In this document: in pieces, positions 1 to 64,000 of the stretch
Layout: every line of letters begins with the position of its first letter
How positions within the stretch are numbered: the first letter of the stretch is position 1
Origin: an uncultured Gemmatimonadales bacterium
Lineage (GTDB): Bacteria > Gemmatimonadota > Gemmatimonadetes > Longimicrobiales > Longimicrobiaceae
Assembly (NCBI GenBank): GCA_963716255.1
Contig: OY970303.1
Span: 672,001-736,000 of the forward strand
DNA: 64,000 nucleotides
Direction of reading: 5' to 3'
Notes under the pieces: generated by a model
The model's input: the letters and a program-made list of their open reading frames with translations, nothing else
The model's database searches: none
Told to the model about the DNA's origin: nothing
Made by a program: the position numbers and the translations under genes

Positions 1-1598
1 AGCGCCGACGGGCTCTCGGCCCGCTTCAGCAGCGCGAAGGCGTCGGCCACGGCGCGGTCCGCCACCGTCACCCGCTGCGCCGCGGCGTTGGCGCCGAACT
101 TGTGCTGCACCACCTCCTGGCCGATGCGGCGCTCGATGAAGGTGCGCGCCCCCTCGTACTGCTCCGGGGTGATCGCAAGGTTGGCCGCGCGCAGCCGGTC
201 GTAGAACTCGCGCCGCATCTCCGGCGTGACCGCGAAGTCGGGGCGGAGCTGCGGGTTCTGCCGGCCGTACTCGATGGCGTAGCGGAAGAGCACGTCGTTG
301 AACACCGCCCCGCCCTTGGATGCCGCGCGGAAGAAGTCCTGCTCCGCCACGGTGGCCGTGTCCGGGCGGACCATCAGGTCCGGGACGATCCCGCCGCCGC
401 CGTAGACGACGCGGCCCGTGGCCGTGCGGTACGGCCGGGTGGTGTCCGACTGCGCGCCGGGGATGGGCGTCCCCTCCTCGTCCACCGCCCCGGTGGCGGC
501 GGCCATGGTGGCCCGCGCGTCGCCCGCCTTGGGAAGGTCCTTCTGGATGGAGCGGCCCACCGGGGTGAACCACTTGGAGGTGGTCACCTTGAGGAAGTTG
601 CCCCCCGAGAGCGGGAAAAGGTCCTGCACCGAACCCTTGCCGTAGGAGCGCGCGCCGAGCACCACCGCCCGGTCGTGGTCCTGGAGCGCCCCGGCCACGA
701 TCTCCGCCGCGCTGGCGCTGTACTCGTCCACCAGCACCACGATGGGCATCTCCGGCGCGATCTCGCCGCCCCGGGCGCGCGCCACCGTGTTGTCGGCCGC
801 GGTGCGGCCCCGGGTCTCCACCACCGCCTGGCCGGGCTTCAAGAAGAGCTCGGACACGCCGACGCCCTGGTCCAGCAGCCCGCCCGGGTTCTCCCGCAGG
901 TCGAAGATCAGCTTCTTCATCCCCTGCCCGCGCAGCCTTTCCACGTTCTCGCGGACTTCCCTGGCGGAGGCCCCGCTGAAGATGGACAGGTTCACGTACC
1001 CCACCCCGTCGCCCATCATGAAGGCGTAGGGGACGGAGCTGAGGTGGATCTCCTCGCGCGTGATGCTGAAGGGAATGGGCTGCTCGACGCCGATGCGGAC
1101 GATCTTGACGTTCACCGGGGTCCCGCGGGCGCCGCGGAGCACCTTGACCGCCTGGTCGCTGTCCCACCCCCTGGTGGAGCGCCCCGCGATCTCGATCATG
1201 CGGTCGCCGGCGCGCAGCCCGGCCCGCTCGGCCGGGGTGCCCGGGAGCGAGGCGAGCACCGTCACCCACCCGTCGCGCTCCACGATCTGCGCCCCGATCC
1301 CGGCGTACTCGCCGGACATCGTGGTGTAGAACTCGTTGAACTCCTCGGGGGTGAGGAAGGAGGTGTGGGGATCGCCCAGCTCCTCGATCATCCCCTCGGT
1401 GGCCATCCGGTACAGGTCGCCGCTCTGGGGACGGTCGACGAAGCGCTCGGAGAGCAGGGTCATGACCTCGTCGAAGACGCGGGCCTGCTCGTAGATGTTC
1501 TTCTGGTCGGAAACGCCCTGCTGCAGGAGCCACCCGCCGGAAACGAGTGCGACTCCCGCGACCAGGGCGGGCGCGACGACGGTGCGCTTGAGCTTCAT
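1..1598 (-). CDS. S41 family carboxyl-terminal processing protease (PDZ + S41 domain), truncated by window edge
   Basis: Not in ORF track; hand translation of minus strand from ATG at 1598: MKLKRTVVAPALVAG..., GIGAQI (PDZ), DLRENPGGLL, SASAAEIVAGALQD, RSYGKGSVQ. Confidence 0.93.
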   Translation of the reverse strand, partial: MKLKRTVVAPALVAGVALVSGGWLLQQGVSDQKNIYEQARVFDEVMTLLSERFVDRPQSGDLYRMATEGMIEELGDPHTSFLTPEEFNEFYTTMSGEYAGIGAQIVERDGWVTVLASLPGTPAERAGLRAGDRMIEIAGRSTRGWDSDQAVKVLRGARGTPVNVKIVRIGVEQPIPFSITREEIHLSSVPYAFMMGDGVGYVNLSIFSGASAREVRENVERLRGQGMKKLIFDLRENPGGLLDQGVGVSELFLKPGQAVVETRGRTAADNTVARARGGEIAPEMPIVVLVDEYSASAAEIVAGALQDHDRAVVLGARSYGKGSVQDLFPLSGGNFLKVTTSKWFTPVGRSIQKDLPKAGDARATMAAATGAVDEEGTPIPGAQSDTTRPYRTATGRVVYGGGGIVPDLMVRPDTATVAEQDFFRAASKGGAVFNDVLFRYAIEYGRQNPQLRPDFAVTPEMRREFYDRLRAANLAITPEQYEGARTFIERRIGQEVVQHKFGANAAAQRVTVADRAVADAFALLKRAESPSA

Positions 1599-2339
1599 TC
1601 AGCCTCCGGATGTGCCTTGACCGGGGTGGGGGCCGTCTCCCGGGGCGGGAGCGCCGGTCTCGCGCTTGATAAACCCACTTCCGCGAAAAGTTTCTGGGAG
1701 CCGGGAGTCCAGCGCGGCGAGCACGCGCCGGTGCACTTCGGCCTCGGCGCCGAGCGCGTCCACCCGCACGATGCCCCGCACCTGGCGCGCCAGCTCCCGG
1801 TACCCCGCCGCCACGCGGGCGTGGAAGGCGGCGTCCTCGCGCTCCATGCGGTCCTGCGACTTGCCGGCCTCCCGCTGGCGGCGGGCGCCCTCCTCCGGCT
1901 CCAGGTCCAGCAGCACGGTAGCGTCGGGCTCCGTCCCCCCGGTGGCGAAGCGGTTGCAGGCGCGCACCTCGTCCAGCGGGAGCCCCCGTCCCGCGCCCTG
2001 GTACGCCAGGGTGGAAAGCTCGAAGCGGTCGGCGATGACCACCTCGCCGCGCGCCACGGCGGGGCGCACCACCTGCTCCACGAAGGCGGCGCGCGCGGCG
2101 AGCATCAGGAACAGCTCGCTCCGCGCGGGGACGCCGAGCCCCAGGTCGGCGAGGACGGTCTCCCGCACCCGCTCGCCCAGCGGCGTGGAGCCGGGCTCGC
2201 GCGCCACCGTGACCGTGGCGCCGGCGGCGCGCAGCGCGTCGGCCAGCAGGCGCACCTGGGTGGTCTTCCCCGCCCCCTCGACCCCTTCGAGGGCAAGGAA
2301 CAGGCCGCGGCGGGGGGCTGCGGCGGCGGCGTCCGTCAT
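1599..2339 (-). CDS. tmk: Thymidylate kinase
   Basis: EGVEGAGKTTQ P-loop, REPG, ADRFELSTLAYQG motifs. Confidence 0.96.
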   Translation of the reverse strand: MTDAAAAAPRRGLFLALEGVEGAGKTTQVRLLADALRAAGATVTVAREPGSTPLGERVRETVLADLGLGVPARSELFLMLAARAAFVEQVVRPAVARGEVVIADRFELSTLAYQGAGRGLPLDEVRACNRFATGGTEPDATVLLDLEPEEGARRQREAGKSQDRMEREDAAFHARVAAGYRELARQVRGIVRVDALGAEAEVHRRVLAALDSRLPETFRGSGFIKRETGAPAPGDGPHPGQGTSGG

Positions 2340-2364
2340 GGGGCGAAGCGGTGCGGTGGGAAGG

Positions 2365-3492
2365 TCAGGAAACGGCGGCGGCCGGGTGCAGCGGGAGGAC
2401 GAAGTGGAAGTCGCTCCCCGCGCCGCGGGCGCTCCGCACCCAGATGCGGCCCCCGTGCGCCTCCACGGCCAGCTTGCAGAAGGTGAGGCCCAGCCCGGAG
2501 GAGCTCTGCCCCGCGGGGACGCTGCCGTACTTGCGGAAGATGACGTCCTGGAACTCGTCGGCGATCCCCGCCCCGTCGTCGGAAACGGTGAAGCGCACGC
2601 CGCTCTCCTCCTCGGGCTCGGCGCGGAGGCGGATGCGCACCCCGTCGCCGCCGTGGCGCATGGCGTTGCCGATCAGGTTGCCCAGGACGCGGCGGAGCAG
2701 GTGCTCGTCGGCGCGCACCGAGACCGCGGGCGAGGCGTCCACCGCCACGGAGGAGCCCCGCCGCTCGGCCGGGAGGCGCCACTCCTCCGCCACCTCGTCC
2801 AGCAGGCTGTCCACCTCCAGCTCGCGCAGCTGCAGGCGCACCTCCGACTCCTCCAGCCGGGCGATCTCCAGCAGGTTGTCCACCATGCGCAGCATGTCGT
2901 CGCCGCGCTCGCGGGCGTCGCCCAGCAGGCGCTTCTGCCGGGGCGACAGCGCCCCCAGGTCGCCCTCCACCGCCAGCTCCAGCGTGCCGATGATGGCGGA
3001 AAGGGGCGACTTGAGGTCGTGGACGATCATCCGCGTCAGGTCGTCGCGGAGCTGCTCCAGCTCCTGGAGCTTGCGGTACGAGCGCTCCAGCTCGTCGCCC
3101 GCGGCCTTGAGGCGCAGGAGCGAGCGGATGCGGGCCAGGAGGAGCGGGCGGTTGAAGGGCTTGGTGAGGAAGTCGTCGCCGCCGGCCTCGATGGCGCGGA
3201 GCTTGTCCTCGCTGTCGGAAAGGGCGGTGACGAAGACCACGGGGATGCCGGAGGTGTCCGGGTCGGCCTTGAGCCGGCGGCACACCTCGATGCCGTTCAT
3301 CCCCGGCATCATCACGTCCAGCAGGACCAGGTCGGGCGAGCGCTCCCGGGCCGCGCGGAGCGCCTCCTCGCCCGAGAAGGCGCCGGTCGTGCGGTAGTCC
3401 ATCGCCCCCAGCAGGTCGCAGAGCAGCTCGACGTTGACGGGGTCGTCGTCCACGACGAGCAGGAGCGGGGCCTCGCCGGAGGGTGTGCTCAC
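2365..3492 (-). CDS. Hybrid receiver + histidine kinase (REC-HisKA-HATPase)
   Basis: C-terminal part of ORF 2365..4356; GTG start overlaps upstream stop (GTGA); [39 protein letters not shown]. Confidence 0.92.
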
Positions 3493-4712
3493 CGCCCCAG
3501 CAGGGTCAGCGACAGCGTCATGCGCCAGTACGACTCGTCGAGGACGCTGTCGCCCCCGCCGCGCCACCCGCGCTCGCCCCCCAGGTCCATCTGCGCCGCG
3601 CCGCCGGCCAGGCGGGCGCCCAGCCCCGCCGTCAGCGCTTTCTCGCTGGGGAAGGCGGCGCCCGCGCTTTCCGGCCCCCAGCGGAAGGGGAGGGTGGCGT
3701 ACCGCGCGCCCAGGCGCAGCGGGAAGGAGCGCTCCTCGGGGGTGGACGGGCCCAGCTCCACCCCGCCCGCCACCATCCACGAGTCCCGGGCGCCGCCCGC
3801 GCGCGCCAGGTCCTCGTCGGCGGCGGACCACCCGGCCCACTGCGCGTTGAGCACCACCAGCGCGCCGGGGGTCACCCGCCCGCTCGCGCCCACGTCGAAG
3901 GTGAGCGGGAGGGCGTAGTCCCTGCCCACGGACAGGCTGTCGGCGTCGCTGGCGGGGCGCCCCTCCAGGGTGCCGCCCGCCGTGACCGACGCCGCCACGT
4001 TGAGCGCGTCCGTGGGGACCCAGCGCACCCCCAGCGAGGCCCCCAGCGCGCGGTACGACCACTCGGTGGTGTAGGAGGTCGCGAGCAGGTCGGTGCTCCC
4101 CGGCACGGTGTCGCCGCGCGCGAAGCGGCGGCTCAGCGTGTCGCGCACCGAGCCGGTGTACAGGTCGCCGCCCACGCCCACGGAAAAGCGCTCGGTGAAC
4201 GAGTACGCCGCCCCCGCGCGGATCCGCGTGACCCCGCCGCGCGAGGTGAAGCGGTCGACGATCGCCACGTCCCGCCCGGGGAGCGCCAGGGTGTCCTGGT
4301 TCTCCACCGCCCAGGTCTGGTCCAGGTACGAGCCGAACCCCGCGGAAAAGGTCCACCGCGTGCCGAACGGGAACACCGCGTTGAGGAGCGGGAAGCGCGC
4401 CGTGCTCCCGTCGGTGTCCTGCCCGGGGAGCGAGCTGGTGTAGAAGTCGGGCTGGAATGCCACGGTGATCGCCGGGGCCGGGAGCGCCGCGATCGCCGCG
4501 GGGTTGATCAGCGAAAGGCCGCCGCCGGGAAGCGCCAGCGCCGCGCCGCCCAGCGCGCGGGCCCGCCCGTCGATGGGCGGATTGACATAGCCCAGCCCGC
4601 GGCTGGCGAGGAGCGACTGCGCCGCGGCGGGCGCGCTCCCCGCGAGCAGCGCCGCCCCGGCGAGGAGGAGCGCGGCCGGGCCGCGGACGATGTGTGTCTT
4701 CATGGGTCTCAT
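3489..4712 (-). CDS. Outer-membrane beta-barrel protein, FadL/PorV-like superfamily
   Basis: Signal peptide ending [12 protein letters not shown]...INPAA motif; alternating beta-strand pattern; ATGA overlap with upstream gene. Confidence 0.65.
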
Positions 4713-6040
4713 GGAAGCGCCGGCCGCGCGGGAAGCGTGTAGACGATGCGCAGGCGCGGCGCCGCGGTGAACCACGCCGCGCCGAAGCTGAGGGACCGGG
4801 GAACGCCGAAGAGCGTGCCCGGGTCGCTGAGCAGCGCCAGCGAGAAGCGGGTGGTGTCGCTGGCCACCTGGTTGCTCGCGAAGCTGGTCAGCGGCACCGC
4901 CAGCACCGAGTCGGCCGGGACGAAGCGCGACCCCCCGTACACCGGCCGGCTGTTCAGGTCCAGCCCGATGATCTCGTTGACCACGTCGCCCAGCGGGGCG
5001 CGGCGCCCCAGCTCCGGCTCCGCCACCCGGCGCAGCGCGATGGGCACGGGCGCCACGGGGCGGAAGCCGCCCGGGACCGCCGTGGGGGTGAGCAGGAGCG
5101 ACACCTCGTTGAGCGTCACCTCGCGGGTGGCGACGCGGGCGCAGGCACCGCTCTGGCACCCGGGGAGCGTACCGGGAAGCTGCACCCGGAGCAGCGTGCG
5201 CGCCGAGCGGATCCCTCCCGCCTGGAGGATCCCGGCCGCCGGCGAGGGCTGGTCGGGGTCGAAGACGAACCGCGCCGCCGTGGGCGACACGTTCACCGCG
5301 AGCACCGTGTCCGGCGACGCGCTGCGGGGGTGCGCCCCGGTGCGGAGCTGGATCCCGCCGGCCAGGAGCTGCACGCGCCCCTGCGCGCCGGTCGCGGTGA
5401 TCAGCAGCCCGGGGAAGCCGGTGCGCGCGATGCGCTGGACCGCCAGCGAGTCCAGCGCGAAGACCACCGAGTCGCCCGCGGCGCGAGCCCCGGTGGTCAG
5501 CGTGGCGCTGGAAAGCAGCGCGGCGCGCGAGCCGCCCGGCTGCGTCCAGCGCACCTGCCCGCCCACCGTGTCCACCGCGAACGCCCACGAGACCGTGGCC
5601 GGGTGCCACGCCTGCCCCACCTCCCAGAGCTGCAGCTCGATGGGCCCGGCGGAGGTGGAGGCGACGCTGTCCAGACGCGCCACCAGCGCCCCGCGGCCCA
5701 GAGTGGCGAGACTGTCCGTCTTTGCCGTCCCGCCCTGGGTGTAGCTGAACGAGGCGGGGAACGCGGCGAGCGTCACCAGCGTGTTCGCCTGGAGGGTCCC
5801 GTCGAAGCGGTTCGCCACCAGCTGGTAGTCCGCGTCGCCGGGGCCGGAGTACCCGGTGAAGCTGCCGAGCTGCTGGAAGAAGCTGTCCGCCGGGAGAACC
5901 ACCTGGAAGGTGGAGGGGAGGCTTCCCGGGAAGACCTCCCCGCCGGTGGCCGTGGGGGGGTCGTCCGTGCAGGCGACCGCCGGAAGGGACAGGAGCGTGG
6001 CGCAGGCCAGCGCCCTCCCGAGGCTGAAACGACGTCGCAT
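4709..6040 (-). CDS. Hypothetical lipoprotein (beta-rich)
   Basis: C-terminal part of ORF 4709..8095; [24 protein letters not shown] lipobox-like; natural-looking composition. Confidence 0.75.
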
Positions 6041-6126
6041 CAAGTGATCCGCTCTGGAATGTTCTCGCGCGGCGGGACGCTCGGGTCCGCCGCGCCGGGG
6101 AGCCGCGGGGCGCGAAGCCTCGAGGC

Positions 6127-7290
6127 TCACGGGCTCCCGGCCTGAAGGTAGACGCGCGGGAGGCGCCGCGTGAGCCCGGTGAGGATCTCGTACGAGATGG
6201 TCCCGCACCGCTCCGCGACCTCGTCCACCCGGATCTCCTCGGCGCCGTCCCGCCCGATGAAGGTCGCCACGTCGCCGGCACGCACGCCGGAGACGCAGGT
6301 CAGGTTTAACACCGTCACGTCCATTGAGATCCGTCCGACGATCGGGACGCGCGCTCCGCGCACGATCGCCTCGCCCCCGGAAGCGCCCAGCACGCGCCGC
6401 AGCCCGTCGCCGTAGCCGATGGCCACCGTCCCCCACACCTCGCGCCCGGAGGCCGTGTGGGTGGCGCCGTAGCCCAGGCTCGTCCCCGCCGGCACCTCGC
6501 GCACCAGGGCGAGCCGCGCGCGCACGGAGGCCACGGGCTCGGGATGCACGTCGGCGCCGGCCATCCCCCCGTACAGGAAGATGCCCGGCCGGACCAAGTC
6601 GCACCCGTAGCCGGCGCGGCGCAGGGCGGCGGCGCTGTTGGAGGAGTGGACCACGCGGGCGGGATCCCCCTCCGCGGGCGCCGGGAGGAGGGACAGCGCG
6701 TGGCGGAAACGCTCCCACTGCCCGTCGGTCGCGGCGAGGTCGGGCTCGTCGGCCGAGTGGAAGTGGGTGAAGCACCCTTCCCAGAGGAGCCGGCCCGCAG
6801 CGATCCGCGCGGCCTCGGCGCCCCACTCCGCGGCCTCCGCCCACGGGAGCCCGGCGCGCCCCATCCCCGTGTCCACCTCCAAGTGGAAGGGGAGCCGGCG
6901 TCCTCGTTCCTCCGCCAGATCCGCCCAGCGCCGCAGCGCCTCCAGCTCCGAGACGGAGGGGGTCAGCCCGGCTCGCGCGGCGCGGGCGAGCTCGTCCGGC
7001 GGGACGGGAGCGGCGAGCAGCACGCGCCCCGTCCATCCCACGTCGCGCAGCGCCTCGCCCTCCACGACGGCCGCCACCCCGAATGCCCACGGCCCGTCCG
7101 GGGCCAGCTCTCGCCGCAGCGCGTCGGCCACCGCGCGGATCCCCAGCCCGTAGGCGTCGGCCTTGACCATGGGGACCACCGCGGCCCCGGGGCCGACGGC
7201 ACTCTGCACGCGGCGCAGGTTGCGGCGGAGGGCGTCCAGGTCGACGTCGACCCACGCACGGGAACGGAGAGGCGTTGACGGACTGGACAC
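6127..7290 (-). CDS. alr: Alanine racemase
   Basis: VKADAYGLG (PLP lysine), DTGMGRAG, VRPGIFLYG, GYGAT, GRISMD. Confidence 0.96.
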   Translation of the reverse strand: MSSPSTPLRSRAWVDVDLDALRRNLRRVQSAVGPGAAVVPMVKADAYGLGIRAVADALRRELAPDGPWAFGVAAVVEGEALRDVGWTGRVLLAAPVPPDELARAARAGLTPSVSELEALRRWADLAEERGRRLPFHLEVDTGMGRAGLPWAEAAEWGAEAARIAAGRLLWEGCFTHFHSADEPDLAATDGQWERFRHALSLLPAPAEGDPARVVHSSNSAAALRRAGYGCDLVRPGIFLYGGMAGADVHPEPVASVRARLALVREVPAGTSLGYGATHTASGREVWGTVAIGYGDGLRRVLGASGGEAIVRGARVPIVGRISMDVTVLNLTCVSGVRAGDVATFIGRDGAEEIRVDEVAERCGTISYEILTGLTRRLPRVYLQAGSP

Positions 7291-7304
7291 AAGCCGAGTA
7301 GTAT
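7275..7304 (+). promoter_or_regulatory. Putative sigma70-type promoter for mazG
   Basis: TTGACG (7275-7280) N18 TAGTAT (7299-7304), 9 nt before the GTG start. Confidence 0.45.
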
Positions 7305-7313
7305 AGGCCGACC

Positions 7314-8114
7314 GTGGAGACCACGCAAGCAGAAAACCAGCCCTCTCGCCCCGTTTCCGGGGGCGTCCTCGACCGTGCCCTCGGGCTGGTCGAGTTCCTG
7401 CGCGCCCGCTGCCCCTGGGACGCGGCGCAGACCCCGGCGTCGCTCCAGCCGCTGCTGCTGGAGGAGGCGCACGAGGTGGCGGACGCCATCGCCGCGGGCG
7501 ACGAGCCCGGCCTTCGCGACGAGCTGGGCGACCTGCTCCTCAACCTGGCCTTCCAGGTGGTCCTCGCCGAGGAGCGCGGCGCCTTCGGACGGGAGGCGGT
7601 GGCCGCCGGCCTGGAGCAAAAGATGCGCCGCCGGCACCCCCACCTCTTCGGGCTGGGCGAGGCGGAGCCGTGGGCAGAGATCAAGGCGCGGGAGCGGGCT
7701 GCGCGCGGCGGGGGAGAGGGGCTGCTGGACGGGCTCGCCTCGGGGATGGACCCGCTGCTGCGCGCGTACCGGATCCAGGAGCGGGTGGCGGAGGTGGGGT
7801 TCGACTGGCCGGACCCGGGCGGCGCCTTCGACAAGGTGCGCGAGGAGGTGGAGGAGGTGCGCCACGAGCTGGCCGGCGGCGACGCCGACCGGCTGGAGGA
7901 CGAGCTGGGCGACCTGCTCTTCGCCGCGGTCAACCTGGCCCGGCTGGCGAGGGTGCACCCCACGACCGCGCTGGCGCGCGCCAACGCAAAGTTTTCCGGG
8001 CGCTTCGGCGCGCTCGAGCGCCTGGCGCGGGAGCGCGGGGTGGTGCTGGGAAGCGCGTCGCTGCAGGAGCTGGACGTGCTGTGGGACGAGGTCAAGCGCG
8101 CGGAGAGGGGATGA
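7314..8114 (+). CDS. mazG: Nucleoside triphosphate pyrophosphohydrolase MazG
   Basis: CPWDAAQT, EEAHE, ELGDLL twice, RRHPHLF, GFDWPD. Confidence 0.95.
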   Translation: METTQAENQPSRPVSGGVLDRALGLVEFLRARCPWDAAQTPASLQPLLLEEAHEVADAIAAGDEPGLRDELGDLLLNLAFQVVLAEERGAFGREAVAAGLEQKMRRRHPHLFGLGEAEPWAEIKARERAARGGGEGLLDGLASGMDPLLRAYRIQERVAEVGFDWPDPGGAFDKVREEVEEVRHELAGGDADRLEDELGDLLFAAVNLARLARVHPTTALARANAKFSGRFGALERLARERGVVLGSASLQELDVLWDEVKRAERG

Positions 8115-8238
8115 CACGATCCTTGCGGTTCCAGCCCGGCCGGTCCCGCGCTCCCGGGTCTTCCCCGCGAGAGCGGACTTCACCCTCCGACGCCGTACGG
8201 ATGACCCGTTCCCATAGATCAGCGGAGAGGCGGACCGG

Positions 8239-9714
8239 ATGAGCCTGCGCAAGCGGATCGTCCTCAGCCTGGCGCTCATCTCCTGCATCCTGGTGGCGCC
8301 CGCCGCCTACGGCGTGCTGTCGCTGAGGGCGCTGCAGGACGTGGCGCGCACCCTCCGCTTCCGCGCCGCGGAGGCCTCGCTGACGCTGGGGCAGCTGCAG
8401 CGGGCACTTTCCGAGGTGGAGTACGCCGAGCGGGTGTACCTGGCGTTCCCGTCGGGGGAGCAGGCAGCGGTTGCGCGGCAGGGGGTGGAAACGAGCCTGG
8501 CCCGCGTGGACACGGCGCTCACCAACCTGCGCAGCGCCGGCTTCGCCGCGCAGGTCCGGCCCACCGGGCATCGCTGGGTGGAGCTGAAGGCGGCCATCCA
8601 GCAGGCGAACGCGCTCGCCGGCTCCGGGCAGGTGGAGCTGGCGGACACCTTCCGGGTCCGGGAGCTGGAGCCCCGCTTCGCCGCGGTGATCGGGACGCTG
8701 CCGCCCATCGGCCAGGCGATCGACAGCGCGAGCCAGGCGCAGGTGGCCCGCGCGGAGGAGATCGCCACGCGCGCGGTCACCACCACCGGGCTGGCGCTGG
8801 CGGCGGCGCTGGCGCTGACGGTGCTGATCGGCGGGTGGCTGACGCGCACGCTGCTGCGGCCCATCCACGAGCTGCGCCGGGGGATGGCGGTGGTGGCGGA
8901 GGGCGACTTCACGCCGGACGTGCGGGTGAACTCGCGCCGCGAGGACGAGCTGGGCGACCTGGCGCGCTCCTTCGACTCCATGACGCGGCAGCTGTCGGAG
9001 CTGGACCGGCTCAAGGCCGAGTTCGTGTCCGTGGCCTCGCACGAGATCAAGACCCCGCTCAGCGTCATCCGCGGCTACACCGCGCTGCTTCTGGACGGGA
9101 TCTACGGCCAGGTGTCGGACCCCCAGAAGAAGACGCTGGCCTCCATCTCCGACCAGACGGACCGGCTCACCCGCCTGGTGCAGCGCCTGCTGGACATCAG
9201 CCGGTTCGAGGCGGGGGGCGGGAGGCTGGAGCTGCGGGAGATCCCGCTCCGCTTCTTCCTCAACGACCTGGCGCACGGCTTCGACGCGCTGGCGATCCAG
9301 AACCGCATCGACTTCGCGATGGAGATCGCCGCGGACCTCCCCGAGAGCATGACCGGCGACCCGGACCGGCTCAACGAGGTGCTGGGCAACCTGCTCTCCA
9401 ACGCCTTCAAGTTCACTCCCCAGGGCGGGCAGATCCGACTGGTGGCGATGCCCGCGCCGGACGGCCTGGTGATCGAGGTGCGGGACACGGGAATCGGCAT
9501 CGCGGCGGACAAGCTCCCCAAGATCTTCGAGAAGTTCTTCCAGGTGGAGAACGAAGCGCAGCCGCGGTCGGTGGGGTCGGGGCTGGGGCTGGCGATCGCG
9601 CAGGAGATCGTGGATGCCCACGGAGGCACGATCACTGCAGAGAGCCAGGTGGGCCGGGGGACGACCTTCCGCGTCATCCTCCCGCTGCGGCCGCCGGTGG
9701 CGAGCGCGGCCTGA
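8239..9714 (+). CDS. Membrane sensor histidine kinase (periplasmic helical sensor, HAMP, HisKA, HATPase)
   Basis: Two TM helices, HAMP (REDELGDLARSFD), SHEIKTPL, NLLSNAFKFT, DTGIGI, GSGLGL. Confidence 0.94.
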   Translation: MSLRKRIVLSLALISCILVAPAAYGVLSLRALQDVARTLRFRAAEASLTLGQLQRALSEVEYAERVYLAFPSGEQAAVARQGVETSLARVDTALTNLRSAGFAAQVRPTGHRWVELKAAIQQANALAGSGQVELADTFRVRELEPRFAAVIGTLPPIGQAIDSASQAQVARAEEIATRAVTTTGLALAAALALTVLIGGWLTRTLLRPIHELRRGMAVVAEGDFTPDVRVNSRREDELGDLARSFDSMTRQLSELDRLKAEFVSVASHEIKTPLSVIRGYTALLLDGIYGQVSDPQKKTLASISDQTDRLTRLVQRLLDISRFEAGGGRLELREIPLRFFLNDLAHGFDALAIQNRIDFAMEIAADLPESMTGDPDRLNEVLGNLLSNAFKFTPQGGQIRLVAMPAPDGLVIEVRDTGIGIAADKLPKIFEKFFQVENEAQPRSVGSGLGLAIAQEIVDAHGGTITAESQVGRGTTFRVILPLRPPVASAA

Positions 9715-9739
9715 CCCGAATCCCAAAGACCGACCGTTG

Positions 9740-10351
9740 ATGAAGCCGACCCGAGGGCTCGTTTTCCTGCTCGCCCTGTTCCTCGCGGCGTGCGCCACGC
9801 TCGCGCCGGGCTCCGGCGGCCGCGAGGGGAAGCGCCTGTGGACCGAGGCGCACCTCGCGCTGCGCGCCGAGAACTTCCGCGCTGCGGACTCGCTCTTCAC
9901 CCGCCTGGCCACGGCCCACCCGCGCACCGAGGAGGGCCACGAGGCGCTCTTCTTCCTGGGCGAGATGCGCATGGATCCGCGCAACCCCGGGTGGAACTCG
10001 CGCCTTGCGGCGGACTACCTGCGCCGCTACCTGGCGCCGGGCGACTCGTCGCCGCGCGCCGAGATCCACCGCCAGCCGGAGGCGAACACCTTCCTGGAGC
10101 TGGCCAACCAGCTCAACCTCCCCGCCGGCCAGCGCATCGGCGCGCTCCAGCCGGGAACCCCGGTCGAGGTGCGCCCGCCGGCGGCCGCGCCGGTCCCCCA
10201 GCGCGTGGTCCCCAGCGAGGAAGCGGCCGCACTGCGGGTGGAGATCGAGCGGCTCCGCGCGCAGGTGGCCGAGCGCGACGAGACGATCCAGCGGCAGCGC
10301 GACGAGCTGAACCGCATCCGCAACACCCTGGCCCCGGGGCGACGGCCGTAG
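9740..10351 (+). CDS. Lipoprotein with TPR-like helices and C-terminal coiled coil
   Basis: Re-called ATG 9740: MKPTRGLVFLLALFLAAC lipobox; C-terminal LRVEIERLRAQVAERDETIQRQRDELNRIR. Confidence 0.8.
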   Translation: MKPTRGLVFLLALFLAACATLAPGSGGREGKRLWTEAHLALRAENFRAADSLFTRLATAHPRTEEGHEALFFLGEMRMDPRNPGWNSRLAADYLRRYLAPGDSSPRAEIHRQPEANTFLELANQLNLPAGQRIGALQPGTPVEVRPPAAAPVPQRVVPSEEAAALRVEIERLRAQVAERDETIQRQRDELNRIRNTLAPGRRP

Positions 10352-10352
10352 G

Positions 10353-10390
10353 GAACGGCGAGGGAAGAGGGAACAGCCTGCAACGACAAC
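10353..10390 (+). repeat. Short repeat family D copy (GAACGGC..(GGGRACA)n GCCTGCAAC)
   Basis: 38 nt with 2 mismatches to 54496-54533. Confidence 0.8.
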
Positions 10391-10594
10391 GGCGCCCCCA
10401 CGGGAAGATCCCGGTGGGGGCGCCGTTTTGCCGTTCGCAGTGTCGTCGTACCCATATGCTTCTGTACGGGGGGAGACTCGCCGGCTGTTTGGCGAGGCTC
10501 ACCCCGGCGAGGTGAGACAGCCGGGCAGTTTCGGCTGGCTCGCCGAGCCCGCGGAGGAGACCGGTGGCTGTATCGCCGGGCTCCGGAGCGGCCC
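10388..10594 (+). repeat. Structured repeat family A copy 1 (leading hairpin + three GAGAC/GGCTC hairpin modules)
   Basis: Hairpin 10388-10427; modules at 10473-10500, 10514-10541, 10557-10583; homologous to 41598-41800 and, reversed, to 34851-35051. Confidence 0.9.
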
Positions 10595-10614
10595 GCCTCC
10601 ACGCAAAGAAACCC

Positions 10615-12693
10615 TCAGCCCACGTGGAAAAGACGTGCTCGCTCCCCGTAGCGGGTCTCCAGCGCCTCCCGCAGCCGTGGATGCTTTTCCAGCTCCGGGT
10701 CCGCGTCCACGATGGCACGCGCCTCGCCGCGGGCACGGGTGAGCAGCGCCTCGTCCTTTTCCAGGTCGGCGAAGCGGAAGCTGGGGAGCCCCGACTGGCG
10801 GGCCCCGAACAGGTCGCCCTGGCCGCGGAGCCGCATGTCCGCCTCGGCGATGGCGAAGCCGTCCTCGGTGGAGGCGAAGATCCTCAGCCGCTCGGCCGCC
10901 TCGGCGCCGCCCGCCAGCAGGATGCAGAAGCTTTCCGCCACGCCGCGCCCCACCCGGCCGCGAAGCTGGTGGAGCTGCGACAGGCCGAAGCGCTCGGCGT
11001 GCTCGATCACCATCACCGACGCGTTGGGGACGTCGATCCCCACCTCGATCACGGTGGTGGCCACCAGCACGTCGATCTCGCCGGCGGCGAAGGCGCGCAT
11101 GGCGGCATCCTTTTCCTCGCTCGGCATCTGCCCGTGAAGCAGCCCCACGCGCAGGTCGGGGTAGACCTGGGCGCGAAGCAGCTCCCACTCCTCCGTGGCG
11201 GCCTTGAGGTCGGTCTTCTCGGACTCCTCCACCAGCGGGTAGACGACGTACGCCTGCCGCCCCGCCTCCACCTGCTCGCGGACGAACCCCAGCACCCGGG
11301 TGCGCGCGGACTCCGGCCGCAGCGCGGTGCGCACCGGCTGGCGCCCCGGCGGGCGCTCGTCCAGGATGGACACGTCCAGGTCGCCGTACAGCGTCAGCGC
11401 CAGCGAGCGCGGGATGGGCGTGGCGGACATCACCAGCACGTCGGGATTACTCCCCAGCTCGGAGAGCGCCATGCGCTGCTTCACCCCGAAGCGGTGCTGC
11501 TCGTCCACCACCACCAGCCCCAGCCGCGCGAACTGCACCCCCTCCTGGATCAGCGCGTGGGTCCCCACCGCGATCCCCGCCTCCCCCGAGGCGATGCGGT
11601 ACGCGACCTCGCGGTACTGCTTCGCCCCCAGCCGCCCGGTGAGCAGCGTCACCCCCACCGGCAGGTCGCCCAGCAGCTTCGTCAGCGTGCGCGCGTGCTG
11701 CTCGGCCAGGATCTCGGTGGGGGCCATGAGCGCCGCCTGGTAGCCGTTCTCCACCGCGCGCAGCATGGCGAACAGAGCGACCACCGTCTTGCCGGAGCCC
11801 ACGTCGCCCTGGAGCAGGCGGTTCATCCGCCGCGTCTGGCCCATGTCCTCGCCGATCTCCTTGAGCACCCGCACCTGCGCGCCGGTGAGCGCGAAGGGGA
11901 GCCGCCCGTAGAACGGGCGCACCAGCGTGTCCCGCCGCTCGAAGGCGATCCCCGGCCGCTCCACGGTGGCGCGGTGGCGCGACTGGGCGTGCAGGATCTG
12001 GAGGAAGAGAAGCTCCTCGTACGCGAGCCGGCGCCGCCCCTGCTCGGCCTCGGCGAGGGAGGCGGGACGGTGCAGCAGGTCCAGCGCGCGGGGGAGCGGC
12101 GGCAGGTCGTGCCGGGCCAGCATCTCCGCGTCCAGCATCTCCTCGTCCGCGGCGGAGCGAAGCAGCCCGTCCAGGTTCTCGGCGACCAGCGCGCGGATCT
12201 GGCGGTGCGAGAGGCCTTCGGTGGTGGGGTAGATGGGGAAGATGGCGCCCGACTCCTCGTCGGCCTCCTCGCCCTCCTTCGCCAGCTGCGTGAACTCCTT
12301 GGGCTGCAGCTGCCGGCCGTGGAAGAAGCGCACGGTGCCGGAGACCAGGAGCAGGTCGCCCTTCTGGATCACCCGGTCCAGGAAGGGCTGCCCCGGCCAG
12401 GAGCACTCGATGAGGCCGGACGAGTCGCGGATCACCGCCTGGAAGATGCGCAGCCCCTTGCGCGTGGGGATCACGCCCTTGGACACCACCCGCCCGATGA
12501 CGTTTGCCTCCATCCCCGCCTCCAGCACGCCGATGCGCTGGATGGTGGACGCGTCCTCGTAGCGGCGCGGGACGTGGAAGAGCACGTCGCGCGCGGTGAG
12601 GAGCCCCATCTTCTGCAGGAGCCCCGCGCGGCGCGGGCCGACGCCCTTGAGGAACTGGACGGGACGGTCGAGGTCGGAGTAGGCCGTGGTCAT
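10615..12693 (-). CDS. recG: ATP-dependent DNA helicase RecG
   Basis: Start re-called at MTTAYSDLD; LKGVGP, QGDVGSGKT, DEQHRFG, MSATPIPRS, QLRGRVGRG. Confidence 0.97.
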   Translation of the reverse strand: MTTAYSDLDRPVQFLKGVGPRRAGLLQKMGLLTARDVLFHVPRRYEDASTIQRIGVLEAGMEANVIGRVVSKGVIPTRKGLRIFQAVIRDSSGLIECSWPGQPFLDRVIQKGDLLLVSGTVRFFHGRQLQPKEFTQLAKEGEEADEESGAIFPIYPTTEGLSHRQIRALVAENLDGLLRSAADEEMLDAEMLARHDLPPLPRALDLLHRPASLAEAEQGRRRLAYEELLFLQILHAQSRHRATVERPGIAFERRDTLVRPFYGRLPFALTGAQVRVLKEIGEDMGQTRRMNRLLQGDVGSGKTVVALFAMLRAVENGYQAALMAPTEILAEQHARTLTKLLGDLPVGVTLLTGRLGAKQYREVAYRIASGEAGIAVGTHALIQEGVQFARLGLVVVDEQHRFGVKQRMALSELGSNPDVLVMSATPIPRSLALTLYGDLDVSILDERPPGRQPVRTALRPESARTRVLGFVREQVEAGRQAYVVYPLVEESEKTDLKAATEEWELLRAQVYPDLRVGLLHGQMPSEEKDAAMRAFAAGEIDVLVATTVIEVGIDVPNASVMVIEHAERFGLSQLHQLRGRVGRGVAESFCILLAGGAEAAERLRIFASTEDGFAIAEADMRLRGQGDLFGARQSGLPSFRFADLEKDEALLTRARGEARAIVDADPELEKHPRLREALETRYGERARLFHVG

Positions 12694-12815
12694 GCGCCGG
12701 GACGGCGGCGCACGGCGGCGATGCGGTCCGAAGAGGAGGATGTAGGTTTCGGCATCATGCCGCGTAGATTCCGCAGGTGCGTCGTACTTCCACGTCCAGA
12801 ACCGGAACGAGGCAG

Positions 12816-13427
12816 ATGATCCGTCCCGTCCATCTTGCGAGCTTCGCGCTCCTTGCCGCGTGCGGCGGCACCGCTCCGGCCGCCGATTCCGTCCGCTCCA
12901 CCGGCGCCGCATCCCCGGCGGCCATCTTGGAAGACACCCTGATCCGTCCGGCCGCGGTCCCCGGCCACTTCCGGCTGCTGGACAGCCTATCGGCCGACGT
13001 GGACGGCGACGGCGCCCGCGAGCGCGTGGAGCTCGCCGCCGTGGTCGGGGTGGACGACCAGGGCCGTTTCCAGTGGGACGACGGCCAGGAGTGGCTGGTC
13101 GCCGTGCGCGACGGCGCCGACACGTATCCGCTGCTGCGCGAGCACCTTCACTGGGGCTCGGCAGCCTTCTGGATCGTCGACGGCGATTCCGCCGCTCCCC
13201 CCGCGATCCTGGTGCTGACGGAAATGATGCAGTACCCCCACGCCGGCACGCGCATGCAGAAGTACGTCTTCGACCGCTCGCGCGGCGGGTACGTGCGGAT
13301 CGGCTCCGTCGACGCACATGGCGATCTCACCCGGTACCGCGGCCCGCCGCCCGAATCCGGCCTATCTCCCTCGTTCCGTCCGTATTCCGGCCATCCACCT
13401 AAACCCTACAATCCGCCCGACCCCTGA
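12816..13427 (+). CDS. Hypothetical lipoprotein
   Basis: MIRPVHLASFALLAAC lipobox; DVDGDG Ca-binding-like loop; WDDGQEW. Confidence 0.75.
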   Translation: MIRPVHLASFALLAACGGTAPAADSVRSTGAASPAAILEDTLIRPAAVPGHFRLLDSLSADVDGDGARERVELAAVVGVDDQGRFQWDDGQEWLVAVRDGADTYPLLREHLHWGSAAFWIVDGDSAAPPAILVLTEMMQYPHAGTRMQKYVFDRSRGGYVRIGSVDAHGDLTRYRGPPPESGLSPSFRPYSGHPPKPYNPPDP

Positions 13428-13497
13428 TCCGTCGGGCAGGTCGCGAGGCCAGGACGGCGTGGGAACTGTCTGCCACGCGCCTTGATGCGGAGGTCCC

Positions 13498-13788
13498 TCA
13501 CAGAGGACGCGCATCGCGGAGCACGTACTGGCGAAGCTCCGGCCGGAGCGCGACCTCCTCGACCACGTCCACCCGGCGACCGAGCAGCTCCTCCAGATCA
13601 TTGACGAGGCCGCCGGGGAACCAGGGGCTGACCTTGTCGCCCGCGTCGATCAGCAGGTCCACGTCGCTGTCGGGGCCGGCCTCGCCGCGCACGACGGAGC
13701 CGAACACGCGCACGTTGTACGCGCCGTGCCGCTCGGCGATGCGCAGGATCTCGGCCCGCTTCTGTCGGACAACGTATTCGATGCTCAT
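13498..13788 (-). CDS. Minimal nucleotidyltransferase (MNT family antitoxin)
   Basis: 96 aa; FGSVVRGEAGPDSDVDLL = GSx10DxD motif; LEELLGRRVDVV. Confidence 0.92.
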   Translation of the reverse strand: MSIEYVVRQKRAEILRIAERHGAYNVRVFGSVVRGEAGPDSDVDLLIDAGDKVSPWFPGGLVNDLEELLGRRVDVVEEVALRPELRQYVLRDARPL

Positions 13789-13849
13789 GCAAGCCTCGCT
13801 CGTGTGCGCCGATCCCTCCGAACACCTCCCGAAATGTAATCCGTTCCCG

Positions 13850-14779
13850 CTACGCCGTCAGCACTTCCTCGGCGAAGGTCGCGATCTCGAACGGCTCCAG
13901 GTCGCCGATGGCCTCGCCCACGCCGATGAACTTGACCGGGAGGTCGAACTCCTCCTTGAGCGCGACCACGATCCCGCCCTTGGCCGTGCTGTCCATCTTG
14001 GTGAGGATGATGCCGGAAAGCGGCACCTCCTGCTGGAAGGCGCGCACCTGCGCCATGGCGTTCTGGCCCACGGTGGAATCCAGCACGATCAGCGTCTCGT
14101 GCGGCGCGCCGGGGAGCTTCTTGGACACCACGCGCTGCACCTTTTCCAGCTCCTTCATCAGCCCGGACTGCGTGTGCAGGCGCCCCGCAGTGTCGATGAT
14201 GAGCACGTCCGCCCCGCGCTGCTCCGCCGCTTCCAGCGCGTCGAAGGCCACGGCGGCGGGGTCGCGCCCCGGCTCGCTCCCCACGAAGTCGCACCCCACG
14301 CGCTCCGACCAGCGGCGCAGCTGCTCGATGGCCCCCGCGCGGAAGGTGTCGCCCGCGGCGATCATCACCTTGCGCCCGGACCGCGTGAGGCGGTGGGCCA
14401 GCTTTCCGATGCTGGTGGTCTTCCCCACCCCGTTCACGCCCACCACCAGCAGCACCGTGGGGCCGCCCTCGAAGTTGAAGCGGAGCGCCGTGTCCGACTT
14501 CCCCCTGGAAAGGATCTCCACGATCTCCTCCTGCACCGCCTGCTGGAAGTCGCGCTGGGTGCGGACCATGCCGCGCTCCGCCAGCGTTTCCACGGCGCCC
14601 ACCATCCTGAGCGTCGCGGGAACGCCGAAGTCGGCGCCGATCAGCACCTCCTCCAGCCGCTCGAGCGAGCCCTCGTCCATTCCCTGCACCAGCACCGTGA
14701 CGTCGGTGAGTGCAAAGTCGACGATCTTGTCCCACAGGGACTTGCGCCCCTCCTCCTTCTTCCTGAAAAGACGAGCCAT
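13850..14779 (-). CDS. ftsY: SRP receptor FtsY
   Basis: Start re-called at MARLFRKK; GVNGVGKTT, DTFRAGA, DTAGR, TKMDSTAKGG. Confidence 0.97.
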   Translation of the reverse strand: MARLFRKKEEGRKSLWDKIVDFALTDVTVLVQGMDEGSLERLEEVLIGADFGVPATLRMVGAVETLAERGMVRTQRDFQQAVQEEIVEILSRGKSDTALRFNFEGGPTVLLVVGVNGVGKTTSIGKLAHRLTRSGRKVMIAAGDTFRAGAIEQLRRWSERVGCDFVGSEPGRDPAAVAFDALEAAEQRGADVLIIDTAGRLHTQSGLMKELEKVQRVVSKKLPGAPHETLIVLDSTVGQNAMAQVRAFQQEVPLSGIILTKMDSTAKGGIVVALKEEFDLPVKFIGVGEAIGDLEPFEIATFAEEVLTA

Positions 14780-14874
14780 GGTCTCGGTTCTGTCGTAATT
14801 CGTGATCCGCGCCGGCTCCTGTACCCCGTACCTGTGGGCGAGTGCGCGGGTGCGGAATGAGAAGCCCGCGATTC

Positions 14875-15005
14875 GGGCGTGCCCCCGGCTGCGCCGGGGT
14901 CGGGCTGCGGCTCCGTAGCAAACGATACTACCGTTTGCAACGGAGGCGAGCCCCGCCAAACTGCCGGCAGGTCTCGCCGCTTCGCGCTCGCATCCCTCAC
15001 GCGGG
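14875..15005 (-). repeat. Structured repeat family B copy 1 (reverse orientation, more diverged)
   Basis: Reverse complement of CCCGCGTGAGGGAT...AGCCCGACCCCGGC...GGGGGCACGCCC. Confidence 0.9.
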
Positions 15006-15041
15006 CATCGCGCTGGCGTCCGCAGCGAACAACTGCAAGCG

Positions 15042-15080
15042 AAAACCGCACCGCGAGCCTCGGCTCGCGGTGCGGTAAAA
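15042..15080 (-). terminator. Intrinsic terminator downstream of hisA
   Basis: ACCGCACCGCGAGC/GCTCGCGGTGCGGT stem; on the minus strand followed by TTTT. Confidence 0.75.
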
Positions 15081-15120
15081 GAAGCCGCCGCGCCGTCCGG
15101 GGCAACCCGCCCCGCCGGCG

Positions 15121-15879
15121 TCAGGCCGCGGCGATGCGCCGCAGCGCTTCCGCCACCTCCAGGCGGCCCTCGTAGATCGCCTTGCCCACGATCACGCCGG
15201 CCAGCGCCGCCCCGTCCCGGGCGCGCGCGGCCACCGCCGCCACGTCGTCCACGCCGCGGATCCCGCCGGAAACGATCACCTCCGCCCCGGAGTGCGCCGC
15301 CAGCTCCGCGGACACGTCCAGGTTGGGGCCCAGCATCATCCCGTCCCGCTCGATGTCGGTGTAGACGATGGTGCGCACACCCAGCCCCGCCAGCGAGCGA
15401 CCCAGGTCGAACAGGTCGGCCCCGCTCTCCTCCGTCCAGCCGCGGGTGGCGGGGCGCCGGCCGCGCGCGTCCAGCCCCACCGCGATGCGCTCCGCGCCGA
15501 AGCGCGCCACGGCGCGGCGCACCAGCTCCGGGTCCTCCACCGCCGCCGTGCCGATCACCGCCCGCGCCACCCCGGCCGCGAACACCTCCTCAAGGTCGGC
15601 CTCGGAGCGCAGGCCGCCGCCGGTCTGCACGCGGAGGCCGGAGGACGCGGCGAGATCGCGGATCAGGTCGCGGTTGGAGCCGTGCCCGAAGGCCGCGTCC
15701 AGGTCCACCACGTGCACCCAGCGCGCCCCCGCCGCCGCGAACCCCGCCGCCACCTCGCCCGGGTCGTCGCCGTAGACCGTTTCGCGATCCGCCTCGCCCT
15801 TTTCCAGGCGCACGCAGCGCCCGCGCCGCAGGTCGATGGCCGGGAACAGCTCCACCCGGCTCGACGCCGCCTCACTCAC
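15121..15879 (-). CDS. hisA: ProFAR isomerase HisA
   Basis: FPAIDL..GRCVRL, HVVDLDAA, GGGLRS, GLDAR, YTDIERDG, SGG, GKAIYEG. Confidence 0.95.
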   Translation of the reverse strand: MSEAASSRVELFPAIDLRRGRCVRLEKGEADRETVYGDDPGEVAAGFAAAGARWVHVVDLDAAFGHGSNRDLIRDLAASSGLRVQTGGGLRSEADLEEVFAAGVARAVIGTAAVEDPELVRRAVARFGAERIAVGLDARGRRPATRGWTEESGADLFDLGRSLAGLGVRTIVYTDIERDGMMLGPNLDVSAELAAHSGAEVIVSGGIRGVDDVAAVAARARDGAALAGVIVGKAIYEGRLEVAEALRRIAAA

Positions 15880-17176
15880 CCGCTTTCTGCGCCGCGGGGG
15901 CCGCCCTGCCGCCGGCCAGGCGCACCGCCGAGGCGGCGCGCTCCATCTTCGCCACCTGCGTGCTCACGGCGCCGCGGTAGCGGGCGCGCGACCCGCCGGG
16001 GACGGGGTCGCCGGTGAGGTACTTGATGGACGACGGGTTGATGGGGCGGCCGTTCTCGTGGAACTCGTAGTGCAGGTGCGGCCCGGTGGAAAGGCCCGTG
16101 GAGCCCACGTAGCCGATCAGGTCGCCCTGGCGCACGCGCACCCCCGGGCGGATCCCCGGCGCGAAGGCGCGCATGTGCGCGTAGCGGCTGGAATACGCGC
16201 TGCGGTGGCGGATCTCCACCACGTTGCCGTAGCCGCCGCCCCACCCCGCCTTCGCGACGGTCCCGTCGCCGACCGCGCGGATGGGGGTGCCCGCCGACGC
16301 CGCGTAGTCGATCCCGTGGTGCGGGCGCGAGCGCTTCAGGATGGGGTGGAAGCGGCCGGTGGAGAACGCCGAGGAGATGCGGCGGAACTCCAGCGGCGCG
16401 CGCAGGAACGCGCGGCGCAGCGACTCGCCGTCGCGGTCGTAGTAGTCCTCCGTGCCGTCCGGCAGGCGGTACCAGAACGCCGAGTGCTCCTTGTCTCCCA
16501 GCTCGAAGAGCGCGCCGATGACGCGCCAGGAGCGCGCGGTGCCGTCCGGGCGCACCTGCCGCTCGTACAGGATGCGGTAGCTGTCGCCGGCGTGCAGGTC
16601 GCGTGAGAAGTCGATCTGCCAGGCGAAGATCTTGTCCGCCAGCAGGTCCACGATGCGCTCCCGCTCCTCGCGCGGCACGTCGGCGCCGCGGGCGTCCATC
16701 ACCGCCTGGTACAGCGACGACTGCACCTCGCCGGCGAGCGCGGCGGTGTCGGTGCGGACCTCCACCTCCTCCACCTCCGCGTCCCAGGCGCCGCCCTCGC
16801 GCTCCACGGAGAGCGTGCGGTCCGCGTCCAGGCTGAACTCCATCCCCCGCACCTCACCGCCCACGAACTTCTTGCGGTACGAGATGGTCGCCCCGGGGCG
16901 CAGGGTGCGCGGGTCCTGCACACCCTGGAGCTCCGCCAGCAGCGCCGCCGCGTCGGCGGCGTCCAGCCGCGAGCGCTCCAGCAGTTCCGAGATCGTCTCG
17001 CCCCGGCGAAGCGTGTCCTGGAACGCCACCTCGGCCGGGTTGGCGTAGGCGACGGGGAGGAGCGACGGCGCGGGCGACGGCTTCTCCTTCTCGGGACGGT
17101 GCATCAGGCCGCCGACGCTCGCGGCGCCCACGGCCGCGAAGAGGCCCAGAGCGAGGAAACGGGAGGGGTTTGCCAT
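15872..17176 (-). CDS. M23 family peptidoglycan endopeptidase (MepM-like)
   Basis: N-terminal TM; HHGIDYAA, YAHM, STGPHLHYEF zinc motifs. Confidence 0.93.
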   Translation of the reverse strand: MANPSRFLALGLFAAVGAASVGGLMHRPEKEKPSPAPSLLPVAYANPAEVAFQDTLRRGETISELLERSRLDAADAAALLAELQGVQDPRTLRPGATISYRKKFVGGEVRGMEFSLDADRTLSVEREGGAWDAEVEEVEVRTDTAALAGEVQSSLYQAVMDARGADVPREERERIVDLLADKIFAWQIDFSRDLHAGDSYRILYERQVRPDGTARSWRVIGALFELGDKEHSAFWYRLPDGTEDYYDRDGESLRRAFLRAPLEFRRISSAFSTGRFHPILKRSRPHHGIDYAASAGTPIRAVGDGTVAKAGWGGGYGNVVEIRHRSAYSSRYAHMRAFAPGIRPGVRVRQGDLIGYVGSTGLSTGPHLHYEFHENGRPINPSSIKYLTGDPVPGGSRARYRGAVSTQVAKMERAASAVRLAGGRAAPAAQKAGE

Positions 17177-17275
17177 GGAACTACGGATTCGGGTTGTCAC
17201 GATGCGGAGACGTGGAAGCGAAGCGGCGCGGTCCCGCATCGCGGGGCCGCGCCAGGCTTCCGGTGTCACCCGCGG

Positions 17276-18517
17276 TCAGTCCATCTGGCGACGGATGAAG
17301 GTGGGAATCTCCAGGTCGTTGGGCAGCGGCTTCTCCGCCTGGCGCGCGGGCCAGCGGATGGGCGCCGACGGCTGGGGCGGCTCGGCCTGCCGGGTCGCCT
17401 GCGGCTCGGGCGCGGGCTCCTGGCGCGGCGGGTACACCGTGGTGGTGTGGGTCCCCAGCGGCCTCACCTCGGGGCGGGGCTCCGGGCGCGTCGACGGCGA
17501 GGTGCGGAAGTTGGGGCGGATCACGTTGTCCGAGCGGTCCGCGAAGGGCGTCGCGGCGTCCTTCTCGAAGCCGGTGGCGATCACCGTGACCCGCACCTCC
17601 TCCTTCATGCTGCTGTCGTGCACCGCGCCGAAGATGATCTCGGCCTCGTCGCCCGCCGCGTCCTGGATGATGGAGGAGATGGTGGTGACCTCGTCGATCG
17701 CCAGGTCCATCCCGCCGGTGATGTTGATGAGCACCCCGGCCGCGCCGTGGATGGAGATGTTGTCCAGGAGCGGCGACGAGATCGCCTCCTGGGCCGCCTC
17801 CATGGAGCGGTTCTCGCCCCGGCCGAAGCCGGTCCCCATCAGCGCCGTGCCCCGGTTGGACATGATCGTCCGCACGTCGGCGAAGTCCACGTTGACCTCG
17901 CCGGTGACGCGGATCAGGTCCGAGATCCCCTGCGTGGCGTGCAGCAGCACCTCGTCCGCCTTCTTGAGGGCGTCCTTGAACGAGGTCCCCTTCCCCACCA
18001 CCGCCAGCAGCCTCTCGTTGGGCACCACGATCATGGTGTCCACCGCACGCTTCAGCTCGGCGAGCCCCTGCTCCGCCTGGCGCATCCGCTTCTTCCCCTC
18101 GAAAAGAAAGGGGCGGGTGACGATGGCGATGGTGAGCGCGCCCATCTCGCGCGCCATCTCGCCGATGAGCGGTGCGCCGCCCGTCCCCGTCCCGCCGCCC
18201 ATTCCGGCGGTGATGAAGACCAGGTCCGAGCCCTCCAGCGCCTTGCGCACCTCGTCGGCGCTCTCCTCCAGCGCCGCGCGCCCGATGTCCGGGCGCGCGC
18301 CGGCGCCCAGCCCGCGCGTCAGCTTCTTGCCGATCTGGATCTTGACGCCCGACTTGGAGTTCTTGAGCGCCTGCGAGTCGGTGTTCACCGAGATGAACTC
18401 GACGCCCTCCAGGTCCTCGTCGATCATCCGGTTCACCGCGTTCCCACCCCCGCCACCGACACCCACAACCTTCATGCGGGCGTTCTGGATGGCGGACTCC
18501 TCGTACTCAAAGATCAT
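17276..18517 (-). CDS. ftsZ: Cell division protein FtsZ
   Basis: [25 protein letters not shown]-terminal LEIPTFIRR. Confidence 0.99.
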
Positions 18518-18588
18518 CTTGCTCTTCCTCCGTCCCGGGGGAGGTACGAAACCACGAGAAAAACGTCGAGTGTCCGGCGCCGCTTCGC

Positions 18589-19833
18589 TTAAAAGAAGTC
18601 GGCCAGCCAGTCACGCATCCACCTGATCACGCCGCCCACGGCGGCTCCGCTCGCCGCGCCGCTCCCCGCGTGCTCGGGGACCATCCGCCGCGCGCCGTAC
18701 AGGGTGAGCCCCGTCGCGGTCGCGAACTTGGGGCGCCGGACCGAATCCGACAAGCCTCCCAGCTCCTCGCCGGGGACGCCGGTGCGCACCGGGGCCGCGA
18801 AGGTCCGCTCTGCCAGCTCCAGCATCCCGTGCAGCGACGCCCCCCCGCCGGTGAGCACGATCCCCGCGCCCAGCCGGTCCGCCAGCCCGCTGCGCTGCAC
18901 CTGGTCCTCCACGAGCCCCAGGATCTCGTCCATGCGCTGCTCGATGACGTGGGCCAGGAGCTCGCGCGCGATGTGGCGCGTCTGGCCCGCGGCGGCGCCG
19001 GGGACCTCGAAGGTCTCGTTGGGGTCCACCAGGTCCGCGCGGGCCACCCCCCAGCGCTCCTTGGCGCGCGACGCCTCGGCGTACGGCAGCGACAGGCCCT
19101 TGGCGATGTCGTTGGTCACCGTGGCGCCGCCCCAGGGCAGGGTGGCCAGGTGGCGGATCTTGCGCTCGTGGAAGATCACCACGTCGGTGGTCCCGCCGCC
19201 CAGCTCCACCATCGCCACCCCGATCTCCCGCTCGTCCTCGGAAAGCACGGCCATGGAGGAGGCGATGGGCTCCAGCACCAGCTCGGCCACCTGGTAGCCG
19301 GCGCGCGACACGGCCTTGCGGATGTTCTGCGCGGCGGAGGCGGCGCCGGTGACCAGGAACACCTCGGCCTCCAGCCGCGTCCCGGCCATCCCGGCGGGGT
19401 CGCGGATCCCGCCCTGCCCGTCCACCAGGTACTCCTGGGGGATGGCGTGCAGCAGCTCGCGGTCGGCGGGGATGGGGACGGCGCGCGCCACCTCGTGCAC
19501 CCGGTCGATGTCGCCGGCGGTGATCTCCTGCTTTCCCACCGCGACCACGCCGTGCGAGGCGCGCGCGTGGATGTGCTCCCCGGCGATGCCGGTGAAGAGC
19601 CGGTCCACGGTGACGCCGGCCATCAGCTCGGCTTCCTTGACCGCCTTGCGGACCGACTCGGTGGTGGCCTCGATGTCGGTGACCACCTCGCGGCGGATCC
19701 CCCCCGTCTTCGCCTGCCCCACGCCGAGCACCTTGACGGGGGACCGGTGGGGAGCGTCTCCCGCGACCTCCGCGATGACCACGGCGGTCTTGCTCGATCC
19801 GATGTCGAGGCCGGCAACCAGAGTAGAACGCAT
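18589..19833 (-). CDS. ftsA: Cell division protein FtsA
   Basis: [24 protein letters not shown]-terminal amphipathic helix [10 protein letters not shown]. Confidence 0.97.
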
Positions 19834-19842
19834 TCGCAGGGG

Positions 19843-20577
19843 CTACGCGCGGGGCGGATTCGGAAAACGGACGACCACCTGGTCCTGGAAGCGGAGGTCG
19901 ATGCGGACGGGGCCGGCCGGGGCGCGGCGCTCCACGTCGTCGAGCGCGGCGCGCAGCCGCCGCAGGCGGTCGGACCCGGCCCCGACGGGAAGGACGACCC
20001 GGGCGTCGGGGGCGGACACGGAAATCAGGAGCGCGTCCCGGCCGCTCCACTCCACCTCGGACACGCGGGCGAAGAGCCCCGGGTCCAGCTGCCCCAGGCG
20101 GCCCACCTCGGCGGCGAGGGAGCGGACCCGCGCGTCGTGGAGGCGGGTCTGCTTCCCCCCGCGCAGGAGCGGCAGGTCCACCGCGACGCGGGCGGGGTCC
20201 ACCGGGAGCACCTCGCCACGGGCGGTCACCGGGTGGAGCGCGCCGGCCTCCACCAGCCCCACGGGGCGCTTCTCGCGCACCTCGATGCGCAGGGTGGAGG
20301 GGAGCCGGCGCACCACCCGCGCGTCCTCCACGCCGGGGTGGCGGCGGAGCGCGGCGACCCACACCTCCGGGCGGCGCCACACGCTCTCGCCCCGGCGGAT
20401 CCCGGAGGCCGCGAGCACGTCGTGCGGGGCGACCATGCGGGCCCCGGCGACCTCCACGCGCTCCACCCTGAACCAGGGGGTCCGCTCCAGCAGGCGCGGC
20501 CCCCAGAGGGGCGCGGCGAGCACGGCCGGGAGGGCGGCGGCGAGGGCGAGGCGGCGGGCTCTGCGCATCCTCGTCAC
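19843..20577 (-). CDS. ftsQ: Cell division protein FtsQ
   Basis: C-terminal part of ORF 19843..21867; TM, POTRA (VERVEVAG..RRLPSTLRIEVRE), IDLRF; position between murC and ftsA; start 20577 or 20568. Confidence 0.9.
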   Translation of the reverse strand: MTRMRRARRLALAAALPAVLAAPLWGPRLLERTPWFRVERVEVAGARMVAPHDVLAASGIRRGESVWRRPEVWVAALRRHPGVEDARVVRRLPSTLRIEVREKRPVGLVEAGALHPVTARGEVLPVDPARVAVDLPLLRGGKQTRLHDARVRSLAAEVGRLGQLDPGLFARVSEVEWSGRDALLISVSAPDARVVLPVGAGSDRLRRLRAALDDVERRAPAGPVRIDLRFQDQVVVRFPNPPRA

Positions 20578-21989
20578 GCGGGCGAAGCCGCGCCGGCGAG
20601 GAGGTCGAGCATCTCCCGGGCGGCGGCGTCCAGGTTCCCGGCCCCGAGCGTCAGGCAGAGGTCCCCTTCGGCGAGCTCCGCGGCGACGGCGGCGCCGACG
20701 GACTCCCGCTCGGGGAGGTAGGCCACGTCGGCGCCGGCGGCGCGGGCCGACTCCACCACCATCTCCCCCGTCACCCCGGCGAGCGGCGCCTCGCGCGCCG
20801 CGTACACGTCGGTCACGAACACCCGGTCGGCGAGCGCCAGGGCGCGGCCGAACTCGGCGGCGAAGTCGCGCGTGCGGGAGTACAGGTGCGGCTGGAAGAC
20901 GGCCACGATGCGGCGGTCGGGGTGGGCGCTCCGGGCGGCGCGCAGGGTGGCGTCGATCTCGGTGGGGTGGTGCGCGTAGTCGTCCACGAAGAGCACTCCC
21001 CCGGCTTCGCCCACGCGCTCGAAGCGGCGGTCCACCCCGGCGTACGAGGCCAGCCCCTCCGCCACCGCGTCCCACTCCACCCCCAGGTGCCTCGCCACGG
21101 CAACGGCGGCCAGCGCGTTGCGGACGTTGTGGAGCCCGGGGACCCGGAGCCGTGCCTCGCCCAGGCGCACGCCGCGCTCGCGGACCGCGAACCTCATCTC
21201 CCCGGCATGGTCCCGGACGTCCTCCGCGCGCACCATGGAGCCGGCGCCCAGCCCGTAGGATACGACCTGCCTGCTGCTCCCGCCGATGCGGGCCAGGAGG
21301 CGCCCCGCGCCGTGGTCGTCGGCGCAGCCCGCGACCATGCCGCCGGACGGCACGGAGTCCACGAAGGCGAGGAACGCGTCCTCGATCGCGGCAAGCGAGC
21401 CGTAGATGTCCAGGTGGTCGGCCTCGAGGGTGGTCACGACGGCGATGCCGGGGCGGAGCGTCAGGAACGAGCGGTCGTATTCGTCGGCCTCGACCACGTA
21501 CAGGCGGTCGCCGCCGTGGCGGAGGTTGCCCCCCCACGCGGGGACGCGTCCGCCGACGACACCCGTGGGGTCGAGCCCGGCCGCCGCCAGCACGGTCGTG
21601 GCCAGGGTGGTGGTGGTGGTCTTTCCGTGGGTGCCGGCGATGCCGACGACCTGCGCCCGGTTGACCACCGCCCCGAGCGCCTCGGCGCGCTTCAGCACGG
21701 GGATGCCCAGCGCCCGCGCGGCGGCGATCTCGGGGTGGTCCTGCGGAACGGCGGCGGTCACCACCAGCGCTGCGCACCCCTCCAGGTGGGAGGGATCGTG
21801 CCCCGCGCACACCTCGGCGCCCGCCTCGCGGAGCGCCGCCGCGGCCGGGCCGGGGTGCAGGTCGCACCCCGTGACCCGCGCGCCGGCGCGGAGGAAGAGC
21901 TCGGCCAGGGGAGTCATCCCCGCGCCGCCGATCCCCATGAAATGGATCGGGCCGCGGTCCATGAACTCCGCCGGTTCGAAGGGGCTCAA
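20574..21989 (-). CDS. murC: UDP-N-acetylmuramate--L-alanine ligase
   Basis: HFMGIGGAGM, GTHGKTTT, EADEYD, DDYAHHPTEI; start may be ATG 21962. Confidence 0.97.
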   Translation of the reverse strand: MSPFEPAEFMDRGPIHFMGIGGAGMTPLAELFLRAGARVTGCDLHPGPAAAALREAGAEVCAGHDPSHLEGCAALVVTAAVPQDHPEIAAARALGIPVLKRAEALGAVVNRAQVVGIAGTHGKTTTTTLATTVLAAAGLDPTGVVGGRVPAWGGNLRHGGDRLYVVEADEYDRSFLTLRPGIAVVTTLEADHLDIYGSLAAIEDAFLAFVDSVPSGGMVAGCADDHGAGRLLARIGGSSRQVVSYGLGAGSMVRAEDVRDHAGEMRFAVRERGVRLGEARLRVPGLHNVRNALAAVAVARHLGVEWDAVAEGLASYAGVDRRFERVGEAGGVLFVDDYAHHPTEIDATLRAARSAHPDRRIVAVFQPHLYSRTRDFAAEFGRALALADRVFVTDVYAAREAPLAGVTGEMVVESARAAGADVAYLPERESVGAAVAAELAEGDLCLTLGAGNLDAAAREMLDLLAGAASPA

Positions 21990-22026
21990 TATAGTGGCCA
22001 GGTGCTGGGTGGAAAAGGGATTCGGG

Positions 22027-23181
22027 TCATGCGCCCCGCGCGTCCACGAGCCGCGCGAGGTGTTCGGCGATCCGCGCCGCCGCGTCGGGGCGCCCGCGGG
22101 TGCGCGCCCGGGCGGCGAGATCGCCGCGCCGCGCCGGGTCGCCGGCCAGCCCCACCAGCTCGCCCCACAGCCGCCCGCTCCCCAGCTCGGCCTCCTCCAC
22201 CATCACCGCCGCGCCGGCGTCGCGGAGCGCGACCGCGTTGTGGTGCTGGTGGTTGGCGGCGGCGGTGGGGAGCGGCACCAGGATGCTGGGCACCCCCCAG
22301 GCGCACAGCTCGGCGAGCGCCATCGCCCCCGCGCGCGACACCGCCACGTCCGCCGAGGCCAGCGCCCGCGGCATGTCCTGGATGTACGGGGTCGCATGCA
22401 CCCAATCGGCCCCGATCTCCGCCAGGCGCGCGGCGATCCCGTCGTAGTGCGCCGGGCCGGTGGCCCACAGCACCTCGAAGCCCTCGGGGCGCGGCGGGAG
22501 CCGCCCCTCGGCCACGCCGCGCAGGTCGGCCAGCAGCGCCTCGTTGACGGCGCGGGCGCCCTGGCTCCCCCCCACCACCAGCGCCACGGTCCCGCCGCCG
22601 AGCCCGAAAGCGGCGCGCGACTCCGCGCGGTCCAGGGTGGGATCGGGCGGGCGGATGGGGTTGCCGAACTCCAGCACCTCGGTGCGCGCGCCGGGCTTCA
22701 GGTACCGCCTGGCCTCCGGGAACGCAAGGTGGAGCTGGCGGACGCGGCCGGCGAGCAGGCGGGTGACCAGCCCGGGAAAGGAGTTCTGCTCCTGAAGCGC
22801 CGCGGGGACGCCGCGCAGCAGTCCGGCGAGCACGGCGGGGCCGCTGGCGTACCCGCCGGTCCCCACCACCAGGGCGGGACGGAAGTCGCGGTACACCCGC
22901 GACAGCCCCGCGAAGGAGCGGCTCATGGACGGGAGGAGCCGCCAGTTCTCCCATGGGCGCGAGCGGCGGATGGGCTCGAAGGGGAGCAGCAGGTGGGGCA
23001 CGCCCCGCTCCGGGAGGACCCGCGCCTCCACGCCGCGCTGCGCCCCCACGAAGAACACCTCGGTGCGCGGGTCGCGCTCGCGCATGGCCTCGGCGAGCGC
23101 CAGCGCCGGGTACAGGTGCCCCCCGGTGCCGCCGCCCGCGAACAGCACCCGCGGCGCGCCGCCCGCCCCGTGCGCGCTCAT
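22027..23181 (-). CDS. murG: Lipid II GlcNAc transferase MurG
   Basis: GGGTGGHLYP, GGYAS, EQNSFPG, GGSQGA, SRAGA, HQHHNA. Confidence 0.97.
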   Translation of the reverse strand: MSAHGAGGAPRVLFAGGGTGGHLYPALALAEAMRERDPRTEVFFVGAQRGVEARVLPERGVPHLLLPFEPIRRSRPWENWRLLPSMSRSFAGLSRVYRDFRPALVVGTGGYASGPAVLAGLLRGVPAALQEQNSFPGLVTRLLAGRVRQLHLAFPEARRYLKPGARTEVLEFGNPIRPPDPTLDRAESRAAFGLGGGTVALVVGGSQGARAVNEALLADLRGVAEGRLPPRPEGFEVLWATGPAHYDGIAARLAEIGADWVHATPYIQDMPRALASADVAVSRAGAMALAELCAWGVPSILVPLPTAAANHQHHNAVALRDAGAAVMVEEAELGSGRLWGELVGLAGDPARRGDLAARARTRGRPDAAARIAEHLARLVDARGA

Positions 23182-24389
23182 CGCGGCGCCGCGCGCGAGG
23201 CCCGCGCCACGCTGAGCAGGATCCCCACCGCGGCGAAGGCGGTGAGCAGCGCGCTGCGCCCGTACGACATGAAGGGGAGCGCCACGCCGGTGGTGGGGAG
23301 GAGCGCCAGCGCCACCCCCATGTTGAGGAAGGCGGAAACGGCCACCAGGTTGGTCATCCCCACCGCCAGCAGGTAGCCGAAGCGGTCCGGCGCCCGCGCC
23401 GCGATGCGGTACCCCACCACGGCGAAGCCGGCGAAGAGCGTGACGACGAAGGCGATCCCCAGCAGCCCCCACTCCTCCGCGATCATGGAGAAGATGAAGT
23501 CGTTGTGGGGCTCCGGGAGGAAGCCGAACTTCTGGCGGCTCTCGCCGAAGCCCACCCCGCCGATGCCGCCGGAGCCCACCGCGATCAGCGACTGGCGGAT
23601 CTGGTAGGTGACGCCCGCCGGGTCGGCCGTGGGGTCCAGGAAGGCGATGATCCGCTTCATCCGGTAGCTCGCGCCCTGGATCTGGCTCCACACCACCGGC
23701 ACCGCGACCAGCCCCAGCAGGATGAAGTGCCCGATGCGCGCCCCGCCCGCGAACAGCACCAGCGCCGACAGCAGCGCGATCAGCAGCGCCGCCGACAGGT
23801 TGGGCTGGAGGAAGACGAGCACCACGGCCAGGAGCCACACCACCAGGAACGGCGCGAGCCCCCGGCTCAGCGAGTGCAGGCGGTCCTGCTTCTTCACCGC
23901 CATGGCGGCCGTCCACACGATCAGCGCGATCTTGGCGAACTCGGAGGGCTGGAACTGGACGCCCAGGTCGATCCAGCGGCGCGCGCCGTTGACCCGCGGG
24001 GCGATCGCCTCCGTCCCCGGCAGGATCACCAGCAGGAGGAGGAAGAGCACGGTCGCCAGGATGGGCCAGGCGGCGATGCGGTAGTGCCGGTAGTCGATGC
24101 GCGCGAGAATCGCCGCGCCGGCCGCGCCCATCGCCGCGCCCATCACCTGCCGCACGGCGTAGAAGTGCCCCGGCAGCCCGTCCGACTGGGCCAGGAAGGC
24201 GCTGGCGCTGTAAAGCTCGATCACCCCGAAGGACAGGGCGAGCAGGGTGAGCAGCACCAGCGCGCCCGGCTCCCACCCTTCGGCGCGCTCCCGCCCGGCC
24301 GCCATGGCGTGGCCCCGCGGCGAGATACGCTCCGTCCCCCGGAAGATCCCCGGTACCCGGATCCCCGCCTTATGCGCGATGGTCTGCAT
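23178..24389 (-). CDS. ftsW: SEDS peptidoglycan polymerase FtsW
   Basis: GARRWI, QPSEFAK, PEPHNDFIF, PFMSYG; multiple TMs. Confidence 0.96.
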   Translation of the reverse strand: MQTIAHKAGIRVPGIFRGTERISPRGHAMAAGRERAEGWEPGALVLLTLLALSFGVIELYSASAFLAQSDGLPGHFYAVRQVMGAAMGAAGAAILARIDYRHYRIAAWPILATVLFLLLLVILPGTEAIAPRVNGARRWIDLGVQFQPSEFAKIALIVWTAAMAVKKQDRLHSLSRGLAPFLVVWLLAVVLVFLQPNLSAALLIALLSALVLFAGGARIGHFILLGLVAVPVVWSQIQGASYRMKRIIAFLDPTADPAGVTYQIRQSLIAVGSGGIGGVGFGESRQKFGFLPEPHNDFIFSMIAEEWGLLGIAFVVTLFAGFAVVGYRIAARAPDRFGYLLAVGMTNLVAVSAFLNMGVALALLPTTGVALPFMSYGRSALLTAFAAVGILLSVARASRAAPR

Positions 24390-25758
24390 CGTTCTCCCGA
24401 GTGACGAGCTCCACGAACCGCTTTCCCCTTTCCTCGTAGCTCCGGAACATGTCGAAGCTGGCGCACGCCGGCGACAGCAGGACCGCGTCCCCCGGCCGGG
24501 CGATCTCCCGCGCCCGGGCCACCACCGCCTCGAAGGGACCGTCCACCCGCTCCAGCGGCACCCGCCCGCGCAGGTCAGCCTCCACCAGCGGCGCCGCCTC
24601 GCCGTAGGCGATCACGGCGCGGACGCCCTCCCCCAGCTCCGGGAGCAGCTCGGTGTACGGCTCGCCCTTGTGCCTGCCGCCCAGCAGCAGGACCGTCGGG
24701 CGGGTCATGCCGCGGACGGCGACGCGCGTGGAGGCGATGTTGGTGGCCTTGCTGTCGTTGACCCACAGCACCCCGTCGACCTCGCCCACCGGCTCCAGCC
24801 GGTGCGGCGGCGCCCGGAAGCCGCGCAGCCCCCGCCGCACCGACTCGGCATCCGCCCCCGCCAGCCGCGCCGCGACCGCCGCGGCCAGGGCGTTGGCGAC
24901 GTTGTGCGGCCCCAGGATGCGCAGCTCGCCCGCGTCCACCAGCCGCTCCTCGGCCCCGTCTTCCAGCCGCAGCACGAGCGCGCCGTCCACGGCCAGGAAG
25001 CCGCCACGCTCGCCGGGTTCCTGCGCGGACGCGACCCGGAAGTAGAAGCGGGTCCCCGGCGCGTCGCCGATCAGCTCCCTGGCGCGCTCGTCCTCGGCGT
25101 TCAGCACCCAGCGGCTCGCAGCGGTCGCGTTGCGGAAGAGGCGCGCCTTGTCGGCGTAGTACGCCTCCACGTCCGGGTACCAGTCCAGGTGGTCGGGCGC
25201 GAGGTTGGTGAGCACCCCGATTGCCGGCGCGAAGTCGCGCGTCATCGCCAGCTGGAAGGAGGACACCTCCACCACCGCGACCTGCGGTGGCACGTCCCTC
25301 AGCGCCAGCTCCGAGAGCGCCGTGCCGATGTTGCCCCCGGCCGGGGCGTCGATCCCGGCCTCCGCCAGCAGCTGCGAGACGAGCGCGGTGACCGTGGTCT
25401 TGCCGTTGGTCCCCGTGATCCCCACCACCGGCGCGTCCAGCTGCCCGAAGGCCAGCTCCACCTCCGCGATCACCGGTACGCCGGCGATGGCCGGGTCCCG
25501 CAACACGGCGGCCGTGGGCGGGATCCCCGGGCTCAGCACGATCACGTCGCACTTCGCCAGCCGGGCCGTGTCGTGTCCTCCCGTCTCCGCCTCGCCGCCC
25601 AGCGCCCGCACCCGCTCCGCCGCCTCGCGCGCCGCCGGGCCGTCGCCCGCGTCGCTGGCGTACACCGTCGCCCCGCGCGCCAGCGCCAGCCGCGCCGCCG
25701 CCAGCCCGCTGCGGGCCAGCCCCAGCACCCCCACGTCCCGGCCGGCGAGGGAGCGCAT
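24370..25758 (-). CDS. murD: UDP-MurNAc-L-Ala--D-Glu ligase
   Basis: GLARSG, GTNGKTT, EVSSFQL, NDSKATN, SPACASFDMF. Confidence 0.97.
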   Translation of the reverse strand: MRSLAGRDVGVLGLARSGLAAARLALARGATVYASDAGDGPAAREAAERVRALGGEAETGGHDTARLAKCDVIVLSPGIPPTAAVLRDPAIAGVPVIAEVELAFGQLDAPVVGITGTNGKTTVTALVSQLLAEAGIDAPAGGNIGTALSELALRDVPPQVAVVEVSSFQLAMTRDFAPAIGVLTNLAPDHLDWYPDVEAYYADKARLFRNATAASRWVLNAEDERARELIGDAPGTRFYFRVASAQEPGERGGFLAVDGALVLRLEDGAEERLVDAGELRILGPHNVANALAAAVAARLAGADAESVRRGLRGFRAPPHRLEPVGEVDGVLWVNDSKATNIASTRVAVRGMTRPTVLLLGGRHKGEPYTELLPELGEGVRAVIAYGEAAPLVEADLRGRVPLERVDGPFEAVVARAREIARPGDAVLLSPACASFDMFRSYEERGKRFVELVTRENDADHRA

Positions 25759-26870
25759 CAGCGGATCTTGAGCGTGGCGAAGGCGACCAGCGCGAACATC
25801 ACCCCCAGCAGCCAGAAGCGGATGATGACCCGGTTCTCGTGCCAGCCGATCTGCTCGAAGTGGTGGTGGAGCGGGGCCATGCGGAAGATGCGCCGGCCCA
25901 CGCCGGTGCGCCGCTTGGTCCACTTGTAGTATAGGGTCTGCGCGGCCACGGAGGCGGCCTCCAGCACGAACATTCCCCCCACGATGGCCAGCAGGAACTC
26001 CGCCTTGAGGAGCACCGCGATCGCCCCCAGCACCCCCCCGATGGCGAGCGACCCGGTGTCGCCCATGAACACCTCGGCGGGGTGGGCGTTGAACCACAGG
26101 AAGCCCATGCACCCCCCGGCCAGCGCCACGCAGAACACCGCCAGCTCCCCCGAGCCGGGGAGGTAGAACAGGTTCAGGTAGTCGGAAGAGTCCACGCGGC
26201 CCAGCAGGTACGCGAAGATCCCCATGGTCACCGCCGCGATGGCCGACAGTCCGGCCGCCAGCCCGTCCAGTCCGTCGGTGAGGTTCACCGCGTTGGAAAA
26301 GGCGGTGATGACGAAGACCACGAAGAGCACGTACGCCCAGGGCGCGAAGGTCACGTGCCACGACTTGAAGAAGGGGATCTGCGTCCAGGTGGGCGGCACG
26401 TCGCCGAAGAGCCCGGGGGTGTAGATCAGGAAGAGCCCCACCAGCACCCCCAGAGACACCTGTCCCACGATCTTGTAGCGCCCGACCAGCCCCTCCGTCT
26501 TCTTCCGCACCACCTTGAGGTAGTCGTCCATGAACCCCAGCCCGCCCAGCCACAGGATCACCACCACCGCCACCCAGGTGTACGGGTTGTCCAGCTCCGC
26601 CCAGAGCAGGGTGGGGATCACCGTCGCCATCACGATCAGCACCCCGCCCATGGTGGGCGTCCCCGACTTGCCCAGGTGCGTCTGCGGGCCCTCGGTGCGC
26701 ACCACCTGCCCCACCTTGAGGATCCGCAGCCGCCGGATGATCCCGGGCCCGAAGTAGAAGGCCACCAGGAACGCCGTCACCACTGCCCCCGCCGCACGGA
26801 ACGTCGTGAAGCGGAAGAGGTTGAAGATGATGTGGTATTCCGAGAGCGGGACGAGCAGGTGGTAGAGCAC
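25758..26870 (-). CDS. mraY: Phospho-MurNAc-pentapeptide transferase
   Basis: TPTMGG, DDYLK, NLTDGLDGL, FMGDTGS, APLHHHFE. Confidence 0.98.
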   Translation of the reverse strand: MLYHLLVPLSEYHIIFNLFRFTTFRAAGAVVTAFLVAFYFGPGIIRRLRILKVGQVVRTEGPQTHLGKSGTPTMGGVLIVMATVIPTLLWAELDNPYTWVAVVVILWLGGLGFMDDYLKVVRKKTEGLVGRYKIVGQVSLGVLVGLFLIYTPGLFGDVPPTWTQIPFFKSWHVTFAPWAYVLFVVFVITAFSNAVNLTDGLDGLAAGLSAIAAVTMGIFAYLLGRVDSSDYLNLFYLPGSGELAVFCVALAGGCMGFLWFNAHPAEVFMGDTGSLAIGGVLGAIAVLLKAEFLLAIVGGMFVLEAASVAAQTLYYKWTKRRTGVGRRIFRMAPLHHHFEQIGWHENRVIIRFWLLGVMFALVAFATLKIR

Positions 26871-26897
26871 CGTGGTCCGTGGCTGAAAGTCGAAAAA

Positions 26898-26926
26898 GGT
26901 TACAGGGGACAGGTTACAGCCTGCAA
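26898..26926 (+). repeat. Short repeat family D copy (degenerate)
   Basis: GGTTACA GGGGACA GGTTACA GCCTGCAA between mraY and murF. Confidence 0.6.
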
Positions 26927-26979
26927 AAACTTGTGCGTCCGTAAGCCGTTCGCAGTTGCCGGCTATTCCCTGTGACGCT

Positions 26980-28455
26980 TCACGCTTCGCGTGAACCGGT
27001 GAACCCTGTTCCCTGTTCCCTGCCGTTCCCGAAGTCCCGCTCCAGCAGCGGGAGCCAGCGCTCCAGCGACTCCCCGCGCGACGCCTTCAGCAGGATGGTG
27101 TCGCCGCCTCCCAGCCGCGCGGACACCGCGGAGTACGCCTCCACCGGGTCGGCGACGGCCACCAGGCGCTCGCCCAGCGCGGAGGCGTGCGGCGCGAAAG
27201 CCACGGCGAACTCGCCGGTGGCGACCACCAGGTCGATCCCCCGCCCCACCCTGCCGGCGATCTGCTCGGCGGCGCGGCGGTGCAGCATCGGCGCGTGGTC
27301 GCCCATCTCGCGCATGGTGCCGACCACCGCCACCTTGGACCCCTCGGCCGGGAGGCCGGCGAGGAGGTCCACCGCGGCGGCCAGGCTGGGCGGGTTGGAG
27401 TTGTAGCAGTCCGCGAGCACCTGGAGGCTCCCCACGGTGTGCCACTCGTTGCGCAGCTTGGGGCGCGGCACCTTGCCCAGGGCGCGGGCGGCGGACTCCC
27501 GGGAGATCCCCATCTCGCGGGCCAGCCCCAGCGCGAACAGGGCGTTGCGGACGTTGTGGCGCCCCGGGAGAGGGAGGTGGATGGGCACGCCCTCCCAGCT
27601 CCAGCGGGTGGTGCCGTCCGGCTGGATCTCGATGGCGCCCTCGCCGCCGTCCGGGTGCAGGTCCGCGCCCTCGGACAGGCCGACCACGCGCACCCGGTAG
27701 CCGCCCAGCTCGGCGCGGGTGCGCTGCGGGAGCGCGGGCGGGTCCTCGGCCACCAGGGCGATCCCGCCCAGCCGCAGCCCCTTGACCATGTTCAGCTCCT
27801 CCTCCAGCACACCCTCCAGGCTCCCCAGCCCCTCCAGGTGCTCCTCGCCGATGGAGGTGACGATGGCGAAGTCGGGCTCGGCGATGCGGCCCAGGATGGC
27901 GATCTCGCCCGGCTCGTTGGTCCCCATCTCCACCACCAGCACCTCGGCCTCGTCGGGGGCGGCGAGGAGGGTGAGGGGGACGCCCACCTGGTTGTTGAGG
28001 TTGCCCTCGGTGGCGTGGACGCGGAAGCGGGCGGCGAGCACGGCGCGGACCAGGTCCTTGGTGGTCGTCTTGCCGTTGCTCCCCCCGATTCCCACCACCT
28101 TGCCGCGGTGGAGGCGGCGGCGGTGGCGGGCCAGGCGGCCGAGGGCGCGCAGGGTGTCGTCCACCTCGAACAGGCGCATCCCCTCGGGGGCGTCGGCGGG
28201 GCGGCGGGACACCACGGCGCCGATCGCGCCCCGGTCCGCGGCCTCGCGCAGGAAGGCGTGGCCGTCGAAGCGCTCGCCCACCAGCGCGACGAAGAGCGAG
28301 CCCGGGACGACCTTGCGGGTGTCGGTGGAAACCCCGGCGAACTCGGTGTCCTCGTCGCCCTTGCGGTCGGCCGCCCCGCGGCTGATCCACGCACGGAGCA
28401 TCTCGTCCTCCAGCGCCTGCCGCACCTCCCCCGCCGTCCACCGGAAACCGCTCAA
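26980..28455 (-). CDS. murF: UDP-MurNAc-tripeptide--D-Ala-D-Ala ligase
   Basis: TTG start overlapping murE stop; STDTR, GSNGKTTTK, EMGTNEPGEI, DCYNSNP, LKASRG. Confidence 0.95.
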   Translation of the reverse strand: MSGFRWTAGEVRQALEDEMLRAWISRGAADRKGDEDTEFAGVSTDTRKVVPGSLFVALVGERFDGHAFLREAADRGAIGAVVSRRPADAPEGMRLFEVDDTLRALGRLARHRRRLHRGKVVGIGGSNGKTTTKDLVRAVLAARFRVHATEGNLNNQVGVPLTLLAAPDEAEVLVVEMGTNEPGEIAILGRIAEPDFAIVTSIGEEHLEGLGSLEGVLEEELNMVKGLRLGGIALVAEDPPALPQRTRAELGGYRVRVVGLSEGADLHPDGGEGAIEIQPDGTTRWSWEGVPIHLPLPGRHNVRNALFALGLAREMGISRESAARALGKVPRPKLRNEWHTVGSLQVLADCYNSNPPSLAAAVDLLAGLPAEGSKVAVVGTMREMGDHAPMLHRRAAEQIAGRVGRGIDLVVATGEFAVAFAPHASALGERLVAVADPVEAYSAVSARLGGGDTILLKASRGESLERWLPLLERDFGNGREQGTGFTGSREA

Positions 28456-29957
28456 ACCGCACCTCTGCCGGTAAATGTTTCCCGCTCCGCAAGGAGTTCG
28501 CGGATCACGACCCGTTCGTCGAAGGGACGGACCTCGGTCCCCCAGACCTGGTAGGTCTCGTGGCCCTTGCCGGCGAGGAGGACCACGTCCCCCTCCCCGG
28601 CTTCCCCGAGCGCGCGGCGGATGGCTTCCCGGCGGTCGAGGATGCGCAGGCGGGGAGCATGCCCCATGCCACGCTCCACGTCGTCGGCGATCCGCTCCGG
28701 GTCCTCGGTGCGGGGGTTGTCGGAGGTGACGATGGCCAGGTCGGCGAGCGCCGCGGCCACCCGCCCCATCTCCGGGCGCTTGCCGCGGTCGCGGTCTCCG
28801 CCGGCCCCGAAGACCACGACCAGACGCCCCGGCGTGAGCGGCCGCAGCGCCCCCAGCGCCACCTCCAGCGCGTCGGGGGTGTGCGCGTAGTCGATCAGCA
28901 CCGTCCCCGCGACGCCGGGGGTGGGGACGCGCTCCAGCCGCCCGGGGACCTGCGGCAGTGACTCCAGCCCTGCGGCGATCTCGTCCGCAGCCCACCCCAG
29001 CCCGTGGAGCGCGGCGGCCGCGCCCAGCGCGTTGGCGACGTTGTAGCCGCCCATCAGCGGCAGGCGGACCGGCGCCGCCCCGTCCGGGGTGCGCAGCGTG
29101 AACGCCATGCCGCCGGGGAACGCCCGGGTCCCCTCCGCCCGCACCTCGGCACCGGCGGCGACCCCGAAGCGCACCGTGCGGCCGCGGGGGGCGCGCACGC
29201 CCTCCCACGCCGGGTCGTCGGCGTTGACCGCGGCGACGCCCTCCGGCTTGAGGAGCTCCAGGAGGCGCAGCTTGGCGTCCCGGTACGCCTCCAGGGTGCC
29301 GTGGTAGTCCAGATGGTCGCGGGTGAGGTTGGTGAGCACCGCCGCGTCGAAGCGGGCGGCCGCGGCGCGTCCCTGGTCCAGCGCGTGGGACGACACCTCC
29401 ATCGCCACGCCGCGCACCCCGTCGTCGGCGAGGCGGCGGAGCCACTGCGCCGTTTCCACCGGCCCGGGCGTGGTCAGCCCCTCGGTGCCGGGGATCACGC
29501 GGCCGTCGGCGCCCACCGCCCCCAGCGTGCCGATGGACGCCGCGGGGCCGCGCAGCCCCAGCAGGTGCCGGAAGATGGCGGCGCTGGTGGTCTTGCCGTT
29601 GGTGCCGGTGATCCCCACCAGCACCATCTCGTCCCACGGGTCGCCGAAGAAGGCGGCGGCGGCGTGGGCCGCGGCCAGGCGCCCGTCCGCCACCCGCAGC
29701 TGCGGCAGGCCGACGGACGGATCGGCGCGCTCCACCAGCGCCGCGGCGGCGCCGCGCGCCGCCACCTCCCCCAGGAAGCGGTGGCCGTCGCCACCGGTGC
29801 CGGCCACTGCGCAGAAGAGCCAGCCGGGCTCCACGCGGCGCGAGTCGGCCGTGAGGCCGCGGAGCTCCACGCCGGACGGCTCTTCGTGTCCCACGAGGAG
29901 ACCGCGCTCGCCCAGGCGCGCGGCGATCCGGTCCAGCCCGGCGGCGCGCGACGTCAC
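28452..29957 (-). CDS. murE: UDP-MurNAc-dipeptide--meso-DAP ligase
   Basis: GTNGKTT, EVSSHAL, DYAHTPD, DNPR (DAP specificity), GKGHE. Confidence 0.96.
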   Translation of the reverse strand: MTSRAAGLDRIAARLGERGLLVGHEEPSGVELRGLTADSRRVEPGWLFCAVAGTGGDGHRFLGEVAARGAAAALVERADPSVGLPQLRVADGRLAAAHAAAAFFGDPWDEMVLVGITGTNGKTTSAAIFRHLLGLRGPAASIGTLGAVGADGRVIPGTEGLTTPGPVETAQWLRRLADDGVRGVAMEVSSHALDQGRAAAARFDAAVLTNLTRDHLDYHGTLEAYRDAKLRLLELLKPEGVAAVNADDPAWEGVRAPRGRTVRFGVAAGAEVRAEGTRAFPGGMAFTLRTPDGAAPVRLPLMGGYNVANALGAAAALHGLGWAADEIAAGLESLPQVPGRLERVPTPGVAGTVLIDYAHTPDALEVALGALRPLTPGRLVVVFGAGGDRDRGKRPEMGRVAAALADLAIVTSDNPRTEDPERIADDVERGMGHAPRLRILDRREAIRRALGEAGEGDVVLLAGKGHETYQVWGTEVRPFDERVVIRELLAERETFTGRGAV

Positions 29958-31957
29958 TCGCCGCCCCCCAGCAGCGTCATCGTGTCGCCGGTGGCGAGCA
30001 CGGTTCCCGCCGCCGGCGCGGTCCCCGCGACCCGGCCGCCGCCGCGCAGGCGCACGTGCAGCCCGAGGGCGTGGGCGCGGCGGGCGGCGTCGCGCAGGGG
30101 AAGCCCCGCGAGCGCGGGGACCGGCACCGCGCGGCGGGCGCCGACGGGACGCGCGGGAACCCCCTCGGCCAGGTTGAAGACGTAGGTGCCGCCGGACGCG
30201 GCGGGCGGCGGAGTGCGCCCGGCGGCGGCCGCGGTCGCCGCCGGCACGGCGTGGCGCGAAGCCACCAGCGACGCGCCGTCCAGCGAAGACGAGCGCGTGG
30301 CCAGGATGGCCTGCAGCATCTCGCGCGTGACCGGCGCGGCGATGGCGCCGCCGTAGTACTCGCCCTGCGGCCGGTTGAGCTTGACGTAGATGGCGAGCTG
30401 CGGGTCGCGCGCCGGGAAGAAGCCGGCGAAGGTGGCCGCGTAGCTCCCCGACTCGTAGCGGCCGGAGGCCCCGGTCAGCCGCGCCGTCCCCGTCTTCCCC
30501 GCCACGTCGAAGGTGGCGAGCGACGCCTTCGCCGCCGTCCCGTCCTCCACCACCGCCACCAGCACCTCGCGCAGCGCCTCGGTGACCCGGGCCGGCAGCA
30601 CGCGCCGCACCGCCCGCGGCTCCCACCTGCGCAGCGTCTCGCCGTCCGCGCCGCGGAGCTCGCGCACCAGGCGCGGCTCCATCAGCACCCCGCCGTTGGC
30701 GAGCGCGCCGTACGCCATCACCAGCTGCAGCGGGGTGACCGCCATCTCGTAGCCGATGGCCAGGCTCGCCGGCGTCAGCCGCGACCACCCGGCCGGGCGC
30801 CGCAGCCGCCCGCCGGCCTCGGACGGGTACTCCACGCCCGTGGGCGTCCCGAAACCGAAGTCGCGCAGGTAGCCGTACTGCTCCGCCGGGCGCAGCCGCG
30901 GCGACAGCTTTGCCATGGCGACGTTGCTGGACTCGCGCAGCGCCTCGCGCACCGTCACCGCGCCCATGGCGTGCACGTCGGTGAAGGAGCGGCCGTTGCC
31001 GTCGGTCCAGCGCCCGTTCTCCGCGAACACCGTCTCGTCCAGCGACACCCGCCCCTGCGCCAGCAGCGAGGCGACGAAGAAGGGCTTGATGGCGGACCCG
31101 GGCTCGTACGGCTCGGTGAAGCCGGCCAGCGTGCGCGCCCCGCCCGCCCGGCGCGACACCGCCGCCAGGATCTCCCCGGTGCGCGGGTCGGCCACCAGCA
31201 GGTCGCCGCCGTCCGACCCGGTGCGGCGCACCGCATCGCGAAGCGCGCCGTCCGCGATCTCCTGGAGGTCGAAGTCCAGGGTGAGGTACACGTCGCGCCC
31301 GTCGCGCGGCGGCGCCACCGGGAGCGACACGGTGGGCTCCTTGCGCCCGTGCGCGTCGCGGCGCATGAGGGCGTAGCCGTCCTCGCCGCTCAGCAGGTCG
31401 TCCCACTCCTGCTCCACCCCGCCCAGCGCCCGACCGTCCGCCGACACGAAGCCCAGCACCTCGCGCCCCACGTCGCCCTGCGGGTAGAAGCGCTCCAGCC
31501 TGCGCTCGGAGTGGACCCCGCGCACCCCCTCCAGCCGCCTGTGCTGCTCGGCCGTGAAGCGCCCGGGGAGCACCACCCAGCGGCGCCCGGGGTCGGTGGC
31601 GCGGCGGGCGGCGCCCTGCGACAGCCCAAGGGCGCCCCGCAGCGCGCGCACGGCCTCGTCGCGGTCGCGCAGTTCGCGCGGCGCCACCGAGATGCGGAAG
31701 GTCTCGTAGCTGAGCGCCAGCGGGGTGCCGTCGCGGTCGAAGATCCCGCCGCGGCGCGCCGGGACCGGGGTGCGCGACTGCTGCTGGTCCGCGGCCTCGG
31801 CGGCCCACTTCTCCCCCTCCAGCGCCTGGAGCTGGAAGGCGCGCCCCAGCACCGCCACCGCCGCGATCCCGAAGGAGGACACCAGGATCCAGCGGCGGAG
31901 CGCGAGCGCGTCCCCGCCCTCCCCGGCCCCGCGCCCCCGGCCCTTGCGCCCGCTCAT
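29954..31957 (-). CDS. ftsI: Class B PBP FtsI with C-terminal PASTA domain
   Basis: EPGSAIK (SxxK), SSN, KTG; dcw position. Confidence 0.94.
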   Translation of the reverse strand: MSGRKGRGRGAGEGGDALALRRWILVSSFGIAAVAVLGRAFQLQALEGEKWAAEAADQQQSRTPVPARRGGIFDRDGTPLALSYETFRISVAPRELRDRDEAVRALRGALGLSQGAARRATDPGRRWVVLPGRFTAEQHRRLEGVRGVHSERRLERFYPQGDVGREVLGFVSADGRALGGVEQEWDDLLSGEDGYALMRRDAHGRKEPTVSLPVAPPRDGRDVYLTLDFDLQEIADGALRDAVRRTGSDGGDLLVADPRTGEILAAVSRRAGGARTLAGFTEPYEPGSAIKPFFVASLLAQGRVSLDETVFAENGRWTDGNGRSFTDVHAMGAVTVREALRESSNVAMAKLSPRLRPAEQYGYLRDFGFGTPTGVEYPSEAGGRLRRPAGWSRLTPASLAIGYEMAVTPLQLVMAYGALANGGVLMEPRLVRELRGADGETLRRWEPRAVRRVLPARVTEALREVLVAVVEDGTAAKASLATFDVAGKTGTARLTGASGRYESGSYAATFAGFFPARDPQLAIYVKLNRPQGEYYGGAIAAPVTREMLQAILATRSSSLDGASLVASRHAVPAATAAAAGRTPPPAASGGTYVFNLAEGVPARPVGARRAVPVPALAGLPLRDAARRAHALGLHVRLRGGGRVAGTAPAAGTVLATGDTMTLLGGGE

Positions 31958-32334
31958 CGATCCCCCTCCTCGTCGACCATCGTGGCCGCCGCTTCCTCGC
32001 GCGGGAGCGGCACCAGCACCACCTCGCTGTCCGCGGGCAGGTGCATGCCCAGGCGCTCGCGCGCCACCCGCACCACCCGCGCGCGGCTCTGCAGCGACTG
32101 GATGCGCGTCTCCAGTTCCAGCCGCGCGGCCTCCGACACTGCCCGCTCCCCCTCCAGCTCGCGGATCTCGCGCTGCAGCGCCACGCCCGTGGTCTGGCGC
32201 CCCACCACCACGGCGAGCCCGCCCAGGAGCACCACCAGCAGCGCCGCCACCCGCAGGATGCCGCCGCCGCGGCGCTCCCCGCGGGGACGCCCGGGGATGG
32301 TCGCGCCCGAGGGCGTCCGCCGCATGGCGCTCAC
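31954..32334 (-). CDS. ftsL: Cell division protein FtsL
   Basis: Single TM + coiled coil + ARERLGM; lies between rsmH and ftsI; start 32334 or 32325. Confidence 0.85.
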   Translation of the reverse strand: MSAMRRTPSGATIPGRPRGERRGGGILRVAALLVVLLGGLAVVVGRQTTGVALQREIRELEGERAVSEAARLELETRIQSLQSRARVVRVARERLGMHLPADSEVVLVPLPREEAAATMVDEEGDR

Positions 32335-33266
32335 GCCTTCCTCCAGGCGCGCAGGCGGGCGCTGCGGGCCCGCGGGTTCGCCTCCACCTCGGCGGGGGAG
32401 GCGGACACCGGCTTGCGGGTCAGCGTCGTGCCCAGCGGCGCCCCCCGGCAGCTGCACACGGGCATGTGCGGCGGGCAGACGCAGGCCTGGCTCCAGTCGC
32501 GAAAGGCGTTCTTCACCACCCGGTCTTCCAGCGAATGGTAGGAAAGGACGGCCATCACCCCGCCCGGGGCGAGCGCCTCGCGGAAGCTGGGGAGCGCCGT
32601 CTCCAGCGCGTCGATCTCGCGGTTCACCGCGATGCGGAGCGCCTGGAAGATGCGGGCGCGGTCGCCCGCGTCGGAGCGCGGCCCCAGCGTCCGCCCGATC
32701 GCCTCCAGGAGCTGGTCGCTGGTGGCAAGGGGCTCGCGCTCACGCATCTCCACCAGGATGCGGGCCAGCTTGCGCGACCGCTTCTCCTCGCCGAAGCGGT
32801 AGAAGACGTTCGCCAGCTCCTGCTCGTCCGCGGCGTTGAGCAGGTCGGCGGCGCTTTCCTCGCCCCCCGCCCCGCCCGACATGCGCATGTCCAGCGGCGC
32901 CCCCGCGCGGAAGGTGAAGCCCCGCCCGTCCACGTCGATCTGGTGCGACGAGATCCCCAGGTCCAGCAGCACCCCGGCCAGCTCTCCCGCCCCGATCCCC
33001 GCAGCCTCCGCGGCGTCCGCGAAGTTGGCGCGCACCGCCCGGAAGCGGTCCCCGAAGCGGGCCAGCCGCGCCCCCGCCTCCGCCAGCGCGTCGGGATCGC
33101 GGTCCACGCCCACCAGGCGGGCCTCCGGGGCGCGCTCCAGCAGCGCCTCCGCGTGGCCGCCCCCGCCGAGGGTGCCGTCCAGGAAGAGGCCTCCGCGCTC
33201 GGGGCGCAGCTCCTCCAGCACCTCGCCCACCATGACGGGGACGTGGTACGAGGAAGCGTTCGGCAT
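32331..33266 (-). CDS. rsmH: 16S rRNA m4C1402 methyltransferase
   Basis: HVPVM, DGTLGGGGH, DLGISSHQ, SYHSLEDR, NPRARSARLR. Confidence 0.97.
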   Translation of the reverse strand: MPNASSYHVPVMVGEVLEELRPERGGLFLDGTLGGGGHAEALLERAPEARLVGVDRDPDALAEAGARLARFGDRFRAVRANFADAAEAAGIGAGELAGVLLDLGISSHQIDVDGRGFTFRAGAPLDMRMSGGAGGEESAADLLNAADEQELANVFYRFGEEKRSRKLARILVEMREREPLATSDQLLEAIGRTLGPRSDAGDRARIFQALRIAVNREIDALETALPSFREALAPGGVMAVLSYHSLEDRVVKNAFRDWSQACVCPPHMPVCSCRGAPLGTTLTRKPVSASPAEVEANPRARSARLRAWRKA

Positions 33267-33273
33267 CGAACGT

Positions 33274-33705
33274 TCAGGCAAAGATCTGTTGGGTGAAGCG
33301 GTCGAAGTCGTCCGAGCGGGCCGGCACGGCGGCGTGGAAGCGCTCGGGGTCCCACAGCTCGATCCGGTCAATGGCCCCGACCACCAGCGTGGCGCTCCGG
33401 ATCCCCACCGCCTCCTGGAGGCGCTGCGGGACGAGGATGCGCCCCTGCTTGTCGGGGGCGACCTCCACTGCGTTTGCGGTGACGCTGAGAACGTACGAAC
33501 GGGCCTGCGGCTGGAGCCTGAGCAGCTCGCGCAGGCGGCCCTCCACCTCCGCCCAGGCGGGCTCGGGGTAGAGAGTGAGGGCGTTCTCGAAGACGTGCAC
33601 CAGGACCAGGGGACGGTCCGGGTGGTCGCGGCGGAACGGCGCGGGGAGGTTGAGGCGCCCCTTGTCGTCGATCTGGTGCAGGTAGCTCCCGAGGAAACCG
33701 CTCAT
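33274..33705 (-). CDS. mraZ: Transcriptional repressor MraZ
   Basis: IDDKGRL and PDKQGRI repeats, IELWD. Confidence 0.96.
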   Translation of the reverse strand: MSGFLGSYLHQIDDKGRLNLPAPFRRDHPDRPLVLVHVFENALTLYPEPAWAEVEGRLRELLRLQPQARSYVLSVTANAVEVAPDKQGRILVPQRLQEAVGIRSATLVVGAIDRIELWDPERFHAAVPARSDDFDRFTQQIFA

Positions 33706-33752
33706 CCACACTCCTCGCTACGGACGCCAGGTCGACTCCACGGGCAGCTTAA

Positions 33753-33777
33753 CCCACAACCACCCACTTCTCCCCAC
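33753..33777 (-). promoter_or_regulatory. MraZ-binding repeats
   Basis: Three GTGGG direct repeats at 10-bp period upstream of mraZ (GTGGGgagaaGTGGGtggttGTGGG). Confidence 0.88.
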
Positions 33778-33786
33778 ACGGCTCCC

Positions 33787-33814
33787 AAGCTAACGGCTCC
33801 CGGGCCCAAGTCAA
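33787..33814 (-). promoter_or_regulatory. Putative dcw promoter
   Basis: TTGACT N16 TAGCTT immediately upstream of the MraZ repeats. Confidence 0.6.
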
Positions 33815-33914
33815 GAGCGCTCCGCTGCGTCGTGGACGCGCCCGCCGTGGCGCGCTTCCTGCTCGTGCCGCCTCGCAGCAGGGTCCTTCATCCGCATCTG
33901 CACCGAGGCGGTCC

Positions 33915-34826
33915 GTGAACATCTGCATGGTCATGAACTCCCCCTCGCCGGAGGCCACCGAAGAGCTCCGGGGGGCGGTGGAGACGCTGCGCGAGGCGGG
34001 GCACACGGTGACGCCGCGGCTCACCTTCGAGCGCGGCGACGGGCGCCGCTTCGCGCGCGAGGCGGCGGACGGGGGGTGCGACCTGGTGATCGCCGCCGGG
34101 GGCGACGGCACCATCCACGAGGTGGGGAACGGGATCCACGACTACCTGGCCGCGCGGGCGAACGTGGGGCAGCCCGCCGGCCCGGAGGACGCGCCCCGGC
34201 TGGGGATCGTGCCGCTGGGCACGGGCAACGACCTGGCCGGCGCCCTGGGCGTCCCCATCGACATCCACACCGCGGTGGCGGTCGCGGTGGTGGGCAACCC
34301 GGTCCCCGTGGACGTGGGGCTGCTCAACGGCGAGGCCTTCCTGAACGTGTCCACCGGCGGCATCGGCGCCGAAGCCACGGAGGAAACCTCGGACGACGTC
34401 AAGCGCGTCCTGGGCCCGGTGGCCTACTTCATCACCGGGGTTAAAAAGTTCGTGTCGCTGGAGGTGTCGTCCGCCCGCTTCAGCGACACGGAGACCATCC
34501 ACGACGGCCCCTTCCTGATCTTCGCCGTGGGCAACTCGCGCCGCACCGGGGGCGGCAACTGGCTCACCCCGCGCGCCGAGCTGAGCGACGGGCTGCTGGA
34601 CGTGGTCATCGTCCGGGAGATGCCCCGGCGCGACCTGCTGGCGATCCTCCCCGAGCTGCGCGCCGGCCGCCACCTGGAGCACCCGGCCGTCATCTACCGG
34701 CAGGTGAAGTCGCTGACGGTGGAGTCTTCCGAGGAGCTGAGCGTCAACGTGGACGGCGAGCCGCTGGGGGGGCGGACGCTCCGGTACGCGATCAGCCCAC
34801 ACCGGATCTGTCTTTCGCTGCCCTGA
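33915..34826 (+). CDS. YegS/DAGK family lipid kinase
   Basis: AGGDGTIHEV, PLGTGNDLA, NVDGE. Confidence 0.93.
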   Translation: MNICMVMNSPSPEATEELRGAVETLREAGHTVTPRLTFERGDGRRFAREAADGGCDLVIAAGGDGTIHEVGNGIHDYLAARANVGQPAGPEDAPRLGIVPLGTGNDLAGALGVPIDIHTAVAVAVVGNPVPVDVGLLNGEAFLNVSTGGIGAEATEETSDDVKRVLGPVAYFITGVKKFVSLEVSSARFSDTETIHDGPFLIFAVGNSRRTGGGNWLTPRAELSDGLLDVVIVREMPRRDLLAILPELRAGRHLEHPAVIYRQVKSLTVESSEELSVNVDGEPLGGRTLRYAISPHRICLSLP

Positions 34827-34850
34827 GCTGATCTTCGGCATCGTGGCGCG

Positions 34851-35051
34851 GGGCCGCTCCGGAGCCGGACGATACTGCCGTCCGTCTCCTGCGCGGGTCG
34901 CGGAGCCCCGGGAAACTGCCCCCGGGTCTCCGCTCCGGCTCCGTGAGCCTCGCGCAAACAGCCGCGCGAGTCTCCCTCCGCAACGGATCATGTGGGTACT
35001 GCGGAACTGCGAACGGCGCCCCCGCCCGGATCTCCCGGTGGGGGCGCCGTT
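34851..35051 (-). repeat. Structured repeat family A copy 2 (reverse orientation)
   Basis: Reverse complement has leading hairpin near-identical to 10388-10427, then three GAGAC-stem-GGCWGTWT-stem-GGCTC modules and CGGAGCGGCCC end. Confidence 0.9.
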
Positions 35052-35073
35052 TCGTGCTTCGTACCGTCGTTTC

Positions 35074-35283
35074 CTACATCATCGGCATTCCGCGCGGCCA
35101 GGGGCGCAGCAGCGCGATCCCCACCATCACGGCCAGCAGCACCACGAACAGCATCACCAGCGCGGTGAGGCACCCGGTGGGCCCGCACCCGCAGCCGCCG
35201 CCCGGCGGCCGGTGCTCGATGGTCCTGAACGGCTGGCTCTCGGCGCCTTCGCCGGCGGGGGGATCGGTCTCGGGGTGGCTCAT
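35074..35283 (-). CDS. Small single-TM protein with juxtamembrane GCGCG..GC motif
   Basis: MSHPETDPP...GGGCGCGPTGCLTALVMLFVVLLAVMVGIALLR; 69 aa. Confidence 0.65.
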   Translation of the reverse strand: MSHPETDPPAGEGAESQPFRTIEHRPPGGGCGCGPTGCLTALVMLFVVLLAVMVGIALLRPWPRGMPMM

Positions 35284-35375
35284 CGCGCGCTGCCTGGCTC
35301 CGGGTAGTCCCGCGCCGGACCCGCGCGCGGAAAGCAAGCCGCGAAGCTAGCCGTCCCCCGCTCCCCGCGCGAGAG

Positions 35376-35506
35376 CCCGCGTGAGGGATTCCGGCCCGAA
35401 GGGGCGAGACCCGGCGGCTGTTTGCCGGGGCTCGACTCCGTTGAGCAGCGTTGTTTGCTGCTCTACGGAGCCGAAGCCCGACCCCGGCGCAGCCGGGGGC
35501 ACGCCC
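35376..35506 (+). repeat. Structured repeat family B copy 2
   Basis: CCCGCGTGAGGGATT...GGGGGCACGCCC. Confidence 0.93.
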
Positions 35507-35536
35507 ACATCCGCCGTCACCGTATCCGTACGCCGT

Positions 35537-36478
35537 TCAAGACTTCTCGTTGGAAACGGACGTCTTCGCACTCGTGATGAACGCGACCGCGACGACGATG
35601 ACGGCCGCCGCCGCCAGCGTGCGCGCGGTCACCGCCTCGCCGGCGAGGAGCCACCCCAGGAACACCGCGACCACCGGGTTCACGTAGGCGTAGGTGGACA
35701 CCTTCGCCACCTCCACGTGCTTGAGCAGCCACACGTACGCGGTGAACCCCAGCCCGGACCCGAACACGACCAGGTACGCCAGCGCCAGCAGGCTCCTGCC
35801 GCTGACCGCCCCGGGGTCCAGCCTCCCCCACTCCCCCACCGCCGACCCCACCAGCACCAGCAGCGCCCCGCCCGCCAGCATCTCCATCCCCGTGGCCTGG
35901 AGCGGAGACTCCGGGAGCGCCGCCCGACGGGAGTACACCGAGCCCACGGCCCACAGGATGGACGCCAGCACCAGCGCCGCCGCGCCCACGCCGTCCGCCG
36001 CGCCGCCCCCCAGCAGCTCCGCGGGCCCCACCAGGATCCCCAGCCCCAGGAACCCGGTGGCGATCCCCGCCCAGGTGCGCCACCCGGGACGCACGCCCCC
36101 GCTGCGCCACCACTCCAGCAGCACCATCCACAGCGGCACGGTGGCCACCAGCAGCGCCGCCAGCCCGGAGGGGACGCGCTGCTCCGCCCAGGCCACGCCC
36201 CCGTTGCCCCCCACCAGGAGGAATGCGCCCACCACGGCGGTCTCCCGCCAGTGGAGCCGCGTGGGGCGGGGCGCGCCGCCGGCCCGCGTCCACGCGTACA
36301 GCGCCGCGCCCGACGCCAGGAAGCGAGCGCCCGCCATGAGGAAGGGCGGCAGCGTCTCGATGGCGAAGCGGATCGCCAGGTAGGTGGAGCCCCACACCAC
36401 GTACACCGCCGCGAAGGCCGCCAGAACCTGCGCCCGCGACACCGCTCCCGACCCGCTCGCCCGCTGCGGCACGCCCAT
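35537..36478 (-). CDS. EamA/DMT family transporter (YedA-like)
   Basis: VYVVWGSTY, VPSGLAAL, STYAYVNPVVAV; about 10 TMs. Confidence 0.93.
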   Translation of the reverse strand: MGVPQRASGSGAVSRAQVLAAFAAVYVVWGSTYLAIRFAIETLPPFLMAGARFLASGAALYAWTRAGGAPRPTRLHWRETAVVGAFLLVGGNGGVAWAEQRVPSGLAALLVATVPLWMVLLEWWRSGGVRPGWRTWAGIATGFLGLGILVGPAELLGGGAADGVGAAALVLASILWAVGSVYSRRAALPESPLQATGMEMLAGGALLVLVGSAVGEWGRLDPGAVSGRSLLALAYLVVFGSGLGFTAYVWLLKHVEVAKVSTYAYVNPVVAVFLGWLLAGEAVTARTLAAAAVIVVAVAFITSAKTSVSNEKS

Positions 36479-36537
36479 CCCCCCGTTCGCCGGTTCACCG
36501 GGCGCCGCCCGGACCGGCCGGGAGGCGCGACGGGGGC

Positions 36538-36584
36538 AAAGATAACGGGGGCGCCCCGGGGATCGGGATCCCCGGGGCGCCCCC
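36538..36584 (-). terminator. Long GC hairpin, likely terminator
   Basis: 18-bp perfect inverted repeat GGGGGCGCCCCGGGGATC/GATCCCCGGGGCGCCCCC; on the minus strand followed by GTTATCTTT. Confidence 0.65.
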
Positions 36585-36611
36585 TCCGACTCCGCAGGTG
36601 CCGCGAACGGC

Positions 36612-37769
36612 TCAGCGCACCGTCACCAGCTTGCCGCCGCGCACCACTCCCATGGCGACCTCCTTGCCGGGGACGTCGCCGTTGCGGTCGAAGGCGATGC
36701 GGCCAGACACGCCCTCGTACGGGGCCACCCCCGAGCCCTCGACCCCCACCTTGGCAAGGTAGTCGCGGATCGCGCGGCGGTCGGTGCCCACCTCGCGGAC
36801 CGCCTGCGCGACCAGCTTGATGGCGTCGTACGTCATGGCGCCGCGGTGGTCGGGGTCCTCGTTGTAGCGCTGCCGGTACGCCCGCACGAACGCCTGCGCC
36901 GCCTCGGAGGCGCGGTCGGGGAGGAAGGCGGAGCTGACGTAGATCCCCTCGGCGTCCGCCCCGGCGTCCTTGACCCCGGTCATGCCGTCGGCGCCCACCA
37001 CCGGGCCGGTGAACCCGAGCCGGCGGGCCTCGCGCACCACCTTGATGCCGGCGTCCGCCTGGCCGGCGATCACCAGCGCGTCCATGCCGGAGCGCAGGGC
37101 GCGCTGCAGGTACGGGTCCACCCCGGCGGCGTCCTCCACCGTCGCGGGGAGGTAGGGGTCCTGCGCCACCACGCTCCCGCCGGCGGTGCGGAACGCGTCG
37201 GCGAAGGTCGCGGCCACGCCGCGCCCATACTCGTCGTTGGTGTAGAGCACCGCGGCGCGGCGCTTCCCCAGCCGCGAGTAGGCGTGCTGCGCCACCACCG
37301 GGCCGTGCCGCAGGTCGCTGGGGCACACCCGGAACGTCCAGTCGCCGGCCGCGGTCACCAGCGGGCTGCTGGACGCGGGGGAGATCTGCGCCACCGGCGA
37401 GCTGTCGTGGGCGCCCTCCTCCTCGTTGTAGATCTTGGCCGCCGCCAGCGTCGCCGCGGAGTTCAGGTGCCCGATCACGGCCACCACCGCCGTGCTGTCG
37501 CGCAGGAAGCCGGCGACGGGGATCGCCTTCTCCTTGTTCCCCTCGTCGTCCCTGAGCTCCAGCTTCAGCTTGCGGCCGTCGAAGTCGGCGCCCTCGTTGA
37601 GCTCCTCGACCGCCATCTCGGCGGCGAGCTTCATGGACCGTCCGTTGGCGAGGCTGAGCGGGCCGGCGACGCCGATGGCGATGGGCTCCGAGGACGCGGC
37701 GTCGCACCCGGCCAGGAGGACGAGCGGGAGCGCGATCCACCGGGGGATCGGGCGAAGGCGTGGTGTCAT
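36612..37769 (-). CDS. Branched-chain amino-acid-type ABC substrate-binding lipoprotein (LivJ/K family)
   Basis: LLAGC lipobox; IGVAGPLS, GHLNS, FRVCPSD, YEGVSGRIAFDRNGD. Confidence 0.92.
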   Translation of the reverse strand: MTPRLRPIPRWIALPLVLLAGCDAASSEPIAIGVAGPLSLANGRSMKLAAEMAVEELNEGADFDGRKLKLELRDDEGNKEKAIPVAGFLRDSTAVVAVIGHLNSAATLAAAKIYNEEEGAHDSSPVAQISPASSSPLVTAAGDWTFRVCPSDLRHGPVVAQHAYSRLGKRRAAVLYTNDEYGRGVAATFADAFRTAGGSVVAQDPYLPATVEDAAGVDPYLQRALRSGMDALVIAGQADAGIKVVREARRLGFTGPVVGADGMTGVKDAGADAEGIYVSSAFLPDRASEAAQAFVRAYRQRYNEDPDHRGAMTYDAIKLVAQAVREVGTDRRAIRDYLAKVGVEGSGVAPYEGVSGRIAFDRNGDVPGKEVAMGVVRGGKLVTVR

Positions 37770-37861
37770 GCGTTCTCCGGTGTGGTGCACGGGCCGCGCG
37801 GCGCGGGCCCTGGAAACGGGGGCGGAACGGAACGGGGATGTGCCTGCGGAAGCGGGCGGCG

Positions 37862-38251
37862 TCAGCCGCGGTCGGGGTCCACCTCGCGGACCAGGTCGTC
37901 GAGCCAGGGCGGCGGCGGCCCCTCGGCGTCGTACGCGGCGCGGACCTCCCTCACCAGGCGGCGCACCACGCCCCGGCGCCGGGCCAGGGAAAGCTCGCCC
38001 ACCAGCACCCCCAGCGCGGCGGAGGCCACCTCGGCGCTCATCTCCACGTCGCCGCGGGATGCCTCGCAGACGTACCAGCGCTCCAGCTTCTGGCGGGTGG
38101 GGAGGTAGGGAACCGAGCCGTCCACGAACTTCTGCAGCCCGCTGGGGCTCATCCCCACCTCACGGGCGACGCCGCGGAGCGAAACGCTCGCCATGCGGGC
38201 CATGATCACCGCGCGGAGCTGGTCGAGGGGAACGCCGCTACGCACGGACAT
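37862..38251 (-). CDS. Small helix-turn-helix protein (Cro/XRE-like)
   Basis: SLRGVAREVGMSPSGLQKFVDG HTH pattern. Confidence 0.7.
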   Translation of the reverse strand: MSVRSGVPLDQLRAVIMARMASVSLRGVAREVGMSPSGLQKFVDGSVPYLPTRQKLERWYVCEASRGDVEMSAEVASAALGVLVGELSLARRRGVVRRLVREVRAAYDAEGPPPPWLDDLVREVDPDRG

Positions 38252-38515
38252 TGACTGGCCCGGAGCCTCGCGCTATCTTGGGTTGTCCACTCTGTCCACT
38301 TTCGGCGGGATTACACTATCAGTTTAAGGAACAGGGGGCGTCCGGGCAAGGAGCCGCTCGCCCGGACGGCCCCGTGGCGCGGCATGGCGGAGAGATCAGT
38401 TTCGTCCATTCTATTGCATTCGTGGACAGAGTAGCACAAATTGACGTTTAGCATTCGGACGGTCGCCCCGGTCAGCGGCCCCGCCCTGCAACGAACCAGA
38501 CCCGGAGGAACGCCC

Positions 38516-39787
38516 ATGAAGGTCAAGCTCGGCGCAAAAGAGTCGGTGCGGCCCCGCCGGGCGGGGCGCAGGTCTCCACCTCCTCCGGCCATCCTGCATG
38601 GCCCGGACGAGACGCTCGACGGCGTCTTCATCCTGGACGAGATGCGCAACGGGATCGGCGTGCTGCTCTGGCAGTCGCTGCACGACGTCATCCTGTGGGC
38701 GTCGGTCGCGCCCGGGGAGCGCCGCGGGCTGTTCCGGCCGGAGTCGGTGAGGCGGCGGATGGAGGCGCTGGTGGCGCAGGGCGCGGACCCGGTGCTGGAA
38801 ACGGCGCTCACCTCGCTGGCGGCGCTCTCGACCGACCCGGACACGGCGCGCCCGGAGGCGGTGGGCTCCATCTGCCTGCAGATCGCGCGCTGGGCGGACG
38901 CGCACGGCTCGGCGGCGACGGCGCTCGCCTTCGCGCAGGGGGCGGCCATGGCCTCTCCGTGCGACGCCTCGGCGGGGCTGCTGGCCGGGTCGCTGGCGCG
39001 CAAGCTGGGCGAGCGGGCCCGGGCCGAGACCTGGCTGCGCCGCACCATCGTGCTGGGACGCCGCAACGGTGACCGCTGCTCGCTCTTCCAGGCGTGCCTC
39101 GCGCTCGGGGAGATGCAGGCGGAGCGCGCCGCGGTGGAGGCGCAGCGCGGCAACGTGGAGGCGGCGCGGGCCGACGTGGAGGCCGCGCGCGGCCTCTTCC
39201 TGCGGGCGTTCCGCGGAGCGCGGCGCAGCGGCTTCCGCGAGATCAAGGCGCAGGCGCTGCACGGGCTCTTCCGGCTGGCGGCGCAGGGCGGGCGCACGGA
39301 CGAGGCGGACGTCTACGCCCGCTCCACGCTCCATGCCTACGGCCGCAGGCACCCGCGCGTGCCGCAGGTGGCCCGCGACATCGGCACCTTCTGGCTGGAG
39401 CGCGGCAAGTACACGGAGGCGCTGGCCGCCCTGCGGCTCCTCCTCCCCTACGCCCGGCGCCCCGCGGAGCGGGTGGAGGCGCTGGCCGCCGTGGCCCGTG
39501 CGGCCGCGGGCGCCCGCAACGAGCAGGCCTTCGACGACGCGGCCGACGAGGCGCTCCAGCTCCTCCGCCGCACCCCGCCCGAGGAGATGAAGAGCAGTCC
39601 GCTGCTGGAGCTGGCCCGCGGCGCCGCCGAGATGGAGCGCTGGGAGAGCGCCGAGCGCGTCGCGCAGCTCGCCCTGGACACCGCCGTGCGCCACGGCGAG
39701 GACCAGGTCTCCAGCGGCGCCGAGGCCCTCCTCACCGCCGTCTGGACGCACGGCGGCGGAATGCGCCTGCAGCCCGCGCTCATGTAG
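38516..39787 (+). CDS. All-helical TPR-like repeat protein
   Basis: GGAGG RBS then ATG 38516; TPR-like motifs (LALGEM, DIGTFWLERGKYTEALAAL, ERWESAERVAQLAL). Confidence 0.8.
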   Translation: MKVKLGAKESVRPRRAGRRSPPPPAILHGPDETLDGVFILDEMRNGIGVLLWQSLHDVILWASVAPGERRGLFRPESVRRRMEALVAQGADPVLETALTSLAALSTDPDTARPEAVGSICLQIARWADAHGSAATALAFAQGAAMASPCDASAGLLAGSLARKLGERARAETWLRRTIVLGRRNGDRCSLFQACLALGEMQAERAAVEAQRGNVEAARADVEAARGLFLRAFRGARRSGFREIKAQALHGLFRLAAQGGRTDEADVYARSTLHAYGRRHPRVPQVARDIGTFWLERGKYTEALAALRLLLPYARRPAERVEALAAVARAAAGARNEQAFDDAADEALQLLRRTPPEEMKSSPLLELARGAAEMERWESAERVAQLALDTAVRHGEDQVSSGAEALLTAVWTHGGGMRLQPALM

Positions 39788-39809
39788 CCCTCACCCCGCC
39801 GAAACGAAC

Positions 39810-39848
39810 CGGCCCTGCACGCGTCGCCGTGCAGGGCCGTTCTGTTTT
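39810..39848 (+). terminator. Intrinsic terminator after TPR gene
   Basis: CGGCCCTGCACG/CGTGCAGGGCCG stem followed by TTCTGTTTT. Confidence 0.8.
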
Positions 39849-39882
39849 CGGGTCAGGCTGAAACCCGGACGCCTGCGCGATG

Positions 39883-40014
39883 CCCGCGTGAGGGATTCCG
39901 GCCCGAAGGGGCGAGACCGCGCGGCTGTTTGCGCGGGCTCGACTCCGTTACGCAGCGTTGTTTGCTGCGTTACGGAGCCGAAGCCCGACCCCGGCGCCAG
40001 CCGGGGGCACGCCC
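39883..40014 (+). repeat. Structured repeat family B copy 3
   Basis: Same conserved blocks as 35376-35506. Confidence 0.93.
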
Positions 40015-40039
40015 GGACCCCGCCCTGCAGGGATGTCGT

Positions 40040-40558
40040 TCAGCAGGTCTTCTTCGCCACCGTGTCCGCCATGACCCACCCGCGCTCGCCCCGCGCGAAC
40101 TCCAGCTGGAACTGCCTGTCGCACAGCACCGGCGGGATGAAATTGCTGGCGGTGACGGTGGAGGTCACGTGCATGGTGAGCCGGTCCGGGGAGCGGCTGG
40201 CGAGGTTGAGGTGCACGAACACGCCGTTCTTGGGGACCCAGCACGACATGCCCAGCTCCATCTCCAGGCAGTTGAAGGAGCTGTCCGGGACCGTGGCCAC
40301 GAACGGGCGGTCCACGGCGGCGGCGATCCGGTCGGTCTCCACGATCTCGCCGACGGCGCGCAGGCTCCCGCCCCGGAACGACTTGACGTCCAGCAGGAGC
40401 GGGCCCGTGCCGGCTCCCGGGGGCGCCGACCGGCGGGCGTCCCGCTCGGCGAAGCTCACCGTCTGGCGGACGACGTCCAGGTAGTCCGCCTCGGAAGGCG
40501 TCTCGGAGCCGCAGGCGGCCGCGAGCAGGAGAACGGACGTGAGGTGGAGCCTTTTCAT
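40040..40558 (-). CDS. Hypothetical lipoprotein
   Basis: MKRLHLTSVLLLAAAC lipobox; four further Cys residues. Confidence 0.8.
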   Translation of the reverse strand: MKRLHLTSVLLLAAACGSETPSEADYLDVVRQTVSFAERDARRSAPPGAGTGPLLLDVKSFRGGSLRAVGEIVETDRIAAAVDRPFVATVPDSSFNCLEMELGMSCWVPKNGVFVHLNLASRSPDRLTMHVTSTVTASNFIPPVLCDRQFQLEFARGERGWVMADTVAKKTC

Positions 40559-40683
40559 CGCGCGGGGAGCGGAGGTCGGGGGTCGCGTGCGCTGTCCATC
40601 TGCTTCGGCAGGAAGTACATTAGCGCCTGCCGAAGGGTCCGCGAAAGGCCCGCCACCGCCCGGAAACCGCCCCTGCTCCGTAT

Positions 40684-40959
40684 ATGAGACTCTGGAAGCT
40701 CACTCCCCGGCACGACTCCCTCTGGTGGTGCGTGGACGGCAAGGATCCCTGGCAGCCGCACCAGGACAAGGCGTTCGGCTTCGTGGTGCGCGCCGAGAGC
40801 GAGGAGGAGGCGCGCTGGCTGGCCCACGAGAGCGGCGGCGGCGAGAACGACTCGCTCCCCGGCGTGCGTCCCTGGGTGGAGGAGCAGTATTCCACCTGCG
40901 AGGAGCTTCCCGCCGAGGGGCGACGGGGGGTGGTGCTGGTCAACTTCCGCCACGCGTGA
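40684..40959 (+). CDS. Small acidic hypothetical protein
   Basis: 91 aa; DPWQPHQDKAFGFVVRAESEEEAR..PW..YSTCEEL; natural composition. Confidence 0.75.
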   Translation: MRLWKLTPRHDSLWWCVDGKDPWQPHQDKAFGFVVRAESEEEARWLAHESGGGENDSLPGVRPWVEEQYSTCEELPAEGRRGVVLVNFRHA

Positions 40960-40994
40960 GGGGTTCCTTCCAGAAGGATTCAACTGCAGGGTTC

Positions 40995-41135
40995 GGGCGT
41001 GCCCCCGGCTGTCGCCGGGGTCGGGCTTCGGCTCCGTAAGCCCGCAAACAACGCGGGCTAACGGAGTCGAGCCCCGCGAAACTGCCCGCGGCGATACTCG
41101 CGCCCCTTCAAACGGGCCGAAATCCCTCACGCGGG
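40995..41135 (-). repeat. Structured repeat family B copy 4 (reverse orientation, small insertions)
   Basis: GGGCGTGCCCCCGGC...CCCTCACGCGGG. Confidence 0.9.
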
Positions 41136-41304
41136 GCTCGCGCTGGCGTCCGCCGGCGTCCACTCCTCCGCGCTGCCGCGAAACTCCGCCGTCCATTCCT
41201 CCGTATCGCTTCCAGGTGCCGGAGATCCGGTGCCACGATGCCCTGAACGGGGACCGGCGCGAAGGCCGCGCCGGGTCTGCCCTTTCCGATCCACGGAGGA
41301 GACC

Positions 41305-41559
41305 ATGCTGGAGCAGCTGCACCGCACGCCCGAGGAGCGCCGCAAGACCGAGATCGTCCTGCACCTGGGCGTCATCGCTTTCGCGCTCTACAACTTCACC
41401 GAGCTGGCCGCGCTGCTGGGGCCCGCCCCGGTGCTTGCCGGGATCGTGACGGGCCTCGGCGGCTTCCTCTACTCGCAGTGGCTCCGCACCCGGTGGAACG
41501 ACGACCTCCGCCTGGTCCCGGTCCCCGTCGAACGCCCGCGCCGCCTCCAAGCGATGTAG
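41305..41559 (+). CDS. Small two-TM membrane protein
   Basis: GGAGG RBS, ATG 41305; MLEQLHRTPEE..., two hydrophobic segments. Confidence 0.75.
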   Translation: MLEQLHRTPEERRKTEIVLHLGVIAFALYNFTELAALLGPAPVLAGIVTGLGGFLYSQWLRTRWNDDLRLVPVPVERPRRLQAM

Positions 41560-41597
41560 CGGACTCCTCCCCCAGGCCCAAGCGGGTGGAGACGAAC

Positions 41598-41800
41598 AAC
41601 GGCGGAACGGCGCACCCATCAGCGCCGTTCCGCCGTTCGCCGTTTCCGTAGTACCCCCATCATCCTGTTCGGAGGGAGACTCGCCGGCAGTATGGCGAGG
41701 CTCCCTCCGGCGCAGGGAGACACCGGGGCAGTTTCCGGTGGCTCCCTGCGCCCGCGGAGGAGACCGGCGGGGCTGTTTCCGCCGGGCTCCGTAGCGGCCC
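41598..41800 (+). repeat. Structured repeat family A copy 3
   Basis: 16-bp hairpin 41598-41637; modules at 41676-41703, 41717-41744, 41760-41789. Confidence 0.9.
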
Positions 41801-41814
41801 CCTGCTACAATCTC

Positions 41815-44427
41815 TTAAAACTCGTACTTGACGCGCAGCAGCGCCATGCGCCCGATGAACGGCGCGCCCGGGAAGCTCCGGTGCTCCTCGTCCAGCAGGT
41901 TCTGCACGCTCAGCTGGACGGTGGCGCCGGAGAACCGCGGCAGAGTGTAGCCCAGGTTCAGGTCCAGCAGCGTGGCGTCGTCCACGCAGTCCTCGGCGAG
42001 CGGGGCGGTGGCGAAGTCGCCGCCCAGGCACTTGGTGCCGATGTACACGCCCGAGTTCACCGGGAACCCGGCGTTGTAGCGCACGCGCGCCTCGCCGTTG
42101 AAGCCCCAGCCGTCGTTGCGGTAGAGGAGCGCCATGCTCCCCTTCCGCTTGGGCGCGTTCAGCGTCACCAGCCCGGCGTTGCTGCTCTGGAAGCGGTCCT
42201 TGTTGACGAACGAGGCGTTGGCCGAGAGCGACCACTGGTCGGTGAGCAGCGCCGTGGCCGAGAGGTCGGAGCCCCACAGCTCGATGGTCTCGTCCACGTT
42301 GGTGTAGGTGACCAGCAGCTGCCCGCCGTTGGCGTTGACGTCCGCCGAGGAGACCACCCCCACCGGCACCGACGCCAGGTTGGGCGTGAGCTGCTGCGCG
42401 GTGGCGGCGGCCTGCGCCTGCGCCTGCGCGAGCGGGAGGCCGGCCGCCTGGAAGAAGGGGACGAGCCGCGGCACCAGGTACGCTCCCACCTGCGGGCCGT
42501 TGAGGAGCAGGAGCGGCGTCTGGATGGTGAGCGGGGTGACCAGGTTCTCCTTCTGCGACCACCACAGGTCGGCCGCCAGGAGCAGCTTGCCGCCCAGGAT
42601 CCCCTTGTAGCCCGCCTCCAGGGTGTTGGAGCCGGACTCGCGGATGGGATCGACGTCGGGGAGGTCGAGCTCCGAGAGCGGGTGCGGGGTGTTCCCCTGC
42701 CCCACCACGCTCAGGTAGTTGGTCCCGATGTCGGTGCCGGTGGGGCGCAGCCCGCTCAGGTACGTGACCAGCGCCGCCGGGAGCGGCTGCCCGCGCGCGG
42801 CGGCCCCCTGCGCCACCGCGCCCACCGCCGCCGCCCAGTACGCCGCCGCGTTGGCGGGGACCAGGGTCTGCGGGGCGCCGGGGGTGAAGGGCGAGCGCAT
42901 GAGGTAGCTGCCGTCCGCCTGGCGGAAGCGGAAGCCGGTGTCGCCGGTGCCCTGCACGCGCAGGCTGTAGCCCAGCTGCGCCAGCTGCAGGTTGGGGATG
43001 GAGGAGCCCAGGTCCAGGAACTGGTTGAGGGAGCTGGGGGTGGAGAAGGCGCGGTTGAAGGAGACGCGGAAGGCCTGGTTCTCGGCGGGCTTGAACACCA
43101 GCGCCGCGCGCGGGGAGAAGAGCGGCTCCGGGAGCGCGGAGTGGGTGTCCACCCGTCCGGCGAGCACCAGGTCCAGCATGGACGAGATGGCCGTCTCGGA
43201 CTGGAGGTAGGCGCCGAACTCGTTGGTCTCGTCGTCGTCCTCGTACAGGCCGTTGATGGTGCCGTTGGTGACCGGGGTGGTCAGCGTGTAGTCGGCGCCG
43301 TAGGTGAAGTTCTGCCGCTCGCCCAGCCGCATGCCGTGCTGCAGCTGCCCCACCAGAAGCCTGGACTGGTCCTGGATGGGGGCGCCGTTGCGGAGCAGGT
43401 AGGTGTCGCCGGCGTCGCTGGTGTTGAGGTAGACCTGCGCGAACAGCCGGTTCCAGTTGGTGCGCAGCTGGTAGTAGGTGTAGCGCCAGTCCCTGACCTG
43501 CGCGGCGCCCAGGCCGGTCAGCTCCACGCCGCTCACCGAGTTGGTGGTGCCCACCGAGGCGATGGCCGTCAGGTCCGGCCGCACGCGCCAGTCGGCGCGC
43601 GCCTCGCCGCTCCAGCGCTCCACGTCGTTGTCGCGCAGCCCGATGCGGTCGATGCGCGCCTGGGCTTCCGGCTGGTCGATCCCCACGGCGCGCATCAGGT
43701 CGGCGCGGTAGAACGGCAGGTTGGAGGCGAACTTGGTCACCTCCGCCGTTTCGGCGGGATCGGTGTAGCCCCACTCGGTGCCGCGCAGGTACTGGCCGGA
43801 CACCTTGAACCCGAAGTCCTCGCCCAGCAGGTGCGAGGTGCGGAAGGTGCCGTGGAACACGTCGCGCTCGCCGCCCGCCACGGTCAGGCTGTTCCCCTGG
43901 TACTCCAGCGGGGAGCGGGTGATCATGTGCAGGATGCCGTTGGCCGTGTTGGGGCCGTAGAGCGCCGCCCCCGGCCCGAGCACCACCTCCATGCGCTGCA
44001 GGTCCTCGTTGTTGCTGGGGACGAAGTGCAGCAGGTTGACGCGCAGCGAGGGGACGCCGGCGATGCGGTTGTCGGTGAGGGCGTGCAGCGAGCCGGAGAA
44101 GATGTTGTTGAAGCCGCGCGCCACCACGTTGGACGACTGGAGCCCGGTGCTCGCGATGTCCACGCCGGGGACGGAGCGCAGGTGCTCGGTGGCGCTGACG
44201 GCGGGGCGCTCGTCGATGGCGCGCTCCCCCACCACCTCCACCCGGGCCGGCGCGTTCAGCGCCTTTTCCGGGCGCTTGGACGCCGAGACCACGATGGGAT
44301 CCAGCTCCACCCCCTTGAGGGTGTCCTGCGCCGCCGTCTGTGGGCGCTCCTGCGCGCCCGCCTGCGGCACGGCACAGAGGGCGACCACGACCGCGGAAAC
44401 GACGCTGCCTGCACGGCGACTGCGCAT
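41815..44427 (-). CDS. TonB-dependent outer-membrane receptor
   Basis: GGAGG RBS; signal peptide, TonB box (DPIVVSA), plug (EVVLGPGAALYG), VQNLLD, C-terminal VKYEF. Confidence 0.95.
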   Translation of the reverse strand: MRSRRAGSVVSAVVVALCAVPQAGAQERPQTAAQDTLKGVELDPIVVSASKRPEKALNAPARVEVVGERAIDERPAVSATEHLRSVPGVDIASTGLQSSNVVARGFNNIFSGSLHALTDNRIAGVPSLRVNLLHFVPSNNEDLQRMEVVLGPGAALYGPNTANGILHMITRSPLEYQGNSLTVAGGERDVFHGTFRTSHLLGEDFGFKVSGQYLRGTEWGYTDPAETAEVTKFASNLPFYRADLMRAVGIDQPEAQARIDRIGLRDNDVERWSGEARADWRVRPDLTAIASVGTTNSVSGVELTGLGAAQVRDWRYTYYQLRTNWNRLFAQVYLNTSDAGDTYLLRNGAPIQDQSRLLVGQLQHGMRLGERQNFTYGADYTLTTPVTNGTINGLYEDDDETNEFGAYLQSETAISSMLDLVLAGRVDTHSALPEPLFSPRAALVFKPAENQAFRVSFNRAFSTPSSLNQFLDLGSSIPNLQLAQLGYSLRVQGTGDTGFRFRQADGSYLMRSPFTPGAPQTLVPANAAAYWAAAVGAVAQGAAARGQPLPAALVTYLSGLRPTGTDIGTNYLSVVGQGNTPHPLSELDLPDVDPIRESGSNTLEAGYKGILGGKLLLAADLWWSQKENLVTPLTIQTPLLLLNGPQVGAYLVPRLVPFFQAAGLPLAQAQAQAAATAQQLTPNLASVPVGVVSSADVNANGGQLLVTYTNVDETIELWGSDLSATALLTDQWSLSANASFVNKDRFQSSNAGLVTLNAPKRKGSMALLYRNDGWGFNGEARVRYNAGFPVNSGVYIGTKCLGGDFATAPLAEDCVDDATLLDLNLGYTLPRFSGATVQLSVQNLLDEEHRSFPGAPFIGRMALLRVKYEF

Positions 44428-44619
44428 GCACACCTCCGGATGGGGGATGGGGACCGGACTTCGGTGGGACTGCCAGGGAGTATCGGCCGGCGCGGACGCG
44501 CCGAGGTGCGGCTGCGGTCCCATCCCGCCCGCGGGGAGCTGGGGGCGGCGGAGCTACGGGGACCGTGGGAACGATGAATGGTACGATACGGCCGGAGGCG
44601 GCCGGCGGGCAAGGACTTC

Positions 44620-44656
44620 GAACGGCAGGGGACAGGGGACAGCCTGCAACGGCGAC
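44620..44656 (+). repeat. Short repeat family D copy
   Basis: GAACGGCA GGGGACA GGGGACA GCCTGCAACGGCGAC. Confidence 0.8.
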
Positions 44657-44747
44657 CCCCTCCCCCGGCCCCTCCCCGCAAGGGGGAGGGGAGAACGACA
44701 CGACGCACATGGGGGTCAGGAAGCCCTCCCCCAGAATTGGGGGAGGG
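44657..44747. repeat. Two REP-like C/G-tract palindromes
   Basis: CCCCTCCCC-GCAAG-GGGGAGGGG (44669-44691) and CCCTCCCCCA-GAAT-TGGGGGAGGG (44724-44747). Confidence 0.65.
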
Positions 44748-44798
44748 TGGCGAGCCTAAGCGAGCCGGGTGGGGGCCCCCGCGGACGCTAGCGCAAAA

Positions 44799-44929
44799 CC
44801 CGCGTGAGGGATTTTGGCCCGAAGGGGCGAGACCCGGCGCAGTCTGCCGGGGCTCGACTCCGTAAGCCCGCGTCGTTTGCGGGCTTACGGAGCCGAAGCC
44901 CGACCCCGGCGCCAGCCGGGGGCACGCCC
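44799..44929 (+). repeat. Structured repeat family B copy 5
   Basis: Same conserved blocks; 5' extension GCGGACGC shared with copies 1, 3 and 4. Confidence 0.93.
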
Positions 44930-44951
44930 GAACCCGCCGTCGCCGTCCGTC

Positions 44952-46007
<1,056 letters not shown>

Positions 46008-46084
46008 TCTAAGACCGTGGTGGTGGTTATTGTTTACGCGGACGCGGCTACGGGGCCCGTACGCGCATGGAGGCGGCGGGCCGC

Positions 46085-47221
46085 CTAGCGGTACAGATCC
46101 TTCGCGATGACTACCCTCTGAATCTCGCTCGTGCCTTCGTAGATCTCCGTCACCTTGGCGTCGCGGAACAGCTTCTCCACCGGGTACTCCTTGACGTAGC
46201 CGTACCCGCCGAACACCTGCACCGCCTGCGTGGTCACGAACATGGCCGCCTCGGAGGCGAACAGCTTGGCCATGGAGGCCAGCCGCGTGACCGGCTCGCC
46301 GGCGTCCTTGGCGGCCGCGGCGCGGTACAGGAGCCCTCGCGCCGCCTCGATCCGAGTCGCCATGTCGGCGAGCTTGAACTGCATTCCCTGGAAGTCGCGG
46401 ATGGCGGTGCCGAACTGCCTGCGCTCCGCCGCGTACGCGAGGGCGTGCTCCAGCGCCGCCTGCGCGATGCCGATGGCGAGCGCCGCGATCCCCATGCGCC
46501 CGTTGTCCAGCCCCTGGAGCGCGTAGATGAACCCCTGCGACGGGTCGCCGAGCAGCTGGTCGTCGGGGACGAACAGGTCGTGGAAGGCGATTCCCACCGT
46601 CTCGGAGGCCCGCTGCCCCATCTTGTCCTCCTTCTTGCCCACGACGTAGCCCTCGGCGTCGGTGCGCAGGAGGAAGGCGCCGATCCCCTTGGCCCCCCTG
46701 CGGTCGCCGGGGGTGTCGGTGCGGGCCATGGCGACGACCACGTCGCCGAAGCCCCCGTTGGTGATCCACGCCTTGGAGCCGTTGAGCACCCAGCCCCCGT
46801 CGGCCTTCACCGCCTGCGCGGCCATCCCCGCCGCGTCCGAGCCGGCGTCCGCCTCGGAGAGGGCGAAGCCGCCCAGCCACTCGCCGCGGGCCATGGGGCG
46901 GAGGAAGCGCTCCTTCTGCTCCTCGCTTCCCCGGGCAAGGATCATCTGGGTGGGGAGCGAGTTGTGGACGCTCATCGCCACCGCCACCGACGAGTCGCCC
47001 CAGGCGATCTGCTCCAGCGCCAGCAGGTACGACATCGTGTCCAGCTCCAGCCCGTCCCACGCCTCCGGGAGCAGCATCCCCAGGAAGCCCAGCTCCCCCA
47101 GCTTGGCGATCACCTCGCGGGGGAGGTGCGCCTCCCGGTCCCACTCCTCGGCGTGCGGCCGCAGCTCGCCCTCGGCGAACTCGCGCGCCAGGTCGCGTAT
47201 CTGTAGTTGTTCGGGCGTCAT
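46085..47221 (-). CDS. Acyl-CoA dehydrogenase (short/branched-chain type)
   Basis: [41 protein letters not shown]. Confidence 0.96.
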
Positions 47222-47293
47222 CCCGTTACATCGGCTCGCATGGAAGGGCCGCCGCGCCAGCCGCGGCCCGAAGGCATTGTACCGCGATGGTAC

Positions 47294-47334
47294 AAAAAGG
47301 AGCGGCGGCGGACCGCGGGACGCGGCCGCCGCCG
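47294..47334 (-). terminator. Putative intrinsic terminator after the hydroxyacyl-CoA dehydrogenase gene
   Basis: CGGCGGCGG..CCGCCGCCG stem followed on the minus strand by CTCCTTTTT. Confidence 0.65.
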
Positions 47335-47338
47335 GGGC

Positions 47339-48193
47339 TCAGTACGCGTAGAACCCCTCGCCGGTCTTGCGGCCCAGCTTGCCGGCGGCCACGTACTTCC
47401 GCAGCAGCGGGCACGGGCGGTACTTGTCGTCGCCCAGGCCGTCGTGCAGCACCTGCATGATCGCCAGGCAGGTGTCCAGCCCGATGAGGTCGGCAAGCGC
47501 CAGCGGCCCCATGGGGTGGTTCATCCCCAGCTTCATGACCGTGTCGATGGCCTCCCGGTCCGCCACGCCCTCCATGAGGCAGAACACCGCCTCGTTGATC
47601 ATGGGCATGAGGATGCGGTTGGCAACGAAGCCCGGGTAGTCGGCGGCCTCGGCGACCGTCTTTCCCAGCTTCTCGGAGGTTGCGACCACCGTCCGCGCGG
47701 TCTCGTCCGAGGTGGCGAGGCCGCGGATGATCTCCACCAGCTTCATGACCGGCACCGGGTTCATGAAGTGCATCCCGATCACCCGGTCGGCACGCTTCGT
47801 CTGCGCGGCGATCTCGGTGATGGAGATGGAGGAGGTGTTGCTCGCCAGGATGGCGTGCTCGGGCGCGGCCTCGTCCATCGCCCGGAAGATGCGGAACTTG
47901 AGGTCGCGGTTCTCGGTGGCGGCCTCCACCACCAGGTCGGCGCCCGCGACGCCCTGCGCCGGGTCGGTCGCCGTGGCGATGCGGTCCAGCGCGGCGGCCT
48001 TTTCGTCCTCGGTGTACGCGCCCTTCTTGATCTGCCGGTCCATGTTGCCGGAGATGACGGACCGTGCCCGCTCCAGCGCGTCGGCCGCGACGTCCACCAT
48101 GGTGACGTCGTAGCCGTTCTGCGCGAACACGTGGACGATGCCGTTGCCCATCGTCCCCGCCCCGATCACCGCCACCCTGCTGATCTCAGCCAT
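47339..48193 (-). CDS. hbd: 3-hydroxybutyryl-CoA dehydrogenase
   Basis: [32 protein letters not shown]. Confidence 0.94.
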
Positions 48194-48220
48194 GGTAAGT
48201 CGCCGTGGAAAGCGTTGTCG

Positions 48221-48589
48221 TCATCCTAGCAGCAGCCACCCGGCAAAGTAGATCCCCACCAGGATCCCGCCGGTGGCGACGAGCCACAGGTCCAGCCTCT
48301 CCCCCGCCCCGGCCCGCTCCGCGTGCCGCCGGGCATCCACCGCGCCGTGCACGGAGCCGGCGTCCACCACGTCGCGGAAGCCCACCCCGCGCCTGCCGAG
48401 GCGCGCCGTCGCCCCGAAGAGCACGGCCATCACCCCGGCCGTCCACACCGTCAACAGCCAGGCGCGCTCGCGCTCGGGCCCCGTACGCAGCCCGATGGCC
48501 TCGTACGGCAGCAGGAGCGCGGCGGCCACGGCGACCGCGGCCGCCACGCCCACGGCCCATCCCCAGAAGCGCAGCGCGCGCCCCCTCAC
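48221..48589 (-). CDS. Hypothetical membrane protein (about 3 TMs)
   Basis: C-terminal part of ORF 48221..49501; GTGA overlap with upstream stop; hydrophobic segments. Confidence 0.65.
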   Translation of the reverse strand: MRGRALRFWGWAVGVAAAVAVAAALLLPYEAIGLRTGPERERAWLLTVWTAGVMAVLFGATARLGRRGVGFRDVVDAGSVHGAVDARRHAERAGAGERLDLWLVATGGILVGIYFAGWLLLG

Positions 48590-49572
48590 GACCACCGCTC
48601 GCACGGCGCGGCCCCGTGGTGATCCCCTTCCGCTCCCGGGAAGGGGTCGGGGACGGGGGTGTCGTCCACCAGCGGGCCCAGCCTGCGCACGTCGGGCGAC
48701 TCGCGCAGCCGGGGCGTACGCACCAGCCATGCCGTGCCGGCCGCGAGCACCAGCGTGGCGGCGAGCCCGGCCTCGGGGCCGAAGGCGCCGCCGGTCCACC
48801 AGTCGGGCCCGGTCTCCATCCCGGTGTACAGCGGGGTGTCGATCTCCAGCCCGCTCACCGGCAGGTCGAGCAGGGTGGCCATGGTCCAGTTCCACCCCAG
48901 GTGCACCGCCGTGACGAACCACAGCGAGCGGGTGCGCAGGTACGCCGCCGACAGCATCAGCCCGGCCAGGAAGATGTTGGCCAGCCCCAGCGCGCGGACG
49001 TTGGGGTTCCCGGCGTGCGCCGCCGCGAAGAGCAGCGACAGGACCACCGCCGCCGGCCAGGCCCCCATTCCGCGCTCCAGCACCTGGAAGGGGTAGCCGC
49101 GGAAGAGCACCTCCTCCAGCGCCGCGGCCACGGCGAAGAAGGCCAGCGACCGCAGCGCGAACCCCAGGTAGCCCGGGAGCGTCCCCGCGTCGGGGATCCA
49201 CCTCGCGCCGCCCGTCACGGCCACCAGCAGCACCGCCGCGCCCAGGAGCGCCGCCCCGACCCCCATCCCCGTCCCGCTCTCGCCCACGGCGGCACGGCCC
49301 GGCGCGAAGCCCATCGCGCCGAACGGGCGGCGCTCCACCCCGCGCATCATCACCCACCCCGCGACGAGCGAAGCCAGCAGCGAGGCGGCCGTGGGCCCGA
49401 AGCTCAGCCCGTCGTCCCCCCCGAGCCCGAGCAGGCCCACCGCCCTCAGCAGGGTCGCCGACAGGGCCATGAACAGGACGGCGTACGCCGCCAGCCTCCA
49501 CACCGCGCCCCAGAGGCGGAGCAGAACGCCGCCCCGGCCGTCGCGGCGCGCTTCCGGGGGCGGGGTTTCCAC
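48586..49572 (-). CDS. CPBP (Abi/CAAX) family intramembrane metalloprotease
   Basis: EEVLFRG, FAAAH, HLGWN, GGAFGPE. Confidence 0.92.
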   Translation of the reverse strand: METPPPEARRDGRGGVLLRLWGAVWRLAAYAVLFMALSATLLRAVGLLGLGGDDGLSFGPTAASLLASLVAGWVMMRGVERRPFGAMGFAPGRAAVGESGTGMGVGAALLGAAVLLVAVTGGARWIPDAGTLPGYLGFALRSLAFFAVAAALEEVLFRGYPFQVLERGMGAWPAAVVLSLLFAAAHAGNPNVRALGLANIFLAGLMLSAAYLRTRSLWFVTAVHLGWNWTMATLLDLPVSGLEIDTPLYTGMETGPDWWTGGAFGPEAGLAATLVLAAGTAWLVRTPRLRESPDVRRLGPLVDDTPVPDPFPGAEGDHHGAAPCERWS

Positions 49573-49585
49573 GCGGAAGCGCCCT

Positions 49586-50158
49586 TCAGCTTCCGAAGAG
49601 CCGGAGGGCGCGTCCGCGGACGCGGTTCATCACCAGGACCACCATGAGGACCTTGACCAGGTCGGCGAGGACGAAGGGGCGCAGCCCCATCGCCACCGCC
49701 GTGTCCACGCTCCCCACCACCGCCAGCCACGCCAGCCCGCCGGCGTAGATGGCCGCCAGCGCGGCCACCAGGCCGGGGAGCGCGCGCAGGCCGCCGGAGC
49801 GCCCCAGCGCGCCGGCCAGGAACGCCGCGGCCGGGTACGCCATGAGGTAGCCGCCGGTGGGCCCCAGCAGGTACGCGGCGCCGCCGCCGGCCGCGAACAC
49901 GGGGAGCCCGGCGATGCCCGCGGCGAGATATGCCACCTGGCTCGCGGCGCCCAGGCGCGCGCCCAGCACCGCGCCGGCCAGCAGCACGAACAGCGGCTGG
50001 AGCGTGAACGGCACCGGCGTCCCCGGGAGCGGGATCGCCAGCCGCGCCCCGAAGGCGGTGGCGGCGGCGAACGCCAGGGTGCCGATCACCCGGCGGAGCG
50101 TGAGGGAGGGGACGACCTCGCGGCCGCCCAGCGCAAGCGTGTTCCGAAGCGTGCTCAT
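49586..50158 (-). CDS. bioY: Biotin ECF S-component BioY
   Basis: PVPFTLQ, GLPVFAAG, GPTGGYL, ADLVK. Confidence 0.93.
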   Translation of the reverse strand: MSTLRNTLALGGREVVPSLTLRRVIGTLAFAAATAFGARLAIPLPGTPVPFTLQPLFVLLAGAVLGARLGAASQVAYLAAGIAGLPVFAAGGGAAYLLGPTGGYLMAYPAAAFLAGALGRSGGLRALPGLVAALAAIYAGGLAWLAVVGSVDTAVAMGLRPFVLADLVKVLMVVLVMNRVRGRALRLFGS

Positions 50159-50175
50159 CTTTGTCTCGCTCGGGG

Positions 50176-51399
50176 TTAGACTCGTTCCACCGACAGAGCG
50201 ACCGCGTCGCCGCCGCCCAGGCAGAGCGTGGCGAGGCCGGTCTGGGCGTCGCGGTCCTTCATGGCGTGCAGCAGCGTGGTCAGCACCCGCGCGCCCGACG
50301 CGCCGATGGGGTGCCCCAGCGCGACGGCGCCGCCGTTGACGTTGACGCGGTCCCAGTCCCACCCCAGCCCGGCGCCGTCGGCGAGCGCCTGCACGGCGAA
50401 CGCCTCGTTGGCCTCGATCAGGTCGTAGTCGCCGATCTGCGTGCCGGACTTCTTCATCAGCTTCTTCACCGCCTCGATGGGGGCGAAGAACAGTTCCCTG
50501 GGCTCCACGGCGCCGGTGGAGTAGGCGTTGATGCGGGCCATGATCTCCAGCCCGTTGGCGCGCGCGTACTCCTCGGAGACCACCACCACGGCGGAGGCCC
50601 CGTCGTTCATGGAGGATGCGTTGCCCGCCGTCACCACCGGGTCGGTCACGTCCTTCGGCGCGTCCTTCGCGAAGGCGGGCTTGAGCCTGCCGAGCGACTC
50701 CATGCTGCTGTCGGCGCGCGGGCCCTCGTCCGTGTCCACCACGGTGGGGCCCTTGCGGCCGGCGATCTCCACCGGGACGATCTCCTCCCTGAACTTGCCG
50801 GCTTCCATGGCCGCCGTCGCCTTGCGGTGCGAGGCCACCGAGAACTCGTCGGCCATCTCGCGGGTGACGCCCGCCTTCTTGGCGGTGTACTCGGCGTGGC
50901 CGCCCATGTGGACCTCGCAGAACGAGCACCACAGCCCGTCGCGGATCAGCCCGTCCACCACCGTCTGGTCGCCGAACTTGACGCCGTTCCGGTAGCCGTA
51001 CAGGTAGAAGGGCGCGTTGGACATGGACTCCTGCCCGCCGGCGATCACCACCTGGCTGTCCCCCGCGCGGATGGACTGCGCGGCGAGCATCACGGCCTTG
51101 AGGCCGGAGCCGCACACCTTGTTGATGGTGAGCGCGGACACCATGGCCGGGAGCCCGGACTTGATGACCGCCTGGCGCGCGGGGGCCTGCCCCACGCCGC
51201 CCTGCACCACGTTGCCCATGATGACCTCGGCCACGTCGTCCGGCGAGACGCCGGAGCGCGCCACCGCCTCGCGGATGGCGATCGCGCCCAGCTCGGGCGC
51301 GGACAGCGGGGCGAGCGCCCCCAGGAAGCGGCCGATGGGGGTGCGGACCGCGCTCACGATCACGGGCGTGGTCCGCGGGTCGTTCGACATCTGGATCAT
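50176..51399 (-). CDS. Acetyl-CoA acetyltransferase (thiolase)
   Basis: [24 protein letters not shown]. Confidence 0.96.
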
Positions 51400-51445
51400 A
51401 TCTCCGGTCCTGTTGGGTCTGGGCTCATTCGTCGGCGCGGCGTCC

Positions 51446-52339
51446 TCACACGGGCCGCAGCGCCACTCCCTTCGCGTCCGCCTCCACGTATCCCCACGGC
51501 GTCGCCGGGTCGTGCGTGGAGACCAGCAGCCAGCGCTCGTCCACGGCGCGGCGCAGCAGCGCCCGCTTGGACTCCAGCGTGACCAGGGGCTCCACGTCGT
51601 ACCCCATGATCCACGGGAGCGGGAGGTGCGCCATGGTGGGGACCACGTCCGCCATGAAGCACGCCGTCTCGCCGCCGGAGCGCACCAGCACCGACTGGTG
51701 GAAGGGGCAGTGCCCCGGCGTCGGCAGCGTCGCGATCCCGGGCACGATCTCCACGGCGCCCTCCACCAGCTCCAGCCGCCCGGCCCGCATCACCGGGACG
51801 AAGTTGTCCGGGAGGTAGCTGGCCTGGGTGCGCTCGTTGGCGCGGTGCGCCCAGTCCCACTCGCCGCGCTGCACGTGGTAGCGCGCGTTGGGAAACGAGA
51901 GCCGCACCGCCCCCTCCGCGTCGCGGAAGGTGTTGCCCCCCGCGTGGTCGAAGTGGAGGTGCGTGTTCACCACCACGCCCACGTCCTCCGGCGAGAAGCC
52001 GGCCAGGCGCACCGCTTCCTGGAGGCGGTCGGGGGCGCCGGAGCCGGGGGACGCAGCGTTGTCCACGCCGTAGATGTCCCGGAACTTCGCGTCCTCCTTG
52101 TTCCCCAGCCCGGTCTCCACCAGCACCAGGGCGTCCCGCGTCTCCACCAGCAGGCAGCGGAGCCCCAGGGGGATGCGGTTGCGCTCGTCGGCGGGGATGC
52201 GGCGCTCCCAGAGCGGCTTCGGGACCACCCCGAACATCGCCCCGCCGTCCAGTCGCTGGGTCCCCGCCTCCAGCGCGTGGATGCGGAAGTCGCCCAGCGC
52301 GCGGGTCCGCACCAGCGGCGGCGCCCCGGCTTCGCTCAC
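51446..52339 (-). CDS. Metallo-beta-lactamase-fold hydrolase (YtnP-like)
   Basis: LDGGAMFGVVPK, THLHFDHAGG, TPGH, MGYD. Confidence 0.9.
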   Translation of the reverse strand: MSEAGAPPLVRTRALGDFRIHALEAGTQRLDGGAMFGVVPKPLWERRIPADERNRIPLGLRCLLVETRDALVLVETGLGNKEDAKFRDIYGVDNAASPGSGAPDRLQEAVRLAGFSPEDVGVVVNTHLHFDHAGGNTFRDAEGAVRLSFPNARYHVQRGEWDWAHRANERTQASYLPDNFVPVMRAGRLELVEGAVEIVPGIATLPTPGHCPFHQSVLVRSGGETACFMADVVPTMAHLPLPWIMGYDVEPLVTLESKRALLRRAVDERWLLVSTHDPATPWGYVEADAKGVALRPV

Positions 52340-53211
52340 GCCTGGTCCATGGAACGCGGGGTGGCGGTGCGCTTGCGGCGCGGGGCGCGCTTCCCCAGGA
52401 GCACGTCCACCCCATCCCAGTCCTCGATCCCCCGCTCCTCCAGCGCGTCCAGGAAGCGCAGCAGCACGTGCGCGGTCGCCACCGCGTCGTCCAGGGCGCG
52501 GTGCCGCGACTCGATCTCCAGGCCGAAGTACAGCGCCAGCCCGTCCAGCGAGCGCGACGGGAGCTGCGGGAGGAGCTTGCGGGCCAGCTTCACCGTGCAC
52601 AGCTGCCGCCCGGCGGGGAGGATCCCCGTGGAGCGCTCCAGCTCGGCGCACACGAAGCGCCAGTCGAAGGGGGCGTTGTGGGCGACGAAGACCCGCCCCT
52701 CCAGGAGGGGGAGGACCTGGTCGGCCACCTGCCCGAAGCGCGGCGCGCCGGCCACCATCGCGTCGGTGATCCCGGTGAGCGACACGATCATGGAGGGGAT
52801 GCGCACCCCCGGGTTCACCAGCGTGGCGAAGCTTTCGCGGATCTCCCCGCCCTCCACGCACACGGCGGCGATCTCGGTGACGCGGTGCCCGCTCCCCGGG
52901 GAGCCGCCCGTGGTCTCCACGTCCACCACGACGAAGCGCTCGTCGCGCAGCAGCCTGCGGACCGGCGCCTGCGCGCCCAGCGACCACACGCCCTCGGTCG
53001 ACACGGAGAAGCGGGGGTCCGTCCCCAGCAGCGCGAACACCGCCGCGGCGGCCGCCCGCGCGTCGCCCCGGATGCCCAGGACCTGCGAGGCGAGCACCGC
53101 CGTGTCCAGCGGCCCGTATTCCAGCATGCGGACGGCCCGCTCGGTCAGCGACCCGCCGCGCTGGAAGCGGAGCCCCTCGTTGTAAGCGCCCTGCATCTGC
53201 ACCGCTTTCAC
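52336..53211 (-). CDS. DEDDh 3'-5' exonuclease (DnaQ-like) with N-terminal extension
   Basis: VVDVETTG, AHNAPFD, HRALDDA; start uncertain (53211, 53202 or 53196). Confidence 0.9.
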   Translation of the reverse strand: MKAVQMQGAYNEGLRFQRGGSLTERAVRMLEYGPLDTAVLASQVLGIRGDARAAAAAVFALLGTDPRFSVSTEGVWSLGAQAPVRRLLRDERFVVVDVETTGGSPGSGHRVTEIAAVCVEGGEIRESFATLVNPGVRIPSMIVSLTGITDAMVAGAPRFGQVADQVLPLLEGRVFVAHNAPFDWRFVCAELERSTGILPAGRQLCTVKLARKLLPQLPSRSLDGLALYFGLEIESRHRALDDAVATAHVLLRFLDALEERGIEDWDGVDVLLGKRAPRRKRTATPRSMDQA

Positions 53212-54455
53212 CAGATGTCTTCCCGGAGCACCGGGAGAGTCATGCACCTCCCGCCACCTCCGCCGCGGACCAGCTCCGCGCCCTCGAACGCGATCACCGC
53301 CTTTTCGCCCTCCTCCACCTCCACGTCGCCGGTGAGGTAGTCGAGCGCGTTGACCACCCGGAACCCCGCTTCCTTCTCCATCTCGCGCATGGTGGCCTCG
53401 TTGCGCGTGTAGCCCAGGACCACGCCCGGCCGCACCGCGACGAAGTTGCACCCGCTGGCCCACTGCTCCCGCTCCTGCATGGTGGGGTGCTGCCCGCCGC
53501 AGCAGATGGCCGTGAGCGGCAGGTCCATGTTCTTGAGGGCGGCGAACACGTCGGAATATTCGCGCACGCCCCTGCCGTCGGCGCGGTAGTACAGCACCGG
53601 GAGCCGCGCGGGCCCGAAGAAATACGGCGGGTACACCACGCAGTGCTCGCGGTCCACCATGGTCAGGATCATGTCCAGGTGGATGGCCGGGCTCTCGCTG
53701 GGGAGGACCACCACCAGCACGTGCTCCACCCCCGCGGTCTCGCGCAGCCCCTCGATCAGCCCCTCGATGGCGGCCGGCGAGGAGCGCTCGGAAAGCCCGA
53801 TCATCGCCAGGTCGGGGCGCAGGATGAGGACGTCGCCGCCCTCGATGGTGTAGTCGCTGCGGTGCTCCTCGGCCCCGTCGTAGATCAGGCCGGCGTTCCC
53901 CAGGAGCGGGTGGTAGGTGAAGAGCGCCTTCATCAGCAGCTCCTCGGTCCAGCGCACCGCGTACTTCATGGCGCCGATGATGATCCCCTGGTTCACCACC
54001 ATCGCGGCGTCGCGGGTGAAGAACAGGTTGGGGAGCGGCGGCAGCTCGTACGACACCTTGTGGAGGAGCTTGGAGATGGGCCCCTGCGGCGACTCCTTGC
54101 CCTCGATGAACATGCGGATCAGGTCCTCGCCGGGCGTCTCGGCCACCTTGTCGCCGAGCGGCTCGGACGAGGCCACCTCCATGACGCGCTCCACCAGGAA
54201 GCGCCGCACGTGCGGCTCGTCGATGATGTCCGACAGGAGGTCGCGGACCTCCAGCACCTCGCAGAAGCGCGACAGGATGGCGCGGAAGCGGTGGTGCTCC
54301 CGGCGCGCCTGGTCCACGTCGATGATGTCGTCGTAGAGGAACTGCTCGCGGTTCGACGGCGTGACGGCGCGCAGCTCGTTCCCCGGGGTGTGGACGACAA
54401 CCCTGCGGAGCTGGCCGATCTCGGAGGTGACGTGGACGCGCGCGGTCGTATTCAT
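53208..54455 (-). CDS. arcA: Arginine deiminase
   Basis: SEIGQL, PLPNLFFTRD, IEGGD, IHLD, GGGGRCMTLP. Confidence 0.93.
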   Translation of the reverse strand: MNTTARVHVTSEIGQLRRVVVHTPGNELRAVTPSNREQFLYDDIIDVDQARREHHRFRAILSRFCEVLEVRDLLSDIIDEPHVRRFLVERVMEVASSEPLGDKVAETPGEDLIRMFIEGKESPQGPISKLLHKVSYELPPLPNLFFTRDAAMVVNQGIIIGAMKYAVRWTEELLMKALFTYHPLLGNAGLIYDGAEEHRSDYTIEGGDVLILRPDLAMIGLSERSSPAAIEGLIEGLRETAGVEHVLVVVLPSESPAIHLDMILTMVDREHCVVYPPYFFGPARLPVLYYRADGRGVREYSDVFAALKNMDLPLTAICCGGQHPTMQEREQWASGCNFVAVRPGVVLGYTRNEATMREMEKEAGFRVVNALDYLTGDVEVEEGEKAVIAFEGAELVRGGGGGRCMTLPVLREDIW

Positions 54456-54495
54456 AGCCCCGGAAGATAGGCGGACGCCCCGGAAACGCGCAACC

Positions 54496-54533
54496 GAACG
54501 GCGAGGGAACAGGGAACAGCCTGCAACGGCAAC
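54496..54533 (+). repeat. Short repeat family D copy
   Basis: GAACGGCGA GGGAACA GGGAACA GCCTGCAACGGCAAC. Confidence 0.8.
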
Positions 54534-54623
54534 TGCGGCGCCGGACAGCGTAAGCTGAACAGCGCAAAAGGTTGGTATGTAGTGATCTTTTCCTTTACCG
54601 GGATGACGCCCCGGCTAAGGGGG

Positions 54624-54719
54624 ATCGCGCGAATCAAGGCGCGCGAGGAGGGGCGACTGAGGCGTGGTTTTTTCACGCCGCAGGGAGCCCCGACGAGCAG
54701 CAACGCAGAGTCGCGCGAT
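54624..54719. other. Rod-like imperfect palindrome (candidate structured element)
   Basis: Nested helices ATCGCGCGA/TCGCGCGAT, GGGGC/GCCCC, CTG/CAG, GGCGTG/CACGCC around a GTTTTTT loop. Confidence 0.6.
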
Positions 54720-54732
54720 TTACCGACGCCGG

Positions 54733-55362
54733 TTACCGAAGCCGCTCGCCGGAGATCGCATAGGCCAAGCCTTCGAGCTCTACGGTCATGTCCACGTATC
54801 TCAGGGCGACGCTCTCCGGGACGCGCAGGCGCGTGGGGGCGAAGTTGAGGATCGCGCGCACCCCGGCGCTCACCACGCGGTCCACCACGCCCTGCGCGGC
54901 CTCGGCGGGGACGGCCACGATGACGATGTCGATGCGCTCCTCGCGCAGGGCGAGGTCCATGTCCGGGTCGTGGCGCACGCGAAGGTCGCCCCAGGCGGCG
55001 CCCACCTTGCCGGGGTCGGAGTCGAACACCGCCTGGATGTGGAAGCCGCGGCGCTGGAAGTCGCGGTAGGAGAAGAGCGCCGAGCCGATCTTGCCGGCTC
55101 CCACCAGCGCCACGCGCCAGGTGTGGTCGAGCCCCAGGATCTCGCGGATGCGGCCCACCAGCTCCGGCACCGAGTAGCCCAGCCCCCGCTTGCCGAAGGA
55201 GCCGAAGAACGACAGGTCCTTGCGCACCTGCGCGGAGGTGGTGCCCCCGCGCTCGGCCAGGTCGTCGCTGGAGATGGTGTCGAGGCCGCGGTCCGCGGCC
55301 TCCTGGAGAAAGCGCAGGTACAGCGAGAGCCTGCGGACGGTGGATTCCGAGATCTTCTTCAT
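54733..55362 (-). CDS. rex: Redox-sensing transcriptional repressor Rex
   Basis: STVRRLSLY, QVRKDLSFFG.FGKRGLGY, GAGKIG, ILNFAP. Confidence 0.97.
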   Translation of the reverse strand: MKKISESTVRRLSLYLRFLQEAADRGLDTISSDDLAERGGTTSAQVRKDLSFFGSFGKRGLGYSVPELVGRIREILGLDHTWRVALVGAGKIGSALFSYRDFQRRGFHIQAVFDSDPGKVGAAWGDLRVRHDPDMDLALREERIDIVIVAVPAEAAQGVVDRVVSAGVRAILNFAPTRLRVPESVALRYVDMTVELEGLAYAISGERLR

Positions 55363-55404
55363 TCGCGGCGAACCCACGGGAACGGCTGGGCGACTGCCCC
55401 ATAC

Positions 55405-55422
55405 TTGTGAAACAATTCACAA
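55405..55422. promoter_or_regulatory. Rex operator
   Basis: TTGTGAA-ACAA-TTCACAA, a perfect match to the canonical Rex box, about 42 nt upstream of rex. Confidence 0.93.
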
Positions 55423-55458
55423 GATAAGGCGCGGGAAATCCCGCGTCAACGGCGCCGC

Positions 55459-56292
55459 TCAGCCGCCGCGTCCCTTCCTGCGCGCCGCCAGGGCGCGGGC
55501 CAGCCGGATGAACTCCTCCGGGGAAAAGGTCTCCGGGCGCTGCGCGAGGTCGAAGCCCAGCTCCGCGCCCAGCGCCTCCACCTCGGCGGGCGACAGGGCG
55601 TACGCGTCGCGGAGGATGCGCTGGAACTGCTTGCGGCGCTGCCCGAACGCCGCGCGCGTCAGGGCGCGCAGCGCTCCCTCCTCCTCCTGCGGCAGCCGCG
55701 GGGGGACGTGCGGAGTGATGCGGACGACGGTGGACTCCACGTCCGGGACCGGGCGGAACGACCCGCGCCCCACGTGAAGCACCCGCTCCGCGTCCGCCAC
55801 GGCGCGTACTCCCACCGCCAGCGCGCCGTACGTCCTGCTCCCGGGCTCGGCGAGGATGCGGTCCGCCACCTCGCGCTGCACCATGAGCACGATGGCGCGG
55901 GGGCGCACCCGGCGCTCCAGCAGCGAGAAGAGGATGGGGGTGGTGATGTTGTAGGGGATGTTGCCGATGACCAGGAGCCCGGCGGGATCGGCGGAGAGGC
56001 GCTCCAGCGGAACGTCCAGGATGTCGCCGTGCACAACCTCCACCGAGGGGTCGCCCGCGAACTCGGCCGCGAGGCGGGGGGCCAGGTCGTTGTCCAGCTC
56101 CACCAGCACCAGGCGGCGCACGGTGCCGGCCAGGTGGCGGGTGAGCGCCCCCCGCCCCGGCCCGATCTCCAGCACCTCGTCGTCCGGGCCCGCGCCCAGC
56201 GACTGCACGATGCGGCGCTGGGCGTTCGCGTCCACCAGGAAGTTCTGCCCCAGGGACTTCTTGGCGCGGTGGCCGCCTTCGCGGGGGCTCAC
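55459..56292 (-). CDS. rsmA: 16S rRNA dimethyladenosine transferase
   Basis: KKSLGQNFL, EIGPGRG, GNIPYNIT, MVQREVA. Confidence 0.97.
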   Translation of the reverse strand: MSPREGGHRAKKSLGQNFLVDANAQRRIVQSLGAGPDDEVLEIGPGRGALTRHLAGTVRRLVLVELDNDLAPRLAAEFAGDPSVEVVHGDILDVPLERLSADPAGLLVIGNIPYNITTPILFSLLERRVRPRAIVLMVQREVADRILAEPGSRTYGALAVGVRAVADAERVLHVGRGSFRPVPDVESTVVRITPHVPPRLPQEEEGALRALTRAAFGQRRKQFQRILRDAYALSPAEVEALGAELGFDLAQRPETFSPEEFIRLARALAARRKGRGG

Positions 56293-56305
56293 GGCGGGGC
56301 CGCGC

Positions 56306-57895
56306 TCAGAGCCGCACCAGCAGCGCGGTGCGGTCGTCCGCGGGGACGCCGGTCGCGCCGGGAGCGGCCCCCAGCCCGAAGAGGCGGCCCATCAGGTCGC
56401 GCACCCCGGCCCCGCGGCCGCGGACCACCTCGTCCACCAGGATCCGCGAGCCCTCCACCTCCCCGGCCTCCAGCGAGTCGGAAAGGCCGTCGGTGAACAG
56501 GAAGAGCAGGTCCTCGCCGCGGCGCCAGGGGACCTGGTTCTCGTGGTAGTCCTCCAGGTCCACGATCCCCAGCGGCGGGTCGGTGGCGCTCAGGCGCTCC
56601 ACCGCGCCGTCGCCGCACACCCGGAAGGCGTGGCCGTGCCCGGCGTTGGCGTAGGTGATCCGGCCCCCTTCCGGGTCGATGACCCCGTAGAAGAGGGTCA
56701 GGTACATCTCCGTGGTCTCCAGCTCGTCGATCAGGGTGCGGTGCACGCGGCGCAGCACCTCGGCCGGGGGGTCGCCCTCGGAGGCGTGGATGGCGACGGC
56801 GCTCATGGTGAGCGCCATGATCAGCGCCGCCCCGAAGCCGTGGCTGGACACGTCGCCGATCATTGCCCCCAGCCGCCCGCCGGGGAGACGGAACAGGTGG
56901 TAGAAGTCGCCCCCCACCGACTCGGCGGGGACGCAGCGCGCGGCCACCTCGGCGTACCCCTCGAACTGCTCCACCGGCGGGAGGAGCTTGAGCTGCAGGT
57001 CGTGGGCGAGCTCCATCTCCCGCTCCATCCGCTGCTGGCGCAGGCTTTCCTCGATGAGCCGGCTGTTCTCCACCGCCGCGCCGATCTGGCTGGCGATGGC
57101 GGAGAGCAGCTTCAGGTCGCCGGCGGAAAAGGCTTCGTCGGTGCTGCGCCCCACCAGGTTGATGACGCCGATGGTGCGCGCCTCCCCCTCGGGCGGGGTG
57201 TAGCTCACGGGGACGGACAGGAAGGAGCCGCGCATCAGGTTGGCGGGATCGCAGCCGGGGCGCGGGTGCTCCTCGGTGGGCCCCAGGAGCACGGGGCGCC
57301 GCTCGCGGAACACCTCGGCCGTGACGGAGCAGGGATCGTCCAGGGCGATGGGCCCCACCTGGCCGTCGCCCCCCACCGCCGCCGCAAGGCGCAGCCGCGC
57401 CGCCTCGGGCTCGTGCACCCAGAGCGAGGCCCGCTGCGCCCCCAGGATCCCGATCACCTCCTCCAGGATGGTCCCGGCGGCGCTCTCCAGCGAGATCACG
57501 GAGCCCAGGATCTCGCTGATGGAGTAGAGGAGGGTGATCTCCTCGTAGCGCTCGATGATCTCCCGGCTCATCGAGCGCACCTCCACGTCGTGGCGGAGGG
57601 TGCGGCCCAGCGACGAGGCCAGGAAGCGGGCCGCGGGGCGCGCCTCGTCGGGCGGGAGCCCCAGCACCTCCACGCGCAGCGCCCCCCCGGCGCCGTCGGC
57701 GAACTCCGCGGCGTCCGGTCCGGGGCCGCGCTCCTCCGTTGCCTCCGCGCACCTCCAGCCGTCGGCGGCGCGCAGCCAGACGCGCGCCTCGCGCCCGCAG
57801 TCGCGCCGGAAGTCGGCGAGGACTTCGCGCGCCGCGTCCGGGATGCGGACGGGGGACGGGAGGGGGGCGGACGGGGGCGCCACGGTGGGATTCAC
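56306..57895 (-). CDS. GAF + PP2C (SpoIIE/RsbU-type) phosphatase
   Basis: GAF domain; VGGDFY, GDVSSHG, NAGH, TDGL, DDRT. Confidence 0.93.
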   Translation of the reverse strand: MNPTVAPPSAPLPSPVRIPDAAREVLADFRRDCGREARVWLRAADGWRCAEATEERGPGPDAAEFADGAGGALRVEVLGLPPDEARPAARFLASSLGRTLRHDVEVRSMSREIIERYEEITLLYSISEILGSVISLESAAGTILEEVIGILGAQRASLWVHEPEAARLRLAAAVGGDGQVGPIALDDPCSVTAEVFRERRPVLLGPTEEHPRPGCDPANLMRGSFLSVPVSYTPPEGEARTIGVINLVGRSTDEAFSAGDLKLLSAIASQIGAAVENSRLIEESLRQQRMEREMELAHDLQLKLLPPVEQFEGYAEVAARCVPAESVGGDFYHLFRLPGGRLGAMIGDVSSHGFGAALIMALTMSAVAIHASEGDPPAEVLRRVHRTLIDELETTEMYLTLFYGVIDPEGGRITYANAGHGHAFRVCGDGAVERLSATDPPLGIVDLEDYHENQVPWRRGEDLLFLFTDGLSDSLEAGEVEGSRILVDEVVRGRGAGVRDLMGRLFGLGAAPGATGVPADDRTALLVRL

Positions 57896-58392
57896 GCGCC
57901 GGATGCCCGGCGCAGGGGAGAGGTGCCGCGGTGGAGGACGAAGCGCACCTCGTTGCCGCGCTCGTTGTACTCCACCTCGTCCATCAGGTTGTGGAGGAGG
58001 AAGATCCCCCGGCCGCCGGTGCGCTCCAGGTTCTCGTCGAGCGTGGGGTCGGGGACGTCGCCGGGATCGAAGCCGTCCCCCTGGTCACGGACGGCCACCT
58101 CGATGCGCTCGGCGCTGAGCTCCACCTGCACGCGGACGCACTTGCCGGGGTCCTGCCGGTTGCCGTAGGTCACGGCGTTGGCAAGGGCCTCGCACATCCC
58201 CACCCGGAAGTTGAGCGTGAGCTTGGAGCCGTCGAAGCTGACCCCGCGGCAGCGCTCCACCAGGTAGGAGACCACGCCTTCGATGACGCGGAGGTCGCTG
58301 GGGAGCTCCAGCACGAACGCCACCGGCTCCCCGGCCTCCGCCGCGGCCCGCCCTCCCGGGCGGGCCGGCTGTGCCTCGTGTCTGGGGCGCAT
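57892..58392 (-). CDS. RsbW-type anti-sigma factor Ser kinase
   Basis: EALANA, DQGDGFD, GGRGIFL..LMDEV. Confidence 0.92.
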   Translation of the reverse strand: MRPRHEAQPARPGGRAAAEAGEPVAFVLELPSDLRVIEGVVSYLVERCRGVSFDGSKLTLNFRVGMCEALANAVTYGNRQDPGKCVRVQVELSAERIEVAVRDQGDGFDPGDVPDPTLDENLERTGGRGIFLLHNLMDEVEYNERGNEVRFVLHRGTSPLRRASGA

Positions 58393-58406
58393 CCCTCGCG
58401 CGGAGT

Positions 58407-58739
58407 TCAGAGAGACTGGAGCGCCTCGTCGCGGGAATCCGCGATGTTGAACAGAGTGTCCAGCTTGGTGAGCTCGAAGAGGGTGCGCAGGTCCTCGTTG
58501 AGGTTGGCGAGCCGCAGCTCCCCGCCCTGCTCGCGGATCTTCTTGGACAGGCTCACCAGCACGCCCAGCCCCGAGGAGTCGATGTAGCCGGTGTTGGCGA
58601 AGTCGATGAGGAACTTGCGCTCGCCGGACTCCAGCTCGTCCAGCACCTTCTGCTTGAGCTCCTGCCGGTTCCCGACGATCAGCTGGCCGTCCACGTCCAC
58701 CACCACCACCCCGTTCTGCTTACTCGTCTGGAAGCTCAT
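58407..58739 (-). CDS. STAS-domain anti-anti-sigma factor (RsbV-type)
   Basis: GGAG RBS, MSFQTSKQ; YIDSSGLGVL. Confidence 0.94.
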   Translation of the reverse strand: MSFQTSKQNGVVVVDVDGQLIVGNRQELKQKVLDELESGERKFLIDFANTGYIDSSGLGVLVSLSKKIREQGGELRLANLNEDLRTLFELTKLDTLFNIADSRDEALQSL

Positions 58740-58896
58740 GGCTCCTCCACGCCTCAGGTTGATATCCGAAACAGACCGGAACCCGCAGGGCAAGCGATGT
58801 GCCATTTGAGGGAACAGGGAATCCCCGCCACGGCCCTTCCCCACCCAAGGGAACAGGGAACAGCCCCCGAACTTCAAAGGACAACAGCCGTCCGCC

Positions 58897-58932
58897 GTCG
58901 TAGTTGCAGGCTGTCCCCGGTACCCTGTCCCC
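58897..58932 (-). repeat. Short repeat family D copy
   Basis: Reverse complement GGGGACA GGGTACC GGGGACA GCCTGCAAC; an opposing partial copy GGGAACAGGGAACAGCC lies near 58849. Confidence 0.7.
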
Positions 58933-59918
58933 TAGCCGGCCATCAGCCCCGTAAGGCAGGCGACGTTGACAATATCGTCCACGCTGGCGCCGCGCGAAAG
59001 GTCGTTGCAGGGCCGCGCCAGCCCCTGCACCAGCGGGCCGATCGCCTCGGCGCCGGCGAGGCGCTGCACCAGCTTGTACGCCAGGTTGCCGGCGTCCAGG
59101 TCGGGAAAGACCAGCACGTTGGCGCGGCCGGCCACCGGGGAGCCGGGCGCCTTGCGCGCGCCGATGGCCTCGACCAGGGCGGCGTCGGCCTGCAGCTCGC
59201 CGTCGGCGGGGACGTGCGGGGCGCGCTCCCGGAAGAGCTCCAGCGCCTCCCGCACCTTGGTGACCGAGGGGCCCTCGGCGCTCCCCAGGGTGGAGTACGA
59301 CAGGAAGGCGACGCGCGGCTCGTCGCCCACCACCCGGGCGCGCGCGGCGGCGGCGGCGACGGCGATGTCGGCCAGCTGCTCGGCGGTGGGGTCGGGGACC
59401 ACCGCCCCGTCGGTGAAGGTGAGCACCTCCGGCTCGCCGCCGCGGAAGGGGCGCACCACCATGTAGAAGGAGGAGGAGACGGTGCGGATGCCGGGCGCCG
59501 GCCCCACCGCCCAGAGCGCGGCGCGGATCACGTCGCCGGTGGAGTGGACCGCGCCCGCCACGGAGCCGTCGGCCTCGCCCGCGGCCACCAGCAGCGCGCC
59601 GAAGAGGAGCGGGTCGCCGGAGTGGCGCAGGGCGCCGGTCTCCGACATCCCCTTGGCCTTCCGCCGCTCGTGCAGGCGGGCGGCCAGCTCCGCGCGGCGG
59701 GGGTCGTGCTCCGGGTCCACCACCCGGGCCCCGTCTCCCACGCCCATGCGCTCCAGGTCGGCGGCGGTGAGCGGGCCGCCCACCACCAGCGGGCGCGCCA
59801 GCCCGTCGCGGGCCAGGATGGCGACGGCTTCCAGGGTGCGCGGATCGGCGCCCTCGGGAAAGACGATGCGGCGGGGATTCTCCCGGGCGCGGGCGCGGAC
59901 GCTCTCCAGGAAGCTCAT
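58932..59918 (-). CDS. pta: Phosphate acetyltransferase (short form)
   Basis: [40 protein letters not shown]. Confidence 0.95.
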
Positions 59919-59926
59919 GGGGACGG

Positions 59927-60448
59927 TCAGACGATCTCCTCGGGGCGAACGACGGGAACGGGCTCGGCGGGGAGGAGGCGGCGCAGCACCGGCGCGGGGA
60001 CGAAGCGCGACACGTCGCCCCCCAGCGAGGCCACCTGCCGCACCAGCGTCCCGCTGACGAAGGCATGCTCGGGCGCGGGGGCGAGGAACACCGTTTCCAC
60101 GTCCGGGGCGAGCGCGCGGTTCATCGCCGCCATCTGCACCTCGTACTCCCAGTCGGCGACGGTGCGCACGCCGCGTACCACCACCCGCGCCCCGATGCGC
60201 CGCGCGTAGTCCACGAGCAATCCCTGGAACTCGGCGGCCTCCACCCGCGGCTCGCCGGCGAAGGTCTCGCGGATCATGCGCACGCGCTCCTCCACGGAGA
60301 ACATGGTCTTCTTGGTCTGCGTGGGCGCGTGGGACACGGCGACCACCACGCGGTCGGCGAGGGACAGCGCGCGGCGGACGATGTCCTCGTGCCCGGAGGT
60401 GACGGGGTCGAAGGAGCCGGGGAAGAGGGCGACGCGTGGCTCGGTCAT
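59927..60448 (-). CDS. coaD: Phosphopantetheine adenylyltransferase
   Basis: [20 protein letters not shown]. Confidence 0.95.
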
Positions 60449-60975
60449 GGATCGCTCGCGGGGACGAAGGTGAGCGAGGTGTCGCCGTAGCGGCGGGTGC
60501 GGGCGCCGGGGAGATCGGGGACGTCGTCGCCGCGCCCGTGCTCCACGCACAGCAGCGCGGCGAAGGGGACACGCGCGAAGCGCTCCAGCAGCGCGGCGGC
60601 ATGGCCCTGCCCGTACGGCGGGTCGGCGAAGGCAAGGTCGAAGGCGCCGGCCTCCAGGGCGTCCACGTAGCGGACGGCGTCCACGCGGACCACCTCGGCG
60701 CGCGGGCCGGCGCCCAGCGCGTCCAGGTTTTCGCGCAGCGCGCGGAGCGCGGGCGCGGCGTTCTCCACGAACACGGCGCGCTCCGCCCCGCGCGACAGCG
60801 CCTCCAGCCCCAGCGCGCCGGAGCCGGCGAACAGGTCCAGCACTCTCGCCCCGGGGATCTCGTCCGCCACCGCGCTCATCCAGGCCTCGCGGACGCGGTC
60901 GGTGGTGGGCCGGGTGGCCCGCCCCGGCGGCGCGGCGATGCGCCGCCCGCCCCACTCCCCCGCGACGATGCGCAC
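60445..60975 (-). CDS. rsmD: 16S rRNA m2G966 methyltransferase
   Basis: [24 protein letters not shown]. Confidence 0.95.
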
Positions 60976-60976
60976 C

Positions 60977-62428
60977 CTACCAGCGCCAGCGGTAGGTGTA
61001 CGTCACCACGACCTCGCCGCCCTGCGGCACGGTCAGCGGGAACTCCACGGTGGTGGCGTCCTTCTTTTCCGAGCGGTGGCTGCTGCGCAGGATCTCCCAG
61101 TCGCCCTGCAGGTGCTCCACCACGGAGACCTGGGCAGGCCCTTCCTTGTGGTTGCGGATGGTGACCTGCACCGTCTGCTCCTGTACCCGCTCGGAGACCT
61201 GCCGGGTGTCCATGACCCTGCGCTCGCCCACCACGTCGAAGGCGTCGCCGATGTACAGGCGCACCGTCTCGCCCTGCGGGGTGTGGTCCACCAGGTCCTC
61301 GCCGATGAACTGCAGGTTGCCGGTGCGGTCGCCCTTGTAGACGCGCACCTTGCCCCTGGGCAGCGGCATCCCCATGCGGTTCTCGCGCGTGTTCCGCACT
61401 TCCAGCACGATCCCCAGCTTGTCGCCCGTGGTGCTGGTGCCGTCGCCGGGGCGCCGCGCGCGCGAGGCCCACCAGGGCGCGGCCACGTCGAAGACCAGCC
61501 GCCGCGTCACCCCCACGTCGGTGGCGGCAAGCAGGCTCATCTGCTTGGTCTCGTTGTTGGCGACGGTGGTGGTGCCGTCCAGCGTGTACAGGTGGTACTC
61601 GAAGAACGCTTCCTGCGCGAAGGCGGGCTGCGGCGGGGCCGCCATGGGAACGCGCGACCGCGCCTGGACCTCCGCCGCGGCGTAGCCCTCGGCGATGCGG
61701 CGCACGTCGCCGGCCATGAGCTGGAGCCGCGCGTCGCGGTAGGCGGCGCCGCTGCGGTTGTCGAGCGTCACCCAGCCGGTGAGGTCCACGCGGCTCTCGT
61801 CGTCGCGCACCACGGCCACGTAGTCGGCCTTCCAGGAGATGCCGTTGGCGATGTAGGACACCTGGGTGTCGTGCTCGCCGGCCTGCGTCGCGTCCAGCGT
61901 CCACAGCAGCGAGGGGCGCGACACCAGCCCGGCCGCTACGTCCCCCACCTCCACCGTGCCGTACGGGTTGAGCACGAAGCGCCCGTCCGCGGTCCTCACC
62001 ACCACGCCGCCGGACGAGGGCGGGCTGAGCAGCGTCCCCTCCACGACGACGCGGCGGACGCCCCGGTCGTCCAGCGACACGTAGCGCACCGTCTTCCCCA
62101 CGGACTTTTCCAGCAGCGCGTTGGGGCTGACCAGGTCGAACTGGTAGTTCTGTTCGCGGACGGCGACTGCGCCGGGCGCGGTGAGCGAGCGGATGGCGAT
62201 GGAGGTGGGGTCGATCTGCTGCGCGACGCCCTCGTAGCGCACCAGGTTGCGCCCGGCCCGCAGCGGGATGAGCCGCTGCTCGCGCACCACGGCGAAGTTG
62301 CCGTTGTACACGGTGAGCGACACGCCGCGCGTGGCCTCCGGCCCGGAAACGACCGGCTCCTGTGCGGCGGCGGCGAGCGGCGCGGCAGAGAGGAGCAGCG
62401 CCGCGAGCGTACGAAGGGATGCTTTCAT
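60977..62428 (-). CDS. Secreted DUF4139-type protein
   Basis: Signal peptide; LTVYNGNFAVVRE, SWKADY, EYHLY, GMPLP.G.VRVY. Confidence 0.75.
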   Translation of the reverse strand: MKASLRTLAALLLSAAPLAAAAQEPVVSGPEATRGVSLTVYNGNFAVVREQRLIPLRAGRNLVRYEGVAQQIDPTSIAIRSLTAPGAVAVREQNYQFDLVSPNALLEKSVGKTVRYVSLDDRGVRRVVVEGTLLSPPSSGGVVVRTADGRFVLNPYGTVEVGDVAAGLVSRPSLLWTLDATQAGEHDTQVSYIANGISWKADYVAVVRDDESRVDLTGWVTLDNRSGAAYRDARLQLMAGDVRRIAEGYAAAEVQARSRVPMAAPPQPAFAQEAFFEYHLYTLDGTTTVANNETKQMSLLAATDVGVTRRLVFDVAAPWWASRARRPGDGTSTTGDKLGIVLEVRNTRENRMGMPLPRGKVRVYKGDRTGNLQFIGEDLVDHTPQGETVRLYIGDAFDVVGERRVMDTRQVSERVQEQTVQVTIRNHKEGPAQVSVVEHLQGDWEILRSSHRSEKKDATTVEFPLTVPQGGEVVVTYTYRWRW

Positions 62429-62539
62429 GGGCGAGGACGGGAAAAGGGCGATCCGGATCTCGCCGCCGGCAGCGGAAGCTGCGGTGCGGCGCCTGTGCGA
62501 TGGAAGACGAGCGAAGAGCCCGATCCTGCACAGGTGCCG

Positions 62540-62671
62540 CCCGCGTGAGGGATTTCGGCCCGGAGGGGCGAGACCCGCGGGCAGTTTCGCGGGGCTCGAC
62601 TCCGTTGCAGACGGTCGTTTCGTCTGCTACGGAGCCGAAGCCCGACCCCGGCGCCCGCCGGGGGCACGCCC
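62540..62671 (+). repeat. Structured repeat family B copy 6
   Basis: Same conserved blocks, located just after the recJ stop. Confidence 0.93.
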
Positions 62672-62693
62672 GACCCCGCCGTCACCGAGCCGT

Positions 62694-64000
62694 TCAGGAA
62701 GCCGTGGAAGGCCGCAGGTCCACGAGCTTGGCCTGCAGCCGCGACCGCCCGTTCCAGGTGTTCTCCTCCAGCTTGAACGCCACGTCCAGCGGCCCGCGCG
62801 CGAAACCCGGGTCGCCCAGCCGGTCGCCCATGCCGAAGCCGATGGCGTCCAGGGAAGTCCCCCCGGAGGAGAGCGTCATCTTGAGGTGGTTCTGCCCCAC
62901 GACCTTGGGGTAGCCCGAAACGCCGACGCCGCGCGCCGCGAACACCGGCGTGGGGTTGCCCATCCCGAACGGCCCGGCGTGGCGCAGCATGCGGAACAGC
63001 TCGTCGCCGGCCTCGGGGAGCCGCAGTTCCAGGTCGATGCGCACCTCGGGGACCAGGTCGTCCTCGGTGAGCACGGCGCGGGCGCGGGCGTTGAAGGCGG
63101 CGCGGAAGCCGTCCACCCGGTCGCGCAGGATGGAGCACCCGGCGGCGAAGCGGTGCCCGCCGAAGCGCGCCAGGTGGTCGGCGCAGTCGCGCATGGCCTC
63201 GTACAGGTGGAAGCCGCGGATGGAGCGCGCGCTCCCCTTCCCCTCCCCGGCGGCGTCCAGCGCGATGAGCACGGTGGGCCGGTGGATGCGCTCCACCACC
63301 CGCGACGCCACGATGCCGATGACGCCCGGGTGCCACCCGTCGGAGGCGAGCACCACGCCCCAGTCGCGCTCCGGGTCGTACACCCGGTCCAGAGTGCGCA
63401 TCACCTCGCCCAGCGTCTGGCCGTCCACCGCCTGGCGCGTGCGGTTCTCGGTCTCCAGCAGCGCGGCGATCTCCTCGGCCTCGGCGGGGTCGTCGGTCAG
63501 CAGCAGGTCCACGCCGCGCAGCGCCTCGCTCATGCGCCCCACGGCGTTGATGCGCGGCGCCAGCACGTAGCCCACCTGCGAGGCGGTGATCTCGCCGCGG
63601 TCGGCGAGCCCGCAGCCGCGCAGCAGGGCGCGGAGCCCCGGGTTGGGGGTCCGGGGGAGCACCTTGAGCCCCCAGCGCACCAGCGCCCGGTTCTCGCCGG
63701 AGAGCGGTGCCAGGTCGGCGATGGTGGCGACGGCCACCAGGTCCAAAAAGACGTGCAGCCGCTCCTGCGGGTAGCCGATCTCGGCGGCGAGGGCGCAGCA
63801 CACCTTGTAGGCGACGCCCACGCCGGCGAGCCCCTTGTCCGGGTAGCCGCAGTCGGCGCGGTTGGGGTTGACCACCGCGACGCAGTCGGGGAGGGTGGCC
63901 CCGGGGGTGTGGTGATCGGTGACCACCACGTCGATCCCGGCGCGCCGCGCCCGCAGCACGGCGTCGTGGGCGACGATGCCGCAGTCGCCGGTGAGGATCA
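62694..64000 (-). CDS. recJ: ssDNA exonuclease RecJ (5' end outside window)
   Basis: DCG, TDHH, PRINAVGR, GSARS, GGH..AAG, PFGMGNP. Confidence 0.96.
   Translation of the reverse strand, partial: ILTGDCGIVAHDAVLRARRAGIDVVVTDHHTPGATLPDCVAVVNPNRADCGYPDKGLAGVGVAYKVCCALAAEIGYPQERLHVFLDLVAVATIADLAPLSGENRALVRWGLKVLPRTPNPGLRALLRGCGLADRGEITASQVGYVLAPRINAVGRMSEALRGVDLLLTDDPAEAEEIAALLETENRTRQAVDGQTLGEVMRTLDRVYDPERDWGVVLASDGWHPGVIGIVASRVVERIHRPTVLIALDAAGEGKGSARSIRGFHLYEAMRDCADHLARFGGHRFAAGCSILRDRVDGFRAAFNARARAVLTEDDLVPEVRIDLELRLPEAGDELFRMLRHAGPFGMGNPTPVFAARGVGVSGYPKVVGQNHLKMTLSSGGTSLDAIGFGMGDRLGDPGFARGPLDVAFKLEENTWNGRSRLQAKLVDLRPSTAS

What the first reader, a model, noticed from the sequence alone, without database searches (positions are those of the whole stretch)
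10473..62597. One hairpin module (GAGAC-stem-GGCWGTWT-stem'-GGCTC) recurs 15 times across two different repeat families, with co-varying stems
Seen: the module occurs 3 times in each family A copy and once in each family B copy. The inner stem sequence varies freely but stays paired: TCGCC/GGCGA, AGCCG/CGGCT, ACCGG/CCGGT, CGGCGG/CCGCCG, TCGCGC/GCGCGA, CCGGG/CCCGG, GGACG/CGTCC, CCGGC/GCCGG, CGCGC/GCGCG, CCGCG/CGCGG. The loop (GGCTGTTT, GGCAGTTT or GGCAGTAT; 7-nt variants in three copies) is conserved. So is the closing GAGAC/GGCTC helix with its A.G mismatch, degenerate only in the 41.1 kb copy. Inference: selection acts on a folded single-stranded structure that presents a fixed loop at a fixed distance from a fixed mismatch. 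That is the signature of a protein-binding site on RNA or ssDNA, comparable to REP hairpins read by TnpA(REP)/RAYT. No cognate enzyme is encoded in this window. This is the best candidate here for an undescribed system.
Basis: partly seen in the sequence, partly recalled or inferred. Interest (0 to 1): 0.85.

Follow-up and report, generated by a model that had tools for sequence, protein, structure and literature searches.

The report
Plasmid DNA cloverleaf multiplied across chromosome
The hairpin is one arm of a folded DNA "cloverleaf" that occurs about 1,000 times between the genes of this soil bacterium and that also sits on the transferred strand of well-known conjugative plasmids (F, R388, R46), where it likely acts as a single-stranded-DNA signal for a host protein; how it works has not been tested.

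Summary
Confirmed: 15 modules in the window (13 strict, 0 in 100 shuffles); about 1,340 in the genome, in about 1,080 intergenic elements (families A, B, and 8 of D). The scan described these families before in other windows of this genome (e1-2561953, e1-2561954). New here: family B is homologous to a cloverleaf repeated in the leading region of conjugative plasmids (at least 1,486 records, 1,336 conjugative). A model built only from Longimicrobiaceae-type chromosomal copies finds it in R388, F, R46 and other plasmids. In the five plasmids whose transferred strand I could assign, 16 of 16 copies lie on it, beside CUP repeats or Frpo promoters. The A·G helix, CCC-GNA-GGG triloop and junction are shared; the loop is not, and stem length varies. 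The stem "covariation" is largely swapping of whole hairpins between copies. No RAYT, IS91-type or IS110 transposase was found in the genome. Best reading (0.45): a single-stranded-DNA signal read by a host priming/restart protein, amplified into a REP/BIME-like family. The binding protein, the function and the way it spreads remain unknown.

The parts
10438..10594 (+). Family A element, three modules (10473-10500, 10514-10541, 10557-10583), GYNGTWY-type motifs at the 5' end
   Evidence: nhmmer 129.6 bits
14875..15002 (-). Family B cloverleaf, CGC-GAA-GCG variant; module 14948-14975
   Evidence: 106.1 bits
34851..35009 (-). Family A element, modules 34945-34974, 34903-34930, 34862-34888
   Evidence: 130.1 bits; DNA fold z -4.8 on this strand vs -3.0 on the other
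35379..35506 (+). Family B cloverleaf; module 35406-35433
   Evidence: 122.8 bits; DNA fold z -6.7
39886..40014 (+). Family B cloverleaf (reference copy): P1 GCGTG/CACGC, P2 with A·G, CCC-GAA-GGG triloop, module 39913-39940, second hairpin, 3' hairpin
   Evidence: the query that hit plasmids
40995..41132 (-). Family B cloverleaf with degenerate module (loop 41079-41086)
   Evidence: 96.5 bits
41642..41800 (+). Family A element, modules 41676-41703, 41717-41744, 41760-41789; present at this site in four congeners with different hairpin alleles
44802..44929 (+). Family B cloverleaf, module 44829-44855 with 7-nt loop; present in G001, G006, G008 with other second-hairpin alleles; absent in G002, G004, G005
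62543..62671 (+). Family B cloverleaf; module 62570-62597
   Evidence: 114.9 bits
44724..44747 (.). C-type (BoxC-like) hairpin on the 5' side of the 44.8 kb B copy; a different repeat family, which flanks DUF559 genes
10388..10427 (.). GC hairpin bounded by AAC...GTT on the 5' side of the 10.4 kb A copy (second copy 35012-35051)

Best explanation
The module is the conserved arm of a cloverleaf that is predicted to fold in single-stranded DNA and is likely read by a host DNA-priming or replication-restart protein; the same cloverleaf lies on the transferred strand of many conjugative plasmids, and in Longimicrobiaceae it occurs as about 1,080 REP/BIME-like intergenic copies per genome, likely amplified from such a signal. 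Shown: copy number, intergenic position, homology to the plasmid element, the strand in five plasmids, whole-hairpin differences between orthologous copies, presence/absence between relatives. Inferred: folding as DNA and not RNA; a host-encoded reader (no gene is shared by all carrier plasmids that I inspected, and no dedicated transposase was found); a role in priming or timing the single- to double-strand conversion next to establishment promoters; plasmid-to-chromosome direction; gene-conversion-type recombination as the cause of hairpin swapping. Not known: which protein binds, and how new chromosomal copies arise. The GYNGT motif in the loops and at element ends is the candidate cut/join site.
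For: Homology: blastn of B hits 160 plasmid records, 125 conjugative; the plasmid form hits 1,486 records, 1,336 conjugative. An HMM built from G000 copies alone scores plasmid copies at E 2.5e-7 to 1e-3. A covariance model built only from chromosomal B/D copies finds R388 (E 9e-7, 3e-6), F (7e-5, 0.014), R46 (1.2e-4) and pN-Cit, and nothing in ColE1 or phiX174 (E-values rough). pMBUI4 and pAd12 even carry the GGCTGTTT loop. Structure: 13 of 26 pairs change on both sides across B, D and plasmids, 93% of cells pair, 0 of 500 shuffles reach this, slid controls 27-54%. Strand: 15 pattern hits in R388, R46, pN-Cit, pMTY2826 and F plus a second F copy are all on the strand that begins at the nic-like motif or is the template of the leading genes; this includes copies after stbC, where transcription runs the other way. 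Position: promoter-distal end of the long IncN repeats and about 100 nt beyond the published ssiD sequence in F. DNA-type motifs: G-N-A triloop in 754 of 773 B copies, with CCC/GGG to CGC/GCG covariation; GNA/GNA 3x3 loop in 205 of 209 A ends. No sense-strand preference for B between co-directional genes, 228 vs 253, p 0.27. In IncN plasmids the 5' neighbour matches the phiX174 F-G intergenic region at 22 of 24 columns, score 36 vs 20 on the other strand, 0 of 300 shuffles. G000 encodes PriA and DnaG. Swapping: stem 1 vs stem 2 alleles nearly independent (MI 0.104 vs 0.064±0.011 of about 3 bits) while the two arms of hairpin 2 are coupled (2.79 bits); 9 of 19 comparable hairpins differ as whole paired alleles at orthologous sites in G001.
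Against: No binding or priming data exist. The phiX174-like motif is not beside B in G000 (10 intergenic matches, none next to an element in the printed context) and is absent from the F stretch examined, so the PriA link is by neighbourhood only. The cloverleaf is not in ColE1 or phiX174, which hold the classical primosome sites, and short pieces of it were not found in the published Frpo/ssi table. B shows no overall lagging-template bias (432 of 817, p 0.11) and A is depleted there (73 of 217). Nearest-neighbour DNA energies favour the GAGAC strand in 9 of 11 plasmid copies, by only 0.2-5 kcal/mol. Rare mismatches in G000 stems show no clear G·T over A·C excess (16 vs 15 in stem 1; 29 vs 23 in hairpin 2). 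A host priming signal does not itself explain spread to 1,000 sites. No conjugative element was found in G000, so no intermediate was seen.
Confidence: 0.45

Rival explanations
1. The elements are non-autonomous mobile repeats or recombination sites for a dedicated ssDNA cut-and-join enzyme (HUH, tyrosine recombinase or Vsr-like nuclease) that cuts at GYNGT. On plasmids the same sites would shuffle leading-region gene blocks, as attC sites do.
For: GYNGT follows the B 3' end in 573 of 836 copies (background 5.9%); B starts right after GYNGTY in 136 of 803; GTWY marks the A 5' end in 189 of 202. One clean empty/filled pair has GCCGTC at the empty site and the element ending in GCTGTT (site near G000 6.333 Mb). 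5 of 78 (G001) and 6 of 69 (G008) orthologous spacers differ in element content, some together with gain or loss of accessory genes. 52 of 53 close pairs are back-to-back, REPIN-like. E. coli REP recognition needs a mismatch bulge (PMC8266576, passages). CUP-mediated rearrangements are reported (PMC5371602, passages).
Against: No Y1_Tnp, Y2_Tnp or IS110 in G000 (the Y2 control rang nowhere, so that negative is weak); Y1_Tnp in 1 of 8 congeners. The strong DUF559 hits whose flanks I printed (1 + 10 + 9 loci) are framed by C-type hairpins, not by A/B. The single reverse transcriptase sits in an AT-rich island without modules. None of 20 uncalled ORFs near elements looked like a partner by eye, other than the DUF559 gene (not scanned with Pfam). 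The GYNGT loop is absent from most plasmid copies examined.
Confidence: 0.27
2. The element works as RNA: a structured leader or 3' UTR that stabilises, processes or terminates transcripts, or a small RNA; chromosomal copies are kept for that.
For: Strong RNA folds on both strands (z -5.1 and -5.05 for B). Elements are enriched after gene ends (B: 287 convergent vs 48 divergent spacers; background 445 vs 605). Family A prefers the antisense orientation (87 vs 47, p 7e-4). An earlier agent read the IncN copy as an mRNA leader (e1-117877). Element bins have more cover than gene bins in four metatranscriptome assemblies.
Against: On plasmids the orientation follows the T-strand and not transcription (copies after stbC). 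In F the copy lies beyond the Frpo promoter. B has no sense bias. The contig depth excess (tens-fold) is below the copy number, and contigs show neither strand nor level. No Rfam match.
Confidence: 0.16
3. Functionless palindromic debris kept uniform by gene conversion and template-switch correction of quasi-palindromes.
For: Limited allele pool and hairpin swapping; 3' remnants left after deletions.
Against: The A·G mismatch resists correction in about 95% of 1,342 helices and is invariant across two phyla in the 13-row alignment; compensatory changes between B, D and plasmid forms; strict strand bias on plasmids.
Confidence: 0.07

Closest known systems
CUP (conserved upstream) repeats of IncN plasmids R46/pKM101 (Delver & Belogurov 1997, not read; described in PMC5371602, PMC6289460, PMC6294495, passages)
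   Same: The plasmid homologue of B lies at the promoter-distal end of these long repeats and between establishment operons.
   Different: The passages describe CUP as a promoter plus ArdK site on double-stranded DNA; no folded T-strand cloverleaf is mentioned there. The cloverleaf also occurs alone (after stbC), in IncW, F, PromA-like and Pseudomonas plasmids, and on a chromosome with no ArdA/ArdB/ArdC match.
Frpo / ssi single-stranded promoters and initiation signals (PMC11541004, PMC9849209, PMC7690428, PMC12672017, passages)
   Same: T-strand, leading region, acts when folded; both F copies of the cloverleaf lie upstream of the Frpo-driven genes.
   Different: Outside the published ssiD sequence; short pieces of it are absent from the Frpo/ssi table; no -35/-10 duplex is evident; branched, not one long stem.
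phiX174-type primosome assembly site (pas; PMC5778457, passages)
   Same: Folded ssDNA read by a host protein; the 5' neighbour of the IncN cloverleaf matches the phiX174 F-G intergenic region. That this region holds the pas is my own knowledge.
   Different: The cloverleaf itself has no match in phiX174 or ColE1; the phiX-like neighbour is missing in G000 and in the F stretch examined.
REP / BIME / REPIN with RAYT (TnpA-REP) (PMC8266576, PMC3733652, passages)
   Same: Hundreds of intergenic palindromes, mosaics, back-to-back pairs, conserved mismatch, IS targets, depletion from divergent spacers.
   Different: 125-160 nt and branched; no GTAG or CGTC foot; no RAYT gene; conserved loops; homologue on plasmids.
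Integron attC sites (own knowledge; named in PMC8266576)
   Same: Strand-specific folded ssDNA with fixed irregularities and variable stems; GT(T) at junctions.
   Different: No RYYYAAC...GTTRRRY frame; four tyrosine recombinase genes in G000, none placed as an integron integrase by my inspection; no cassette arrays.

Membership tests
REP/REPIN-RAYT | High-copy intergenic palindromes | tested here: met
   226 A and 855 B hits; 1 of 1,031 near-full copies inside a called gene (my own gene caller, which misses some genes)
REP/REPIN-RAYT | GTAG/GTGG or CGTC foot next to a 20-40 nt hairpin | tested here: not met
   Consensus of A and B
REP/REPIN-RAYT | RAYT gene flanked by the repeat | tested here: not met
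   0 Y1_Tnp in G000; 1 of 8 congeners. Of 26 Y1 loci only L043 has an A copy nearby, on one side
CUP repeats (IncN) | Sequence homology to part of the repeat | tested here: met
CUP repeats (IncN) | Promoter plus ArdK-binding site upstream of establishment genes | tested here: inconclusive
   Chromosomal copies avoid divergent (promoter) spacers; ArdK itself was not searched; ArdA/ArdB/ArdC have no match in G000
Frpo/ssi | Lies on the T-strand in the leading region | tested here: met
   16 of 16 copies in 5 plasmids; applies to the plasmid form only
Frpo/ssi | Homology to known Frpo/ssi sequences | tested here: not met
   Four short pieces absent from the supplement table; ssiD ends about 100 nt before the cloverleaf
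Frpo/ssi | Directs primer or transcript synthesis from ssDNA | not testable with these tools
   Needs M13 rescue or an in vitro priming assay
Primosome assembly site (pas) | Similarity to the phiX174/ColE1 sites | tested here: inconclusive
   Cloverleaf: no match. Its 5' neighbour on IncN plasmids: 22 of 24 columns; that neighbour is not beside B in G000
Primosome assembly site (pas) | PriA binding and ATPase stimulation on SSB-coated DNA | not testable with these tools
   PriA gene present; no assay
MITE | Terminal inverted repeats plus target-site duplication | tested here: inconclusive
   Only a 5-bp closing stem; GYNGT(Y) on both sides in a minority of copies; one clean empty site
Rfam RNA families | Score above a family's gathering threshold | tested here: not met

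The most novel reading that the evidence does not exclude
A widespread, undescribed ssDNA cloverleaf is the signal that conjugative plasmids (F, IncN, IncW, PromA-like, Pseudomonas plasmids) place beside each establishment promoter to load a host priming/restart machine and so time the single- to double-strand switch. In Longimicrobiaceae this signal has escaped onto the chromosome as a transposase-free selfish element that carries its own priming site and reshuffles its hairpins, giving a REP/BIME-like family an origin in plasmid replication signals.
Probability: 0.3. Interest if true: 0.9.

Novelty: new variant of a known kind. Interest (0 to 1): 0.74.

Why it matters
How the incoming plasmid strand is primed in vivo is open (PMC7690428 says the in vivo role of Frpo in priming remains to be shown). 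A conserved T-strand structure in F, R388 and R46 gives a defined sequence to delete and assay in standard laboratory strains. Separately, most bacterial intergenic repeat families without a RAYT have no known origin; a sequence-level link from a 1,000-copy chromosomal repeat in Gemmatimonadota to a plasmid leading-region element in Proteobacteria offers one. Orthologous copies also show that apparent covariation in such repeats can come from whole-hairpin exchange, a caution for covariation tests on multicopy elements.

Tried and rejected
Partner enzymes searched in G000: Y1_Tnp 0, Y2_Tnp 0 with a silent control, IS110 0, RT 1, next to a small membrane-protein gene and without modules, GIY-YIG 2, in long frames and not framed by the repeats where inspected (only L040 was read), tyrosine recombinases 4, DUF559 1 strong hit, framed by C-type hairpins. 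All-vs-all blastp for gene families near elements timed out at about 7.83 of 8.42 Mb; its top families were IS transposases that insert into the repeats. My gene caller missed the DUF559 gene, so uncalled ORFs were rescreened: 441 found, 20 near elements, judged by eye only. A plasmid toprim protein hit G000, but the hit is the host dnaG. No VirB4, coupling protein, ArdA/B/C, DUF932 or relaxase domain in G000 at E 1e-3; the TrwC hit covers only a helicase-type stretch. Viral contigs: 30 of 30 chance matches; phages: one weak 32-nt hit for B, none for the plasmid form. Family A against plasmids: 3 weak hits by blastn. Neighbours of 12 fetched G203 stretches showed no recurring gene by eye. Metatranscriptomes: 4 runs with 5-9% of the words, contigs only; no conclusion on expression. 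The stem-2 statistics had a parsing fault and are replaced; its A-family parse covered only 63 of 214 copies. One search's output was cut in the middle, so part of its alignments was not seen. An inside-out attC reading was dropped because most hairpin-2 alleles do not fit GTTRRRY. The RNA-model search of 120 class-level genomes found only G021, but it scores 28 candidates per genome with strict filters, so it does not show absence. PMC3937220 held none of my terms.


Full report
OBSERVATION. The strict pattern matches 13 times in the window and never in 100 shuffles; two degenerate copies make 15. They belong to three family A elements (about 155 nt, three modules) and six family B elements (about 129 nt, one module). 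The window is G000:C1:672001-736000. Named records that carry the same module are titled Longimicrobiaceae, Gemmatimonadota or Gemmatimonadales.

GENOME SCALE. There are 880 strict modules and 1,342 by a relaxed census. Profile searches give 226 A hits (178 full) and 855 B hits (810 full); a small family D has 8 copies. Of 1,031 near-full copies, 1 lies inside a called gene. Copies are enriched between convergent genes and depleted between divergent ones. Of 53 pairs closer than 300 nt, 52 are back-to-back, usually around C-type hairpins. The module is in 8 of 8 congeners (32 to 906 strict copies), 3 of 16 other genera of the family and 0 of 16 genomes of two sister families. Among 300 phylum genomes 7 matched a looser pattern; by inspection 5 were chance and 2 real: G203, where it tips long rod hairpins, and G113. 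G021 has a 166-nt form of B with a different, long loop.

ANATOMY. B is a cloverleaf: closing stem GCGTG/CACGC; a helix with an A·G pair; a CCC-GNA-GGG triloop hairpin; the module; a second hairpin with loop GYNGTWT; a 3' hairpin. The triloop is G-N-A in 754 of 773 copies and its stem covaries. The last module of A sits on a GNA/GNA 3x3 loop in 205 of 209 copies. C-GNA-G triloops and sheared G·A pairs are stable in DNA (own knowledge), and on the other strand they would read as C·T and TNC; this picks the GAGAC strand. The loop word GYNGT also stands at element ends: after B in 573 of 836 copies and before A in 189 of 202.

WHAT THE COVARIATION MEANS. In B, stem 1 and stem 2 alleles are almost independent (MI 0.104 vs 0.064±0.011 bits shuffled) while the arms of hairpin 2 are coupled (2.79 of 3.09 bits). 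At orthologous sites in G001 (92-97% identical gene ends), 3 of 10 comparable first stems and 6 of 9 second stems differ as whole paired alleles; the window's own 41.7 and 44.8 kb sites show the same in several congeners. Exchange of hairpins between copies is the likely cause (inference). Counting stems as independent events would overstate selection. The A·G pair is nevertheless kept in about 95% of 1,342 helices.

MOBILITY. Element content differs at 5 of 78 orthologous spacers in G001 and 6 of 69 in G008 (20 fetched stretches of each genome, not whole genomes). Several of these keep a 3' remnant, so they may be deletions; one is a clean empty/filled pair. In a second test, 22 of 24 syntenic B sites were shared and 2 were not, out of 49 examined. 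No RAYT, IS91-type or IS110 transposase was found. DUF559 genes are framed by the C-type family, not by A or B. Unrelated insertion sequences use B as a target: 8 IS481-like insertions at the module's AGAC and 4 insertions duplicating the loop.

THE PLASMID LINK. blastn of B against plasmids hit 160 records, 125 conjugative. The matches continue into a full cloverleaf with the same order of parts; the long second hairpin is replaced by TGC-GCA-GCA. The plasmid form hits 1,486 records, 1,336 conjugative, and no phage. Models trained only on chromosomal copies recover it, including R388 (two copies, D-like), F (two copies) and R46, but not ColE1 or phiX174. Across B, D and plasmid forms 13 of 26 pairs change on both sides (13 rows, structure written by me from family B, related rows, so the shuffle test is not a probability). 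Plasmid loops vary freely, so the shared determinant is the A·G helix, the triloop and the junction.

STRAND AND PLACE. In R388, R46, pN-Cit and pMTY2826 a nic-like motif lies on the + strand before the leading region, and all 14 copies are on that strand (that the T-strand starts at this motif is my own knowledge). In F both copies are on the template strand of the leading genes, which PMC9849209 (passages) treats as the T-strand. Copies that follow stbC keep this strand although transcription there runs the other way. In 8 further plasmids the copy is antisense to neighbouring leading-type or replication genes, apart from one after stbC in pPC9; these loci were oriented by the match and their T-strand was not assigned independently. 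One weak model hit (E 0.73) lay on the other strand. In IncN plasmids the cloverleaf ends the long CUP-type repeats on the side away from the gene; in F it lies about 100 nt beyond the published ssiD sequence. In IncN plasmids the stretch just 5' of it matches the phiX174 F-G intergenic region, where the primosome assembly site lies (own knowledge; PMC5778457 passages describe the site without coordinates). That neighbour is not beside B in G000.

MECHANISM. I commit to a folded ssDNA signal read by a host priming/restart protein (0.45). On plasmids it would act on the incoming strand beside establishment promoters; on the chromosome it is an amplified, recombining repeat. Rivals: substrate of an unfound cut-and-join enzyme at GYNGT (0.27), RNA element (0.16), debris (0.07). 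Against my reading: no lagging-template bias for B and the opposite for A, no clear wobble asymmetry, no plasmid or ICE in G000, and no explanation of spread.

LITERATURE. Ten searches found no description of these repeats in Gemmatimonadota or of this cloverleaf as a T-strand structure; the library lacks most subscription papers. I read passages only of PMC3733652, PMC8266576, PMC6294495, PMC11541004 (plus two supplement rows), PMC6289460, PMC5371602, PMC10104558, PMC7690428, PMC12672017 (one supplement searched, no hit), PMC9849209 and PMC5778457; PMC3937220 held none of my terms. The plasmid DNA itself is known as part of CUP repeats, and PMC5371602 mentions three consensus sequences within them in a figure I could not see, so the sequence is not new; its fold, strand rule, spread beyond IncN and chromosomal amplification are what I did not find described.

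VERDICT. New variant of a known kind (REP/BIME-like repeat; CUP/ssi-associated plasmid element). Interest 0.74; most novel reading 0.3 likely, 0.9 if true.

Noticed in passing
G000:C1:125233-125544 (L038) and L068-L082, L366-L374: A small DUF559 gene framed by inverted C-type (BoxC-like) hairpins sits at one conserved site in most congeners; the same hairpins fill the centres of the A/B mosaics.
   Followed up: partly
G000, 8 sites (e.g. 639715-641044, 4403789-4405118): An IS481-like element (4 full copies) and about 300-nt derivatives (4 copies) all insert at the AGAC of the module in family B, with a 4-bp duplication.
   Followed up: partly
G000 1756511, 2524974, 3672855, 4228520: A 1.5-kb IS with GTCATACCCCAAAT ends inserts in module 1 of B and duplicates about 10 bp covering the loop (4 sites).
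   Followed up: partly
G000, 10 sites (e.g. 8098398): An IS5/IS1182-like transposase family inserts at TA mostly inside C-type hairpins.
   Followed up: partly
L107, L109, L354-L365 (G203); L379-L390: Rod-shaped hairpins of about 150-200 nt with freely varying paired outer arms, stacked GNA/GNA loops and the module at the tip, in a Gemmatimonadales-type lineage and in soil metagenomes.
   Followed up: partly
L402 26268, 23763, 22051 (R46): The stretch 5' of each cloverleaf matches the phiX174 F-G intergenic region (22 of 24 columns at best); a possible unannotated primosome site in CUP repeats.
   Followed up: partly
window 44628-44641, 54505-54518: GGG(G/A)ACA heptad runs followed by GCCTGCAACGGC: a further repeat family at gene ends.
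   Followed up: no
L409-L437 (G021): B copies are followed by ACGCACT-type octamer arrays (read on the other strand) in place of the GYNGT tail, and module 1 carries a long variable insert.
   Followed up: no
L007 (G000:C1:1014551-1018153): AT-rich island with a 520-aa reverse transcriptase and an upstream small membrane-protein gene; looks like a defence-type RT pair (label from my own knowledge).
   Followed up: no
window 17276-33705: The central part of the window is the dcw cell-division cluster (mraZ to ftsZ, named by eye from the translations); it contains no A or B element.
   Followed up: no
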